Source: Octopus sinensis (Eukaryota). From it: a stretch of 64,000 nucleotides of DNA. Location of the stretch: the NCBI RefSeq assembly GCF_006345805.1, contig NC_043004.1, positions 29,884,001 through 29,948,000 of the forward strand, written 5' to 3'. The translations under genes were made by a program, and so were the position numbers. The notes below the pieces were generated by a model. The model saw only the letters and a list, made by a program, of their open reading frames with translations. It was not told the DNA's origin and made no database searches. Shown here one piece after another: positions 1-64,000 of this stretch; positions within the stretch are counted from its first letter, which is position 1, and each line of letters opens with the position of its first letter.

Positions 1-719
1 TATCCACTATTTTCCCTTTTATTTTGATATGTATAAATATGTATACTATTAACAGTGGTTAATACATTCTGTTTATCTTTCTCACAATGAGAAAAAAAAT
101 TGCATGTATATATATAAAGAATTTCTTCTAATCTTGGTATTTGGAATTAGACACCACATTTATGTCAAAGAACAAAATATTTTCCCATTATCTGTCTGTT
201 TTGTTTTAGTTCTTGTAATTTCCTTTTTCCAAAAAAAAAAAAAAAAAGCAAATTTAACCAAATGAACCAAATATTTTATTAAGTTCTTCATCTTTAGATT
301 GTAAAATTAATCAATTTTTCATCTACAGATTTTAAGTTCCTTAATCCTAACTGTTTCACTTCTCTGTTTGGTATCTGTGTAAAATTTCTATTGAGGTATG
401 TATTCCTGGGTTAGTTGATATCAACGACAATCTCAAAACCACATATCAGTTGAGATCCTATACCCTCTATACACAGTTCTCCATCAGTGTTGTTTATTCC
501 CTCTTATTTATGTTGGGAAGTAATTGAAATGAATCGCTGGATTTCAATGTTGAAATTCTTTTGAAATATCCTTTATGTCTAAGAAGTTAATTTCATTTTT
601 TTAACTTTGATAAAGGATTTTATAAATATACATAGTGTAGTCATTTTCTTTGATTACCTGTGTTGTCTGATATTCAATACATAAATACATACATATATAT
701 ATAATATATATATGTAAGT

Positions 720-730
720 TTGTGTGTGTG

Positions 731-792
<62 letters not shown>
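720..792. repeat. Compound (TG)n(CA)n(TA)n(CA)n microsatellite
   Basis: Dinucleotide tracts read directly; source of the YIYI/CVCV ORFs at 601-861. Confidence 0.95.
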
Positions 793-1456
793 TCCATTCT
801 TTTGAAATGAGTTAAAGCTAAAGAGTCTTTGAATCTGATTCTTTTCAAAAGATTTGTTCATTTTTACTAGTTCTGATCATATGCAATTTTATACCTATCA
901 TACATACTAATAACATTGTTACATTTAGTTGAGAAAAAGCAAAAAAAAATCTCTGCTCCCTGTTAGTATTTATGTTGTATTTAAAATTTTGTTTTATTTC
1001 CCTAAATACTAATTTTTTTTCTTGGCTATGTCTTAAATGTTACTAGCTGATAATGTATTGCATGAAGTATTTCTTCAGTTACTTTGTTTGAATGTATGCT
1101 TTTCCAGTGATATTTCCATGAAACATGGAAATAGATACAAAATTTATTTGCAGTTTATTTAGTCTCTTTTGTTACTGAACCAGATAAAGTATTAGAAATT
1201 GGTTCAGTTTTTAAAAGTCATTCTAGAAGTTTTTTTTTTTTGGTAATAATTTCAAAATCAGTAGTTGGAATGGCTGGCTTCCTTTCAGTTATTTTTAGAA
1301 TTAATGAATGCAATTGGGCAGAATAAATATGTTGTGGTTTATTTGAGCAAATTTAATGTTCTTCTTTATAATTCCTGTCAATCATTTTGGTACAACTATT
1401 TTGAATCCATTTCCTCATAATTCTCTGATTGTATATATAATTGTATGTGTGATATA

Positions 1457-1501
<45 letters not shown>

Positions 1502-3928
1502 ATATATAATGTCTAAATGCTTGCAATCTAATAAGCAGTATGAGAAAAAAATTTACATGCAATCATTTTGAAAGGGTTTTTTCCTTCCTGTATTTATCTT
1601 CACTAAAATTGTTTGTTTTATCATTAATCATCTCTTCTATATTTCAGTTGTTTCTTCATACTTGTTTCTTATTTTAATCATGTCAAAATTTCTCTGAAAT
1701 GTCTCTGATATTTAGGTTATAACCACTCTATGGTTGCTACATTTAAAATAAGTAATTTTAACTTTATGAATTTTATAAAAATTTCACTTTCTTTTAGTAA
1801 AAAAAAAAAAGAAATTAATAGATTTTAATTTAGTGTTAAAATTAATTGTGCATGTTTATAAGTGTATTGATTAAAAATAGTGATTTATTATTCCATAATT
1901 AAATCATGTGACAAAATAATTTCATGGAAATTATAAATTCTAAAATTATGCTGAAATATCTACCTAAAAAATTACCATCCCTTCACAATGTCCTCCATTT
2001 GATTGTAAGATTAAACACTCTGAACAACACCAGCATGTTTGTATCTGTTCATCTGTAGAAGGAAAAGAAGATATACCATTGTATATAATTCTTTCAATTC
2101 TTCACAACCAAATGCATATAATATTAATTTTTTTCTGATTGTTTTGAGGTGGAAGGATTTACAATATTTTTTTTAATAAATTTTGATTTTTGTCTTCCAC
2201 TTTTTAAAATTTTTCTTTTTCCTTCATCAATTTAAAATTGTCAATTTTTCTTTGCTCTATCAAGAAAGTTGTCAAATGAAACAGTTGATCTTTTTGAGAA
2301 AATATATTTTTAAATAATTTAAAGGAAATAAAACCATTTCATGATCATTCCATAATGTAAATCCTTCCATATCACTACATGATCAGTTTGTACAAGTTAT
2401 AGGCCTGGCGTGGAAATGGGGGTTGGCATGAGGCATTGTGTTGATATCACTCAGAACATTTCTCATAAGTCTTTCAACATTTTAGTGCATATTATTTTCA
2501 TTACCAAATTATTTTTCAAAAACAACAAAAAGAAAAGTTTATTTTTATATATATTTTTGTTTTTTGGAAAATGAAATTCAGCATAATTTTGATAATTAAT
2601 CAAACCTATAAATGTTGTACAATGAGCAATTTCTTGCAAGGCATCTGTGGTATATGTTGATATATATATATTTATAAGTGTTTCTGTGCTTAAATATAAC
2701 AAAACCAATCTGAAAGTGACCAAGAACAGAGAGGCTAGAGTTTCATTTTTATTGAGTTGAACTTTATATATCTGCACAGAAATTCTTGGTTTAAATTATA
2801 AATATTAACATCTAGTCTAGTTATACAACTTACTGAAATGCAAATAAACTTGAGTTGTGAATGCTATATTGTAATAAAGCTAGATTTGAGTCTTTTCAAA
2901 ATGTCCTGAATCTGAACAAATTAGTTGCAGGTTATTATGGAATAATAAAGAAATGATTTCATACAGTTCTGTGATGCTGAATGTCAGAAAAAAACAAAAC
3001 AAAGAAATGCGCTTGTATATATGAATACATAGGGTTCAAAACAATTTCTAGATTTAATTTGTAGATGTATATAATGGCTTTAATTTGAGGTAGGGATGGG
3101 TTGATTTGTTAGAGAGAGATTTTATAGAATGGTGACAATTTACACAGCAGTGTCAGCACACTATGCATATCTTTCTCTACAAAAACACTTGAAAAAAAAA
3201 TGGAAACACGTATTTGCCATTTGATACAGGTTTACTCATTGCTAAAAGATGAATAAAATAAAAATGTATAGTATTTTTTTATTTAAATTTTGTTCTACTG
3301 ATAGCCTGAAGTATTCTTTATTAAGAATTACCTTAATATCATGCAATATATCACAATATTCTGCCTTAATGTTAAATGTTGATTTTTATTCCATTAAAAA
3401 AATTTTTTTTTATTACTTTTTAACTCTACACATTGTGCTCAAATGTATTGACTGGAATATTATAAAAAGAAAAACGTTTCTGCTCATTTCTGTTGGTTCA
3501 CTGCAATGTCTATGTTTTTGTAGCAATGTATAACTGGTTCAATATCTGTGTACCAATTGGAGTTTGTTAATGCATCTTTTGTTGCAGCACATTAGTCATA
3601 TAGAATACAAAAATATGCAGTTGTATGTGTGTGTATATGTATGTGAGTGTATAATATGCATATATTATGCAGGTATTTGTTTTGGTGGCTCTATCTTTAT
3701 GCATATAACATTTGTATTTCTTGAGAGATTTTTCTTTATTTTTCATACAGTGTTCTGAATATTATATTTCAATGCTTCCTTTTATTTTGTTATTTTTTTA
3801 ATTAGCCTTTTTTTTATTTAACATAAAATTTTGTAAAAATGATTATGAATATCAAATTGAATTTCAAAAAAATTACTACAAAAACTGCCATTTTGTAAAT
3901 AACATTCTTTACACACACACACACACAC

Positions 3929-3976
<48 letters not shown>

Positions 3977-4155
3977 GAAAAATTTAAATTATTTGAATAG
4001 TTTGTTTTTCAAGCCATTTAGATTGTAAGAAGACAAATATTTTGATAAATTTTTTTTCCTGTTTAAATACTCCTGCCCCCTTTTAATTTTCTTTCCTAAA
4101 CAAAGTATTTTAAACTGCAGTTTCATGCAAATGTTATATATACATATATATATAT

Positions 4156-4193
<38 letters not shown>

Positions 4194-4877
4194 GCTACAT
4201 ACATCACAGTCACTCTACATATTTCTCATTGTAAATAATTACTGCTATTGTTATTGGTTCCTGTGGAACAAAATTGAAAAATTGTGCTTGTTTGAGTTAC
4301 ACTTTTTTTTCCTTTCCATTAAATGTTTCATTCAGAAAGTTGTATTTGGCCTATACTGATTAAAATATCAGTTCATTTTATAGTCTGTTTCTCTTTCCCT
4401 CAAATTTTATATTTTTATGTGTTTTTTATATAAATATAAAATTGTACATTGTTGTTGAATATTCATATTTCAAAGAATATTAACAAAGTTCTTGCATTGA
4501 CTTGTATGTTTTTCTTTCACAACTTTCTGCTTCATTCTGTTATCATACATAACATTATATCTCTTTAAACTACATTTGTTGCAATAGAGATTTAAATTTG
4601 TTACTATTAACTTGTTAAAGATGATTTAGATGATATGATGCCAAGTACATGTAAATAAAATATGTTAAAAAGGAAATGTCTGTAGTCATTTTCAGTATGT
4701 AATAGAAATATATCTGATGATATATGCTCTCTTCCCATATAGAAATGGAACTAGAATTTAGCTATCGACAGAGTAATGCTGTTTATATATTGTTTTATAA
4801 TCTGAACTGTTCTTTTTTTTGTTAGTTGTTATAATAACATCCATAATATGATAGCATATTAAGACAATGCCAATGTC

Positions 4878-5203
4878 TGTGACACTCCTGATGAAATCCT
4901 ACTGTTTAGTGGGTGGAGGAGTGATTATATTAGAAGTGTGCTGATGGCAGACTTGCATGCTACTCCCATCATTGCAGTATGTTACTAATAAGCATTCTTG
5001 AAGGTTGCTTCCCAGTGAAGAATTTGTAACAGGAACTACACAATAACAGTGGTTGTGAACAATACCTTGCTATTGTACATATTTAGATTTGTGTTCATTC
5101 ATTATCACTTTTTATTTTTACTGGAGTCACTGAAACTGCAAGCAACAATCATCCAGTTATTGAGAGAAGCCTCTAAAAAGTTGTTTGATATCCTAGAAAT
5201 AAC
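4878..5203 (+). mobile_element. ~330-bp interspersed repeat, copy 1, with a decayed hammerhead-like 5' end
   Basis: Colinear with 13694-14031 along its whole length; starts ACACTC-CTGATGA (4888-4894) with partly complementary GAAGTGT at 4933-4939. Confidence 0.75.
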
Positions 5204-6458
5204 AGTGACGTTACCCTCAAATTACATTCTTTTTTTAATAAAAAAAGAACACATTGCATAATGTAGTCCATGATGTATATATAAAGTCATGGCTGGAACA
5301 TCTTTTGATTATAGGCCTGCCTTATTAGGATTGACCTGAGGCTAAGCAACTATTTCTCATCAACAATCTATTCTAATATTATTTTTACCAATTACTATTT
5401 TACCTTTGTCATATCCACATAATTGACAATGTTTCCATGGTTTCTGCAACCATTTACAAGTTCACAGTTACAATCTCCACAGTGTTTCACTTTCAAAGTC
5501 CCTGTTTCCATGGTTCAAATATATTGAGATGATGGGGAGGCCAGTCTGATTGCAGACTGCCATCTATTGCGGTCCACCTTGTCAACTTCCAGTACATAAG
5601 GCAGTGATGGTATGGCCATCAAGTGGAATTTAAACTCAGAACTATTTAAAGAGCTAGAGCAAATATTGCAACACATTGTCCAGTAGTCTAACAGTCCTGC
5701 TAAGCCATTGTTGTGGACATGTAATTTGTTAACTTTATAAAGTTACAAAAGACAACATTGAACTCAGAGTTTGGGCAGATATTTCAAGTGATCCTACTTA
5801 ATGTTCTAATGACTCAGCTATTCCACTGCCATGGAATCAGCTTGGCTTTATTTGATATTATTTATATTCATATATTTGCATTGCTTTTGATATAATCCCT
5901 TATGTGTACAATTATGTTTCCAAAGGGTTTATTTATCTATTGTAATTAGTTTCATTTAGCCAGCATAATTGCAAGTTGCACAGATCTGCTTTAGATAGAT
6001 AAAACTCTCAGCACTTCCATTTGTGCTTTGATAGGAGCAAATATAGCTCAGAAAATAATAGGCTTTGTGTAGAATTTATAATGAAAATATATTATAGATT
6101 ATCGCATTGTTAGTTATTGTTGATAGTAAGTAATAACTCTTGTATTAATGTTATTAATTTAAAGAGCTATTAAGTTTCCTGTGATTTTCAATTTAAAATA
6201 ATCTGTTGTTGAATAACTACATAAGTGAAAACATGTTTTGACAGTTTCATTGCTACAGGTGTGTGTGTGTATGAAAATAAGTAGAAATAATGAAACAGAG
6301 TTACCATATTTTACATTTACTGCTGTCAAGATGGTTAATGTCAGTCAACTCCCTATATATATTGTATATTTAAAGATGGTATCCTAATATGGCTGCAGTT
6401 CAATGGTTGAAACTAATAAAAGAATAAGAAAATATCCACAGTAGCTGAGACAGTAAGA

Positions 6459-6725
6459 ATGAGAAACTACTGGAATGCCGGAGACTCTGAACCAAAGAAG
6501 ACTGGTTCATTGCTATATTTTAGTGTCAGCTTCCCAAAGATTACACGTGTACCTTTTAATGAATTCATGGCTAAAGAAATGGAAAAAGAAGAAAAAATCT
6601 TGAGAAATCTTTCAACCGGTGGCAGTAATGATGCTGAAATCAGGTTCATTTTATAATATAAATATTCTTAGTTAAATAAATATTGTTTCAGTCTCAGCGT
6701 GAAATATGAACTGGAAGATACTTTG
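6459..6725 (+). other. Candidate coding exons of an unidentified protein
   Basis: Non-repetitive ORF MRNYWNAG...SNDAEI; possible 48-nt GT..TTTCAG intron 6644-6691 keeps frame into SLSVKYELEDTL, followed by a GTAAGT donor at 6726; no family recognised. Confidence 0.25.
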
Positions 6726-7182
6726 GTAAGTATTTGTTAAACTATGTTTGGAAGCCCCTGGAGGAAACTGAAGCTGAAGGAAGAAAAACTCAAGGAAATA
6801 ACAAAATTAAAAAAAAATTACTTTGGTATAAAGTATTTATTTGTTTTTAACATTTCTTTTTAATAGTATTATTGTATTTCAGTATGTTTTATTAATTGTG
6901 CTTTTTAAATGTTATCATTATGTTGCATCATCAAAATATGATTGTTTGGGTTTGCTTGTGTTAGTTTCTTGAAGAGACCATCTTGATTCTCTTAAAACTA
7001 CCTTTTTGCTGTATTTTTGAACTTATGCATATCCTGTAATGTGTTTTTCTTGAGTATCTCTAATTCTTAAAATCACTGTGTTTCATGTTATTTAAAAAGT
7101 TTTCGTGTTTGGTATCTGCAGTTAATATTTATAAAGTGTTGTTTTCTGCCAAAGGCTTTGTGAATAGAGGGTAGGGACCTTA

Positions 7183-7228
7183 TTAGCTGATGAAATTTTC
7201 ATGTACTAGTCAACGAAATATGTACTCA
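7183..7228 (+). ncRNA. Decayed type I hammerhead-like motif
   Basis: TTAG-CTGATGA(7187-7193)...GTCAAC-GAAA(7215-7218)-TATG-TA-CTCA; stems I and II eroded. Confidence 0.3.
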
Positions 7229-8999
7229 TTAACCTTCAAAATTGCAAGAATGTTAATAGCCAGATTTTTTTTTACAGCAAATAGGTCCAAACTGCCTTAT
7301 TAGAAAAACTGAATTTAATTGGTTATGGAAAGTTCAGTGAAATGGTAGGAGTAGTAGATCATTTACTTATATCTATGTTCTGAAATCATATCTTGCTAGA
7401 GTTGATTTAGCTGTTTGTCCTTGCAGAATTGATAAAACCAGTACATGCAGTATACATGGACTTAATTCATTTGATTGTCTTTCTTCCTTACAGTTTTGTA
7501 GGTGTGAGAAAATCAGAAACCCTTATTAGTTATTAACAAAACCTTTTGTCCATAGAATTCTATAATTGTATCTGTACATGTCCATCTCAGATGTCTCTAA
7601 TAATAATCCACATTAAATATTTATTAATATACACACCATATCTTTTGTCCTGCATCTATTAAAATCACTTGGCTATTGTTTTTCTTCATTTTCAAACCAT
7701 TTCAGATACAGCAAGCTCTCAGAGCAACAAACAATACCTTGCTTCATCAAGGTCAAACGTTCACAGCCGTTCTTTGTTATTGGTTTCAAGTTAAATTTTA
7801 TAACTTATCACCAGAGAAGTGACTGTTAAATTTACTGCTTTGATGTTTTACATTTTTATTTACTGTTGAAATTACTTCCTTCTGTTCACTTCAGCCATAA
7901 ACTATTTTCTTATCCAGACATACTAAACTCAGTAGCATTGTGTTTCACTCAGGTGACACATAGCTATGGTAGTTAGATTCATATCCATCATTTGAATATC
8001 ATTACAACTATTTGTATTGAAAGATTTGTTTCACTATATATGTTGTCTTTATAATATATTCGTTGAGAAATATATTCATTTATCATAATTTACAACAAAT
8101 TATTTTATGTGAAATTTGCAATCCATTTAGTAAATTTTTCATTTTACTTCAAAATTTTGAAGTTAACTGCTGAAGATTTTAATAAGAATGTTTGTGTGGG
8201 AAAAGTCGTGCTTTACATATGTTGTATGGAGTACTATATACGTTTCTATTTGTTGTACTCTGTACTACATATGTTAGTGTGTAGTCTGGAATATACCATA
8301 TTATGTGGTACTAATTGCACTCTGTATTACAGTAAGTAATAATTAAATTGAAAGTGTGAGCAAATGAGAGAGAGAAAGAAAATTATTCAAATTAAGTTAA
8401 ATCTAAAGATTGTGCTTCTGATTTATACTGTGTTGTACATAAATTGATACATGTTAATTAATGATGAACAGTCAAAAGCACAACTATGCAAATTAGGCCA
8501 ACCACCACACTGCTAGCCCAATTCACGACTGCTTTAGCAACAAATCTATGTTATTTATTGGAAAGGAAGCCAGGTATGTTTTCTTTGTGGACTGGTCAAC
8601 AAACTGTGATATGGTCTCTCAAGAGAGTCCGCACCTCTTCATCTACACATCAGTAATAGAGAAAGACTGTGTTTACATTCTTATTTAATCCACAGTGAGG
8701 CTTTTTAATATTCAAATTTAATTTTTAGTTGTTTATAAAATCATGACCTTACATGTGCCTTACAAAAAAATGAGTTTCAGTGGTACAGGTTTCCCATTCT
8801 CTGCATCTTGCTCAAAAATTATCTTTGCTGTATATTTTACACAGCATGGACTTCATATACACAGTTCTTTTATTCATTTATTGATTAGTACATCAAAGAA
8901 GAATATATATATAACTTTTTATCTGTCTTATATATATATATGAGTGTGTGTGTGTGTGTGTGTGCGCGCTCCTCTCCTTCTGCTATAGTTTCTTTCTCC

Positions 9000-9222
9000 A
9001 GTCCATGCTTCACTCAGTTGAGGGGCCTTGTAGGTACTAAGGACCCTCACCAGTGTTGGTGCCACATAAAAAAACACCTAGTATATTCAGTTATGTGGTT
9101 GGCATTAGGAAGGGCATCCAGCTATAGAAACCATGCCAAAGCAGACACAGAACCTGGCTTGTCTGTTTTTGTCAAACCATTCAACCCATGCCAGCATGAA
9201 AAATGGGATGTTAAATGATGAT
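9000..9222 (+). mobile_element. RTE-tail-like retroposon (ends ...GGATGTTAAATGATG)
   Basis: Shares GGTTGGCATTAGGAAGGGCATCCAGCT...AACCCATGCCAGCATGAAAA with many copies in the window. Confidence 0.8.
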
Positions 9223-10084
9223 ATTTTATATATGGAAATACCTTAACTATTAAATATAAAATCTAAATCACTTTTAATTAATGTTGCTTATTATTCTAAC
9301 TGATACTACTACCATAAATTTCACTAGGGATTCCTTTTGGTCAGGGACCAGGATAATTTTTGCTATATTATTTTATCTATTTATAGCTCTAATGAAAGGG
9401 GTCAATTCCAGAACAGAGAGATACAAAGTGACTTACATAGACCACCCAGCCTTGCATGCTAACACCTAAGTCATATTAATTAACTTTCATTTGCCAAAAT
9501 ATGCAAATTAGTTCCTTAAAAAAAAATTGTAAACATTTTTTCTAATGTTTAATGTTGTTTAGTGGTTTTAAATCATTGTTTTGAATAGGTAGAATAATTC
9601 AAACTGTCGCTATAGTCGTCACTAATTACTATCTCTGGAAGTATCTATTATGTACTTCTTGTTAGTATTTCTTGATTTATCAGGAAATGTTTAAAATTAC
9701 TATCTCTACTATAAGTTAGTATTGACGTATTTAATGAAAGGAACATCACAAAAGAATTTATTCGCTGAATATTTCTAAAATACACTTTGAAAATACTTTT
9801 ATATACAAGATTTTCTAGATTTTTTCAGATATAAGGGAAATTCTGTAGAACACTCTGCTCAGTGGCAACATTGTTTTGATGTTGTTGAGTAGCTACACAA
9901 GTTGTTTCAAGTTATGAGAGAAAGTTGCTAAATATACTGGCGAAATTGATGTACAAATGGGGATATATAATTATCAGAATTTTATAAACTTACCAGAGAA
10001 TATGAAATAATTCGTTTTTTGAATAATTTCATCCATAGTACAGTATTTTTATGGGCTGTGTGTTTGTGTGTGTGTGTAAAGAGT

Positions 10085-10283
10085 TTTTGGCTTTAAGGGT
10101 ATTGCAAAAGGCCTGGTTAGAGGCCCAACTTTCCAAGTTCATTTACAAGGCTTAGGAAAATTGGAGGATGGCCGCAATAAGTGTGTGAATCTGAGAGGGG
10201 AATGTGTTGAGAAAAATCATAATTAACTGATCTTCTTGTATTTTCTTTTACTCAAAGCTAGGAACTTTTCAGCACCTCCTTGT
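10085..10283 (+). mobile_element. Mariner 3' fragment
   Basis: Degenerate C-terminus GLGKLEDGRNKCVNLRGECVE followed by a TIR-like GGAACTTTTCAGCACCTCCTTG. Confidence 0.6.
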
Positions 10284-10379
10284 GTATATGGTCATTTCAT
10301 CATGTTGAACTTTTAATCCCTACACATTTTTTTCTCTTTTTATTTATTTATTTTTCTTTTGTTCTCTATTTTTTCCCTC

Positions 10380-10520
10380 TCAACCCTTTCTTTTGAATAA
10401 TGTAGGCTTGAAGCATCAAAGACTTTCCATTCTTCCTGAGCATCAAACTAATATACCTGCTTGTTGTTCCCTCACTTGTCTTTGTTTTTTTTGTTTTCTA
10501 TAATTTTGAACTATATATAT
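10380..10520 (+). mobile_element. Decayed copy of the short (TA)-associated HHR-bearing element (family of 62596-62770)
   Basis: Reverse complement matches ACAGGTGTATTAGT...GCTC.GGAA...AAGTCTTT seen at 19600, 56815 and 62596; abuts (TA)n. Confidence 0.6.
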
Positions 10521-11604
10521 ACACATACACACACACAAACTCCCTAAAATGTACTATACTCTTTAGGAACAAGTTGCATGATGACAGTAGCCTAAGTATT
10601 TGCTAGATAATATCCAGTTGTTTTTGGTAATTCTGTTAAAATTGCAGTGGGGAACCCTCTCATCAATGGGCAAAAGTTTCAACATCACCATCACCTACTA
10701 TTCCTACATTTATATTTTTAATCACCAGCTGAGAGTTTCTAAAACCCTATATGAATAAAAACAATTTGAGTCTTCAGACCAAACAGTAGTTTTACAGAAT
10801 TAACATGCTTACAAATTTTTCTCAGTATTGATGTGACTCCTGCAGTTTCTTGTTTGCATGTGAATTTATTTCTGGAAAATCACATTTTAGGGATGATATA
10901 ACAGAATCATATAAGTTAATGGGATTTACTTTTTAAAGAGAAATAGTATGTGTGTGTATATATCTGAATAAATGATAGGATGTGTGTGTATTATGTTGGT
11001 AGAAATATAGGATGTTACAGATAGATATTGTGAAGGTAGTATCACTCCACTTGTCATCATAGCTTCACATTTGGGCAGGGATCTTGAGATATACTGTATC
11101 ATACTGGCCTATTGCATTTGTTAGCACAGATCAGCAAACAATTTAATCAGCTTCAGTACTCCTCTGGTACTTTATTTCATCTGAAGGATGAATGGTAATG
11201 TTGGACTTGGTGGGATTAAAACTCAGAACATTAAAGTGTTGGATTAAATACCAAAAGACATTTATTCTGCTCCTATAATTCTGCCAATTGACTGCTTTGT
11301 TTTCAAAATCTATATTTCTTGTGGATAAGAACTTTCCAATCTATTTACTCTGAAGTATAAATGTATCAATAACATTTTTGTATAATTTCTAAATTTATGT
11401 AAGAAATGCACATCATATTCCCATTCTCTTACATATACTAGCAATGTTGAAACTTCAGTATTTAGGCTCAGACTTTGTGAATTCTTTTCCTCACTTTTTT
11501 TGTATTTTCATTTCAGATGAACATGAGGTTAATGTTTAATTTCAATATAACAACAAAACAATGTATTTAACTAACCATTATAAATGTTTCATGTTACTTG
11601 GACT

Positions 11605-11965
11605 GAATTGTTTTAAATATTGAGTATGGCTGTCTATACTTATTGCTTTTGATGTTTGACAGGGTGGATTGTTTGTATTTCTGTTTCTCTTTGTGTTTAA
11701 CAAGTCGGCTGGAGTAGACTGCACTTGTTTCTTTTTTCTCTTTATGTTTAACAGGGTGGCTGGGATGGATTATTTTTATTGCTATTTCTTTACATGTTTG
11801 ACAGGTTGGCTGGGGTAGATTGCACATTTTGTTTCTTTTATGTTTAACAGTGTGACTGGGGTGGATTGCATGTTTCTTGTTTACTGGGATGACTCATACA
11901 GGTTTCTGTTTCTCTTCATGTTTAGCAGGGTAGTTGGGGTAGATTGTCTATTTCTCTTTATGTGG
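11605..11965. repeat. Degenerate minisatellite, ~45-60-bp unit, ~6-7 copies
   Basis: Recurring TTTATGTTTAACAGGGTGGCTGGG(G)TAGATTG...TTTCTCT. Confidence 0.8.
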
Positions 11966-12519
11966 AAGCTTTTTTATTTCAATTATTCACCTCATATTGT
12001 TTCATGAAAATACTTTTCACCTAATGTTTCAAACTTGCCTTTTTGTATATTCTAAATTACTCTTCATATTCTTCTTTCTCTTGCCTTTTTTTGTCTGTTT
12101 TGAAGTTTTATTATCTTTGGGAGATTTGTCATCTAATTGTAGTCTCCATGCTATTATGTTCTATATTTTCACATTTCAAACTTTGTTCTATATTCTTCTA
12201 TCAAGTTACAGGCAAAAATAGAAACAAAATGGACATATAATTATTAAACGTCTATCATTAGTCCTTCATTTAATTATTGAGGTAACTTTACCACTCTGTT
12301 GCTATTATTCTCTCTTTACACAAACTGTATATGTAATGCAACATTTATGCAACTGATTCTTTATAGTACATTGCATGTTCTCATTGTACATCACAGGAAC
12401 TATCAAAATTTATCACCACAATTTCTATTATTGTAGTCACTTTTCAGGATTTCAGACTTTCTTTGAAGAAAATTGAATTCTATCTATAAAAAAGAATTCA
12501 ATATTTTGAAATTTATGTT

Positions 12520-12680
12520 TGAACTGTATATATAAGATGTTTGTTTCACAACTACTTCATTTGATTTTGGGTTTAGTCCCACTGCATGGCACCTTGTCCA
12601 AGTGTCTTCTGTAACATTGGGCCAGCTGCAATCTTAGTTAAATTTGGTAGACTGAAAGTGTTCAAGCCCATTTGATATGT
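12520..12680 (+). mobile_element. Old tRNA-derived CORE-like SINE copy
   Basis: GGGTTTAGTCCCACTGCATGGCACCTTGTCCAAGTGTCTTCT matches the family at 32851. Confidence 0.7.
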
Positions 12681-13693
12681 ATATATGTGTATGAATTTGT
12701 GTGTGTGTTTACATTTTGTGCTTTGTGTAGACATTTACTGGACTGTGGATGATATTTTCTTTTTTCATTTCCCTATCAGCAAATTATCTGAGCTTTGCAC
12801 TTTCTAAGATGAATGGAATGAAATCTCCTTTACTTGAAAAACAAGTAAGGGTTAGTGACAGTGAGAACAAGCAGCTGTACAGCAATTGTTCAGCAATATG
12901 TATACATCTAACTCATGCTAGCATGGAAAAATGAACATAAAACAAATGAACAATATATAATATAGTTTTCCTGTGAAATGAATCTTTTAGGCACACTACA
13001 AGCTATAGTCTCTCAAAAACTTGACAATGGTTAACAAAGCCAAAAGCACCATGGAAGCTATATTGTTCCATAACCATTTCCACTAGAACTTTCACTAAAT
13101 TCCTATTGAAAGCCAGATATATTTCAAACCTAAACTACATTATACTGAATTTTATTTTTTTCCATGTTTTTGAATTCTCTGTGGTTATTTTTCTCTTGCA
13201 GACTGTGATTTTTCATACCTAATACAAACCCAATTATTTCTTCTAAATTTTGGATTGAAGATTACTTCTTCAATTAATTAATTAACTAGGGTTATTTTTG
13301 AAACCAAGAATATTTATTATTAGTTTCAGCCAACTTAAAAGCTTTTTTGTTTTTAAAAATAGAAAACAATAATTTGCAGCATTTGATTCTTTGAAATAAT
13401 TTTCTTTTCATTTATGTATTGATTGATGTTTATTTTTCAACACATGAAAATAGCTGGGTGTCACCCCCCCCCCGTTTCAATGCTCAGTGCATACTGAAAT
13501 TGGGATTGGCATAAGGAAGGGCATTCAGTTGTAGAGACTATACCAAAGCAGAATGAGAACCTATTGGGTCCCATCAAAACTATCCAGTCTGTGCCAGCAT
13601 GGAACCTGGACTAATGAGGATTACTTCATGAAATAGAAAGGCTTTTATGGTAGTTCATAAAAAAATTTGTTATTGTTTTGTCAATATTTTAAT

Positions 13694-14031
13694 TGTGACA
13701 CTCCTGATGAAATCCCACTGTTGGGTGGAGGGAATGATTATTGTAGAAGTGTGCTGATAGCAATCATAAATATGCTCTTATCATTGCAGTATATTTCTAA
13801 TAAGCATTCTTGAGATCTGCTTCCCAATTAAGAATTTGTCGCAGGAACTATACAGTAAAGAAAAGTTATGAACAGTTCCTCCCTATTTTACATATTTAGA
13901 TTTGTGTTTGCTCATTGTAACTTTATATCTTCACTGGAGAGACAATGAAATTGCAAGCAACAATCATTCAGCTACTTGATTGGCTATTGAGAGAAACCAC
14001 TAAATGGTTGTTTGATATGCTTGAAAATAAC
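13694..14031 (+). mobile_element. ~330-bp interspersed repeat, copy 2, with a decayed hammerhead-like 5' end
   Basis: Colinear with 4878-5203; CTGATGA 13704-13710, GTA-GAAGTGT 13743-13752. Confidence 0.75.
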
Positions 14032-14034
14032 TGG

Positions 14035-14300
14035 ATGTTAGAAATATATCCATACTAGGAATATCATTGTGGTAGCAGATCCAAAACGAGATAATTCAGG
14101 AATGGTGCAAAATGAAGCAATTTCAGAATAGGGGAAGCACAAGTTCCACCAGGCTGCACATGTCAGAAGGCTCACAGGCCAAAGGAACAGTTGTTGGGTG
14201 GTATCCAAGAGATCTGGAGAAAGCATATGGAAAATCTTCATAATACTGGGAAGATGTCGCAGTCCAGCAATTTGGACCTAAATGGAAGAGAAAGGCACAC
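14035..14300 (+). mobile_element. RTE-clade LINE 3' relic
   Basis: AAGCACAAGTTCCAC...GGTATCCAAGAGAT aligns with the RTE relic at 57380-57500. Confidence 0.55.
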
Positions 14301-15899
14301 TCAAGTGAAGAATGGGAGTGCTTTGTAATTTACAATGTATGAGAAAACCCAATAGTCTGGCTGATAAAAACAGAAGAAAAAGGAATATTTTAAATGCATT
14401 TGGTGAACATCATATAATTTTATTTCCATTCCCTTATAATTATTAGACATTGTACATGGGAGCAGTATATCCTCTGCATTCATAGTCAGAAACTGTAATT
14501 AGTTTTACATTAAGTAGCTTGAATATAATTTATTCTAATTTGAATTAGATCCTAAATAGTTGCCTTGAATTCTACTACTTCACTGTGATAGAATAAAGGA
14601 TGAAAACTAACAATGAACATTATCCTTAATGTTAGATTAGTACAAGATCTAAAAGAATGGAAGACAACACTACAGCCAACATAGGTTTTAAACTGTGTAA
14701 TGTTATATCTGTCAATTAAATTGATAGGTACAGATAGCGAATGCTCGTTTGTTATCTCTCCACTGCCATCCCCCACCATTATCTAAGTATATATATATTT
14801 TGCATGTTGGTGCAGTTTTTATTTCTGGTTAAATGTCTTCTAAACTAACATGTTTGTATACCAGACAGATTGAAGTAGCTATGGTGATGACCTATCACAA
14901 TTGTTGAAATTAACATTTCAACTCAAATTGGTGGTAAAACACCTTATAAAATCAATTGACAATGTGTGTGTATCTGCTTCTGTATGAGGACATATATGGA
15001 ACTAAAAATATCATTTAATCTCTCATGGAGTACACTTGACCAGCTTGACAGCATGAAGATTGCTGCAGTTTTCCAAGCACTATTTGCAACATTCTTGGTT
15101 TTTCCTCCATCTAAATCATCATCATCATCATCATCTGAAAGCTGATTCATACTAAGATTAACTGTCGGTGTCCCTACATAACTATGGTCAAGACTTTGAT
15201 AGAGATCAATGATGATGGAGCAGGGTATGTGGTGCATCCATGTGGAAGTTGTAGTTGGTTGATCATCGTGGTTAATGGGTTACAATTGGAGTCTGTGGAC
15301 GTAGTGTGTCAGGGCAAGTCAGTGAGATAGCCAGTCCTTCTCCAAGTTTATGTCTAGCTGGGAATCTTTGGTAGGTGGAGTCAGTGAAGAATATGATTAT
15401 AGTGGTGTTACATGTACAAAACCACATTACACTCACATTTCACCTGTATAAATATATGCACAGTATAAATGTGCATATATTTACATAACTAAGAAAAATG
15501 TACACACATATTACACCTTTATTTGCATTTTGAATCATTAGGAATAGTTTTAGCTGTTGAGGGAAATACTCTGCCCAGTTTTTTAAAAGATAATTGGGCA
15601 TTGTTCTAATTTGTTTTTGAAAAATATATTTAGGTTAATGTATGTAGCTGTAGCTCTAGTATTAGAATACTTATGTTATTCACACTCTCTTCTACTTGTG
15701 CCTTGAGGTCTCATGCCCTTGCATCTCATCATCACTATTTTTCTCTGTTTTGCTCTACCTTGGTATCTCACACTTTCTTTTCTATAATCTGAGTAGCCAT
15801 GTAGCTCCTTGGCTGCAAGTGACCCATTCTGTCCTGGTACTTTCTCTTGTACTTTAACCCTTCATCTTCTACCTTGCTCTTCATTGTAGTTCTGTTCAT

Positions 15900-16115
15900 C
15901 TGAAAAGAATCTGTCTTACTGGCTGCATGGTGATCTCACTAGTGCTTGTGCTATGAAAAAGTACCCAGTACATGCTGTATAGTGTCTGGTGTTCGGAAGG
16001 GCATCTAATTGTAGAAATTATGTCAAAGCTGACATTGAAGCATGATGCCATCCTGGAACTTGTTGGATCCCATCAAACCATGCAAGCATGAAACATGATC
16101 TATAAATGATGATGA
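15900..16115 (+). mobile_element. RTE-tail-like retroposon, old copy
   Basis: GGAAGGGCATCTAATTGTAGAAA...CCATGCAAGCATG...TAAATGATGATG. Confidence 0.7.
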
Positions 16116-16305
16116 ATAGGATTAACTGTATTGAGCCATATTAATCTTGCTAATAATTTGATTAACTTTAAAGAAACTATGATTCATTATCTCTGAAAAT
16201 GATTCAAATATAAATAATTATTTAAGAAATTACTGTTTTATTATTGATCTTCACAAATACTGCTTTCATTTTGATAAAGCACAAAAACTGTTTTTTTGTA
16301 TTTAA

Positions 16306-16468
16306 CTCTTTTGTTTCAATTTTGTAAAATTACTATCATTATCAAGATGGTGTTTTGAATGTAAATTAACATGAAATTTTCATGAAGGTTTTTCATTTAG
16401 ATCACATTAAACAAGAACCTTGTATCATAGAGCTAGGGATGGTCTTGGGTAGGTTAATCTCAAAAGGA
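16306..16468. mobile_element. piggyBac-type MITE
   Basis: TTAA-CTCTTTTG...CAAAAGGA-TTAA (TTAA target duplication, short imperfect TIR). Confidence 0.55.
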
Positions 16469-17099
16469 TTAAGGGACCTTTTTCCCAATGGTATTTCTGA
16501 CACATCTGTAGTAAACATCCAAAGAAATAATTTTCTAAACCTAAGAAAATTAAATCAAATTTATATTTTACAATATTTTTAAAATAGTGTAATCATTTTT
16601 TTATGTTGCTTTAATGTTTTTTAATTCTATTTTAATGTAATTTCATTCCCCCCCCCTCACTTCCTGGATTGTTGGTACTACAGCATACTCTAGCATTCTA
16701 AGTACCTTGGTCTTTTGAATGTTGAGGCTTTTTTTTAAAAACTTGGTTTTCTTCAAATTGTGATTTTTTTTACTCAGTTTGTATAAGTTAATATTTTGTG
16801 CTGAAAGACTTTCTTCCATATTTGGTTAGCTTTCTATGGAGATTGAATAGATGCCATCCAATATTCTTTAAAAAAGAAAAAAAGGGTGGGATCCAGTATT
16901 TGAAAGTTGTTACCAGTCCCTGAAACAAGATATGAAAGAATTATCATGTGATGTGCATTGTTGTTTTTTAGGAAAATACTATTATATATTTTTTTAATAT
17001 ATAATCATATTCCAATTCCAAATATTTTGATGAATGTCTGTAGCTGTAAATGAGGGTGTTGATATAGATATTTATATATGTTAATAATACAAAGCTTTA

Positions 17100-17295
17100 A
17101 GCTGGCAGAATTATTAGCATGATAAGCAACATTTCATCTGTCTTTACATTCTGATTTCAAATTCCGCCAAGGTCAGCTTTTCCTTTCATTCTTTCGGGGT
17201 TGATAAAATAGGTACCAGTTGGGAGCTAATGGTTGATGTAATTGACTTATGCCCATTCCTGAAACTGCTGGCCTTGTGCCAAAATTTGAAACTGA
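17100..17295 (+). mobile_element. tRNA-derived SINE (Deu/Nin-like central domain)
   Basis: TGGCAGAATT A-box-like, TTTCAAATTCC B-box-like, CCTTTCATTCTTTCGGGGTTGATAAAATAGGTACCAG; older copies near 7340-7520, 11155-11295, 27435-27585, 31910-32050. Confidence 0.7.
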
Positions 17296-17821
17296 TATTA
17301 CAATATATGCTAATGACATTTGTGATACATATTTATTATTGTCTTTCAGTCAAAGTAATCCTTATTAGCAGTACATAATCATTCAATTTCACTCATGTGT
17401 TTTGGGGAATTGTTAGAGCACATCATTTCCATGTTGTACATTGAATATTTGAAGTTCTGTTTGCTGACCTGATTCTCTCAGCACCTATTCACTCAGGGAC
17501 CATCATTTTCTTCAACTGGTGAACCTTACTTGTATCAATTTAATATTTTCCCAAATAGGTAGAGAGTTCAATGTATCCCTCTCTGAAACCTCATTTATTC
17601 AGACTTCTAAAGTTTGTTACCATATCATTTTTTTTTTACCTATAAGATGTTTTATTGTCTGTTTAACTTCATATTATTTTTTACAGAACGTTGATCTTCC
17701 TTACCTTCTTAGTACTGAGGGCTTTTTCTAATAATGTAGAACACATTTCCTTATGTGTTATTAAAATGTGTGTGTATGTTAGTAGTAACAGTCCAAGATT
17801 TTATTCTGTGTGTTAAGTGGC

Positions 17822-17838
17822 ACATATATGTACGTATT

Positions 17839-17885
<47 letters not shown>

Positions 17886-18035
17886 GTATGTGTATGTACA
17901 TAGATATGTATGTATATGTGGGTGTGTGTATATATGTATGTCTATGATTTGTATATATATATATATATGTGTATTTGTTTATATATATGTATTTATAAAT
18001 GTATATATATGTGTACATATATGTATTTGTACATA

Positions 18036-18067
<32 letters not shown>

Positions 18068-18698
18068 GGTATGTGTGTATATATATGCTTATGTATGTAT
18101 GCATATATGTATTTACATATATGCATGTATGCATATATGTATATACATATGTGTGTGTATACACATATATATGTGCGTATATATTGCATATGTATGAATG
18201 TATGCATATGTATATATATATTTATGTGTATGTATATATACATATATATATTTCTGTACATACATGCATATATTTGTATATATATATATGTATACATATA
18301 TATATATATATATATATATCAAAATGTGCATGGATATATATATATATGTGTGTGAGTGTATGTACACATATCTATGAGTGTATATATATGTATATAATAT
18401 ATGCCTTTTTACGTATATATATGTGAATATGTGTATAATATATAATTATATACATGTATATGTATCAACATAAGTATATGTATATGCATGTATATACATA
18501 TGTATATATAAATGTATATGTATATATATATATGTGTTTATATATATATATATATATATATGTATGCATATATATATAGGTAAATATGTATATATATATA
18601 TATGTATATACATAAATCTCTATGTATATGTATACATGTATATATATGCTTATTTATATATGTATAGATATATGTGTATGTGTGTATATATATATATA
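17822..18698. repeat. Long imperfect (TA/TG)n simple-sequence tract
   Basis: Directly visible; generates the 223/172-aa pseudo-ORFs. Confidence 0.95.
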
Positions 18699-18699
18699 T

Positions 18700-19012
18700 T
18701 TAACAATTAAGGATAAAATCTTAACAAGAAATTATCAGGTTGTTAGCGTGAAAAACCTCATAAGAGAAAAAATCTGAAAATTTTTTCACATTTTGTTTAT
18801 TTTTGATGTATTCTGAATATGTTTCACTGATGAACAAATGATGTAAATAATACGTTAATTGCGAAATCACAAGTGATCTGAAACTAAATTCTTTTTCTAA
18901 ATGTCTTGCTTCGAGAGCTGTATTTGGGACGATTCGTTTATTTTTGGTAGTAATGACTTTGAAAGTCCCTCCTAGCGTGTGGCATTTATGTGTAATAATG
19001 CCCTCTATATAA
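18700..19012 (+). mobile_element. ~310-bp non-coding element inserted in (TA)n, carrying a hammerhead (Penelope-like terminal repeat/retrozyme-type)
   Basis: Flanked by (TA)n on both sides; opposite-orientation fragment of the same family at ~21940-22075 (GGATAAAATC...AAAAACCTCAT; GGCATTTATGTGTA.TAATGCCCT). Confidence 0.65.
18821..18884 (+). ncRNA. Type I hammerhead ribozyme, near-intact
   Basis: Stem I GTTTCA/TGAAAC; core CTGATGA 18827-18833; 12-position stem II with 2 mismatches including an A-C closing pair; GAAA 18863-18866; stem III A-TCAC-aa-GTGA-T; AUC cleavage triplet ending 18878. Confidence 0.85.
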
Positions 19013-19049
19013 TATATTTATATATATATATATGTATGTATATAAATAT

Positions 19050-19232
19050 ATCATCATCATCATCATCATCATCATTTAACATGCGTTTTCCATGCTAGCA
19101 TGGGTTGGACAGTTTGACCGGGGTCTGGGAACCAGGAGGCTGTACCAGGCTCCAGTCTGATCTGGCAGTGTTTCTACAGCTGAATGTCCTTCCTAATGCC
19201 AACCACTCCATAAGTGTAGTTTACTTGCCACC
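19050..19232 (-). mobile_element. RTE-tail-like retroposon
   Basis: (CAT)n-TTAAC...TTCCATGCTAGCATGGGTTGGAC...CTACAGCTG...GCCAACCACTCC. Confidence 0.85.
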
Positions 19233-19573
19233 GGTATGTATGTATGTGTGTATATATGTATGTATAAATATATAGGTATACATATGTATGTATGTGTGTA
19301 TATATGTATATAGATATACATATGTATGTGTATATATATATGTATGCGTACATATATAAATATACATATGTATGTATGTGTATATATATATGTATACATA
19401 TAAATATAGATATGTATGTATAAATATATAGATGTATGTGTATATATGTATGTATAAGTATATATATATATATATTTATAAATAAGGATAATATTGATAT
19501 TATCAAGTGGCCAGCATGGGAAAAATACCATACAAAGGTAATAATTTTTTTTACAACTAAAAATATTTTTACT

Positions 19574-19606
<33 letters not shown>

Positions 19607-20029
19607 GAAACTTACAAAAAACAGGTGTATTAGTTTGATGCTCTGGAAATTGAGAAACTGCTTTATGTTTTGGAACCGATGCTCTGCAGTAGAAAATAGT
19701 AAGACAAAATAAACAGTGAGCCATTAAAAAAAAAAAATTTGTGTGGACGTCCCAAAATGATATGCATACGACCATGTTCAAGTTTCTCCTTTTTCTCTTC
19801 TTTGCCCTTTTTCATTATTAATTCTTTACTTTGATGAATCCCCATATTTCGGATCAGTTTTATTACCAAATATGATATTTTTAGCATATGAATTACTATA
19901 CCATACAACGTTGGAAGCAGAAGCAGCTGTTAGACAGTATGTAGTCTGTTTGTATTCTATTGATAAATAATAATTGGTTTAAGTCAATTGTTGTTCATCA
20001 ATATTTCTCATATTTTCATATACTTTAAA

Positions 20030-20030
20030 T

Positions 20031-20061
<31 letters not shown>

Positions 20062-20562
20062 GTATATATATATATGTATATATATATATGTGTATATATA
20101 TATATGTGTATATATATATGTGTATATATATGTATATATATGTGTATATATATATGTGTATATATATATGTATATATATATATGTATATATATATGTGTA
20201 TATATATATATGTATATATATATGTGTATATATATATATGTGTATATATATATGTGTATATATATGTATATATATATATATATATATGTGTATATATATG
20301 TATGTATATATATATATGTGTATATATATATATGTGTATATATATGTATATATATATATATATATGTGTATATATATGTATATATATATATATGTGTATA
20401 TATATGTATATATATATATATATGTGTATATATATGTATATATATATATATATGTATATATATGTATATATATATATATATGTGTATATATGTATATATA
20501 TATATATATATGTGTATATATATGTATATATATATATATGTGTATATATATGTATATATATA
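20030..20562. repeat. (TA)n/(TATG) microsatellite array
   Basis: Directly visible. Confidence 0.97.
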
Positions 20563-20578
20563 AATAAATAAAATAAAT

Positions 20579-20954
20579 ATAAGAGAGTGGTCACTATATT
20601 GATCACTCTAGCACCAGTTAATCCAAAAGGTTTCAACCACGAAAATACATGTTTCCCATGAAAGCCAAGTACGACTGTTAGCTCACACGGACAGGGCAAA
20701 TAAAAAATAACAAAAATACAGATTATTTTGGGACAATTGTTTCGCTAAATGAATTAAATGTAATTTAATACATTTAATTCATTAATAGCGAAACAATTGT
20801 CCCAAAATAATCTGTATTTTTGTTATTTTTTATTTGCCCTGTCCGTGTGAGCTAACAGTCGTACTTGGCTTTCATGGGAAACATGTATTTTCGTGGTTGA
20901 AACCTTTTGGATTAACTGGTGCTAGAGTGATCAATATAGTGACCACTCTCTTAT
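20579..20954. repeat. Near-perfect fold-back palindrome, ~185-bp arms
   Basis: AAGAGAGTGGTCACTATATTGATC... is mirrored by ...GATCAATATAGTGACCACTCTCTT; centre ~20765. Confidence 0.95.
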
Positions 20955-21082
20955 TTATTTTGTGAAATATTTAATATGTTATAAAATATTAATAATCCAG
21001 GTTTCTCGTAGCACTAGGCCACTTGGTGTGGAATAAATATACTATTAAATTAGTATCTAATTCTCTCACCCTTATTAATTAA

Positions 21083-21318
21083 TGTATATATATATATATA
21101 TGTGTATATATATGTATATATATATATATATATGTGTATATATATGTATATATATATATATATATGTGTATATATATGTATATATATATATATATGTGTA
21201 TATATATGTATATATATATATATATGTGTATATATATGTATATATATATATATATATGTGTATATATATGTATATATATATATATATGTATATATGTGTA
21301 TATATATGTATATATATG

Positions 21319-21351
<33 letters not shown>

Positions 21352-21477
21352 GTATATAATATGATTGAATGTACATGTCTGTACACGTATATAATTGAAT
21401 GTATGTCTGTATGTATATGTATAAATATGTATGTATATATACATATGTGTATGCACATATATATGTATGCATATATA
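21083..21477. repeat. (TA)n/(TATG) microsatellite array
   Basis: Directly visible. Confidence 0.95.
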
Positions 21478-21910
21478 GGAGCAGGAGTGGCTCTGTGGTA
21501 AGTAACTTGCTTACCAACCACATGGTTCTGGGTTCAGTCCCACTGCATGGCACCTGTGGCAAGTGTCTTCTACTAAAGCCTCGGGCCGCCCAAAGCCTTG
21601 TGAGTGGATTTGGTAGATGGAAGCTGAAAGAAGCCTGTTATATATACATACATATATATATATGTGTGTGCGTGTGTGTATATGTATGTATGTGTTTATA
21701 TGTTTGTGTGTCTGTGTCTATCCCTCCCCCCCAACATCGCTTGACAACCGATGCTGGTGTGTTTACATCCCCGTAACTTAGCGGTGCAGCAGATGAGACT
21801 GAAAGAATAAGTACTAGGCTTACAAAGGATAAGTTCTGGGGTCGATTTCCTCGACTAAAAGCAGTGCTCCAGCATTCAAATGACTAAAACAGGTGAAAGA
21901 ATAAAAGAAA
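21478..21910 (+). mobile_element. tRNA-derived CORE-like SINE with internal microsatellite and 3' module
   Basis: GGAGTGGCT.TGTGGTAAG A-box, GGTTCAGTCCC B-box, GGCAAGTGTCTT core, tail AGAATAAGTACTAGGCTTACAAAG...AATGACT.AAACA. Confidence 0.9.
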
Positions 21911-22496
21911 GGAAAAATTAATAAAAAAATATTTATTTATATTAAGGGCATTAATACACATAAATGCCCTTAATATAAATAGATATATTTAAAGGGAATA
22001 ATTATAATTTTTTCCTACATGAGGTTTTTTACGCTGACTGACTATTTGATAAATTCTTATAAAGATTTTATCCTGTTCAAAATTTTTAATGTATGTATAT
22101 ATATATCGATGTATGTATAAATAAATATGTATATATATACATGTGTCTATATATGTGTATATATATATATATGCATATACATGTCTGTATATATATATGT
22201 ATCTATATATATGTGTGTCTATGTATTTGTATGTGTATGTATATATATGTGTGTGTATTTGTATGTGTATGTATATATATGTGTGTGTGTATTTGTATGT
22301 GTATATATATATATGTGTGTGTGTGTGTATATACGTTTGTATATATGTATGTCTATATATATGTGTGTGTTGAATGATTATTTAGCATAACGTAGATTTA
22401 TCTGTCTATATATATATATCTATGTGTGTGTATATATAGATGTATGTGTCTATACGTATATATACATATATGTATATGCATCTATGTATATGTGTG

Positions 22497-22632
22497 TATC
22501 ATCATCATCGTTTAGCGTCCGCTTTCCATGCTAGCATGGGCTGGATGGTTTGACTGGGGTCTGGGAAGCCAGAAGGCTGCACCAGGCCCAGTCTGATCTG
22601 GCAATATTTCTATGGCTGGATGCCCTTCCTAT
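22497..22632 (-). mobile_element. RTE-tail-like retroposon, 5'-truncated
   Basis: (CAT)n...CCGCTTTCCATGCTAGCATGGG...GGATGCCCTTCCTA. Confidence 0.85.
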
Positions 22633-22635
22633 CTA

Positions 22636-22696
<61 letters not shown>

Positions 22697-22838
22697 TTCT
22701 GTATGTATAAGAGGTATTAGTATCTAGAAGACCCTAATAGTATCAGGTAACGCTAAGTAAGTGCTATGGACTGACCATAGTTAAATAATGATACAAGTGA
22801 GGAGTATACTGTGGATCTTGTATTAGCATGCATATGTA

Positions 22839-23155
22839 CATTAGAAGGGAATAACAAAGCCAAGTCTGTGAGGACATTTATAATGCAGCGGTTTCTGGGA
22901 TATTATGGATAGCTCTTCATGAGAGACAGTGTGAGAAAATATTTGAGTTTGAATTCTTATGGAAAAGGAGGAGATAGGGATTTCCTTTATATTCCCTATC
23001 TCATCCTTTTCTGTAGTAATTCAAACTCAGACATTTTCTCACATCATCTCTCATGAAGGAATGTCCATAATATCCCAGAAACAGCTGTAAGACTATTTCG
23101 TTGTAAATGTCCTAAAAACTTCTCACAGGCTTGGCTTTATCTCATTCTCTCTAAT
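22839..23155. repeat. Degenerate fold-back palindrome containing a hammerhead relic
   Basis: AAAGCCAAGTCTGTGAG/CTCACAGGCTTGGCTTT, TTTCTGGGATATTATGGA/TCCATAATATCCCAGAAA, GAGATAGGGA/TCCCTATCTC; centre ~22987. Confidence 0.85.
23046..23093 (+). ncRNA. Decayed type I hammerhead motif
   Basis: ATCT-CTCATGA (G5 lost)-A-GGAATG..TATCCC-A-GAAA-C-AGCT-G-TA-AGAC; palindromic stem III and GUA site. Confidence 0.55.
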
Positions 23156-23355
23156 ATATGTTTATGTATAGATATATGGATGCATATGTGTGTATATATA
23201 TATGTGTGTGTGTATATGTATGTATGTATATGTATATATATTAAATATATATGTGTATATATTTATTTATGTATATATATTTATATATATAATATATGAT
23301 ATATATATATATGTATATATATATAAATATGATATAAATAATATATGTATGTATA

Positions 23356-23505
23356 TCATCATTGTTTAACGTCCGTTCTCCATGCTAGCATGGGTTGGAC
23401 GGTTCGACCGGGGATCTGGGAAGCCAGAAGGCTGCACCAGGCTCCAGTCTTATCTGGCAATGTTTCTACAGCTGGATGCCCTTCCTAACGCCAACCACTC
23501 CGTGA
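23356..23505 (-). mobile_element. RTE-tail-like retroposon
   Basis: Same family as 19050 and 61888. Confidence 0.85.
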
Positions 23506-24064
23506 GTGTATGTATATGTGTGTATATATATGTATATGTGTGTATATATATGTATATGTGTGTATATATATGTATATATGTGTATATATATATATGTATG
23601 TATATATGTGTATATATATATATGTATGTATATATGTGTATATATATATATGTATATATATATATGTATGTATATATGTGTATATATATATATGTATGTA
23701 TATATATGTATATATGTATATATATATATGTATGTATATATGTGTATGTATATATATGTATATATGTGTATGTATATATATGTATATATGTGTATGTATA
23801 TATGGGTATATATATAAATATATGTATGTATATATGTGTATATATAAATATATGTATATGTATATATATGTATGTATATTGTATATATATATATAAATAT
23901 ATGTATATATATGTGTATATATATATATTTGCATTTATCTATTTATATATGTATGTATGTATATATATGTATGTGTATATATATGTATACGTATGTGTGT
24001 GTATATATATATATATGTGTATATGTATGCGTATATATGTGTATATATATGTGTGTGTGTGTGT
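23506..24064. repeat. (TA/TG)n tract
   Basis: Directly visible; the 287-aa ORF is an artefact of it. Confidence 0.95.
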
Positions 24065-24081
24065 GACTCCTGTCACAACCT

Positions 24082-24125
24082 GGGACCTTGAAGACTGCTA
24101 TAATGCAAGAAAGTATACTAGTCCC
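24082..24125 (+). ncRNA. Minimal type I hammerhead-like motif
   Basis: GGGAC-C-TTGAAGA-CTGC-tataat-GCAA-GAAA-GTATAC-TA-GTCCC: 5-bp stem I and palindromic stem III, in a ~210-bp insert between microsatellites. Confidence 0.6.
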
Positions 24126-24899
24126 TTAATATTTCATATTCTGTATTTCATCTATTCAATAAGACAATCAATACTTCATTTCATTTTACTAAATATATTA
24201 TTTATGCTATATATTCTGCATTCATATTATAAAGAATATAAATAAAACATAAAAAACAGAGTTGGAATTTCTTTGAATAATATATATATATGTATGTATA
24301 TATGTGTATATATATGTATGTATATATGTGTATATATATGTATGTATATATGTGTATATATATATATGTATATATGTGTATATATATGTATGTATGTGTA
24401 TATATATGTATGTATATATGTATGTATGTGTATATATATGTATGTATCTATGTATGTATGTGTATATATATGTATATATGTATGTATCTATGTATGTGTA
24501 TATATATATATATATGTGTGTATTTGTCAACCAGTGTTTGTGTGTTTATGTCTCTATAACTTAGTAGTTTGGCAGAAATATGCTGATAGAATAAGTACCA
24601 GACTTAACAAAAAAGAAGTACTAAAATTTCTTCAAGTCAGTGCTCCAGCATGGCTGCAGTTTAATGACTGAAAGAAGTAAAACATAAAAGATGTATATCT
24701 GACTTTTCCCAGTGATATGATTTGGGGTTCAGTCCCACTGCATGACACCTTGGGCACATGTCTTCTATTAGAGCCTTGGATCAACCAAAGCCTTGTGAGT
24801 AGATTTGCTTGAGGGAAACTGAAATATCATTATGTGTGTATGAGAGTGCATATAGCAGGAAATATAATCTGTTAAGGCAGGTAATTTGTAAAACTAAAA

Positions 24900-26050
24900 T
24901 GTATTATAAAAGAAACTCAAACTGTATGCACAGAGCTCTGGAATGACCAGTTGATTCTTGAAGAAAAAATAAATAATATGCTTTAAATCATCTCTAAGCA
25001 ACTACTGAAAAAGAAATCTTTATCTTCCATCACAAACTTTTTAAAAGATTTTTTATCATTATCAATTTTCAGAACCGATCTATTTCATGTTTCCTGTAGG
25101 AATTCTGTGGAATTTACCAATTTTATCTTTCTATGATAATATCCTGATAATAAAACTTTAAAAAAATCCATTGTATCATGAAATAATAGGTTTCACATTC
25201 AAATCTTCAAATTTGCATTGGTTAGACAAGCCTGCACAACTTAATATTGTCATATGACCTGACACCATCTTCTAATCACTGACATCTAATCTGAACTATT
25301 TTGTCCAAAGCCTGTTGTAATCATTTTTCTGCCTTGTTTTACAGCCAACATTTTATACTTAACACAATACACACATCATATATCTATACTAATTTAAAAA
25401 GCTTACATTCATTTACTGACCTAAAATCTGTTAATTTACTTTACATCATATTTAGTACCAAATCTACTACATTTAGTATGTTTTATTGTTCATGGTTCAC
25501 TGCAGTTTCTACTTGGTAGATTTGTCACCAATAAAGATTGTGGTTTCTAAACTTATTGAAATTATGTTATGCTAAATAATCATTTTTCAACTTCTTCAAA
25601 TTATTAAAAAACTCTATGCTCTTTAGTTCTTCACAGTTAATTATTCAAAATACAGGAGATGTTGTAAATGCTTCCTCAGCATATGTGAAATCCCATTTCT
25701 GTTTCATACATACTCTTTTTATTATATTGAACTTGACCATTTTTTCTGATGCACTTTACAAAAGATTTGCTATGTTCACTTTTAGATCCTTTCTCCATCA
25801 CCAAATTTGGAATTTCTTTTTCAGTTCTTCTGTTAAATATATTAAGATATTTATCTTTAGATGTTTGAAATTAATCAAATTGATTGATTTCACGACTGTT
25901 CCAAATTTCTCTTGAAATCATGTTCCCATTTACTATTTCTGCTTACTTTGTGTGAAAAGCTTTCATGATCTTCTGTATACTTCTGAATACATCCTGTTTA
26001 ATTTATAGATCATTTATCAATTGAAAAAGACAATTGAAGATGTACGTAGA
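24900..26050 (-). pseudogene. Possible decayed coding sequence of unknown origin
   Basis: One minus-strand frame reads protein-like (MISREIWNSREINQFD*FQTSKDKYLNIFNRRTEKEIPNLVMEKGSKSEHSKSFVKCIRK...) with many scattered stops. Confidence 0.25.
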
Positions 26051-26082
26051 CCAAAATGACCACTATGCTGGTTACTTTTATA

Positions 26083-26885
26083 CAAGATGGTATCAAAAAG
26101 TCCCTGGACTAGTTCTGTATTGTGCCCAGTGAGAGCTAGCAGTGACCTTCATAGGGCAGTGTGCTGAGTAACATCACTGTGTTTGCTTCACAAGTTGTGA
26201 GATTTGTGATTTTGTGATCACATGTATGCTGTAGTCGGCAATTTTTGTCATGGGTGGGAAGTTGGAACAGAGACATTAGCATGCTTTGGCAAGCTTACAG
26301 TGATGAGGCAATGGGTTGTACACAATGTTTTGAGTGGCCTGGGTGCTTCCAAAGCAGAAAAATGTCCATGGAAGACCTGCCATAAGTGTCAGTCCTGGAA
26401 ATATGGAGAAAATTCATCAGCTTGTGTATGAGGATCATCAGAAGACAATCAACGACATGGCTGATGTCGTATGGGTCCATGCAGGCAATTCTAATGTCCA
26501 CAAAGAAGTGGATTATTCATGACAACAATACACCCTCTCACTGAACTCTTCTCGCACGAGTTTCTTGCCCAAAATGTGATATTGCTTCCACATCCACCCT
26601 ATTCACCAGGTTTAGCACCTGCAGACTTTCATCTTTTCCCCAAGATAAAAACACCACTCAAAGATCACCTTTTTTATCACTGTTGTCAAGATCAAGAGCG
26701 AATTACAGAAGTTCCTCGACTCACTTATGGAAAACATCTTCCAAGCCAGATTCCAAAAGTGGCAGGAGCACTGCAACTTGTTCATTGTTGTGCAAAGTGA
26801 CTGTTTTGAAGGAGATGATATTAAAACTTAGGTAAACAAGTTATTTCTTATTAAACATAACTAACCCAGGAACATTACCACCTTG
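26083..26885 (+). mobile_element. Internally deleted mariner transposon
   Basis: GRP..S...KIHQLVYEDHQKTI HTH relic, IHDNNTPSH, HPPYSPGLAPADFHLFPKIK (YSPDLAPxD motif); imperfect TIRs CAAGATGGTA/TACCACCTTG with TA duplication. Confidence 0.9.
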
Positions 26886-27209
26886 TAACCTCAAAACTGC
26901 TGGGTTGATGGTGCTATGGTAGCTTTGACCATTGAACAATATCTCTGCAGCTGAACTGCAAATTGAGTGAAATAGGGTTTGACAGGCAGACATTAATACC
27001 TTCTACTACCCATAATGTTAGAATATGTATTATTGACCAACAGAGATAAAACATCAATATCTTGTGATATATCAATGGATTACTCAACCAGCTGATAGGA
27101 GACTATCAGTGCATTTCTTTGTATGAAGAAATTTAAGAATGCTTGCTTCTACAAGCAGAAGCTAATATTTTAGCTCTATTTTTCATGAGATTGTGTGTGT
27201 GTGTGTATG

Positions 27210-27241
<32 letters not shown>

Positions 27242-27242
<1 letters not shown>

Positions 27243-27382
27243 TAGGTTGTTCCAAAAGTTTGTAAACACTTGCGAAAATTGAATTTTTACTCGCCAAGTA
27301 CTAACAAAAACAACAAAAATTATTCCTCAAAATAAAGACCATTATTTTCCAAGACTTTCTACGAACTTTTGGGACAACCTTA
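27242..27382. mobile_element. Mariner-derived MITE
   Basis: TIRs TTAGGTTGTTCCAAAAGTTTGTA / TACGAACTTTTGGGACAACCTTA, TA flanks. Confidence 0.8.
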
Positions 27383-28949
27383 TATTATGCAACAAATATT
27401 GCTACTTTCATTGTTTAATTTTTCATTCATTTTGAGAAGAGGGTTAGTTGATTATATCAACCCCAGTATATGACTGAATGCTTATTTTGTCAGTATTTAA
27501 ACTCAGAGTGTAAAGAGCTAGAAGAAATGCTGCTAAGCATTTTTGTCTGATGCGCTTACAATTCTGCCAAGCTCACCACCTTAATGAGAAATCTTTGTTA
27601 TAATTTGATGCTTAATCTATTATAATACTCAACTTCAGTGGAATATCTGAAGGGTTTATAGATTAGGTGAGTAAGTTTTGTTGATGTAATGAAAAAAACA
27701 GAGTTGGTCAAAAACTTGGTATATTTTAATCTGAGAACAGTCAGGAGAAGCTAAAGTGTTGCCTAATCTATGATTGTATGCAGTTAGTTAAAGCGAACGA
27801 ATGAGTTATTCACATTTAACGTACCAGGACTTGAGTTTTCATCCAAAAACTGATACCATATCAACTTGTCTATAATTTATTTAAATAAGGATAGAGATTA
27901 TAAAATAAATTGATAACCTTATTGAAATCTGGTCTATATAAATTATTTTAATTGATTCATCAAAAATATATGTAATTATGATCATATGAAGTTCAAAACA
28001 TCTGTTTTTATCTGGTAACTTTGTGTTAAGCAACATTGGCTATAATCAGTCTTTAGATGCATGACCACTTACAAATCCTAAACTATGTAAGCATTTTTCA
28101 CTGATCCAGCTCATTCCAGTGTAAAAAATGAGCTGAGATAATATGTAGTTTATCAAAGTGTAATATTATCTGAATGTTTCTTAATTAACTAAAATGATTA
28201 AGAAACTTAACTTTCTCCCTCCGTCCTCAACATACTTACCTGAGATCACATACGTTTGAGAATATCACAAGATTTATTTTCTCTAAAACTTTGTTCTGTA
28301 ACTTAATATTCTGTTTAATTGTTAAAATTTATTATTGTTTTCTGAGTTTATATTTAAATTCTATTATGTAGTAAACAAGGACATAAGGATAAAGATATCC
28401 TTATTTCCTTGTTATTACCAAATAACAATGAATAGCGTGCAAAAGTGAATATATGATGGTTATAATGTTTGCTTATAGTTTTGTAAAACTTTTTATTTCG
28501 AATATACCTTTGTAGTTGCAAAACTTAGAGGAGATATCTTTTGTTTAATTGACTATTTTTAATTGTTTTGGTTTCTTTCATTCTTCACTTACAAAGATTG
28601 TTTTCTTTCTATGAAACTCTGCATATGTAAAAAATAATCATTCCTTTCATATTAGCTCTTATAAATGTCTTAAAATATTCATGTTTGTCTCACTTGGTAG
28701 AAAATGAGAGCATCTCCTTCTAATCAAAATATTTCTGTCCCATGTCTGAGAAATTGAAGACAAATTCTCTATTCTTGATTTTTAATGAGAATTCATTTTT
28801 TTCTTTCTCAAATGTACCTGTTCAGTTCTGTATTTATTACAAAATATTTCCTTTTCTTTCTGTTCAGCTTATTTTACATTTTTATCAATATTATTGCCTT
28901 GATTCATATTTTCTACAGTTCGGATTTATTTTGGAATTATCAGTTCTAT

Positions 28950-29072
28950 TTTAGGAATACGTATGATAAATTTTATTGTAGGAATTTATATCATAAATTT
29001 CATTGTAGGAATTCATATGACTTTATTGTAGGAATTTATATGACAAATTTTATTATAGGAAATTGTATGACC
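28950..29072. repeat. Minisatellite, ~22-28-bp unit, ~5 copies
   Basis: Repeated TTTTATTGTAGGAATTTATATGACAAA. Confidence 0.85.
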
Positions 29073-29589
29073 ACTTAAAAGTTTAAGATGTCACCATTGT
29101 TCATTAATACAGCCTGAAAAGTATATGCATATCGCCTGCTTCCATGATTTAATTAGTAAACAGTTCTGTATTCTCTCCAACTTTGTTATGCAAATATTTG
29201 AAGGCTGCTACTTGATTTTAAGTTTAGGGACTGTGACAGCCTACTTTTAAAAAGGTGAGTTAAAGTGAAGTATTTTGAAATTTGTCAATTTTCAAATTTG
29301 ATTGCTTTTTATCTGTATATTAGGAAAAAATAAAGCATATTTTTTTAAATGTTGTTTTGTTTTCAAGTTAATTTGAAAAGATTAGACAAGGTTTTCATAC
29401 TATAGTGAAAGGATTAGATACATTGACATTGTACCGGGGACAGTTCACAGTAAATATGTATAAGCAAATGGTTATATTTATATATATGTAACCATTTGGT
29501 TAAAGTAAGAACTCTTGTTCTGATAAATTAAAACATTCACTGTTTTGGCAGTTTCAGAATTAGGGTATAACAATTATTCATACAAAGAA

Positions 29590-29985
29590 GACCATCTAGA
29601 CCTTGCATAGTGGCTCCAAATGTTAGGTCTCACTGTCACCAAAGATATTTCCCAATGATCAAATCCCAAAGCAGATTTGTACAAAGCTAGGGTTGTATTC
29701 AAACAACTGGCCCTATTCTTCAACCCCAGAAGTTATGTCAGCCCCTAACAGTTACTGATAATCTACAAAGTTCAAGTGAGGGTCACAATGGAGTATTGCT
29801 CCCACATTTGAATTAGTGCTGCTACCACTGCACATACAGATTTTATGACTGACACATTCCAGTCTCTAGCCCTCAGCTCTGCTCTCTTCTTTCTCTGCTT
29901 TTTCTACTATTGCTATAATGGCCTCTACACCTTGGAACTTGCAAAGTTCATGCCACTTCACTAAATTATTCCTTACTACTTATAA
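29590..29985 (+). mobile_element. Jockey/CR1-type LINE C-terminal relic
   Basis: LLIIYKVQVRVTMEYCSHI* resembles the post-RT motif LYKAQVRPxMEYCSHLW. Confidence 0.6.
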
Positions 29986-30310
29986 GCTTCATTAGTTTTG
30001 GAGGACTTTCAAAGGCCATTGGTACTGCCACTTCCTTCTAGTCCAGCAAGTAAAAATAAACAATAAAATAGATCAAATTGATAAAACAGAACAACAAGAC
30101 CTTCCCTATTCTAATAGAGGCTTAGCAGAATTGAGTAGTTAATAAGAGATGTTAAGGGTGTAAAGAGACCAAATAAAGAATATTTTGCAATAGTAACATG
30201 AACTGTAAAAATGTTGGATGTTTGTATATAGTTGGAATAAGTCATATCTTTTATCTGGATGTTTTTCCTTACAGTCATTATCCTCGAAACCTACTGGTTA
30301 ATGAATTTAA

Positions 30311-30530
30311 CCCTTTAATGTTCACATTATTCTGCCAAAATTAATCCTTTTTATCCACATCGTTTTGAACTAATCATGCATTATCTTGTAGCTATGAGAT
30401 TTTGATGAGGTAGCTGTTAAATTTTAAAATGATATTGTAGGGTTGGTGTGAGAGACCAGATCTGGCCAGTTTGAACATAAATCAGGCAGAATACTTTTGG
30501 CCAGATATGGCTGGTTTAAATGCTAAAGGG
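30311..30530. mobile_element. piggyBac-type MITE
   Basis: TTAA-CCCTTTA...TAAAGGG-TTAA. Confidence 0.85.
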
Positions 30531-32850
30531 TTAAAGTATGTTTATCGCTGTCTCAGCTTTGTTTCAGTTGAACATGCTGATGTACCAGTCAATTGGTTTG
30601 GAAGTTGGTGACACAGGCACCATCTGTTGATGGTAGAGAATCTGGGTCAATAAATAGGCTGTTGTACCAGTTGTCTTATAAACTACAGATAGACAGGTAC
30701 AAGTTTTTTTAAAAAGTGTCTGTAACAAACAAGACTAAAATTGATTTCATACCTTGTTACAAGGCATTGAATCAATATAAAGGTGTATCTAGGCTAGTTA
30801 TGTAACCTGTATTATGGGAAAAGATTGAAATAAAATATCCCAATACAATGTAGTTTATTTGTTTACTTGATCTTTAATTGTTGTTGTTTAGCTTCAGATC
30901 AGGGTTGATCTGAAACTAAGCATTCTATAACTAATGGTCATGGCTGGAATGTCTTATCAGATGTTCTATTATATTTTGTAAAGATGTAGGGTTAGGTATA
31001 AGGTAGATTTAGCTACTGTCTTCAGCAGGTTGGGTTGCCACATTACCTTGAGGTCTATGTGTGTGTTACAGTGGTATTGAATTATAGATAAATTGTTAAA
31101 TTCTTAATTTGGTGTCCTACCATCATTAAAATATTCTGTCTGTTGTTTGTTACTCTACTATAAAAATAAACTAGAGGTGATACAAGGATTTGTTAAAGAT
31201 TTAGTATAGTGCTGGATTATAAATCCATACCAATGTATCCTTTTTGAAGTTGGCAGTTGTTTTACCCCAAGTCATCTCTGATTGAGCAGAATTTTAATCA
31301 AAGGCATGCCAACCATGACCATCTCATCTATTATCCAGACACGGTATATTGAGGACTATGTAGCCCAATAAATTCTTTACTTTCTTAAGATGTAGGGGTT
31401 TGATATAAGAGAGTTAGCTGCTATCTCTAGCAGGTCAAGTAAACTCATAGCAGCTTCTTCATTGACCATGTGGCTAATAACAAAGTGAAGGTAGATGTGG
31501 ATTGTGTATAAACCTAATTTAGAAATAGATGTTGTTAATTAGACAATGTTAATGAGAAACAGTCCTGCAATAAATATAGAATACATTAATCAGTTGGCTA
31601 CTACACAGATGATATGCTAATTAAAGGTTTTCTTATTGCTGCAACCTGTATAAGATTCATCATTTGTTTCAACAGTAAATATATGGTGTGCATCATTTCA
31701 AACCATGATGGGAACTAAAAATAAAGAATGGTAAAGCATTTGCTACATGGAAACACCATTACCATCTTTCTAACTTCACCAGCACCAAATTAATGGCTTC
31801 ATAAAATATGAAAGATTTTTCTACCACTGTATTTGTTTATAAAGTTACATATTTTTGTGATGGTCATTTATTGTTTGTCACAATCAGTATTTTAACTTCA
31901 ATATATAATCAAGGTGAAGAATTGGTAGAGTCATTAGAACATCAGATAGAATTCCTCATGGTATTTGTTCTGATACTTAGCACCCTGAGTTCAAATCCTG
32001 CTGAGGTCAACTTTTCATTTCATCATTTCTGTGTTGATGATTAAAGTACTAATCCTGGGTGGAGGATTGGCAGAACCAGAAGAATATTAGATCAGATGCC
32101 TTATTTAACACCTCTACCTGGCACTTTGAGTGTCTTTAATGAAGCCAACTCTGTTGCGAGCATTCTGGCCAGGTTTTCAGTTTCAGTATTTATTCTTTCT
32201 ACTGGTCTTGGAGACTTTGTAACAGGTCATGAGCAATGCTTTTCCTCCTGATTAACAGAATAAAAAAATCATCTAAATGAATTAGCAACAACCAAAAATC
32301 AGCTTTGCCTCATAAACTTTGAAATGTAGTTCTTATTCTAAAATTTCTGCTATCCATGAATAGTCTTGTGAAATAAGTATCAAAAATACCATTTTGTTTA
32401 TAAATCTATAGTGTCATTATATTTAATGATATCTCTAATTCAGTGCTAAAACCCAAAATTCTAAGCTTTTTTTATGTGGTGAGTTATGTTAGAGTAAGTG
32501 CTAGAAATTGGTAACTTGAAGCTGTTTACGTTGGTCCTTCATTCTGAGAGAAGAGAGAATAATTCTTGTAAATCCAAAACCTCAAAAAGCTAGCTTTTTC
32601 TGAAGTTGAAATAAAAACAACTACTGTTGCAGGTAATGACTAATAATAGAATGTTTTGCTTAATGAAGCCATGAAAAAAGAATGTTGAGTTCCAGACATA
32701 ACTTCTTTACATTCGAATTAAGAAAAGTTTGTTGAGGTTAATAAACTCCAAGAAAAAGTTGCCTGGTAGCAAAAGAATCTAAACTGTGAGACTTGATGAA
32801 AAAAAATATCTGCAATAAAGTGATTGCTAATTAGATATGAAATAGTTTTA

Positions 32851-33245
32851 GGAGTGGCTGTGTGGTAAGTAGCTTGCTTACCAACCACATGGTTCCGGGT
32901 TCAGTCCCACTGTGTGGCACCTTGGGCAAGTGTCTTCTACTAAAACCTCTGGCCAACCAAAGCCTTGTGAGTGGATTTGGTTGATGGAAACTGAAAGAAG
33001 CCCGTCGTATATATGTGTATATATATGTATATATATATATGTGTATATGTGTGTGTGTGTGTGTATATGTTTATGTGTCTGTGTTGTCCCCTCCACTATC
33101 CTCGTAACTTAGCAGTTCGGCAAAAGAGACTGATAGGATAAGTACTAGGCTTACAGAGAATAAGTCCTGGGGTCAGTTTGTTGGACTAAAGGTAGTGCTC
33201 CAGCATGACTGCAGTCAAATGACTGATACAAGTGAAAGAGTAAAT
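32851..33245 (+). mobile_element. tRNA-derived CORE-like SINE, well preserved
   Basis: GGAGTGGCTGTGTGGTAAG...GGGTTCAGTCCCACTGTGTGGCACCTTGGGCAAGTGTCTTCTAC, internal microsatellite, 3' module. Confidence 0.9.
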
Positions 33246-33698
33246 AATTTAAGTAAGTTTTTATTGCTAATGAGTTTTGACAATGGCTGTCTACTTGTCT
33301 CTACATTGATTGACAGCTCGTCAAACTATTATGAAAATAATAATTGTCGGTTTAATCTGTAGAGCTCTTTATACAAATCAGGAGGAGGCACATTTCACCC
33401 TTGAATGAAGATGAGTAGGAGATGGTACAGATTAACATTTTAATTAGCATTTTATGAGTTTAGATTATTCCATTTGTCATCAGAGAATGTGTTATGCTAG
33501 GCAATAGCTTATTCTCCAAATCTGTGGTCTTATGCTATGGTTAGACTTCAAAACAACCAGCTCTATCTCCACATAGTACTTCAGTACATAGCTTGACAGA
33601 TTGTATAGGATTTTTTGTAGAACATTATGCAGTATAAATGACTCATAAGACCGAATTCTAACAACCTGTAGACAGATGCCATTCTTTCATTTATATAC

Positions 33699-33736
<38 letters not shown>

Positions 33737-34115
33737 CATCATCATCCATTGTTTAATGTCCGGGTTGGACGTTTCGACCAGGGTCTGGGAAGCCAGGAGG
33801 CTGCACCAGGCTCCGGTCTTATCTGGCAATGTTTCTACAGCTGGATGCCCTTCCTAACGCCAATCACTCTGTGAGTGTAGTGGGTGCTATTTATGTGCCA
33901 CCGGCACAGGTGCCAGGGGAGGCTGATAGTGACCACGATCAGTTGGTGCTTTTTATGTGTCACCGGCACAGAAGCCAGTCAAGGCGGCACTGGCATCGGC
34001 CACATTCAGTTGGTGCTTTTTACGTGCTGCCGGCACAGGTATCATAACTACAATTTCCATTTGATATTTATTTTGATGATGTACTTGACTCAATAGGTCT
34101 CCTCAAGCACAGCAG
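33737..34115 (-). mobile_element. RTE-tail-like retroposon with diverged internal repeats
   Basis: Same family as 61888-62480; 3 diverged TTTATGTGCCACCGGCACAG units. Confidence 0.85.
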
Positions 34116-34118
34116 GTC

Positions 34119-34518
34119 GGGTGGCTTATTAGCAATTTAACAACCTAAAGACAAATTTATTGACATCACTAAAGTGACAGAGGGTACTAATTGATACTGG
34201 CATTGCTAGAAATAAGAGTCAAACTGACTCACTAGCCACAAGAGCACTTATCTTAATGACTGACAAAGGAGACAAGCTCCCCTTGTGGACATAGCCATAT
34301 CACCCGTGATTTTAAATTTTGATGCAGAGCATCTTAATTCACATCAGTGGCTCTTACTGTGCCTAGGGTTAAACTCAACTCAACTTGTCAGCTTGAACTC
34401 GTGTGCTAATTTCAAAAACAGTTAAAGTGAAAACTATAATTAATATGGGTGGCTTATTAGCAATTTAACAACCTAAAGGCAAATTTATAGACATCACTAA
34501 AATGACAGAGGGTACTAA
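34119..34518. repeat. 400-bp segment bounded by 72-bp direct repeats
   Basis: GGGTGGCTTATTAGCAATTTAACAACCTAAAG...GACAGAGGGTACTAA at 34119-34190 and 34447-34518 (3 differences). Confidence 0.9.
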
Positions 34519-34530
34519 GCAGTATATTTG

Positions 34531-34835
34531 TGAAGGCGCATGGCTCAGTGGTTAGAACATCAAGCTTACAATCATGAGGTTGTGAGTTCGATTCCCGGAC
34601 AGGGCTGTGTGTTGTGTCCTTGAGCAAAACACTTTATTTCACATTGCTCCAGTTCAGTCAGCTGTGGAAATGAGTTGTGATGCCACTGGTGCCAAGCTGT
34701 ATTAAGGCCTTTGCCTTTCCTTTGGATAACATCGGTGGCATGGAAAGGGGAGGCTGGTATGCATAGGTGACTTCTGTTCTTCCATAAACAACCTTGACTG
34801 GACTTGTGCCTTGGAGAATAACTTTCTTGGTACAA
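34531..34835 (+). mobile_element. tRNA-derived SINE (second family)
   Basis: A box TGGCTCAGTGG, B box GAGTTCGATTCC, TGTTGTGTCCTTGAGCAAAACACTT; inverse copy at 51275-51608. Confidence 0.9.
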
Positions 34836-34858
34836 TCCCTCCTTCCTATATATAGGAA

Positions 34859-35047
34859 GTTAAATATATACCTGGTCATAGAATGAGCAATGGTTTGCAT
34901 CCATAAAGCACTTGACTCTATGGACAAGTTATCATACTCTAATTGTGGACTCTTCCACCATCAGAGACTGACAAATCATCCATAAAGTTAAGTGCTTTAT
35001 GGATGCGAGACTATTGGTCACTCTATGACCAAGGCATACATTTAACT
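34859..35047. mobile_element. Hairpin/MITE-like element with long imperfect inverted arms
   Basis: TGGTCATAGA..GCATCCATAAAGCACTT / AAGTGCTTTATGGATGC..TCTATGACCA. Confidence 0.75.
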
Positions 35048-36047
35048 GCATGTGAATACATTACTGCTTTATACTTTGGAGTGTGCTTCTTTTTCAGATA
35101 TATGATCCACTGGCTCACCAGTCCTCAGTCAAACCGTCCAACCCATGTCAGCATGGAAAGCAGATGTTAAATGATGATATACAATAATCTGTGTCAATGT
35201 ACTGATTAAATTTAGTATTTGGGTGATAGGATTATTTAATCAGTTGTGGCTGGATGAAGAAGCAACTTAATTCAAACAAATACTAAATACAAAACTCCAA
35301 TTTGCAGAAAAATGCTTTAATTTAAACGATTTGTTACAATAATTCTAGATTTGAAGGAAAACAAATTCTGTTCATAAACAAAGAGAAGGATGACATTTAA
35401 CAATAGCTACACTGGGTTTATTAAATGGAACATTGATATGAGGCTTCAATTTAAACAAGAAACACAGAGAATGTGTTATTTCTGTATATTCTGTGAAAGA
35501 AGTGTTACTGAGATAAACCATGTTCTACAAGTTTAAAGATGATTTTGTTTGTGCTCGACACACACAAACACACACGATCCGAATGTATATTTGTACATAC
35601 TTATAGAAAAGTTCAGTGCCATTGGTAAAACCTAGTGGTTTAAAATGGCTGGGTATCTGAATTGTTCGTACAAAGTGGTCTGGCAAGATTCCAGTAGTTT
35701 TGCATAAGTTTGGTCTGTTTTATTTACATAGAAGTATGATTATTAAACTGATTACTGTCTAGTTTGGTGGTTTCTGGGTACATAGATGGTTCACTGTTAT
35801 GTCTCTTGTGACTACAACTATATTGGAAATACTGTGACTGCTGATACCATTGTTTTGCTTTATAAAGTGGTACACATTGGTACTGTGTCTCTGGGTGGTA
35901 TTCACTGGCTTTATCACTTTGGGCTTGGCTTGTTAATATAGCATCAGTCTGAGTAAGTTCATTGATTGGAAATGTGATGACATAAGTATATCTTTTGATG
36001 AAGTAAGCACACTAACTTAATAAGTCTTGACAGGGATCACATAGGCT

Positions 36048-36220
36048 CATCTGTTGATGTCAATGTACCATGGGTAGATGAACAGGTTTGTTGTACCAGT
36101 TGATTGGTCTAAAAGGGGATGACAGTACATCTGTTGATGTCAGTGTATTTAGGTTGATAAACAAACTGCTGTAAAAGTCAGTTAGTGCAGGAAATGATGA
36201 CATAAGCACATCTGTTGAAT
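36048..36220 (-). repeat. Diverged ~81-bp tandem repeat
   Basis: CATCTGTTGA at 36048, 36128 and 36209; related unit at ~30575-30675. Confidence 0.65.
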
Positions 36221-36853
36221 ATTTGTTTACAGACAGCTTGCATGAAAGTTTAAGGTTATTGTTATCGAGGTGCCATGAATGCAACATGAGGTATTTGCTA
36301 CAGATTTCTTACATTGGTACAAAACCAAAGATATTAGGCGAGAAATATTATCATCCCAAGCACATATATGGCATTGATTTAAATGGTCCTAGAATTGGCT
36401 GAAAAATAAAATTGCTGCTGGTGACATTTTAATTCAGAAGAGATAGAGATATAATTCAATATTTCAAGACACTGATGGTACCTTTTCTTTTACGCTATCA
36501 CTTTGTTGTGAATACAATTATCAACCTTCAAGATGTGGTAGTATACTGTAGGACAGGTGATTTGGATCACCAAAACAGTTTTATTTTAAAAGCCACTGTG
36601 TTTTATAGAGAGCAGAAATGAAATATAGATAAAAATGTTTTCAGATAGTATTATAGAAAACCATCCAGATGAACAAAGATCAATAGTTTTTTGTCCACAT
36701 CATTAATAATTTTCAGTTATTTTCAGATCATTTCCAACTTTGCTGCTATTTCTCAGCATGCTTTTTTTTGTGTCTAATTTTGACAGAAAAGCAAAAAGAT
36801 TAACTTTCAACAAATTTATTTCACAACTATTTATATATATTTGAATTCTTGCA

Positions 36854-38080
36854 CAGGGTGCTGAAGGTATTCGTTTGCATGATGACTGTATCAGGAAAAA
36901 ATTATATAGTACTTTTATTTTTTGAGATATATTCATCAAATTTGGGTCACTTTGTCTTCATGACATGTTCTATCAATCTCACTCAATGAACCTGCCTTTG
37001 GCCCCAATGACAGCCTCCAGGCCATCCCAGAGCTGGTCACAGATCTTCATTACCATCTCCTGAATGCCCTGGTAATCCTGGCCCTCAGCTTATCCTTCAT
37101 GTTGCAGCTGGATTTGTTGGTCTCTTGTTCCAACACACGCCACACAAAGAAGTCGAAGGGGCTGCAGTCAGATGAGTTGAGAGGCTAAATGTCAGGTGCT
37201 GTGTGAGTGAAAAACTTCTTCAACAGGGAGGCCTGGGTCTTCTGGCTAGTGTGTCAGGGTGAAGATTCTTGCTGCCACATGTACACTCTCCCTGCAGCTA
37301 TTGAGTTGATCCAAGGCTTCACCACCCATTCAGAACACAGATGTAGCTGTCAGTGTTCCACCTAAGGTTCTCAAGGAAGAAGTGATATGGCATGATGTCA
37401 CCTTCACTGCTGACATCAATGAAGATTGTAACAGGAAATTTCGTCTTTGAGTGAGACAGAGAGCCACTGTTTTTCTCAAAGTTGATCTTCTGCTCTTGGC
37501 AGAAATTCTTCTTGTTGGAGAAGAACCACATGTCTAGCTCCAACAGGTGTTGGTCAGCTTCTTGGTGTGCTTGAGTTACTTTTCCTGCATTACCATGGAC
37601 AGAAATTGGTCCCACCCTCATCTTGTAGGAAAAGTAACGAATGTCTTCATACACCACTAACTTAATGAGCCTTTCCATCCACACCTTTTTCATATGCATT
37701 GGCATTCTGGGATCATTGTTGATGATCTCTTGAATTTCAGTGTTCTGATGGTGTCAGATCATCAATCAGGGTTTTCAACTCTGTTGTTGCCTCATAGTTG
37801 AATCTTCCAGCTCCTTTACAACCTTTTCTACCATTCTGCAGCTGATGTTGAAGAAATCTGATATCTCCTTGTTTATCCTTCTGGCATGGATTCCAAGGTG
37901 GACTCTCTTCCTCTTCCATGAACTGAGGTGGGGTTCAAAATTTTCCATAGTCAATTATTCTGTGAAAAAAATAAAGTAAAAATGGTTATTGTTTTTAAGA
38001 AGAAAAAGACTAACAATGAAAGTAAAAACATGCATAAAATTAGCAGATGAAAACTGCAAACAACCACCATCCGCACCCTA
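36854..38080 (-). mobile_element. Tc1/mariner superfamily (DD37D/maT-like) transposon, decayed, about full length
   Basis: TIRs CAGGGTGCTGAAGGTA..GTTTGCA / TGCAAAC..CCATCCGCACCCTA; motifs WFFSNKKNF, TKFPVTI..VSSEGDIMPYHFF, PLNSSDCSPFDFFVW. Confidence 0.85.
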
Positions 38081-39420
38081 TAGTTTGTTCAGTTAATCTA
38101 CTTTGTATGAGACCTATAATCCAGTACTGCCCCCAGTAGTCATGGTATTTCTGTAAGTTGGAGTACCAGTGGATTAGCTGGGCACTACTTGAAGACTTTG
38201 TCAAGTGTATCTAGTACAATAGAGTTCACACATTTTAAAGCTATATTTTTGGGAAACCTAGAAACCAGCAGTATAAGATTATGAAGTCAGCAAATAAATT
38301 GATATTTGCCATGTTAAGTTGAATGAGTTGCTATCTAATTACTGCTGGGGGAAGCTTGGGTCATAGACACTGTGCACATAATTCGTCAGTCTTTTCAGTT
38401 GAGAAACAAAATATCTACATGGCAACATGTCATTCTGACCTCACACCCACGTGCAAGCACACACACATGTACTCAAAACACAAAAATATTTATATAATTA
38501 TTCAGCTTGAAAATTTCAGAAACACAAATACTCACGTTATAGTTTACACTAACAAAAGAATAACATTGTATTGTGTATAATAAACTCAGCTTGTTATATG
38601 TTGTTGAAAGTTTCATTTCAAAGATTTGAATACAGAACTGGTTTGTAGAATACTGAGAAATAAATTCCGTAGGTATGGGGAGAGGGAGGGGAAGAAAGAG
38701 AGATGGGAGAGAGAGGGAGGAGAGGAAAGAGAAAGGGATGGGAGAGAAAGAGAGAGAAAGGGAGGGAGACTACTTGAGTATTTGTAAACATAAATTAAAT
38801 TTTCACAAATATAAACTAATAAAAAATTTTGTTGCATACATTTTGAAATCTGAGATGTTTATGCAAGACAGAAAGCGGCATTATGATGCTGTGATATTCA
38901 TGACTCTTACGAGAACATTAGAAATAAGAGTGAAGTAGTTTTAACACAGAATTGAAAGGAGTTTCTGGATTCTCTTTACTATAGATTTAATAACACATTG
39001 TATTTGCCGCAAACAAAACAAAACATTATGGCTAGTTAAACAATGTTAACTTGGTACATGGCTAATTAAATCTTCTTGACTTGGTGCATGGTCAAAATAT
39101 TTGCAAATCTACAGCATCTCTGGTCCCAAGTACTTCAGATTAAGAATTATCAGCTGTGTGTGAATTTACATATCAATCAATCAATCAAACAATCAATCTG
39201 AGAGAGTGCATTGTGTGACAAACAGAAGAGAGATTCACTGCGAACTTTAGTCACATCAATAGCATAGTACAATGAGACTGAGAAGAAGAGGGGATGACCG
39301 AAAGGTAAACAGTTGTTGTATGGGTGTGGAAGCAAGAGAGATAAAGACATAAGTGAAACAGACCGGTGACAGGTGTGGGCTAACAGGTGAGTGATAAGGG
39401 TGTGAAATGGAGAGGTGAAT

Positions 39421-39999
39421 AATAATAATAATGAATGCCCTGATGCAGTACCAGACAGTGGCTCTCGTGGCTTCTGATCTTAACTGATTGGAAGTGTTAT
39501 CATGTACATTGTTTTGTCTTGGTATAAAAGATGGGCTACAGCAAATATTCTGTTCAATACTACAGATTTGCTTGTCAGTTGTTTGACCTTAACCAGTTGA
39601 GCATGTCCCTTAGTGGCTGACGATATGTGCATCTCTGATCACGAGCAGAAGTAGTGGGGGAGCATCATAGCCATGTGTTGAGAGGGATTCTTTGGGGTTT
39701 GAATAATTCACCTCTGGAAACATGGGTGGTTCTTTCAACATCCTTAAACAACCCTTATTCATGGACCTTTTGAGCGGGATGGGTTCCTCGACCAGAAGAA
39801 AACTTTAACTGGTCCCTACCTGCAAAGTCATGCGCTGTTTCTCTTGATATGAGATTATTATGTCGTGCACATATTGTTGTGATGCATGAGCCTGGTGTAC
39901 CCTTATCAGACGGGTAGTCATGATGGGTATACTGGGCTTTGTATATTTTACCCCACAGCCACTTTGATGGCATGTACTGCTCTCTCACTCAATAATAAT
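39421..39999. mobile_element. ~580-bp higher-GC insertion bounded by (AAT)n on both sides
   Basis: AATAATAATAATG at left, CAATAATAATAAG at right, non-coding interior; family not identified. Confidence 0.5.
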
Positions 40000-40219
40000 A
40001 AGAACAATAATGTTAGAGATATGAGACACTATTAAAGAGGTCAAGGATAATATATACATGCAGGTGTAGATGTGGCTGTTTAGGTAAAAAGGTTACTTCC
40101 CAAACATTTGGTCTCAAATTCAGTCAAATTGCACAGCACATGATGTCTACTGTAGCTTGAGGCTGACCAAAACATTGTGAGTGGATTTGGTTGACATTAA
40201 CTGAAAGAAGCAGCCTTTC

Positions 40220-40560
40220 ATCATTATCATTTAACATCCATTTTCTGTGCTGGTATGGGTGGGACGGTTTTACAGGAGCTGGCAAGACTGGGAGCTGTAC
40301 CAGGCTCTATTGTCTGTTTTGGCATAGTTTCTACAGCTGGATGCCCTTCCTAATGCCAACCACTTTACAGAATGTACTGGGTACTTTTTTACATTGCACC
40401 AATACCAGTGTTTTTTATGTGTCACTAGCACTAACAGGGTAACCAAGTAAGTTGCAGGACAAAAAAGGCAAAACCCTTCAACTGGGAGGCAGAAGTAATA
40501 TTGAAGTAGATGGCTTTGTGCCATTTGAGAAATTAACAGTACAAAGGGACAGGGATCAGT
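40220..40560 (-). mobile_element. RTE-tail-like retroposon directly downstream of the RTE ORF relic
   Basis: CTACAGCTGGATGCCCTTCCTAATGCCAACCAC family motif. Confidence 0.8.
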
Positions 40561-40679
40561 GTGTTGCTGTAGATACATGAACACCCCAGCTGGAAAAGAA
40601 AGGAGAGTGAGTTAGAGAGTTAGATTACATTACATGTGAGTGGAACATGCAGCACTTCAAGAACCTACAGGGGGTAAGT

Positions 40680-41660
40680 AGGTCTTCTCAAGAACCTCAT
40701 GTCACCAAGCATCTCAGTCCATTGTCATCTCATCAGTGAGGTCCAACATCCTGAGGTTGGTCCTCACTACTTCATCCCATGTCTACCTCTCCCACAGGTG
40801 CCATCCACTTGCAGTGATCAGCACTTCTTTATACTACTGTCTTCATTCATACACATCACATGTCCAAACCAACATAGTTTTCTCTCTTGCATTCTGCATC
40901 TGATTCCCATTATGCTCAACTTTTCTCTCAAACCATTTGCACTTCGTCGTACATGCACCCTGATGTTGCATATCCATCAGAGCACACAAGCTTCATTCTT
41001 CTCTTGTCTATGCATGTCTTCTGCATTCCTGGAATTTCTTCTCCAATTCTGCTACAGATACTGCAATAAGAATGAGGTCATCAGTACATAGTAGTTCCCA
41101 AGGGCAGCCAGTTTTGAGTTCCACTGTATTCATGCCAACTCCATCCTACTAACAGTACAGCTGTACATGGCTTGTACAGCTCTAACAAGCCACTCATCTA
41201 TTCCTAACTTCCTTAGAGACCACCTGATAATAGAACAAGTGACTCTGTCGAATGCTTTCTCCTAGTCAATGAAAGCCAAGTACAATGGTTTACTCTTTGC
41301 CAGATACTTCACCTGTAGCTGTCTGCCTAGGAAGAAGGCATCTGTGGTTCTCTTCTCAGGCACAAAACCACATTGCATCCCATCTAATTTAATTCTCTTC
41401 TTAATTAATTGAGCTATAACCCTTTCTGTAACTTTCATGACCTGGTCTACCACTTTGATACCCCTGTGGTTGTTTCTATCTAAGGTATCACCTTTACCCT
41501 TGTAGTAACTAACTATAATACCATCACAGCAGTCATTGGGGATGATGTCTACCTGGATAACCTGATTAACTATACAAGTGAAGAGGCTGTATCCTACACT
41601 GCCAAATATTTTAAGCATCTCAGCGCTGATTCCTGATGGTCCAGGGACTTGCCTTGTCTT
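40680..41660 (-). mobile_element. RTE-clade LINE reverse transcriptase pseudogene (internally deleted)
   Basis: GPSGISAEMLK, YKGKGD..DRNNHRGIK, QCGFVPEKRTTDA, LAFID*EKAFDRV, LLCTDDL (YADD equivalent), WFGHV..GRGR. Confidence 0.93.
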
Positions 41661-42219
41661 TATATCCGGTATTAATTTTGTTTTAGAAGACTTGTCTTCT
41701 GAGTACAGGACAGTGTCATATGTCTTATCTATCTATAATACTAATTACAGTAAAATTAAGTAATTAGTCATCCATTTGCTTATCAAACTTTAGCCATAGA
41801 ACACTATTAGATAACATAATAACACTTAAATAGCATAATAAAGCATAAAATGAAAAAAAAAGGAAATAAAAAAAATAACACAAAATAAATAAATGTGGAA
41901 AGGAAAGTTGAAAAGGAGGTCGAGAGTGTTTACAATCAAATTATAAAAGAAAACGTGACTCTAAGTAACATGGCTTTTACTATGGTTGTGGATCACTGGG
42001 TACATATGCTCTAAAAGAACAAATGTGAAGGGGGTGAAATTTCCCACAAGACTGGTTTTGAAGCATGAATTGCTCATATACACACACACACTCATGCATA
42101 TGCATCATATGTATGCATCCTCAAAAATTCACACATACACACACACACACATACGCACTTACACAGCAACGATCACTGTTTAATTCTTTCAAACCCTATT
42201 CCTGTTGTGAGTGTGTGAA

Positions 42220-42251
<32 letters not shown>

Positions 42252-42273
42252 TGTGTATATATATATATATATA

Positions 42274-42667
42274 CTAGCAGTATTGCCCGGCGTTGCTCGA
42301 GTTTGTAAGGGAAATAATTATATAAGCATTTTTAGAGATGTAAAGTATAATAGCCATCTCAATATGGCTAACCACAAAGGGGGAGGGGTGTTACTGTAGC
42401 TTTTTACGTTCTGAGATTTAATAATAAATTTTAGAGAGTTACTTCCCTTATATATGTCAAAAATGGATTAAAAATGGGAAAAATTGATGGTAAATTTTTT
42501 TTAAATCGTAGACTCATCGTAGACGCGCGCTAATACCCAGACGGTCTCGATATGAATCACGACTATAAGATACCCGGTTTTGGTTAAACTGCACCGCAAA
42601 ATGTGGGAGTAGTTAGGAATCTAAATCGTAGGAGACAGACACACAACCTCACTTTTATATATAAAGA
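42274..42667 (-). mobile_element. Non-autonomous Helitron
   Basis: Minus strand starts A|TCTTTATATATAAAAG and ends with hairpin (CTCGAGCAACGCCGGG)...CTGCTAG|T. Confidence 0.85.
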
Positions 42668-42829
42668 TTTCCTCTATTTACATAATATTGAGGTCTCTTT
42701 CTTTCTTTTGTTATCTTACTGTTTTTACCAATATACATATATATATATACATAAATATATATATAGTTACAGAGATGTACTTGCATAGCAAGTGACTTGA
42801 TCTGAGATCGTGTGCTGGAACGAAAACAG

Positions 42830-43088
42830 TTGCAGCGTTGAAGGTGTTTATAAGCCATTTAAGAAACACACAAAAACCGTTAGATTCACTTCAACATTTA
42901 AATTTAATTTGTCAAAATATTTTCGTCGCTTTGAGACCGCGACCTGTTAGCACGATATTTTTGTCAGTGAACAGGTCGCGGTCTCAAAGCGACGAAAATA
43001 TTTTGGCAAATTAAATTTAAATGTTGAAGTGAATGTAACGGTTTTTGTGTGTTTCTTAAATGGCTTACAAACACCTTCCAGGCTGCAA
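42830..43088. repeat. Fold-back palindrome, ~118-bp arms, 22-bp spacer
   Basis: TTGCAGCGTTGAAGGTGTTT...GACCTGTT / AACAGGTC...AAACACCTTCCAGGCTGCAA; lies in (TA)n context. Confidence 0.95.
42960..43010 (+). ncRNA. Minimal type I hammerhead with G3-C8 core variant
   Basis: Stem I TTTGTCA/TGGCAAA (TGACAAA in the mirror arm); core GTGAACA 42967-42973; stem II GTCGC/GCGAC; GAAA 42994-42997; palindromic ATAT loop. Confidence 0.7.
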
Positions 43089-43106
43089 TATATATATACA
43101 CACATA

Positions 43107-43137
<31 letters not shown>

Positions 43138-43457
43138 GTGTATATGTGTATGCATGTATGTGTGTGTGTGTGCGTGTCTGTGCTTGTGATTGTCCTCCAC
43201 CACTGCTTGACAACGAATGTTGGTTTGTTTACATCCCTGTCACCTAGTGGTTTGACAAAGGAAACAGATAGAATAAGTACAATGCTTACAAAAATAAAAC
43301 TGGAGTTGATTCATTAAACTACAATTCTTCAAGGCATTGCCCCAGCATGGCCACAGACCAATGGCTGGAAAAAGCAGAAGAATAAAAGAATACATTCTCT
43401 GCTTTGGTCTTATGTCCAAGGCATGAGAAAGCTTGAGTTTACATGAGAAGGCCTAAC

Positions 43458-43725
43458 AGACCTGGTAGAAACAGCAGCCAAATCTCCCTCAAATCACACC
43501 TTACTGTCTTATGTATGTATATATATATGAGCCAATGAGGGGGACCTCTACATGGTAGCTAGACCTGGTAGAAATAGCAGCCAAATTTCCCCCAAATCAC
43601 ACCTTACTGTCTTATCTATGTATATATGTATGTATGAGCCTATGAGGGAGACCCCTACATGGCAGCTAGACATGGTAGAAATAGCAGCCAAATCTCCCTC
43701 AAATCACACCTTACTGTCTTATCTT
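43458..43725. repeat. ~105-bp tandem repeat, ~2.6 copies
   Basis: AGACCTGGTAGAAA.AGCAGCCAAATCTCCCTCAAATCACACCTTACTGTCTTAT at 43458, 43561 and 43668. Confidence 0.9.
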
Positions 43726-43828
43726 TCTGCTACTTGGATATAGGTCTTATATTCGTCGTAAAAAACTTTCCTGTCACACACTCACGCACACGCACACACA
43801 CACACACACACGCACCCTCACACACACA

Positions 43829-43865
<37 letters not shown>

Positions 43866-43866
<1 letters not shown>

Positions 43867-44229
43867 AGCTTACAATTTTATTGATATATTTGCGTGTCTA
43901 TGTGTGGAAAGAGGAAGTGGGAGGCAGAGTGAAAGAATCACTCACTACAGTAAGTGAATTACTTTCATTTTAGTCGTTGCCCACTGTGTGTGTGCGTTTG
44001 CGTGTGGTGTAAACCAGACTAAGAAAAGCATTTGACACACACACCAGAATGTGAGTTTTCTGTAAATTTTGCTTAATTGGAGTTTAAATTTTAAAAACTG
44101 GACCTGGCATGACGCGATGCATTGTACTCTTAAAAATGCTAGGTAAATTGTAATTGAAGAAATCCTATATTGTAGATTTGTATAACTCCCAAAGGGAGGC
44201 AGATAAAATCTGCCTTTTATAATAAGAGA
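43866..44229 (-). mobile_element. Probable Helitron 5' portion
   Basis: Minus strand begins A|TCTCTTATTATAAAAGGC like the other Helitrons here; no 3' CTAG found. Confidence 0.45.
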
Positions 44230-44322
44230 TATATACACATAATAACAATTATTTGAGGGAATATTAATCTACACTTACAGGGAAAAAATTCAATTTAGAA
44301 ATAATAAATCAAATTTCACACA

Positions 44323-44386
<64 letters not shown>

Positions 44387-44389
<3 letters not shown>

Positions 44390-44724
44390 TAGAAAAAAAC
44401 CACCTTTTATCAATTCAAAATGAACAATTAAATTACACCATCTAGAAAATTACATATAATAGAAAAGTTAAAATTAAAATAACAATAAAATACCAATGAT
44501 TAAGTAAATTGCAAAAAAATAATAAAAATGTATATAATTGGTAGAAATAAATATATATTTAAAATATACCAATTATATATGTTTTTATTATTTTTTTTGC
44601 AATTTACTTAATCATTGGTATTTTATTGTTGTTTTAATTTTAACTTTTCTGTTATATGTAATTTTCTAGATGGTGTAATTTGATTGTTCATTTTGAATTG
44701 ATAAAAGGTGGTTTTATTCTAACT
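44387..44724. repeat. AT-rich fold-back palindrome, ~155-bp arms
   Basis: CCACCTTTTATCAATTCAAAATGAACAA / TTGTTCATTTTGAATTGATAAAAGGTGG; between (TA)n tracts. Confidence 0.92.
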
Positions 44725-45454
44725 TTTTTTTATATATATATACATATATATAAAGTATGAATCGGTTGGGTGAATGCACCTGCAATACTAGATACAATAT
44801 ACATACATACATGTATGTGGCATCAGGACCTGTGCTTTAAATTTGACACTAGCACCAGTGCTTTTAATGTGATACTATCATGTGTCACAAGCACCAGTGC
44901 TTTTCACGTGGCTCCAGCACCGGTATTAATTTTGTTGTAGAAGACTTGTCTTCTTGAGTACAGTACGGTGTCATATGTCTCAGTCCTTTGTCATTTCCTT
45001 TGTAATCTCTCAGTGTCTTGGAGTCACTGTTTGCAAACATACCATTATTCATACATACACCACTCTCTCCTACCACATCTCAATTTTCTCTGACTCACTG
45101 TCTAGCAATCCTGAACACCTCAGGCCTTGAATATTTATGCTTGTGTGTGTGTGTGTGTGTGTGTGTTTACATGTCCCCTTCTCTTGTCATCATGTGATGG
45201 TGGTAAGCAAGTATTACTATCAAACAAACAATGTTGTTTGTTTCTACTATTCCACAAAAACGTATCTGTTCATAAGAAGGTATTATCTTGCTTGGAAAGA
45301 AAGTGAGGGTTGGCAATAGAAAGGGTATCCAGCCATAGGAAATCTGCCTCAACAAATTCTGTCTGATTTAAGCAATCATAGAAAAGTGGATGTTAAATGA
45401 AAATGATGATGATGATGATGATGATGATATATTTCTACATAATACTTACATGCA

Positions 45455-45591
45455 TATACAAATGCATATATGCATGCATACATACATTCATACATACATA
45501 CATTACATACATACATACATACATTACATACATACATACATACATTACATACATACATTACATACATACATACATACATTACATACATACA

Positions 45592-45622
<31 letters not shown>

Positions 45623-45722
45623 CATACATTACATACATACATTGCATACATACATGCATACATACATTGCATACATACATGCATACATACATACATACAT
45701 ACATACATACATACATACATAC
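45455..45722. repeat. (TACA)n microsatellite
   Basis: Directly visible. Confidence 0.97.
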
Positions 45723-46549
45723 GGTACTGTAGAAGCCATAGCGACTCATAATAAAAAAGAGTTCTGGTGAATATCCCAGTGAAGACCTCAATAAAATGTA
45801 AGCACAACAGACCTGACATAATGATTTGGGATAGAGAAGAGAAACTGTGTACAGTTGTGGGAATTAGCTGCCCAGTGGATGTTAACATAAAGCTGAAGAT
45901 CAGTGAAAAAGAAAACACCTATGCAGTTACTCTATCCAGATTACAAGTTCAGGTTTATACCTGTAATTATTGGGGCCCTGGGATATGTAACACACTGCCT
46001 AAATACCAGTCTTGGGAAAATAGCCTTCTCAAAATCAGAAAGGAGAAAGCTAATTCGAAGACTACAGATCCAATCCATCACTGGAACTGTAAAAATCTGT
46101 AAAACTTTCCAGAAATTTATCATTTAAATATATATGAGCATGTCTAGATATGCAACTATATGCATGAGAATACACACACAAAGCAAAACATATTGGGTTG
46201 GTGCATAATTATTGTGGCTTTTTTTCAACAAATTTTATTGAACAAAAACAATAACATGTAACAAAAACATCCTTAAATGATTATTCTGGAGCATATTCAC
46301 CATCTACTTCAGTAGATGGTGAATACATTACCCATTTGCTTGGCAGACAGTCAGACCATCATTTAAAGATAAAATTTGTTGAAAAAAGTCGCAATAATTA
46401 TGCACCAACCCAGTACGAATCTGCACATATACATGCAAACAAAAAACCCTGTTGTTGATGTTGAAATTCCAATGAAGGAGCCTTGTACCTAGGTTAGAAA
46501 CCAGCACTTTCTCTATTGGCAAGAAATCTTGAAATAAAACTGAATAATG
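45723..46549 (+). mobile_element. 5'-truncated R4/Dong-type non-LTR retrotransposon (restriction-like endonuclease C-terminus plus 3' UTR)
   Basis: HNRPDIMIWD...GISCPVD..I..K.SEKENTY / FIPVIIGALG...LQIQSITGTVKICK, frameshifted; RLE signature RPD..E(here G)..K..Y..GALG. Confidence 0.88.
46193..46413. mobile_element. Mariner-derived MITE nested in the LINE 3' UTR
   Basis: TIR TTGGGTTGGTGCATAATTATTG / CAATAATTATGCACCAACCCAG, TA duplication; TIR resembles the Hsmar1/cecropia type. Confidence 0.88.
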
Positions 46550-46551
46550 AT

Positions 46552-46624
<73 letters not shown>

Positions 46625-46703
46625 CAGATAGATAGATAGACAGACAGATAGATAAATAGATAGATAGATAGATAGATAGATAGACAGATAGATAAATAGA
46701 TAA

Positions 46704-46737
<34 letters not shown>

Positions 46738-46742
46738 CGATT

Positions 46743-46776
<34 letters not shown>

Positions 46777-46952
46777 CAGATAGACAGATGGATAGATAAA
46801 TAGATAGATAGATAGATAGATAGATAGACAGATAGACAGATAGACAGACAGACAGATAGACAGACAGATAGATAGACAGATAGACAGGTAGACAGACAGA
46901 CAGACAGATAGACAGATAGACAGACAGACAGATAGATAGACAGATAGATAGA
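46550..46952. repeat. (TAGA/CAGA)n microsatellite
   Basis: Directly visible; the 225-aa LSIY ORF is an artefact of it. Confidence 0.97.
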
Positions 46953-47224
46953 GTCAACAGATGAGATCCAGAGATTCCCAATATAAAAAAGTTAGTCGTG
47001 CTCAAAGGATTTGAACTTATGCTCTGAAACCTTTACCAAGGGCCAAGTCCATGGGATAAAGCGTGACTATAAGAGAAATCCAGGTGAGCAGATATGGAGA
47101 TAATGATGCAAGTAAACAAATAAAACTGCTTGGGTTTGATATACAATATATATATATATGTATACATGTAAATAGAGAGAAAGCAAAGACTGAAAAATTT
47201 CAGATGATGAATGTTCATGTATAA

Positions 47225-47615
47225 TCTCTATATATAAAGCTGAAGTTGTCTGTGTGTGGCAGGTTTGGTAGCCTTCAACTAATACTATCTCCTCCGAGAC
47301 CCTGCGGCGCAAGTTGACCAAAATTGAGAGTATGATAGAAGAAGGCTTGCTCTTCATTCAGTAGAAGATAAAATTCAAATCGGACCATGTTAACACCAAA
47401 AATTATTTACATCAAAAAGGTGCATTTTTTTCTATGAAAATCCCTATTTTTTACGCTTTTTTGACTGCTGTGTCGCTATTTTTTGGTGTATTTCAACCAG
47501 AAAAATGTTCACTTAAAGAGAATAACAAGCTACGTAATGCAAGACTTTTACTTTTCAAAAACTGCAATTCTAAAGCGTCGAAGCAAACCCGAGCAATGTT
47601 GGGCGATACTGCTAG
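47225..47615 (+). mobile_element. Non-autonomous Helitron
   Basis: A|TCTCTATATATAAAG start; CCCGAGCAATGTTGGG hairpin and CTGCTAG|T end; 3' end shared with the 42274 element. Confidence 0.88.
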
Positions 47616-48522
47616 TATATAGATATTTATATGATGACAGAGCAAACTTACACAGAATATAAAGACACAGAAGTATAAGGGAGAGGCATCTATGTACTTT
47701 ATGTAAGTATGCTTTGTTATCATATAAATGTTTATATATTTATACTTGAATAGTCATCATCTGAAAATTTTCAATCTTTACTTTCTCTCTATTTACATGT
47801 ATACATGTATTTATATTTTGTATATCATACCCAAGCTGTTTTATTTATTTGCATCATTGTCAACACACACGCACACATGCAAGCATGCGTGCACGCACAC
47901 AGGCATGCACACATGCACACATACACACTGCATACACACACACATGCAATAGGAATAGGTTTCCATAGAATCAAACAGATCTCATGGCTGTGCATGTGTG
48001 TGTGAATTTTTGAGGCTGCATATATATATGACGTGCATGAATGTATGTATGTATGCATATATGTGGATTCCATGCTTCAAAACCAGTCTAGTGGAAAATT
48101 TTACTCCTCACCCATTATTGTTCTTTTAGAGCATGTCTACCCTGTAATCCAAAACTATTGTAAACACCATGTTACCCGGAGTGACATGTTTTATAATTTG
48201 TTTGTAAACACTCTTAACCTTCTTTTTAACTTTTCTTTCCATATTTCTTACTTATTATCGTATATTTCTTATTTATCTTTCATCTTTTACTTGTTTCAGT
48301 CACTGGACTGAGGCTATTCTGGGGCATAGGCTTGAAGAATTTTAGTCAACCCCAGGGCTTACGTTTTTTCAGGCCTGGTTACTTATTTTATCAGTCTCTA
48401 ACTGCCAAACTACTAAGTTATGGGACTTAAACAAACCAACACCGGTTATCAAGAAGTGGGGATGGGGGTAACAAACACAGACAATGACACATGTATGTGT
48501 GCATATATAGGGTGCATATATA

Positions 48523-49768
48523 CAGGGTGCATAATGTATTTGAAGACATACATTTTTTGGGTCATTGCTGTATTTTTTGCTAACTCTGTTTAATCTATGT
48601 TTCAGAAAATAATAATGGCAGACCCTCAGCTTATTCAAGAAATGAAGAGGTATGCTGTTATTGTGGTTATAAAGGCTGAGCATAGCAATTTAGAAATATC
48701 ACTATTTTTAAGTTGCCAGATATTTCGTCTACAAAGTTTTTAAGGAGCTAGAGACTGAAGAAGGAAATGTATCACCAGTATCAAAGCATAAAAAGCATTC
48801 TAAACATTCTAGAATCATTAGAGCACCTAAATTTATCCAGCAAGTTTAACAGACTTTTGATTACAATCTCAGAAAGTCCATGAGGTGAATTGCAAAGGAT
48901 CTCCATATGTCAGAAGGAACAGTTAGAAATGTTGTCTGCGAAAACATCAGATATAAGGTTTATATGATGTGGAAAGGTCAATTTGTCAGAAAAAGTAAAA
49001 GAAAATCACTACATCAGATCTAAAAGGCTCTTAAACAAATGTAAAAATCCAGCAGAAGAAGATTAAATTTGGTTTTTCTCAAACAAGAAAAACTTCAACC
49101 AAGTTCAAAAAGTTTACAGAACTGACAGATGGTTATGTGTCAACCTTCTGAAGTTCCATATGTTATGCATACAAAATTTCCTGCAACTGTCATGGTTTTA
49201 GGGGTTGTCAGCAATGAAGGACATGTGATGCCTCCTTACTTCTTTCCACAAGACCTTACAGTTAACTCTGCTGCCTACATTGAGGTCCTGGAAATAATTG
49301 CTAAGCCCTGGATAGACAGTGTAATGAATGGAAAGCCATATGTGTTTCAATAAGGCTCTACACTATCACACATGGCTCTGGTAACACAAGAATGGATGGC
49401 TGAAAATTTTTATGATCACACAACCCCTAACATTTGGCCTCTAATTCCCCAGATCTCAATCCATTGGACTATTACATGTGGAGCATTGTTGAGGGAGAGG
49501 TCAATGAATATGCCCATAACATCAAAGATTCTTTGAAAGCTGCCATAGTCAGTGTAAGGTCCAAAATGACTCAGGAGCACTTGATTCGAGCATGTAGATG
49601 ATTTAGATCTCATATTGAAGCTGAAGGTGGCCTTATTGAATAAAATTATAGGAAAGAAGGCTTATTTTTATCCTCATAGAATTTTTTGATAAATAAAGTT
49701 ATTATCTGTTATTACATATGTTTTTTTTTATAAACATAAATCTGTCCTCAAATATCTTATGCACCCTG
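48523..49768 (+). mobile_element. Tc1/mariner superfamily (DD37D/maT-like) transposon, full length, inactivated
   Basis: TIRs CAGGGTGCATAA..TATTTGA.GACA at both ends with TA duplication; TKFPATVMVLGVVSNEGHVMPPYFF, YVFQ*, NSPDLNPLDYYMW; stops and frameshifts. Confidence 0.93.
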
Positions 49769-49940
49769 TACATACATACATATACATATTTCGTTTTGGG
49801 ATTTGGTTTGCAAGATTCTTTATGTGAGTTCATGTGTTGAAGCATATTCTGTTGTGTCTGGGGAGAGTCATTTTCTTTTTGTGCCTTATAATTTAGCACA
49901 CTCAATAGTAAAATTTTCACTTATTTCTTATTTTTATTTT

Positions 49941-50023
49941 CCTAAAATTTCGTTGCGTCTTGCAGCCTTTTCAATAGTCTTGACTAGTGAAGACTATTGA
50001 AAAGGTTGCAAGACGCAACGAAA
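49941..50023. ncRNA. Short palindrome made of two inverted hammerhead-like cores (U3-A8 variant)
   Basis: CTA-TTGAAAA-G-G(T/C)TGC-aagac-GCAAC-GAAA on both strands; the minus copy continues TTT-TAG. Confidence 0.5.
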
Positions 50024-50059
50024 AGTACTAAAAGACTATCAGGGAAGGAAAGAAAGGTT

Positions 50060-50094
50060 GTTTAATATTTCAAGCAAAGCTCTTCTTCAGAAAC
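50060..50094 (-). ncRNA. Minimal type I hammerhead motif
   Basis: Minus strand GTTT-CTGAAGA-A-GAGC-ttt-GCTT-GAAA-TA-TT-AAAC; differences from GCTC-GAAA-CG look like CpG decay. Confidence 0.7.
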
Positions 50095-50306
50095 AGGAGA
50101 CAGAGGAAAGTTCAAGAGAAAAGGAAGACGGAGGAAAAAAATTGGCCAACAATCCACATGTAGTTACATATGTATAAAGTGTTTGAAGTGGTGTACAGAT
50201 ATTGTATATTGAGAAAAGGAGGCAATCAGAATTTTGGATAATTCTTTATTAGCATTTTCATTCATTTATCGAACTCATCAAGACAGACCATTTTGATTTT
50301 GTCTTG

Positions 50307-50747
50307 AGAGATCGTCTCATATAGGCACTTGGGGCATAAAAACAAATACAGTAGCAGATGAGAATAATCTGCCACAGGGGCCGGAATTCCCATGTCACGT
50401 AATTTTAGTCTACTAAACCTTATCAGTGTGAAGTGTCAGTTACCACATGCCGGGCAAATTTTGCTGCCATGATATATAAAATACCAGTATCGTTCCAGAC
50501 ACTGATGCAACAAATAGCCAAGAGGTTTATTAAAAATTAATTTGTAGTGATGGAAGCAGTATTAATATCGAAAGGCAATGTTTCTATCCAACTTAACATG
50601 GCTGCTTCATTAGAACACTGAATACTGAGTTATTAGCCTCGAGAGATCTTCTCTCATAGGTGCTTGGTGCAGAAAGACACACACATAGACAGTAGCAGAT
50701 GAGAATCATCTGTCATGGGTGCCAGAATTCCCATATCATGTGATTTC
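50307..50747. repeat. Local diverged direct duplication (~100 bp)
   Basis: GAGAGATC...CAGTAGCAGATGAGAAT.ATCTG...GAATTCCCAT at 50307-50406 and 50641-50747. Confidence 0.8.
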
Positions 50748-50779
50748 ATTTTTTTTTCCTAGGCTTATTTCTCATAGGA

Positions 50780-52356
50780 GAGGTTAGGTTAGATTAGTAG
50801 ATTAATAAATTATTTAGTTGCTGTTGAATTGTACTGGTGTTGTTGGTGGTGGTGCAAATTTTTGTTATTGCTGAATTATTTTGTTTCATGTTTCTTCAAA
50901 AATAAATGTTTGACCTATTAAAACTTGCAGCTAAATCTATAATCACTCACCCTTATCTAAATAAAAACTAAAAAAAAAAAAAAATTGTATATAATTGTAT
51001 ACAATATGTGATCTGATACAGTCACACGTTCCCATTTTGAGCAGCAATTACAATGAAAGATACAAAAATCAACAACAAAAATGATTAACGTAAGAACCAC
51101 CAACAAAACTGAACAGTAACAAAATAACTTTTTGTTACACCCACAAAATATTTTTAACATTCAATGCAGCTGCAGCATGGTGTTGAAAAGTAGAAAGAAA
51201 AATTTTTATCATAACCATTTAATGAATTAAAGGTGTACATCATAATTTAGAATCACCCAAAATTATTCATGAGTATCTGAGACCCCCTTCGGTCATGACA
51301 CAGACCATAGTATTGCATCTAGAAAGTTACTCTCCCAGGCACAAGTCCAGGCAAGATTGTTTATGGAAGACCAGCAGTCACCCATGCATACCAGCCTCTT
51401 CTCTCCACGCCACCAGTGTTATCCAAGGGAAAGGCAACGGCCGATACAGCTTGGCACCTGTGATGTCGCAACTCATTTCTACGGCTGAGTGAACTGGAGC
51501 AACATAAAATAAAGTGTCTTGCTCAAGAACACAACATGCAGCCCAGTCCGGGATTTGAACTCACAACCTTATGCTCGACACTCTAACCACTGAGCCATGC
51601 ACCTTCACAGTATACAATTAAATTAACAGATGAATGATTTACAACATTTAATGGAGTTAATCTAATAAATATTATAAAAGGTAAAGTCACATGTTTAATT
51701 TTTCTTAGTTTGCAGTAACTACATCCATCACGGAAATAGTTCAAAATTACCACGTCATCTGTTTCCCCAACAGGCTTGCCTTTTGTTTTTAGAGAGCCAT
51801 CTTTTTTATATTTCTTGATTTTTTTAAACTCAACTTGTTTGTCATGGGAAAGGTTAGGTTTGGATATAATTAATCAAGAACTATTTGGTGGTTGCTGTTG
51901 TTGACAATAACCACAATATTGTTGTTATTGTTGGTGATGTAACATTTTGTTATTCTTTAGTTTTGTCAACAGGGAATGTCATTGCTTGACCTATTAAAAC
52001 TTACAGCTAATTCTATAATCACCGACACTTTTCTAGATGTAAACTTCAACAACACAATTGTATACAAAGTGTGATCTGATACAATCACACACTCCCATCT
52101 CAATTACAATGTACACACAAAAGTCAATAGCAACAAATGGAATGACAAAAATGAACAATATAAAAATCAACAGCAAAAATGAACAATAACAAAATAATTC
52201 TTTATTACACCCACAAAATATCTCTAATAAAATGCAATATATGGCTGCAGCATGGCATCAAAAAGTAGAAAGAAAATTTCTATCATGGTCATTAAAAATA
52301 CTCTATAATTTAACAACAAAGTGAAGGTGATGCATCATAATCTAGGATCACCCAAA
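50780..52356. repeat. Local diverged direct duplication (~480-500 bp)
   Basis: 50780-51262 vs 51850-52356 share TGACCTATTAAAACTT, GTGATCTGATACA, TTACACCCACAAAATAT, AAAAGTAGAAAGAAAA, ATCACCCAAAA. Confidence 0.85.
51275..51608 (-). mobile_element. tRNA-derived SINE (family of 34531)
   Basis: Reverse complement of GTGAAGG.GCATGGCTCAGTGGTTAGA... Confidence 0.9.
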
Positions 52357-54572
52357 AACTGTTGTGATGGGGTTAAAATGAACTTCATTTGTCACATGTT
52401 TGTGTAGTTGGAGGTATTAATTATGTCATTAATTTTGTTGGAGGAACCTCTGCCTGTTAGGAATAGCAACCTAAATCCCCTTCAAATCATGCCTTCCTTA
52501 AAAAGGAAGAACACATTGGATAAGCTACATCTGAAAAATTGATGGGATGGCCTTATCTAGAATGCCTATGATCCTAATCCAGCTCAATAAAGACTGACCT
52601 ACATTTAAACAATGTTGTTTGAACTATTCAATTTTATTCAGAACTATGAGATACCGAACTAAAACACACCGGATCTTTGTAACTTTCCCTCTATTTAGCA
52701 TTTGGTATGAGAAAATTATTCATGGGTATACAACTAAAGTAACAATCTGATGAATGACTGATAACATCTAATGTGGTAAATTCAATAATGGTTTATTATT
52801 TGATTCACTTAGTAGATGAGCAAAGTTGTTTGATGAAAATAGGAACAAAAATGTGTTCTTCCAAACCAACAAACTTGTGTCACTTTTTATGATTAAATAA
52901 TCATATCTTTTTGTTTTTGTGTAAGAGCAGGAAAAGAGGCAATTCAAGTAATTACTGGTACTTATAATCAATTATTCAGTGTTAATTCGGTCACCTTGAA
53001 AAGAGCAACTATCAACTACTTTGGTGTTAATGACGTGTTGTTGGTAACAAAAGCTATCAGCTACCTTTAGAGGTTCATCCTAGCATTACAAAAATCTATT
53101 TTATTTTACAAGAGCACTTAGTATTTATTGCACCAGTGCACTTGGTATTTAGGAAATCTACCTCCTCTGAAAGTTAGCTACATTGTTTACACTATACATA
53201 CCAATTTCAATTTTCACTGAACCATTCACTCCATAGTGTATACACATCCTGTATACACAAACTTATTAATACTTTCAAATACTACAAAGCTTAGGTCTTA
53301 TACCAACTCCCCCATGCAATTTCCTCCCACCCGGTGCAACCTATCGGCTCCAGCACTTCCCGTTTTCCTATATGTGCGTGTATATGCGTATGTGCGTGTG
53401 TATGTATGTGTATGTGCACATACGTGTACGTGTGTGTACATATATATATATATATACATGTGCGTGTGTGTGTGTGTGTGTGGGTGTGTGTATGTGCATA
53501 TACGGTTCCCTGCATTTTCCTCCTATATATACAAATTTTGTCTCCCATATATGACTTCTTTTCCCTAAATATTTCTTCTCCTACACCCATATCCTCCCTA
53601 TATAGTCTCTTTAATTCCCTATATCTATACCCTTTCACATTTCTAACTCGGATGTTGAACGCACACCGCCAAACTCCACTTCCCACCCTTCCAATTTTCA
53701 GTTCCCCCCGCCCGCCCCTACGTTTAACACACACCTCTAACTTTCAACCACCTTCATCTCATGTTAAATTTTACCAAATTATATTTTTATCTTATTTTAT
53801 TTTATTTTTATTTTTACTTTTATTTTTACTTTTATCCTACTTCCATTTATTTTTATTTTTACTTTTATTCTACTTCCATTTTTCTCATTTTTATTTTCAT
53901 CCCTTACCTTAACTCTTATAATTTTTATAATTCTTATATTTCATTTCTAACTATTACATTGTATTTCTTATTTTTTATACTGTATTTTTTATTTCTAATT
54001 TTTACCCTTACCCACATTCTTACCCCTAACTTATCGCTTTATACCTCTATATATGTTTATTTACTTACCTATAGATCCACTTTTTGACTATACGAGCGTC
54101 CGCGTACGTGTGTATACGCATACATACATATGCACGCGCATGTATGTACATGCATATTTCGATATCTTATAGCTATACCCATGTGCGCGTGTGTCTCTGT
54201 GTATGTGAGTGTATATGTGCACGCGCATACGGACACACAGCCGTGTGTGCGTGCACGTATAGACATGAGTACGTGACTGTTTACATACGTTCTTATATAC
54301 ATCCTTTAATATCTTATATCTAGACCTAGAGGCGTGGGCATATACGTGTGTGTATGTAGGGATGGGCGCGTATGTACATGTGAGTGTGTACGCGTATAGT
54401 GTCCGTGTATGCATGCGGATATTCTGTTGTATGTATGTGTGTGTACGCGCGTGCGTGTGGGTGCGTGTGTGTTTATGTACATGTTTACACGCGAGTGCGT
54501 GTGTATGCTTATAGGCTTGGAGGCGTATATGTACGCGTGTATGTGGGTGTATGTATCCATGATGATATGTAT

Positions 54573-55292
54573 GTACTAGAAGTCCATTTAATTCAAGAAA
54601 CCAGATTAAATGCTCATCAACTCTGATTTACAACACATTAGGTCCCTAGACGAAACTGTTGATTTACTGACAATTCTACAACTAAATTTTATCAATCTCC
54701 TGACCACCATGCTTGGTCCGTAACCTATATACATCCCTTATCTTTACATTCTTTTACATTTTTATCATGTTTTTATCATGTTTTTTTTACTCTTATTTCT
54801 ATTTCTATTTTTACTTTATAACCTTATGCCTTTACATTTACTTATATTTCTTTATATTTCTTTATATCCTTTATACCCCCTTTACATCTCCTTATAACTC
54901 TTTATATCTTTATGCTCTACATTTTTATATTTTTCTATACTTACACCTTTTATACATTTGTTATCCCTGGTCCCGAATTCTCGCCCCTCCATCTTCACGT
55001 CTATATATGTATTTATTTATTTACATTACCTCAACATCCAGTTTTTCCTCATTCTACATTGAGAGAAGAAGGAGATGGACGCTTCAATTCTATGCTGCTG
55101 CCGCATTATGTCGTACGCGAATGAGAGGATTCGCATCCCCAACCAAGAATTTTTGATGTAACACATGTCCTTGTGGAAGCTGTTGTGCGCGGCTGAAGAA
55201 GGCCACAGACATACATTATGCATTGTTATAAATCTGTCTAATGAAGGCCCGAAACATATGTACCGCTGAATCCTTCGCATCATGTTTTTATT
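54573..55292 (+). mobile_element. Probable Penelope-like element 3' end with hammerhead
   Basis: Possible GIY-YIG tail VLEVHLIQETR../LINSD, pyrimidine-rich UTR, HHR at 55189-55266, then (TA)n. Confidence 0.45.
55189..55266 (+). ncRNA. Type I hammerhead ribozyme, canonical core
   Basis: Stem I GCGG/CCGC; CTGAAGA 55193-55199; stem II GGCC...GGCC(C) with long loop; GAAA 55251-55254; C-ATAT-G stem III; GUA site ending 55262. Confidence 0.8.
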
Positions 55293-55304
55293 TTATTTTG
55301 ATCA

Positions 55305-55335
<31 letters not shown>

Positions 55336-55379
55336 TAGACAGATAGATATACATACATATACACATATATGCAGCCAAC

Positions 55380-55572
55380 CAGCCAGATAGTTTGACAAAC
55401 TGACAGAATGGGCAGCCACACAGTTTCTGTCTACCAAGTTCACTTATACAAGACTTGAGTTTGCCCAAGATTATAGTATAAGACTCTTACCCAAGATGCC
55501 GTGCAGTGGGACAAAATCCGAATCTACATGGTTGCAGAGCAAGTTTCCTAACTACACAGCCATACCTGCAGC
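55380..55572 (-). mobile_element. CORE-like SINE, diverged
   Basis: CCCAAGATGCCGTGCAGTGGGAC...ACTACACAGCCA is the reverse complement of the 32851 family. Confidence 0.75.
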
Positions 55573-55919
55573 TAGTGCTTCTCTCTTTTTTTTTCTTTCT
55601 ATTTTAACGTGAAGGTGTGTGGTGTCCTAGTTTGGATAGAGGACCTAATGATGTTTAGATCATGGGTTTGATTCCTGGACCTTGCGTTGTGTCCTGGGGC
55701 AAAACACTTTATTTTACATTGCTCTAGTCCATAAAGCTGGCAAAAATGAAATGTGCCTGTAATTCAAAGGGCCAGCCTTGACACATGCTGTGTTCCACTA
55801 CATGCTAATTTCATGAACAGGTTGGAACAAGTGCTGTCATGACTGACGGAGTGCTTGTTACATGCTCATTTACCACATATTATGAATGAGGTGACAGGCA
55901 CAGTGAGAAAACAGAAGAA

Positions 55920-56370
55920 ATATAGGTCCAATGTGGAATGGAGGCCAAGGCCACCACATTTAGCAGGCAGCTTAGTCTATTGCCAGATGGCACTGTGAAA
56001 ATTCACATTGCAGATCAATTCAAGCACAATGCTGGTTGGTGTCATTGATATTGCTGAAGTGGTCTGTGAGAGGTAACATGGTGCACTGCATGGTGGCAAA
56101 AGGATCTTAACCAGGGTAAAGCAATTCTTCAAGAAGGAGAATGCTAGGTATGCATCAATGAGGTGCACTCTCTGTCAGCCTGCATATACAAGCAATCTTG
56201 TTATTGCTTTCGGGAGGATTGGAGAACCAAGAATGCAGATGGTATCCCTTGTTGTCAGCTGATCTCCAGCCAAGACTCATAGGATGCTGATTTTATCACC
56301 TCCAGCTTGGATGAGTTGATTTCAATACCAAGAAGCTTTAAGGCTTCTTGAATTGATGTCTTTTGGTGTG
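55920..56370 (-). mobile_element. CRE-clade non-LTR retrotransposon RT relic
   Basis: LGIEINSSKLEV, ILGSPI, IDAYLAFSFLKNC, ICNVNF..IWQ*TKLPAKCGGLGL match CRE RT distal motifs (W.QA.LP...GGLG). Confidence 0.7.
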
Positions 56371-56814
56371 GCTGAAAATTTGTGAACCTATGTTTGGGAG
56401 GCAAGTATACCAAACTTTGAAAGTGTTTGTATTGAATATTTAAAGATATTTATCTAAACTGGGAAAGTAATTATTGACAAGTGTGAGATACTATCTCACA
56501 GTGTCTGTCACCTCATTAATATGATGTGGCAAATGTGTGTGTAGCTGGCACTCAATCGATTATGATGATGATTGTTTCAGCCTGCTTGTAAAGTTAATGT
56601 GCAAGTGGCTGAGAACTCCACAGACACATGTACCCTTAATGTAGCTCTCAGAGAGATTCAGTGACACAGAATATGACAAGGCAGGTATTACTCATTTTTG
56701 CCAGCTGAATGGAGTGGAGAATCATGAAATAAAGTATATTACTCAAGGACCTTATGATTGTGAGCTGAATCCCCTAATTACTAAGCCACACACCTTCACT
56801 ATATATGCATATAT

Positions 56815-56990
56815 ATAGTTGGAATTTACAAAAAACAAAAGATGAAGACAGTTGTATAAACAACAAACAGGTGTATTAGTTAAATGCTCGGGAAGCTGAG
56901 GAAGTCTTTTATGGTTTGAGTCTATGCTCTTCAACAGAACGGAAACGAGAAAATAAACAAACAGAGAATAAAAAAAGCTTTAGTGGCTCC
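56815..56990 (-). mobile_element. Short (TA)-associated element (family of 62596), hammerhead decayed
   Basis: AAAAAACAAAAGATGAAGACAG...GTATTAGT...AAGTCTTTT...GCTCTTC.ACAGAA. Confidence 0.7.
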
Positions 56991-57099
56991 TACAAAAGGA
57001 GACATTCGTCGCCAACTCCTTACGTATGCCGCATGGTCACTCCCTAACAGAATATAAGAGGGAAGCCAAATACATTATATAGAATACAGTGCCAAAGGA

Positions 57100-57620
57100 A
57101 TGAATGAGTGACGACAAACCGTTCTACTGTTTGAGAGCTGGATTCTTGCAGCTGACATGGAGCAAAGAATCTAGGTATTTGAGCAATGCTGCATGTGCCA
57201 GGCTCTTCTATACCACATGTTATCTGCCTTCTTATATGCTGGTGAGACATGGGCTACTGTGAAGAGGATAGAACATCGATTGGCTACAATGCAAGGGGCC
57301 ATAAAAAGATCCATGCTAGGAGAATCATTAACAGAGAACATTTGAAATGAGATTATTTGAGAAAGGAGAGGAGTGAACGACATGATTACAGAGTACTGAA
57401 AGCACAAGTTTCACTGGGTCAGACATGCCACAAGCTTCACAAACAACAGGTAGACCTTTGCAGTTGCAGAGAGGTATCCAAGAGATGGGAAATGACCAAT
57501 TGGAAAACCTCCATGCCAATGGGAAGACAATTTAGGTCAAGATGGAAAAGAACGTTGCAATCAAGATAGAATTGGAAGCACATGGTGACCAGCGGTGTAT
57601 AACAGCATCTGATGGTCTAC
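57100..57620 (+). mobile_element. RTE-clade LINE C-terminal relic
   Basis: LLYAGETW...RSMLG...KFHWVRH...GKPP..WED. Confidence 0.8.
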
Positions 57621-58199
57621 TTGATCCTGTGATACTGAGATATAGAGTTTAGTGTTCTGTTATTAGTAGGATCAACAAAAAAGTACTCCATCCAATGAGC
57701 AATAAATATTTAATATACTTAGTATTGAAATACAAGCTACTAATACAAGATTGTCAATAGAAAAGCAAAAAACTTGACACAAGTTGTTTGCCTCAAATAG
57801 GTATTGTGAAAATATAAATTGGCATTTCACGTATTTTCTACTTCATTTTAAGGTGTTATTATAATCCATGGTATTCCATCCTGTGGCAAGTAAATAAAAT
57901 CACTTTCAGGAGATATATCCATAGGCTGCAGTTTACATTGTGTTTGCATTATACTGAGGGAAATAGTGAAGGTAGTATGCTATATGGTGGGTTTAATGGT
58001 ATGGTCCATGCTACAGTGGTTAGAGGTTAGAGGCTAAACATTATTTAATAGATATAGCATTATGAAAGGAGTTGGCTGAAATAAACTTAAATTGAACCTA
58101 TTAGGGGAAAATTAATACATAAAATGAAAGAAAAACTGGGTAAAACCTTAGTGACTTCATTTACTTACCACATCCATTTACTTGTACTACTTAAACACA

Positions 58200-58399
58200 T
58201 ACTCTTTTACTCTTTTACTTGTTTCAGTAATTTGACTGTGGCCATGCTGGAGCACCGCCTTTAGTCAAGAAAATTGACCCCAGGACTTATTCTTTGCAAG
58301 CCTAGTACTTATTCTGTCGCTAAGTTATGGGGACGTAAACACACCAGCATCAGTTGTCTAGCGATGTTGAGGAGGACAAACAAAGACATAGAAACATAT

Positions 58400-58442
<43 letters not shown>

Positions 58443-58610
58443 TATGACAGGTTTCTTCCAGTTTCCGTTTACCAAATCCACTTACAAATCTTTGGTCAGC
58501 TTGAGGCTATAGGAAAAGACACTTGCCCAAGGTGCCACGCAGTGTGACTGAACCCAAAACCATGTGGTTGGTCAGCAAGCTACTTACCACACAGCCACTC
58601 CTTCGCCTAT
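58200..58610 (-). mobile_element. CORE-like SINE with 3' module
   Basis: Reverse complement of 32851-33245. Confidence 0.9.
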
Positions 58611-58741
58611 GTTTGTTATCATTTGATAAATAGATATATTGGAGTGTCTACTGGGTGATGTTTGTTGATTTTATATCCTCTCCATTTACTTATTTGCCGT
58701 AAATATATATGTGTGTGTGTGTGTGTATAGTCCACCCTGTG

Positions 58742-58772
<31 letters not shown>

Positions 58773-59034
58773 ATGTACATGCTAAGCATTTTTTTCAGTA
58801 TATTAATGATTCTGCCACCTTGTCACCTTCCTACGACTTATTAATATTAAACACAGTGTCATTTAATTAATATTCTAATTCATGGTGTGATGAAATGAAA
58901 TGAGCTTTAATTGCCATGCTGATAGATATGATAAGGAGCAATTAGTATCTGGTAGAGAAATTTACGCTTGTACTAAAGACTCTGACAATTAGTGAGATAA
59001 AATTGTGACTGGTGTGAAGATTGGGTGGCATGTT

Positions 59035-60300
59035 TTACTTGTGTGCCCTCACAGTCCCACAGGCATTAGTCCTCCTTGTCTGCAGCTGCAGGAAGAGGTC
59101 CAGACTGAAAAACCAGTTGTCTATATAAATATTGTAGCCTTTGTCAAACAAGTTTACATTCAGTGACAACACAACATCAGTTGTCACTAGAGTAGATGCT
59201 GGCAGATCCAATCTGTCCATACCAGTGTAGATTTTATAATTCCACATGTACCTACCGGCTCTGCCAGCTGACAGATCCAATCTGTCCTTACCAGTGTAGA
59301 TTTTATAATTCCACATGTACCTACCGGCTCTGCCAGCTGACTGGCATATTTTATAAATCTCGACTCCAAAGCTGGTACATTTGGTCAGGTTATATTGTTT
59401 GAATCAGAGCCTTCCCTTGAATTTCCACAAACTCTCGTCTGTACAAACATCCTTCATTGGGACATACATCGTTCTGAAATTTTCAGCCACTTCGTCAATG
59501 ATAGGACATATTTTGTGCAGCCTGTCATCTTTGTTCTTGCCTAAGTTGAAATGTAGATTTTGAAGAAGCATCAAAAATCGATTATGTGGCATCGTTTCCA
59601 GAAAGAAAGGTGTGAACATGGCTGGATCCCAATTCCAGTATGACACTAGTGTTGCTTTCTTCATGATATCCATCAGTATCAGTAGAACTTTGATTTTGTC
59701 CCCTGTAGTTGGAAACCAACCACCACCATGCTGGGGATGGTTTTCAGCATAGTCAATCATTCCGTCTGCTATATATTGGAATATTTCATCCGACAAAAAC
59801 TTGTGCAAGATTTCCAATGGCAAACTTCCATCTTCAAGGTTTGCCTTTATGCCAGGCATACCAGTACCATGCTGTCGGACAAAATTGTCTCTTGCTCGTC
59901 ACATGACATTCTGTTGTCCAGGGCCATTCACTGCTGCCCGCTTGTATCTTTGATTCACTGGAATATCATCATCACTATTGGAATCATCTGATTCTGAACT
60001 TGGAAAATATTCACTCTCTGAGTCATTGTCCAAACCGGAAAAAACAACTGGTGTGGTGATGGAGTTTAGTTGGCATGACAACTGTAAATTCGCTAAACAG
60101 GATGTGAAGATGAAGTTGACAGAGCCAGAGTAGCAAGACCAGCCTATTAGGTTGTAAATATTTACATGAAACAAATAACCAGCCTATCAGTTAGCAGGTG
60201 CACCGGTGACTAGTTCTAAGTCAGACAGCGTATAATTACATTGACCAATTTGAAGCATATACACTGCATGTGTAAATTTACAACAACCATCTTAAAAGGG
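59035..60300 (-). mobile_element. piggyBac transposon, 3'-truncated; PGBD4-like transposase pseudogene
   Basis: TTAA-CCCTTT left end at 60300; MPHNRF..LHFN..DRLHKICPII, TDESLWKFKGRL*FKQY, IYIDNWF, NACGTVR. Confidence 0.93.
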
Positions 60301-60351
60301 TTAATATGAAACAAATGGTAGCCTTGGTATGCAAATAAAGTTGGCGTAGCT

Positions 60352-60686
60352 AGGTGCAGCCATGGCTGTGTGATAAGAAGCTTGCTTTCCAACCACATAG
60401 TTCTGAGTTCAGTCCCACTGCGTGGCATCTTTGGTAAGTGTCCTCTAAAAGCCTTGTGAGTGGACTTGGTAGATGGAAACTAAATTAAGCCTGTCATACA
60501 CACAGACACACAGACACACATACAAACATATATTTCTGTGTGTGTGTCTTTGTGTCTGTGTTTCACTCCTCCACCATCGATTGACAACCGATGTTGGTGT
60601 GTTTATGCCTCTGTAACTTAGCAGTTTGGCAAAGAAAGACTGATAGAATAAGTACTAGGCTTACAAAGAATAAGCCTTGGGGTCAA
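60352..60686 (+). mobile_element. CORE-like SINE with truncated 3' module
   Basis: TGGCTGTGTGATAAG...GAGTTCAGTCCCACTGCGTGGCA...AGAATAAGTACTAGGCTTACAAAG. Confidence 0.85.
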
Positions 60687-60693
60687 AGATATA

Positions 60694-61215
60694 CTGTAAA
60701 TCCTCGAGTATAATCCGCATTTTTTCTCTAAAATTTAAAGGTCAAAATCCTTAGTGCGTACTATATATGAGGTTAAAAATGAAAAATATTTTCTAAGCAA
60801 TGTCTGAGTCTCTATTTGCTGTCCGGCAATGTTTATTCAGACACGTTGTGTGATGTCGGGCGCGAAAATACATTAAGCTAAGCCTAAAAGCAATGAAGTC
60901 ATAAAAGAATTATCCATAACTTGCAGTAAGCAACATTTATTAAAATAAAAGTATTCAGAACACAGAATAACATATAACATAAACAATTTGCAAACATATT
61001 TACATTCCCATATAACTGTTAAGAACATCACCATTATTGTATTACGCATGCGCAGAAGTGTTTGTTCAACTAGGTATTGCTGGCTTAATTACACACAACT
61101 CAAGTTAGAGAAGGGGTGCGTATTATCCACAAGGTTTAGGTTTTTCAGAGGTACTGCCTCCTAAAAATTCCCTGTGTATTATACTCAACGGCGGAATATA
61201 CTCGAGTATTTACGG
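60694..61215. mobile_element. Non-autonomous Tc2/pogo-like DNA transposon
   Basis: TIRs CTGTAAATCCTCGAGTATAATCCGC / GCGGAATATACTCGAGTATTTACGG, TA duplication. Confidence 0.85.
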
Positions 61216-61238
61216 TATGTGTGTATATTATATATATA

Positions 61239-61694
61239 CTAGCAGCTAAGCCCAGTTTCACCTGGTTGGTTTGGATGATGTGGCTGTAAAACCTTCTCTG
61301 TATAAGCATTCAGCTTGTTTGGGCATACGTTAAAAATCAATTTTAGAATGACTTTTTCCTGTCAAAATGCTAAAAATATCTGACCAACAAAAAAAAAAAA
61401 AACAGCCAAGATTCAACCAAATCAAAAAATAAACCCAAATAATAAGCAAACAAAGATGAACCATACCACTTCCATTGCATGCACACACGCACACACAAAC
61501 ACACACACACACACACATTCACATACCCCCTTTTACATACACACACAGAGTTCAAATGCTGTTTGATTATTTTTTCAGTGTACAATTTTCATCATCCCAC
61601 TACCAAGATGACATCACTCATTCCTTCCTTATTCATCTATCACCCTTTCCTTTCTCATTCATAAACACAAGAGTATTATTATTATTATAGTAGA
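61239..61694 (-). mobile_element. Non-autonomous Helitron
   Basis: Minus strand A|TCTACTATAATAAT start; CCAGGTGAAACTGG hairpin then GCTGCTAG|T end. Confidence 0.75.
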
Positions 61695-61887
61695 TTATCT
61701 CAGTAACCAACGGATCATTCCTGTAAAATTTTTTGCACAATTCCACCCAGACGTTTGACTGTAAATCCCAAGACAAGAAAGAATCACCCATGTCAGATTT
61801 ATATATATATACATATATATATATATATGTATATATATATTTATATATATATATATATATATTTATACACACACACACACATATATA

Positions 61888-62482
61888 TCATCATCATCAT
61901 CAATTAACGTCCGCTTTCCATGCTAGCATGGGTTGGACGGTTCAACTGGGGTCTGGGGAGCCCGAAAGCTGCACCAGTCCAGTCAGATCTGGCAGTGTTT
62001 CTACAGCTGGATGCCCTTCCTAACGCCAACCACTCCGAGAGTGTAGTGGGTGATTTTATGTGCCACCGACACAGGTGCCAGACGAGGCTGGCAAACGGCC
62101 ACGCTCGGATGGTGTTTTTTATGTGCCACCGACACAGGTGCCAGACGAGGCTGGCAGACGGCCACGCTCGGATGGTGTTTTTTATGTGCCACCGACACAG
62201 GTGCCAGACGAGGCTGGCAGACGGCCACGCTCGGATGGTGTTTTTATGTGCCACCGACACAGGTGCCAGACGAGGCTGGCAGACGGCCACGCTCGGATGG
62301 TGTTTTTATGAGGCTGGCAAACGGCCACGATCGGATGGTGCTTGTTACGTGCCCACAGCACGGAGGCCAGTCGATGCGGTACTGGCTACGGCCACGTTCG
62401 GATGGTTTTCTTATGTGCCACGTGCCACAAAGATACAAATTCCATTGATGTTCATCTATTTTGATTTGTTTTGATTTGATTT
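61888..62482 (-). mobile_element. Young RTE-tail-like retroposon with internal VNTR
   Basis: CpG-rich copy of the family with (CAT)n end. Confidence 0.88.
62054..62340. repeat. 62-63-bp tandem repeat, 4 copies plus a partial
   Basis: ATGTGCCACCGACACAGGTGCCAGACGAGGCTGGCA... at 62058, 62121, 62184 and 62246. Confidence 0.97.
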
Positions 62483-62505
62483 TCACTATATATATATATA
62501 TATAT

Positions 62506-62598
<93 letters not shown>

Positions 62599-62684
62599 AG
62601 AGTTTATGAAAAAACAAAAGATGAAGACAGGAGGTGTACAAAACAAACAGATGTATTAGTATAACACTCAGGAATAGAAAAAGT

Positions 62685-62720
62685 CTTTTACGTTTCGAGC
62701 CTACGCTCTTCTACAGAAAG
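62685..62720 (-). ncRNA. Minimal hammerhead-like motif with A6U core variant
   Basis: Minus strand CTTT-CTGTAGA-A-GAGC-gtag-GCTC-GAAA-CG-TA-AAAG, within element 62596-62770. Confidence 0.6.
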
Positions 62721-63083
62721 GATCACAGGAAAAACAAGGAGAGAAAAAAATGTGTGTAGTGGCTAACTACACACATGTCATGTGTGGAGAAGTGCATGTC
62801 ATGTGTTGAGAAGTTTGTGAATGAATGAATGAAGAATGTAAGGGGAGGTAACTGATGATCGTTATTACCGGGGACAGGGGAAGTAATTGCTCATCTTTTG
62901 TGGGGTGGGGATGAATAAATATATATATATATATACAACGTAAAAAAAATAAGGTAAAAGTTTTTATTTTTCATTCATTTCGAAAATTGCTCTTAAATGT
63001 GGTTTTGGACGTTTTGACTGCTTCTTCCAGTGTGTAAAAAAATTACCTGTTAAAGGTAGTTTTCTCTTGTGTTTAACTGTACA

Positions 63084-63126
<43 letters not shown>

Positions 63127-63138
63127 GTACTAGTAGAT

Positions 63139-63218
<80 letters not shown>

Positions 63219-63222
63219 AGAG

Positions 63223-63718
63223 AGAGAACAAACATCAAATTCGAGTCAACAACTTTATATATAACACCACACCTCCAAACATTTGATCATATATAAATAT
63301 ATAAATATTACCGAGATGCACTGAAATGGCCATAGATGTGTTTGACTTGATTTTGTGGAAATTTTTTGCTCCTGGACTTCAACCTACCATGGTTTTTATG
63401 ATATGAACTTTTCTGACATACTTTTTTGTTTGAGGGGAGTAAGAAAAAATTTTTTTTCGTTGATTGATATTTTATTTTATTTAGATTTTTAGTCACATGA
63501 CACACTTTAGAATTGTTAGTCAATTGTATATACCTTCTTGATAGGCTGGTCTGTATATCTGTATTTTTATTTGCATATATATTTTTTACCTTCTGTGTTT
63601 TTTTATATATGTATACTTTATATTTTTAAGGGCCATGGTAATATTTATATAAGATCAAATGTTTGGAGGCGTGGTGTAATATATAAAGTTGTTGACTTGA
63701 ATTTGATGTTTGTTCTCT
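63223..63718. repeat. ~85-bp inverted repeats around a ~325-bp spacer, between (TA)n tracts
   Basis: AGAGAACAAACATCAAATTC.AGTCAACAACTTTATATAT.ACACCAC.CCTCCAAACATTTGATC mirrored at 63637-63718. Confidence 0.92.
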
Positions 63719-63830
63719 GATCAATGTTTTTTTTTTATCTCTGTCTCAATTACATTTGAGTACTTATTTTTTGCAGTCTTATAATCCTTTTCATCACCAC
63801 AAAAAGAGGCAAAAATTATTTCTTGTCATG

Positions 63831-63954
<124 letters not shown>

Positions 63955-64000
63955 ATATTTATGTATGTATATATATATTTTTTTCCATCTAGTTTCAGCT

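Follow-up and report, generated by a model that had tools for sequence, protein, structure and literature searches.

Eight of the eleven sites listed as hammerheads in a 64,000-nucleotide stretch of Octopus sinensis DNA (the window; NC_043004.1, positions 29,884,001 to 29,948,000) belong to eight unrelated, high-copy families with a predicted type I hammerhead fold, and we consider it very probable that their presence is the work of Penelope-like elements (PLEs). On this reading the sites are ribozyme-bearing PLE terminal repeats, present as short 5'-truncated copies likely placed at (TA)n by the reverse transcriptase (RT)-endonuclease, together with two tandem units likely mobilised by the same enzymes. 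A sequence-only reading of the window had proposed about ten type I hammerheads; eight of its sites stand, and the other three (4888, 13704, and 7187) are chance matches. The features are as follows.

4878 to 5213, plus strand: one member of a two-copy local duplication, with its partner at 13694 to 14040; CTGATGA without GAAA; no hammerhead
7187 to 7235, plus strand: single-copy sequence with stems I and II unpaired; unsupported as a hammerhead
18821 to 18884, plus strand: predicted type I hammerhead with core CTGATGA, a 6-bp stem I, and a 5-bp hairpin stem III; retrozyme-type family (18827 family)
20567 to 21083, no single strand: inverted pair of 3' halves of a ninth family (20790 family) between (TA)n arrays
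23047 to 23092, plus strand: damaged hammerhead (G5 to C) of a putative Hydra-type PLE family (23050 family)
24082 to 24125, plus strand: predicted hammerhead with a one-base core insertion at the 3' end of a putative Neptune/Nematis-type PLE (24088 family); insert 24066 to 24279
42257 to 44241, minus strand: young 2-kb composite repeat with the 42967 insert as its cargo
42960 to 43010, plus strand: predicted hammerhead with the G3-C8 core GTGAACA at the 3' end of a putative Neptune/Nematis-type PLE (42967 family)
49785 to 50024, no single strand: inverted pair of PLE-family 3' ends with the U3-A8 core TTGAAAA and a 3-bp stem I (49970 family)
50059 to 50095, minus strand: predicted minimal hammerhead with core CTGAAGA plus an extra A at the 3' end of a putative Neptune/Nematis-type PLE (50090 family)
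53245 to 55304, plus strand: 2.06-kb 5'-truncated, putative Hydra-type PLE with a predicted hammerhead at 55189 to 55266, terminating at (TA)n (55193 family)
62685 to 62720, minus strand: predicted minimal hammerhead with the A6U core CTGTAGA at the 3' end of a putative Neptune/Nematis-type PLE (62716 family); insert 62596 to 62767

Inserts of 150-500 bp had been described, and seven indeed measure about 150-430 nt; the 55193 hammerhead lies at the end of its 2.06-kb insert, which contains the final 16 endonuclease codons followed by a 1.86-kb 3' UTR. The 18827 insert (18700-19005) consists of an inverted tail piece and a 5'-truncated copy flanked by (TA)n runs, the 23050 insert (about 22843-23153) has an inverted partner on its 5' side, and the 42967 insert (42766-43088) is an inverted pair with a tail. 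The composite repeat that carries the latter has what we take to be Helitron-like ends, and 3/30 matches to the 42967 core (about 10%) likewise lie as cargo in another repeat. The 49970 pair, whose minus arm (49941-49977) is short of one A and whose plus arm ends after GAAA, sits inside the 50090 copy (50022-50176) and removed its 3' end. The halves of the ninth family keep GAAA, the palindromic stem III, and the cleavage triplet, and the core is missing.

A strict C3-G8 descriptor matched the window three times (18827 and 55193 on the plus strand, 50090 on the minus strand) and gave no match in any of 20 local dinucleotide shuffles. Covariation at N3-N8, which the sequence-only reading had held to be important, recovered 42967 (plus strand, G3-C8), giving four matches against a mean of 0.07 and a maximum of 1 in 30 shuffles; with one core change or insertion allowed, 24087 (plus strand) and 62716 (minus strand) joined, giving six against 0.2, these relaxed settings having been picked after the sites had been seen. 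The window copies at 23050 and about 49970 are damaged and both fail scans requiring a stem I of at least 4 bp, though their families hold intact motifs: CTGATGAA in 17 of 20 copies for 23050, and a motif with a U3-A8 core for 49970. The chance matches look different. The 4888/13704 duplication spans about 340 nt, is 77% identical, exists in two copies only, and has no GAAA after the core, and 7187 fails every descriptor scan.

The flanks had been read as belonging to many families rather than one, and the nine window copies indeed showed no BLAST match to each other at E<0.001. Each of the eight real families returned 1,149-3,941 first-look genome candidates. Exact matching gave hundreds to thousands of copies and none in reversed controls. 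Counts for 18827, 23050, 50090, 55193, and 62716 are based on best BLAST hits, not on position-ordered samples. The core N3-UGA-N-N8-A...GAAA...UH, with its 3-8 pair, is unmodified in the 18827, 23050, 42967, 49970, 50090, 55193, and 20790 families and carries a single change in 62716 (A6U) and 24088 (the insertion). Stems I-III pair in all families, the 3-8 pair is C-G, U-A, or G-C depending on the family, position 17 is never G across the window copies, and six of the seven window copies folded have a perfectly palindromic stem III word. For 18827 and 23050, the structure of lowest predicted energy is one other than the hammerhead. Compensatory change, counted for the 18827 family only, affected both sides of 5 of its 20 stem pairs, with 94% of cells paired; the covariation score was higher than in any of the 500 shuffles or any slid control, on 17 distinct but related rows that represent few independent events.

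These data bear directly on the reading that every site arose by chance in DNA rich in AT and in repeats. It holds for 4888, 13704, and 7187, and Rfam gave no hammerhead family among the best 150 of 312 matches, where only microsatellite-driven miRNA matches occurred. The three to six matches against 0-0.2 in shuffles, the exact copies absent from reversed controls, and the compensatory changes already refute it for eight sites, and as an account of all sites we give it next to no credence.

The elements had been described as non-coding. That description fits 18827; seven of the eight families appear to be truncated ends of coding PLEs, in that longer genomic copies continue upstream into a GIY-YIG endonuclease frame on the same strand. 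RT was additionally found in two families, 55193 (endonuclease and RT in copies L082/L087) and 62716 (endonuclease in L010, RT fragment in L008). Endonuclease frames were further found in L121 for 23050 (41% against the endonuclease of L082, E 3e-8), L199/L208 for 24088, L283 for 42967 (Pfam GIY-YIG, E 3.6e-5), L288+L300 for 49970, and L299+L301 and L294+L302 for 50090; one of seven long stretches of 49970 and two of seven of 50090 have such a frame. The frames stop 234-1,858 nt upstream of the hammerhead. Pfam gave no meaningful match for three of the four frames submitted, and among 81 of the 120 stop-free frames of the window its sole match was a piggyBac-type transposase. All coding copies seen were truncated or frameshifted, and no intact full-length ORF was recovered. 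Two other candidates were dropped: a same-strand pair of 42967 copies 2.55 kb apart (L285) has no PLE frame between its members, and a plain hairpin or MITE origin of 42967 and 49970 was rejected given N3-N8 covariation, tails, and endonuclease frames.

The 55193 family, and by similarity the 23050 family, fit Hydra-type PLE ends. In 55193 copies L087 and L303 RT precedes the endonuclease, L303 reads PADKT (DKT instead of DKG), and the L082 frame has a CxCx5C linker, CxxC and CxH around E and N, and no CCHH; RT motifs were compared by eye with published alignment text, and both long copies begin downstream of the position of the N-terminal RWK motif. The Hydra clade shares the order RT then C-terminal GIY-YIG, DKT, CxCx5C, CxxC/CxH, (TA)n, and a hammerhead near the 3' end, and it includes the octopus element Hydra-1_Obim, which targets (TA)n and carries a hammerhead (Craig et al., 2021, PMC8557442). 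The 55193 hammerhead differs from that given for Hydra-1_Obim, and the 55193 family exceeds 4 kb with its 1.86-kb 3' UTR, whereas Hydra elements are generally shorter than 3 kb. The 24088, 42967, 49970, 50090, and 62716 families fit Neptune/Nematis-type PLE ends, clades that they resemble in the CX2-5CxxC linker before a C-terminal GIY-YIG, cysteines inside the core, and (TA)n bias. The linker is complete in L208, L283, and L288, partial in L010, and outside the coverage of L299; the endonuclease CCHH motif is present in L283, L010, and L299, and L288 and L208 differ from it by one residue. The Neptune/Nematis label covers both clades, and these families are represented by endonuclease ends and one RT fragment. 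An earlier link to Naiads has to be abandoned. Naiads share the (TA)n target, 5' truncation, inversions, and a tail, but their endonuclease is N-terminal and they lack canonical hammerheads (Craig et al., 2021, PMC8557442), whereas the endonuclease frames found here end upstream of a hammerhead, adjoin the 3' UTR, and fit Hydra and Neptune/Nematis.

Most sites had been placed inside (TA)n, which is overstated because only 4 of 11 (18827, 24087, 42967, and 62716; four of the eight real ones) have (TA)4+ within 300 nt on both sides and five listed sites lie at least 388 nt from any such run; 23050 and 55193 have one on the 3' side alone. The window null is 10% for both sides and 42% for either side. 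What does hold is that genome-wide the 3' end abuts (TA)n in seven of the eight families. Among the copies with a located end anchor, out of 20-30 examined per family, (TA)3 lay within 8 nt of the 3' end in 23/24, 17/27, 19/19, 14/18, 17/19, 6/12, and 15/17, against a background of 4-11%; the 49970 family showed no (TA)n preference (2/19). Two alternative 3' ends, one with the PLE tail, occur in the 55193, 24088, 42967, 49970, and 18827 families, as likewise described for PLEs (PMC11167929). Among pattern-sampled copies an inverted partner lies directly upstream in 14/30 (42967), 16/30 (49970), and 3/30 (24088). A 5' truncation, an inverted partner, and an optional 3' tail, as expected of an endonuclease-bearing PLE, are all present.

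Retrozymes had also been invoked; among the listed families this suits 18827 alone, to which we add the ninth family at 20567-21083, absent from the earlier reading. The 18827 family has a 475-489-nt head-to-tail unit; its copies are mostly sub-monomeric, with few dimers (six pattern dimers, three with two whole ribozymes). The 20790 family has a 535-nt tandem unit with a canonical core and arrays at 533-535 nt. The longest stop-free frames are 76-125 aa (18827) and 87-103 aa (20790). Judged by their organization, both families are of the non-LTR retrozyme type: like the metazoan examples (PMC7229834; bioRxiv 10.64898/2026.07.22.740005) they are non-coding units arranged head to tail, with a single predicted type I hammerhead per unit, a GC content below 50%, and a stable predicted circle. 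They differ in unit length, 475-535 nt against the 150-450 bp quoted, and unlike published retrozymes their copies bear PLE insertion marks (tail, inversion, and (TA)n), and it is likely that PLE enzymes mobilise both. No matching run was catalogued as RNA. When four assembled contig sets from runs presumed to be RNA were compared with one 18827-family monomer, run X2 showed sequence joined over the cleavage site, which is uninformative on circles because any intact genomic copy gives such a joint too. A circular unit considered for 24088 was rejected, since the 504-nt repeat in L196/L197 proved to be a local duplication with a second family inside it.

Several families have unusual cores, each typical of the family: G3-C8 in 3,407 exact copies of 42967, U3-A8 in 49970, A6U in 19 of 20 copies of 62716, and a one-base core insertion (CTTGAAGA) in 17 of 20 copies of 24088. 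In 18827, 13 of the 17 rows have A.C at 10.1-11.1. The A6U change, the core insertion, and the A.C pair alter positions that catalysis usually requires. PLE pseudo-LTR hammerheads, as far as the account of Cervera and de la Pena (2014, PMC4209133) was covered here, are alike in type I order, a 3-7-bp stem I, a palindromic stem III, the extra base between A9 and 10.1, the U3-A8 variant, and many unrelated families per genome, mostly as solo truncated copies. In the covered part of that account G3-C8, A6U, and inserted cores do not appear, and G10.1-C11.1 is usual where several families here are mismatched. For the most part this kind of element is already known, and the unusual cores, with the sharp 5' boundary described below, are its less ordinary part.

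It is possible, though we lean against it, that what preserves the fold is a role other than catalysis, with the PLE protein using it as a binding site or landmark, and that families with variant cores do not cut. A6U and the inserted core are each the norm in their family, changes at A6 led to low activity (PMC3088659), catalytic mutants of a lizard PLE were without effect on insertion in vitro (PMC11167929), and eight of nine frog dimers failed to cleave (bioRxiv 10.64898/2026.07.22.740005). The three Watson-Crick 3-8 pairs, the absence of G at position 17, and the palindromic stem III are, however, what is expected under selection for cleavage.

Upstream of the ribozyme the copies end abruptly. 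Exact counts for 42967 were 5,603 at about +85, 3,407 at the core, 267 at -51 to -23, and 79 at about -380, the upstream patterns being taken from two to three long copies, so that subfamilies may escape. Measured from the core, the 5' hot spot is 13 nt upstream in 49970, about 22-23 nt in 42967, and about 32 nt in 24088. An extra G at this point was seen in 6 of 11 copies of 42967 with the hot-spot word (four clean, two ambiguous) and in 4 of 13 of 24088; the one in 49970 was discarded as a hint of a capped end, since the inverted arm accounts for it. This sharp boundary suggests run-off at a capped transcript start. Short copies might instead propagate themselves as non-autonomous elements, in the manner of SINEs, with solo terminal repeats transcribed at their own loci, and not be by-products of full-length PLE RNA. 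This would suit the common 5' end near the ribozyme (28/30 copies within 33 nt for 24088, 28/30 within 27 nt for 42967, and 22/30 within 13 nt for 49970, by an ungapped measure that may undercount) and the more than tenfold excess of short copies over long ones. We regard it as unlikely: all these families have long copies continuous with an endonuclease frame, and in 24088 and 42967 a TATA-like word stands about 30 nt upstream of the common end and is therefore absent from short copies.

Under the PLE reading, published work on these elements suggests that the protein would nick AT-rich DNA and that reverse transcription would begin at either of two internal positions, which lie about 100-300 nt 3' of the ribozyme. 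We infer that in most events copying would reach no further than a transcript start on the 5' side of the core, at a distance of 13-35 nt, giving 150-250-nt inserts with a common 5' end. Cleavage by the ribozymes would take place mainly in dimers, given the palindromic stem III, probably weakly or helped by protein, and copies intact across the cleavage site would come from uncleaved or religated RNA. A bolder proposal, which we hold less likely than not, is that the family-wide G3-C8 (over 3,400 copies), A6U, and inserted cores are natural variants that have so far gone undescribed and still cut as protein-assisted dimers, and that the 150-250-nt inserts, thousands in number, are run-off cDNAs that extend from the internal RT start to the capped 5' end of PLE RNA.

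The genome thus hosts, as had been supposed, numerous retroelement families that are unrelated to one another, mostly target (TA)n, and carry predicted type I hammerheads. Their density will not surprise specialists; their value is as test material for the role of the hammerhead in PLEs, with nine families in one genome that offer C-G, U-A, and G-C 3-8 pairs, an A6U core, and an inserted core, and with young copies (98-100% identical) in the 55193 family. The sharp 5' boundary predicts specific transcript starts, and the PLE insertion marks on both tandem units directly support, at the sequence level, the idea that PLE enzymes mobilise animal retrozymes. If the run-off and variant-core proposal is true, it would explain the abundance of solo minimal hammerheads in animal genomes and would show a route from PLE ends to circular retrozymes of 480-535 nt.

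Eight of the eleven hammerhead sites claimed by the sequence-only reading stand, and they belong to known kinds, the terminal-repeat hammerheads of Penelope-like elements (PLEs) and non-LTR retrozymes. The window (G000:C8:29884001-29948000, part of the 2.72-Gb genome) has 33% GC and many (TA)n runs. We used a type I descriptor with at least four Watson-Crick pairs in stem I, at least three in stem II and a palindromic or hairpin stem III. With a canonical core, sites 18827 (+), 55193 (+) and 50090 (-) passed, against no match in 20 shuffles (500-nt blocks). Two relaxations, both post hoc, extended this set: any Watson-Crick 3-8 pair added 42967 (+), with G3-C8 (4 matches versus 0.07 in 30 shuffles), and one core substitution or insertion added 62716 (-) and 24087 (+) (6 versus 0.2). 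Motif density thus exceeds that of shuffled sequence (3-6 versus 0-0.2 matches). The window copies of 23050 and 49970 are damaged, and the hammerhead is intact in their respective families. The other three sites were rejected: 7187 is single-copy, and 4888 and 13704 lack GAAA and are each other's sole match. The latter two lie in a duplication (4878-5213 and 13694-14040, 8.8 kb apart, 77% identical) of which no further copy was found in the genome.

The families are mutually unrelated, as had been proposed: nine window copies, including that of a family found later, showed no BLAST similarity at E<0.001. A comparable scan of 502,730 bases flanking the fetched loci, with somewhat different settings and in flanks that are not random sequence, gave 16 matches, or 2.0 per 64 kb; the hammerhead density of the window is therefore not far from the genome's ordinary level. 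Flanks of loci L001-L273 also held further hammerhead families, each met once or twice and one with another U3-A8 core, as well as U6 variants of the 62716 family (CTGTTGA and CTGTGGA).

Hammerhead families, named by window position: first-look candidates; anchored copies with (TA)3 at a 3′ end (copies examined); loci bearing endonucleases of putative Neptune/Nematis type
62716: 2,885; 19/19 (20); L010, with an RT fragment in L008
18827: 2,684; 14/18 (20)
55193: 1,489; 17/19 (20)
24088: 1,442; 23/24 (30); L199, L208
50090: 3,941; 6/12 (20); L299 joined to L301, L294 joined to L302
23050: 1,228; 15/17 (20)
42967: 1,285; 17/27 (30); L283
49970: 1,149; L288 joined to L300
Ninth family, 535-nt tandem unit: window 20567-21083; L305, L306; G000:C1:95539937-95548528

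Exact ribozyme patterns numbered 200 for 24088, 3,407 for 42967 and 1,271 for 49970, with none for reversed controls. Five families have a C3-G8 core; the core is U3-A8 in 49970, G3-C8 in 42967 and A6U in 62716, and in 24088 it carries an inserted base. U3-A8 is already known in PLEs; a C3G/G8C double mutant of a PLE hammerhead partly restored cleavage (PMC11167929), and A6 changes reduce activity (PMC3088659). A literature search, which covered published work on PLE variants in part, found no natural G3-C8 or A6U core, and the novelty of both is uncertain. Stem III was perfectly palindromic in 6 of 7 folded window copies, a feature that fits dimer cleavage as described in PMC4209133 and PMC6765202.

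The elements had been placed mostly inside (TA)n, which holds for the 3′ end. Among copies with an end anchor, (TA)3 starting at most 8 nt from a 3′ end was above background (4-11% at random flank positions) in seven families, but the 49970 family gave 2/19 (30 examined). Within the window, (TA)4 lies within 300 nt on both sides at only four sites and on the 3′ side only at two; there is none within 1.9 kb of 49970/50090.

PLE ends make up seven of the families; their longer copies run into GIY-YIG frames. In the 55193 family, an RT frame (YRDD) precedes a GIY-YIG frame in L082 and L087, and the window copy begins at 53245, inside the last codons of the latter. The protein has DKT, a CxCx5C linker, CxxC ahead of a conserved E and CxH after N, all marks of the Hydra clade (PMC8557442, section 11), and the supplement of that paper (Craig et al., 2021) includes a hammerhead-bearing Hydra family from an octopus that prefers (TA)n. 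This Hydra-type protein also has a ~90-aa N/Q/T-rich insert from RT thumb to linker (L082, L303), and the 1.86-kb 3′ UTR is made of simple repeats; long CA- or CT-rich 3′ UTRs occur in other families too. A long 23050 copy reaches an endonuclease fragment 41% identical to the 55193-family endonuclease. The endonucleases of 62716, 24088, 42967 (L283, Pfam GIY-YIG E 3.6e-5), 49970 and 50090 are predicted, from their motifs, to be of Neptune/Nematis type. No intact full-length ORF was seen among the PLE copies recovered. The proposed Naiad connection is excluded, as a passage of PMC8557442 states that Naiads have no canonical hammerheads.

Copies show further PLE marks: their 5′ ends vary, they have inverted partners, and their 3′ end is fixed, with an alternative one 30-130 nt beyond it. 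The extra stretch is the PLE tail, which PMC11167929 mapped to two internal RT starts. For an octopus, PMC13282606 describes an expansion of PLEs along with numerous SINE families that are unclassified, in passages that do not mention ribozymes. An abundant minimal-hammerhead family whose design is related to that of 50090/62716, with core CTGACGA, occurs in L096, ~420 nt upstream of its central match, and in the flanks of L196, L201, L276 and L304; it often directly adjoins other families' PLE ends, nested side by side.

The 5′ ends lie close to the core: within 33 nt upstream in 28/30 copies of 24088, 27 nt in 28/30 of 42967 and 13 nt in 22/30 of 49970, in copies drawn in genome order by ribozyme pattern and by an ungapped measure that small indels shorten in some. 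Exact counts for 42967 were 5,603 (about +85), 3,407 (0), 267 (-51 to -23) and 79 (about -380), a 1.6-fold drop across 85 nt, 13-fold across 50 nt and 3.4-fold across 340 nt. Our reading of this sharp boundary is run-off that reaches a capped transcript start, drawn additionally from a TATA-like word ~30 nt upstream of the commonest 5′ end in long copies of 24088 and 42967, and from a G that some copies ending there have and long copies lack (6/11 in 42967, 4 unambiguous; 4/13 in 24088). We give run-off about an even chance; the alternative would be RT stalling at the ribozyme. Promoters are known in PLE terminal repeats (PMC2377424; PMC3846280); passages of these papers account for solo repeats by recombination or deletion instead. 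That novel natural cores cut and that run-off cDNA gave rise to solo ribozymes would, taken together, be rather unlikely.

Other repeats share the window. The 42967 copy lies within a young 2-kb repeat (42257-44241), common to all 19 other best matches and to 3/30 position-sampled copies, whose ends presumably resemble Helitron. Besides the PLE hammerhead insert, this repeat took up other repeats and a minisatellite of 107 nt (43458-43724); its cargo spread at 94-99% identity. Pfam searches of 81 stop-free window frames (of 120 listed) gave two matches, both to a piggyBac-type transposase. Minus-strand fragments at 41262-41732 and 37319-37753, which we take to resemble RTE-type LINE RT and mariner-type transposase, had no Pfam match at 0.001.

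Further repeats of the window
59038-59898 (-): broken piggyBac-type transposase with a 69-nt duplication (Pfam DDE_Tnp_1_7, E 1e-21 and 3e-13)
61900-62475, 33850-34050: SINE-like repeat; inside it lies a tandem array of a 63-nt unit (62054-62307, 4 copies, 98% similar)

The suggestion of retrozymes holds, at the level of sequence, for two families. In the 18827 family, sequence past the 3′ end recurs upstream of the ribozyme, giving a closed 475-489-nt unit; the dimer pattern was found at 6 loci, with two whole ribozymes in 3. The expected stem covariation was found: among 17 distinct copies (after exclusion of one row truncated at a junction; about four subfamilies, so few independent events), 94% of stem cells were paired and 5/20 pairs were changed on both sides, with a covariation score exceeding all 500 shuffles and slid controls. 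Predicted circular folds gave z -2.0 to -5.1 (4 units). In run X15, the 3′ end and tail of a unit of this family (L275:1604-1739) had >100-fold the depth of the ribozyme, which, contig depth being a poor measure, is a hint that most copies are very short.

The ninth family, overlooked by the first reading, has a canonical core and is represented in the window by an inverted repeat of two 3′ halves that lack it (20567-21083). Exact matches number 1,271, and many of them form arrays spaced 533-535 nt that often diverge head to head, one locus having 13 listed matches; the predicted circle is very stable, with z -7.3 and -8.1 (2 units). In their DNA sequence, both families fit the definition of non-LTR retrozymes (PMC7229834; bioRxiv 10.64898/2026.07.22.740005); the circular RNA that is also part of it would be a prediction. 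Because their copies bear tails, inversions and (TA)n ends, PLE enzymes likely mobilize both. The ninth family is the best retrozyme candidate found here and is worth study in its own right.

Follow-up and report, generated by a model that had tools for sequence, protein, structure and literature searches.

Hammerhead ribozymes occur by the thousands in the termini of Penelope-like elements in animal genomes and are so common that one more copy of the Penelope type matters little. Most animal Penelope hammerheads are marked by an extra base between A9 and G10.1, as in their minimal consensus, and palindromic helix III, action in dimers and low activity have been described for hammerheads of these elements (PMC4209133). 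Penelope-like elements have been described as inserting at TA targets and leaving inverted copies truncated at the 5' end, with additional terminal tails and with hammerheads on the 3' side (PMC8557442). In the anole element, both target strands are cut and extended and internal priming takes place; the element inserts normally in vitro with a dead ribozyme, and cleavage by its ribozyme needed the protein (PMC11167929). The hammerheads of invertebrate retrozymes, with a stem III of 2 bp and a tetraloop, cleave as monomers (PMC7229834).

Here, we analysed a hammerhead motif at 18821-18884 of a 64,000-nt stretch of Octopus sinensis DNA (hereafter the window). In our preferred reading, to which we assign a probability of about 0.7, it is a type I hammerhead within a truncated, partly inverted and many-copy repeat, probably the pseudo-LTR at the 3' end of a Penelope-like element, which is predicted to cleave only as a dimer and would be weak or silent as a lone copy. 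The motif resembles the pseudo-LTR Penelope hammerheads with a small palindromic helix III that are described from Drosophila, rotifer, shrimp and mosquito (PMC4209133): both are of type I with a long helix II, both have a helix III of (pseudo)palindromic sequence, with predicted action in dimers, and both occur as single dispersed copies from truncated insertions that vary between copies. Unlike the variants in that report, the window copy has no extra base between A9 and 10.1, a stem I of 6 bp followed by U1.7, an internal loop in helix II and a helix III arm that is longer, with 5 pairs enclosing 2 bases; it also belongs to an A10.1 subfamily, and a linked ORF was not found among 299 of the 538 ORF pieces of the window. 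On the folding predictions given below, it may work like a dimer-type Penelope terminal hammerhead (PMC4209133, PMC6765202).

With the canonical hammerheads of non-LTR retrozymes (PMC7229834; Li, Clavereau and Pollet 2026 preprint), the motif shares the 6-bp helix I, the 4 positions of helix II ahead of the loop, the loop 1/loop 2 contact positions, low GC and an insert of ~300 nt. It differs from them in that no tandem arrangement was seen in the window, the insert consists of two inverted pieces, and helix II continues past the internal loop. The insertion itself is similar to those of endonuclease-bearing Penelope-like elements (PMC8557442, PMC11167929) in its TA/AT-rich target, its combination of an inverted 5'-truncated piece with a direct piece, the extra terminal sequence at one end and the distance of ~130-240 nt between the hammerhead and the 3' ends. 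Unlike in those insertions, the extra terminal piece is ~110 nt in length (90 nt plus linker) versus the 30-40 bp published, and the two pieces do not overlap.

The hammerhead motif and its variation among relatives

The motif consists of the following features:

18821..18884 (+): type I hammerhead motif (sequence pattern, folding, shuffle test)
18821..18826 (+): 5' arm of stem I, pairing with 18879-18884 in 6 Watson-Crick pairs
18815-18/18888-91 (+): predicted 4-bp extension of stem I beyond an internal loop
18827..18833 (+): core C3-A9 (CUGAUGA), with N7 at 18831
18834..18862 (+): stem II (18834-45/18851-62), 10 of 12 positions paired
18863..18866 (+): core G12-A15.1 (GAAA)
18866..18877 (+): pseudo-palindromic stem III region, predicted dimerisation arm, 5 pairs around 2 unpaired bases
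18878..18878 (+): H17 (AUC triplet), predicted cleavage on its 3' side; C in the window copy, A in most relatives
18885..18885 (+): unpaired U1.7, the expected site of the loop-2 contact

The complete core set of a type I hammerhead is present, namely C3U4G5A6N7G8A9, G12A13A14, the A15.1-U16.1 pair, H17, a three-helix junction and an open helix I. The 10.1-11.1 pair, which is usually G-C, is absent from the window copy (A18834.C18862). Stem II starts with this A10.1.C11.1 mismatch, which is followed by 3 bp, an A.A mismatch (18838/18858), a 7-bp distal helix and a 5-nt loop; A18834.C18862 and A18838.A18858 are its only mismatches, and two of its pairs are G.U. The 6-bp stem I, composed entirely of Watson-Crick pairs (18821-26/18879-84), the CTGATGA/GAAA core with an AUC triplet and a predicted cut after C18878, and the long stem II had all been described in the first-pass annotation, and each of these was confirmed.

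A moderate descriptor (stem I of at least 5, stem II of at least 4 and stem III of at least 2 pairs) matched once in the window and twice in 60 windows shuffled block-wise with dinucleotide composition preserved, and a strict descriptor, chosen post hoc, had no match in the 60 shuffles. Part of the region 18700-19010 was found in 20 of the 24 listed sequencing runs (four organisms, ten studies). At 80% likeness, a cut-off that favours window-like letters, 1383, 1331 and 949 contigs were matched in organisms A, B and C, and 29 in X2, a run of organism A guessed to be RNA. None of the runs listed as containing the region is recorded as RNA, and a 159-nt contig in the guessed RNA run X2 (identical, depth 4.8) was set aside as evidence for expression.

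At least 13 variable places are listed within 18821-18884, counting only changes that a contig shows at 31 or more letters from its end, unphased, and summed contig depth is not taken as copy number here. Two of these 13 are the free core positions, where the observed letters are permitted: N7 (18831; U in the window copy, A in some relatives) and H17 (C/A, with A at summed depths of 224/1129, 21750/26167, 3999/4900 and 136/141). Three others are loop bases, and seven are stem positions, of which 18825, 18834, 18842, 18881 and 18883 keep or improve pairing; the change at 18824 pairs only with that at 18881, which is also listed, and the change at 18839 opens a pair. Among the 11 invariant core bases, a change is listed for C3 alone, in one contig with a depth of 46 out of 827. 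The listed variation is thus found mainly at N7, H17 and loops or consists of pair-keeping stem changes, with a conserved core and mostly retained pairing among the variable places listed. In addition, the loose end of an X2 contig before 18855 comes from a relative that has G10.1 and another sequence in its distal stem II. Compared by eye with the 3' arm of the window copy, this distal stem II carries two double changes, and the internal loop is in the same position; X8 contains a shorter loose end that matches it.

These data bear on the view that the motif is a chance match, free of ribozyme ancestry, in an AT-rich repeat of another class such as a MITE or a Helitron-like element. Such a view could draw on the folding z-score of -0.63 against shuffles (18810-18895), on the terminal hairpin at 18975-18996 and on the Rfam results: no match, and hence no hammerhead family, was found at the gathering score in the whole window, and 27 matches at E≤10 in 18600-19100 were mostly TA-repeat artefacts and contained no hammerhead. 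However, the 0-2 matches in 60 shuffles, the concentration of variation at N7, H17, loops and pair-keeping changes, the relative in which G10.1 and the stem II double changes occur, and the presence in the window of two further hammerhead families that end in TA repeats all speak against it. The hammerhead sequence at 18821-18884 is real and beyond chance. The variation pattern among contigs largely refutes the chance reading, which we regard as extremely improbable, and the first-pass assignment to a type I hammerhead of Penelope-related origin is upheld. Hammerhead pattern scans of metagenome, viral and prokaryote genome contigs yielded no locus in any of the three sets.

The A.C and A.A mismatches of stem II had previously been taken as two private deviations of this copy, which the contigs do not support: A dominates at 18834, and most relatives enlarge the A.A mismatch. 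G at 18834 does occur in the family, as had been suggested; it accounts for 169/719 (X7), 385/5730 (X8), 0/952 (X14) and 13.8/18.6 (X2) of the summed contig depth, and is thus in the minority in the three large runs and in the majority only in X2. A 94-nt contig of X8 (depth 587) with 11 other differences has A18834 unchanged, well inside the contig. A18834 is common to multi-copy relatives and therefore is no private lesion; judged from the contig sequences, A10.1 is a subfamily trait. The A.A mismatch, which follows the fourth position of stem II, is widened to a 2x2 loop (18839 U to A) in 129/251, 4969/5095 and 925/925 of depth. U1.7 would contact the last A of loop 2, for which A18858 is the candidate; the trans-Hoogsteen contact of fast hammerheads joins the same two positions (PMC9217987, PMC11875169).

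An A.C mismatch at 10.1-11.1 slows cleavage. Position 10.1 would have been A instead of G while the subfamily of the window copy spread, a sign that its copying may not have needed fast cleavage. The weight of the 10.1-11.1 pair is shown in PMC544870 and PMC2837043, which give no rate for A.C.

Folding of single and paired copies

The complementary pairs of stem III number five (18866-70/18873-77) when the core pair A15.1-U16.1 is counted, and a 5-bp stem III had been claimed for this motif. This was not borne out: a single strand cannot close all five pairs because only two loop bases (18871-72) remain, and a monomer is limited to the core pair and 3 further bp around a CAAG loop. The stem III hairpin alone (12-nt region) has a predicted energy of 0.0 kcal/mol versus -9.3 for the self-pairing of two copies, and the latter reaches -11.2 with G at 18872, the letter of most relatives.

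In the minimum-energy fold of 18810-18895, stems I and II are retained and stem III is absent, with the core CUGA paired to the 5' arm of stem III. By nearest-neighbour prediction, which ignores tertiary contacts and Mg2+ that could rescue the monomer, the hammerhead fold of a single copy lies 1.3 kcal/mol above this minimum, with probabilities of 0.03-0.05 for the stem III pairs and 0.013 for the full hammerhead fold; in 141 nt of context, the full-fold probability is 0.0004 and stem I drops to 0.02. Replacement by G at 18834 stabilises stem II and not stem III. For two copies of 18812-18894, the predicted minimum is a double hammerhead in which stems I and III are swapped and the cores are open (-30.9 versus 2 x -11.7 kcal/mol for separate copies). 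If 18834 is G, the lowest-energy state of two copies (-38.4) buries the core and is not a double hammerhead, lying 2.9 below a double hammerhead that lacks the stem I extension. The window hammerhead is therefore predicted to fold properly only as paired copies and is probably dimer-dependent, and a lone window copy is, on the same predictions, likely weak or silent.

The first-pass annotation had considered the motif competent as a monomer, for which the folding gives no support (0.013 for the full fold, as against a double hammerhead as the two-copy minimum). A ribozyme of that kind would use a 3-bp stem III plus the core pair, closed by a tetraloop, and would cut any plus-strand transcript at 18878, with the U1.7/A18858 contact stabilising the fold and the A.C at 10.1/11.1 tolerated. 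The complete core, the 6-bp stem I, the presence of U1.7 and an energy just 1.3 kcal/mol above the minimum are compatible with it, A10.1 may be tolerated since it is common to multi-copy contigs, and mussel and coral hammerheads with a short stem III cleave as monomers (PMC7229834). However, the low probability of stem III, the sequestration of the core CUGA by its 5' arm and the near loss of stem I in 141 nt of context weigh against monomer cleavage, as does the absence of G10.1-C11.1, described as highly conserved in natural hammerheads (PMC4209133). Furthermore, 8 of 9 predicted Xenopus retrozyme dimers failed to cleave (bioRxiv 2026.07.22.740005). Cleavage by the monomer thus appears unlikely, and we favour the dimer-dependent reading.

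Insert architecture and proposed origin

The repeat insert extends from 18700 to 19010 (311 nt) between TA tracts, and it and its surroundings can be divided as follows:

17840..18699 (no strand): TA-rich microsatellite, left flank and putative target (sequence)
18700..18789 (-): inverted segment abutting TA repeats (contig comparison)
18791..19010 (+): hammerhead-bearing segment, 5'-truncated at 18791 (contig comparison)
19011..19051 (no strand): TA-rich right flank (sequence), with an unrelated repeat next (about 19052-19235)
21939..22074 (-): second, diverged copy with both outer segments and no hammerhead (repeat comparison)

The hammerhead-bearing segment ends in a small hairpin (18975-18996) followed by an AT-rich stretch. 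At the junction 18789/18791, two pieces of one element meet, which have the opposite relative orientation in other copies. Of the 12 listed joints, six run between 18762-18789 and 19000-19010 with a change of strand; in the other six, the left part is joined without such a change to different break points within 18853-18971. Among 32 listed contig pieces (3719 more exist), none crosses 18789/18791, and several have their last position at 18788-18789 or their first at 18791-18794. Four contigs carry different sequence ahead of 18791, and 11 contigs of X14 continue past 18789 through an AT-rich linker into the right end in reverse complement. The segment 18700-18789 would be the outermost 3' end, because its reverse complement follows 19010 in other copies. 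The simplest reading of these contig sequences is a native order of hammerhead, hairpin, linker, reverse complement of 18700-18789 and TA repeats, with the window copy and the six same-strand joints representing independent truncated inversions.

Several other observations concern this region. The native upstream flank, seen in 4 contigs of X7, contains a splice-donor-like site of textbook form ~45 nt before the core, and most relatives have CAG/GT across loop III. In the Drosophila Penelope, an intron abuts the hammerhead. A short island in TA repeats at 19475-19575 (+) resembles 18700-18770 by eye and was not recovered by nhmmer. Near-perfect inverted repeats (95-97%, 66-86 bp) at 63223-63288/63653-63718 and 44389-44474/44637-44722 lie a few hundred bases apart beside TA tracts and could be further head-to-head insertions.

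An inverted 5'-truncated structure and a microsatellite target are thus present (junction 18789/18791, TA flanks), and the hammerhead stands near the 3' end of the terminal repeat in the native order deduced from joints and loose ends. From this structure, we infer membership in the Penelope-like elements. Pfam searches of 299 of the 538 low-repeat ORF pieces of the window found no RT/GIY-YIG ORF linked to the repeat, and open frames of 98 and 53 aa over the repeat were set aside for having no Pfam match. The ribozyme is more canonical in architecture than most Penelope hammerheads (6-bp stem I, U1.7, retrozyme-like traits): helix II starts directly after A9 in both the window copy and the G10.1 relative, and the minimal animal Penelope class, with an unpaired base after A9, a helix I of 4-5 bp and helix III absent or tiny, does not describe it.

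A possible course of the insertion can be proposed on this basis. The element RNA would carry, in order, the hammerhead, the hairpin, the AT-rich linker and the reverse complement of 18700-18789. An endonuclease would have cut within TA repeats, after which one strand would have primed reverse transcription at the outer end, copying 90 nt, and the other would have primed at the AT-rich linker, copying 220 nt that include the ribozyme; the two truncated copies would then have been joined head to head. Only 30 nt of this segment precede the ribozyme in the truncated window copy. In tandem transcripts of the element, a pair of hammerheads is predicted to exchange stems I and III and to cleave 3' of H17.

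Its canonical build, with a 6-bp stem I, four stem II positions ahead of the loop and no bulge after A9, and the 311-nt length, which is within the retrozyme range, would also suit a dispersed monomer of a non-LTR retrozyme. Such a monomer would come from a non-autonomous tandem unit that its hammerhead cut to length and that, once circular, was inserted again with the help of Penelope machinery. Retrozymes have their origin in pLTRs and can be found as monomers (bioRxiv 10.64898/2026.07.22.740005). Moreover, the summed contig depth rises just past the cut site: between 18883 and 18893, it increases ~15-fold in X7 (3520 to 54740), 2.4-fold in X8 and 2.2-fold in X14. Many copies may start there, or only diverged subfamilies may match downstream, and the latter could produce the same step. 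Pieces starting at 18882 were rejected as cut-site ends, because contigs would be interrupted at that point by a frequent variant at 18881. Against a retrozyme monomer, however, the 311 nt are two inverted pieces rather than one unit, none of the 12 listed joints leads from the 3' end back to the beginning along one strand, and a tandem copy is absent from the window. Head-to-tail tandem units of 170-400 nt were not found in the window, and short contigs could hide arrays. This origin is hardly probable in our view.

The step in depth past the cut site is also the basis of another, rather doubtful reading, in which the repeat is a Penelope-derived octopod family with a hybrid ribozyme, combining a canonical stem I, U1.7 and an internal-loop loop 2 with a dimer-only stem III. 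Many of its short copies would begin at the cleavage site, ribozyme-cut RNA would be the template for copying, and a sister subfamily would have spread with a weakened A10.1.C11.1 core. If true, this family would offer a natural experiment on the function of Penelope hammerheads. We prefer the Penelope-like terminus with a dimer-dependent hammerhead described above.

Other repeats in the window and implications

The window is AT-rich (24-40% GC) and densely occupied by dispersed repeats and TA microsatellites. Pfam detected neither a host gene nor a Penelope protein in the same 299 of 538 low-repeat ORF pieces, and the only match above the cut-off was a broken remnant of a piggyBac-type transposase (PF13843) at 59038-59898 (-), with E values of 1e-21 and 3e-13. 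The sensitivity of Pfam was limited, as an RT fragment at 41265-41732 (-) was missed and recovered by a separate search; it is of LINE type, and its best named relative is from Argonauta hians (58% identity). By eye, a piece of a restriction-like endonuclease and two Tc1/mariner-like pieces were recognised among 45755-46102 (+), 26495-26800 (+) and 37319-37753 (-). The common short repeat at 19052-19235 resembles an octopus SINE; this resemblance and the Argonauta relative point to a host that is likely an octopod. Tandem units of 62-67 nt lie behind this common SINE-like repeat at 62021-62421 and 33856-34052.

A second hammerhead-like motif, of another family, is located at 55189-55266 (+), ~40 nt upstream of TA repeats. 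Its core is intact with an extra A after A9, and it has G10.1-C11.1, a palindromic 6-nt helix III region and a 4-bp stem I, being nearer to the Penelope type than the motif at 18821-18884. A third family carries a minimal Penelope-type hammerhead in five copies, at 62591-62789 (-), 56814-56991 (-), 19616-19746 (-), 10375-10468 (+) and 50049-50161 (-); TA repeats terminate four of the five, and the match of the fifth is weak (E 0.06). Core position 6 is U instead of A in both of the best-preserved copies, and the copy at 50059-50095 has a normal core; an A6U variant throughout the family would be unusual.

Searches of open-access literature found no paper that describes a hammerhead family of octopus or other cephalopods, and the family in the window may be unrecorded. 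It provides material for the question of whether cleavage matters to Penelope retrotransposition, because a single genome allows the comparison of copies with and without G10.1-C11.1 and of many independent truncation points.
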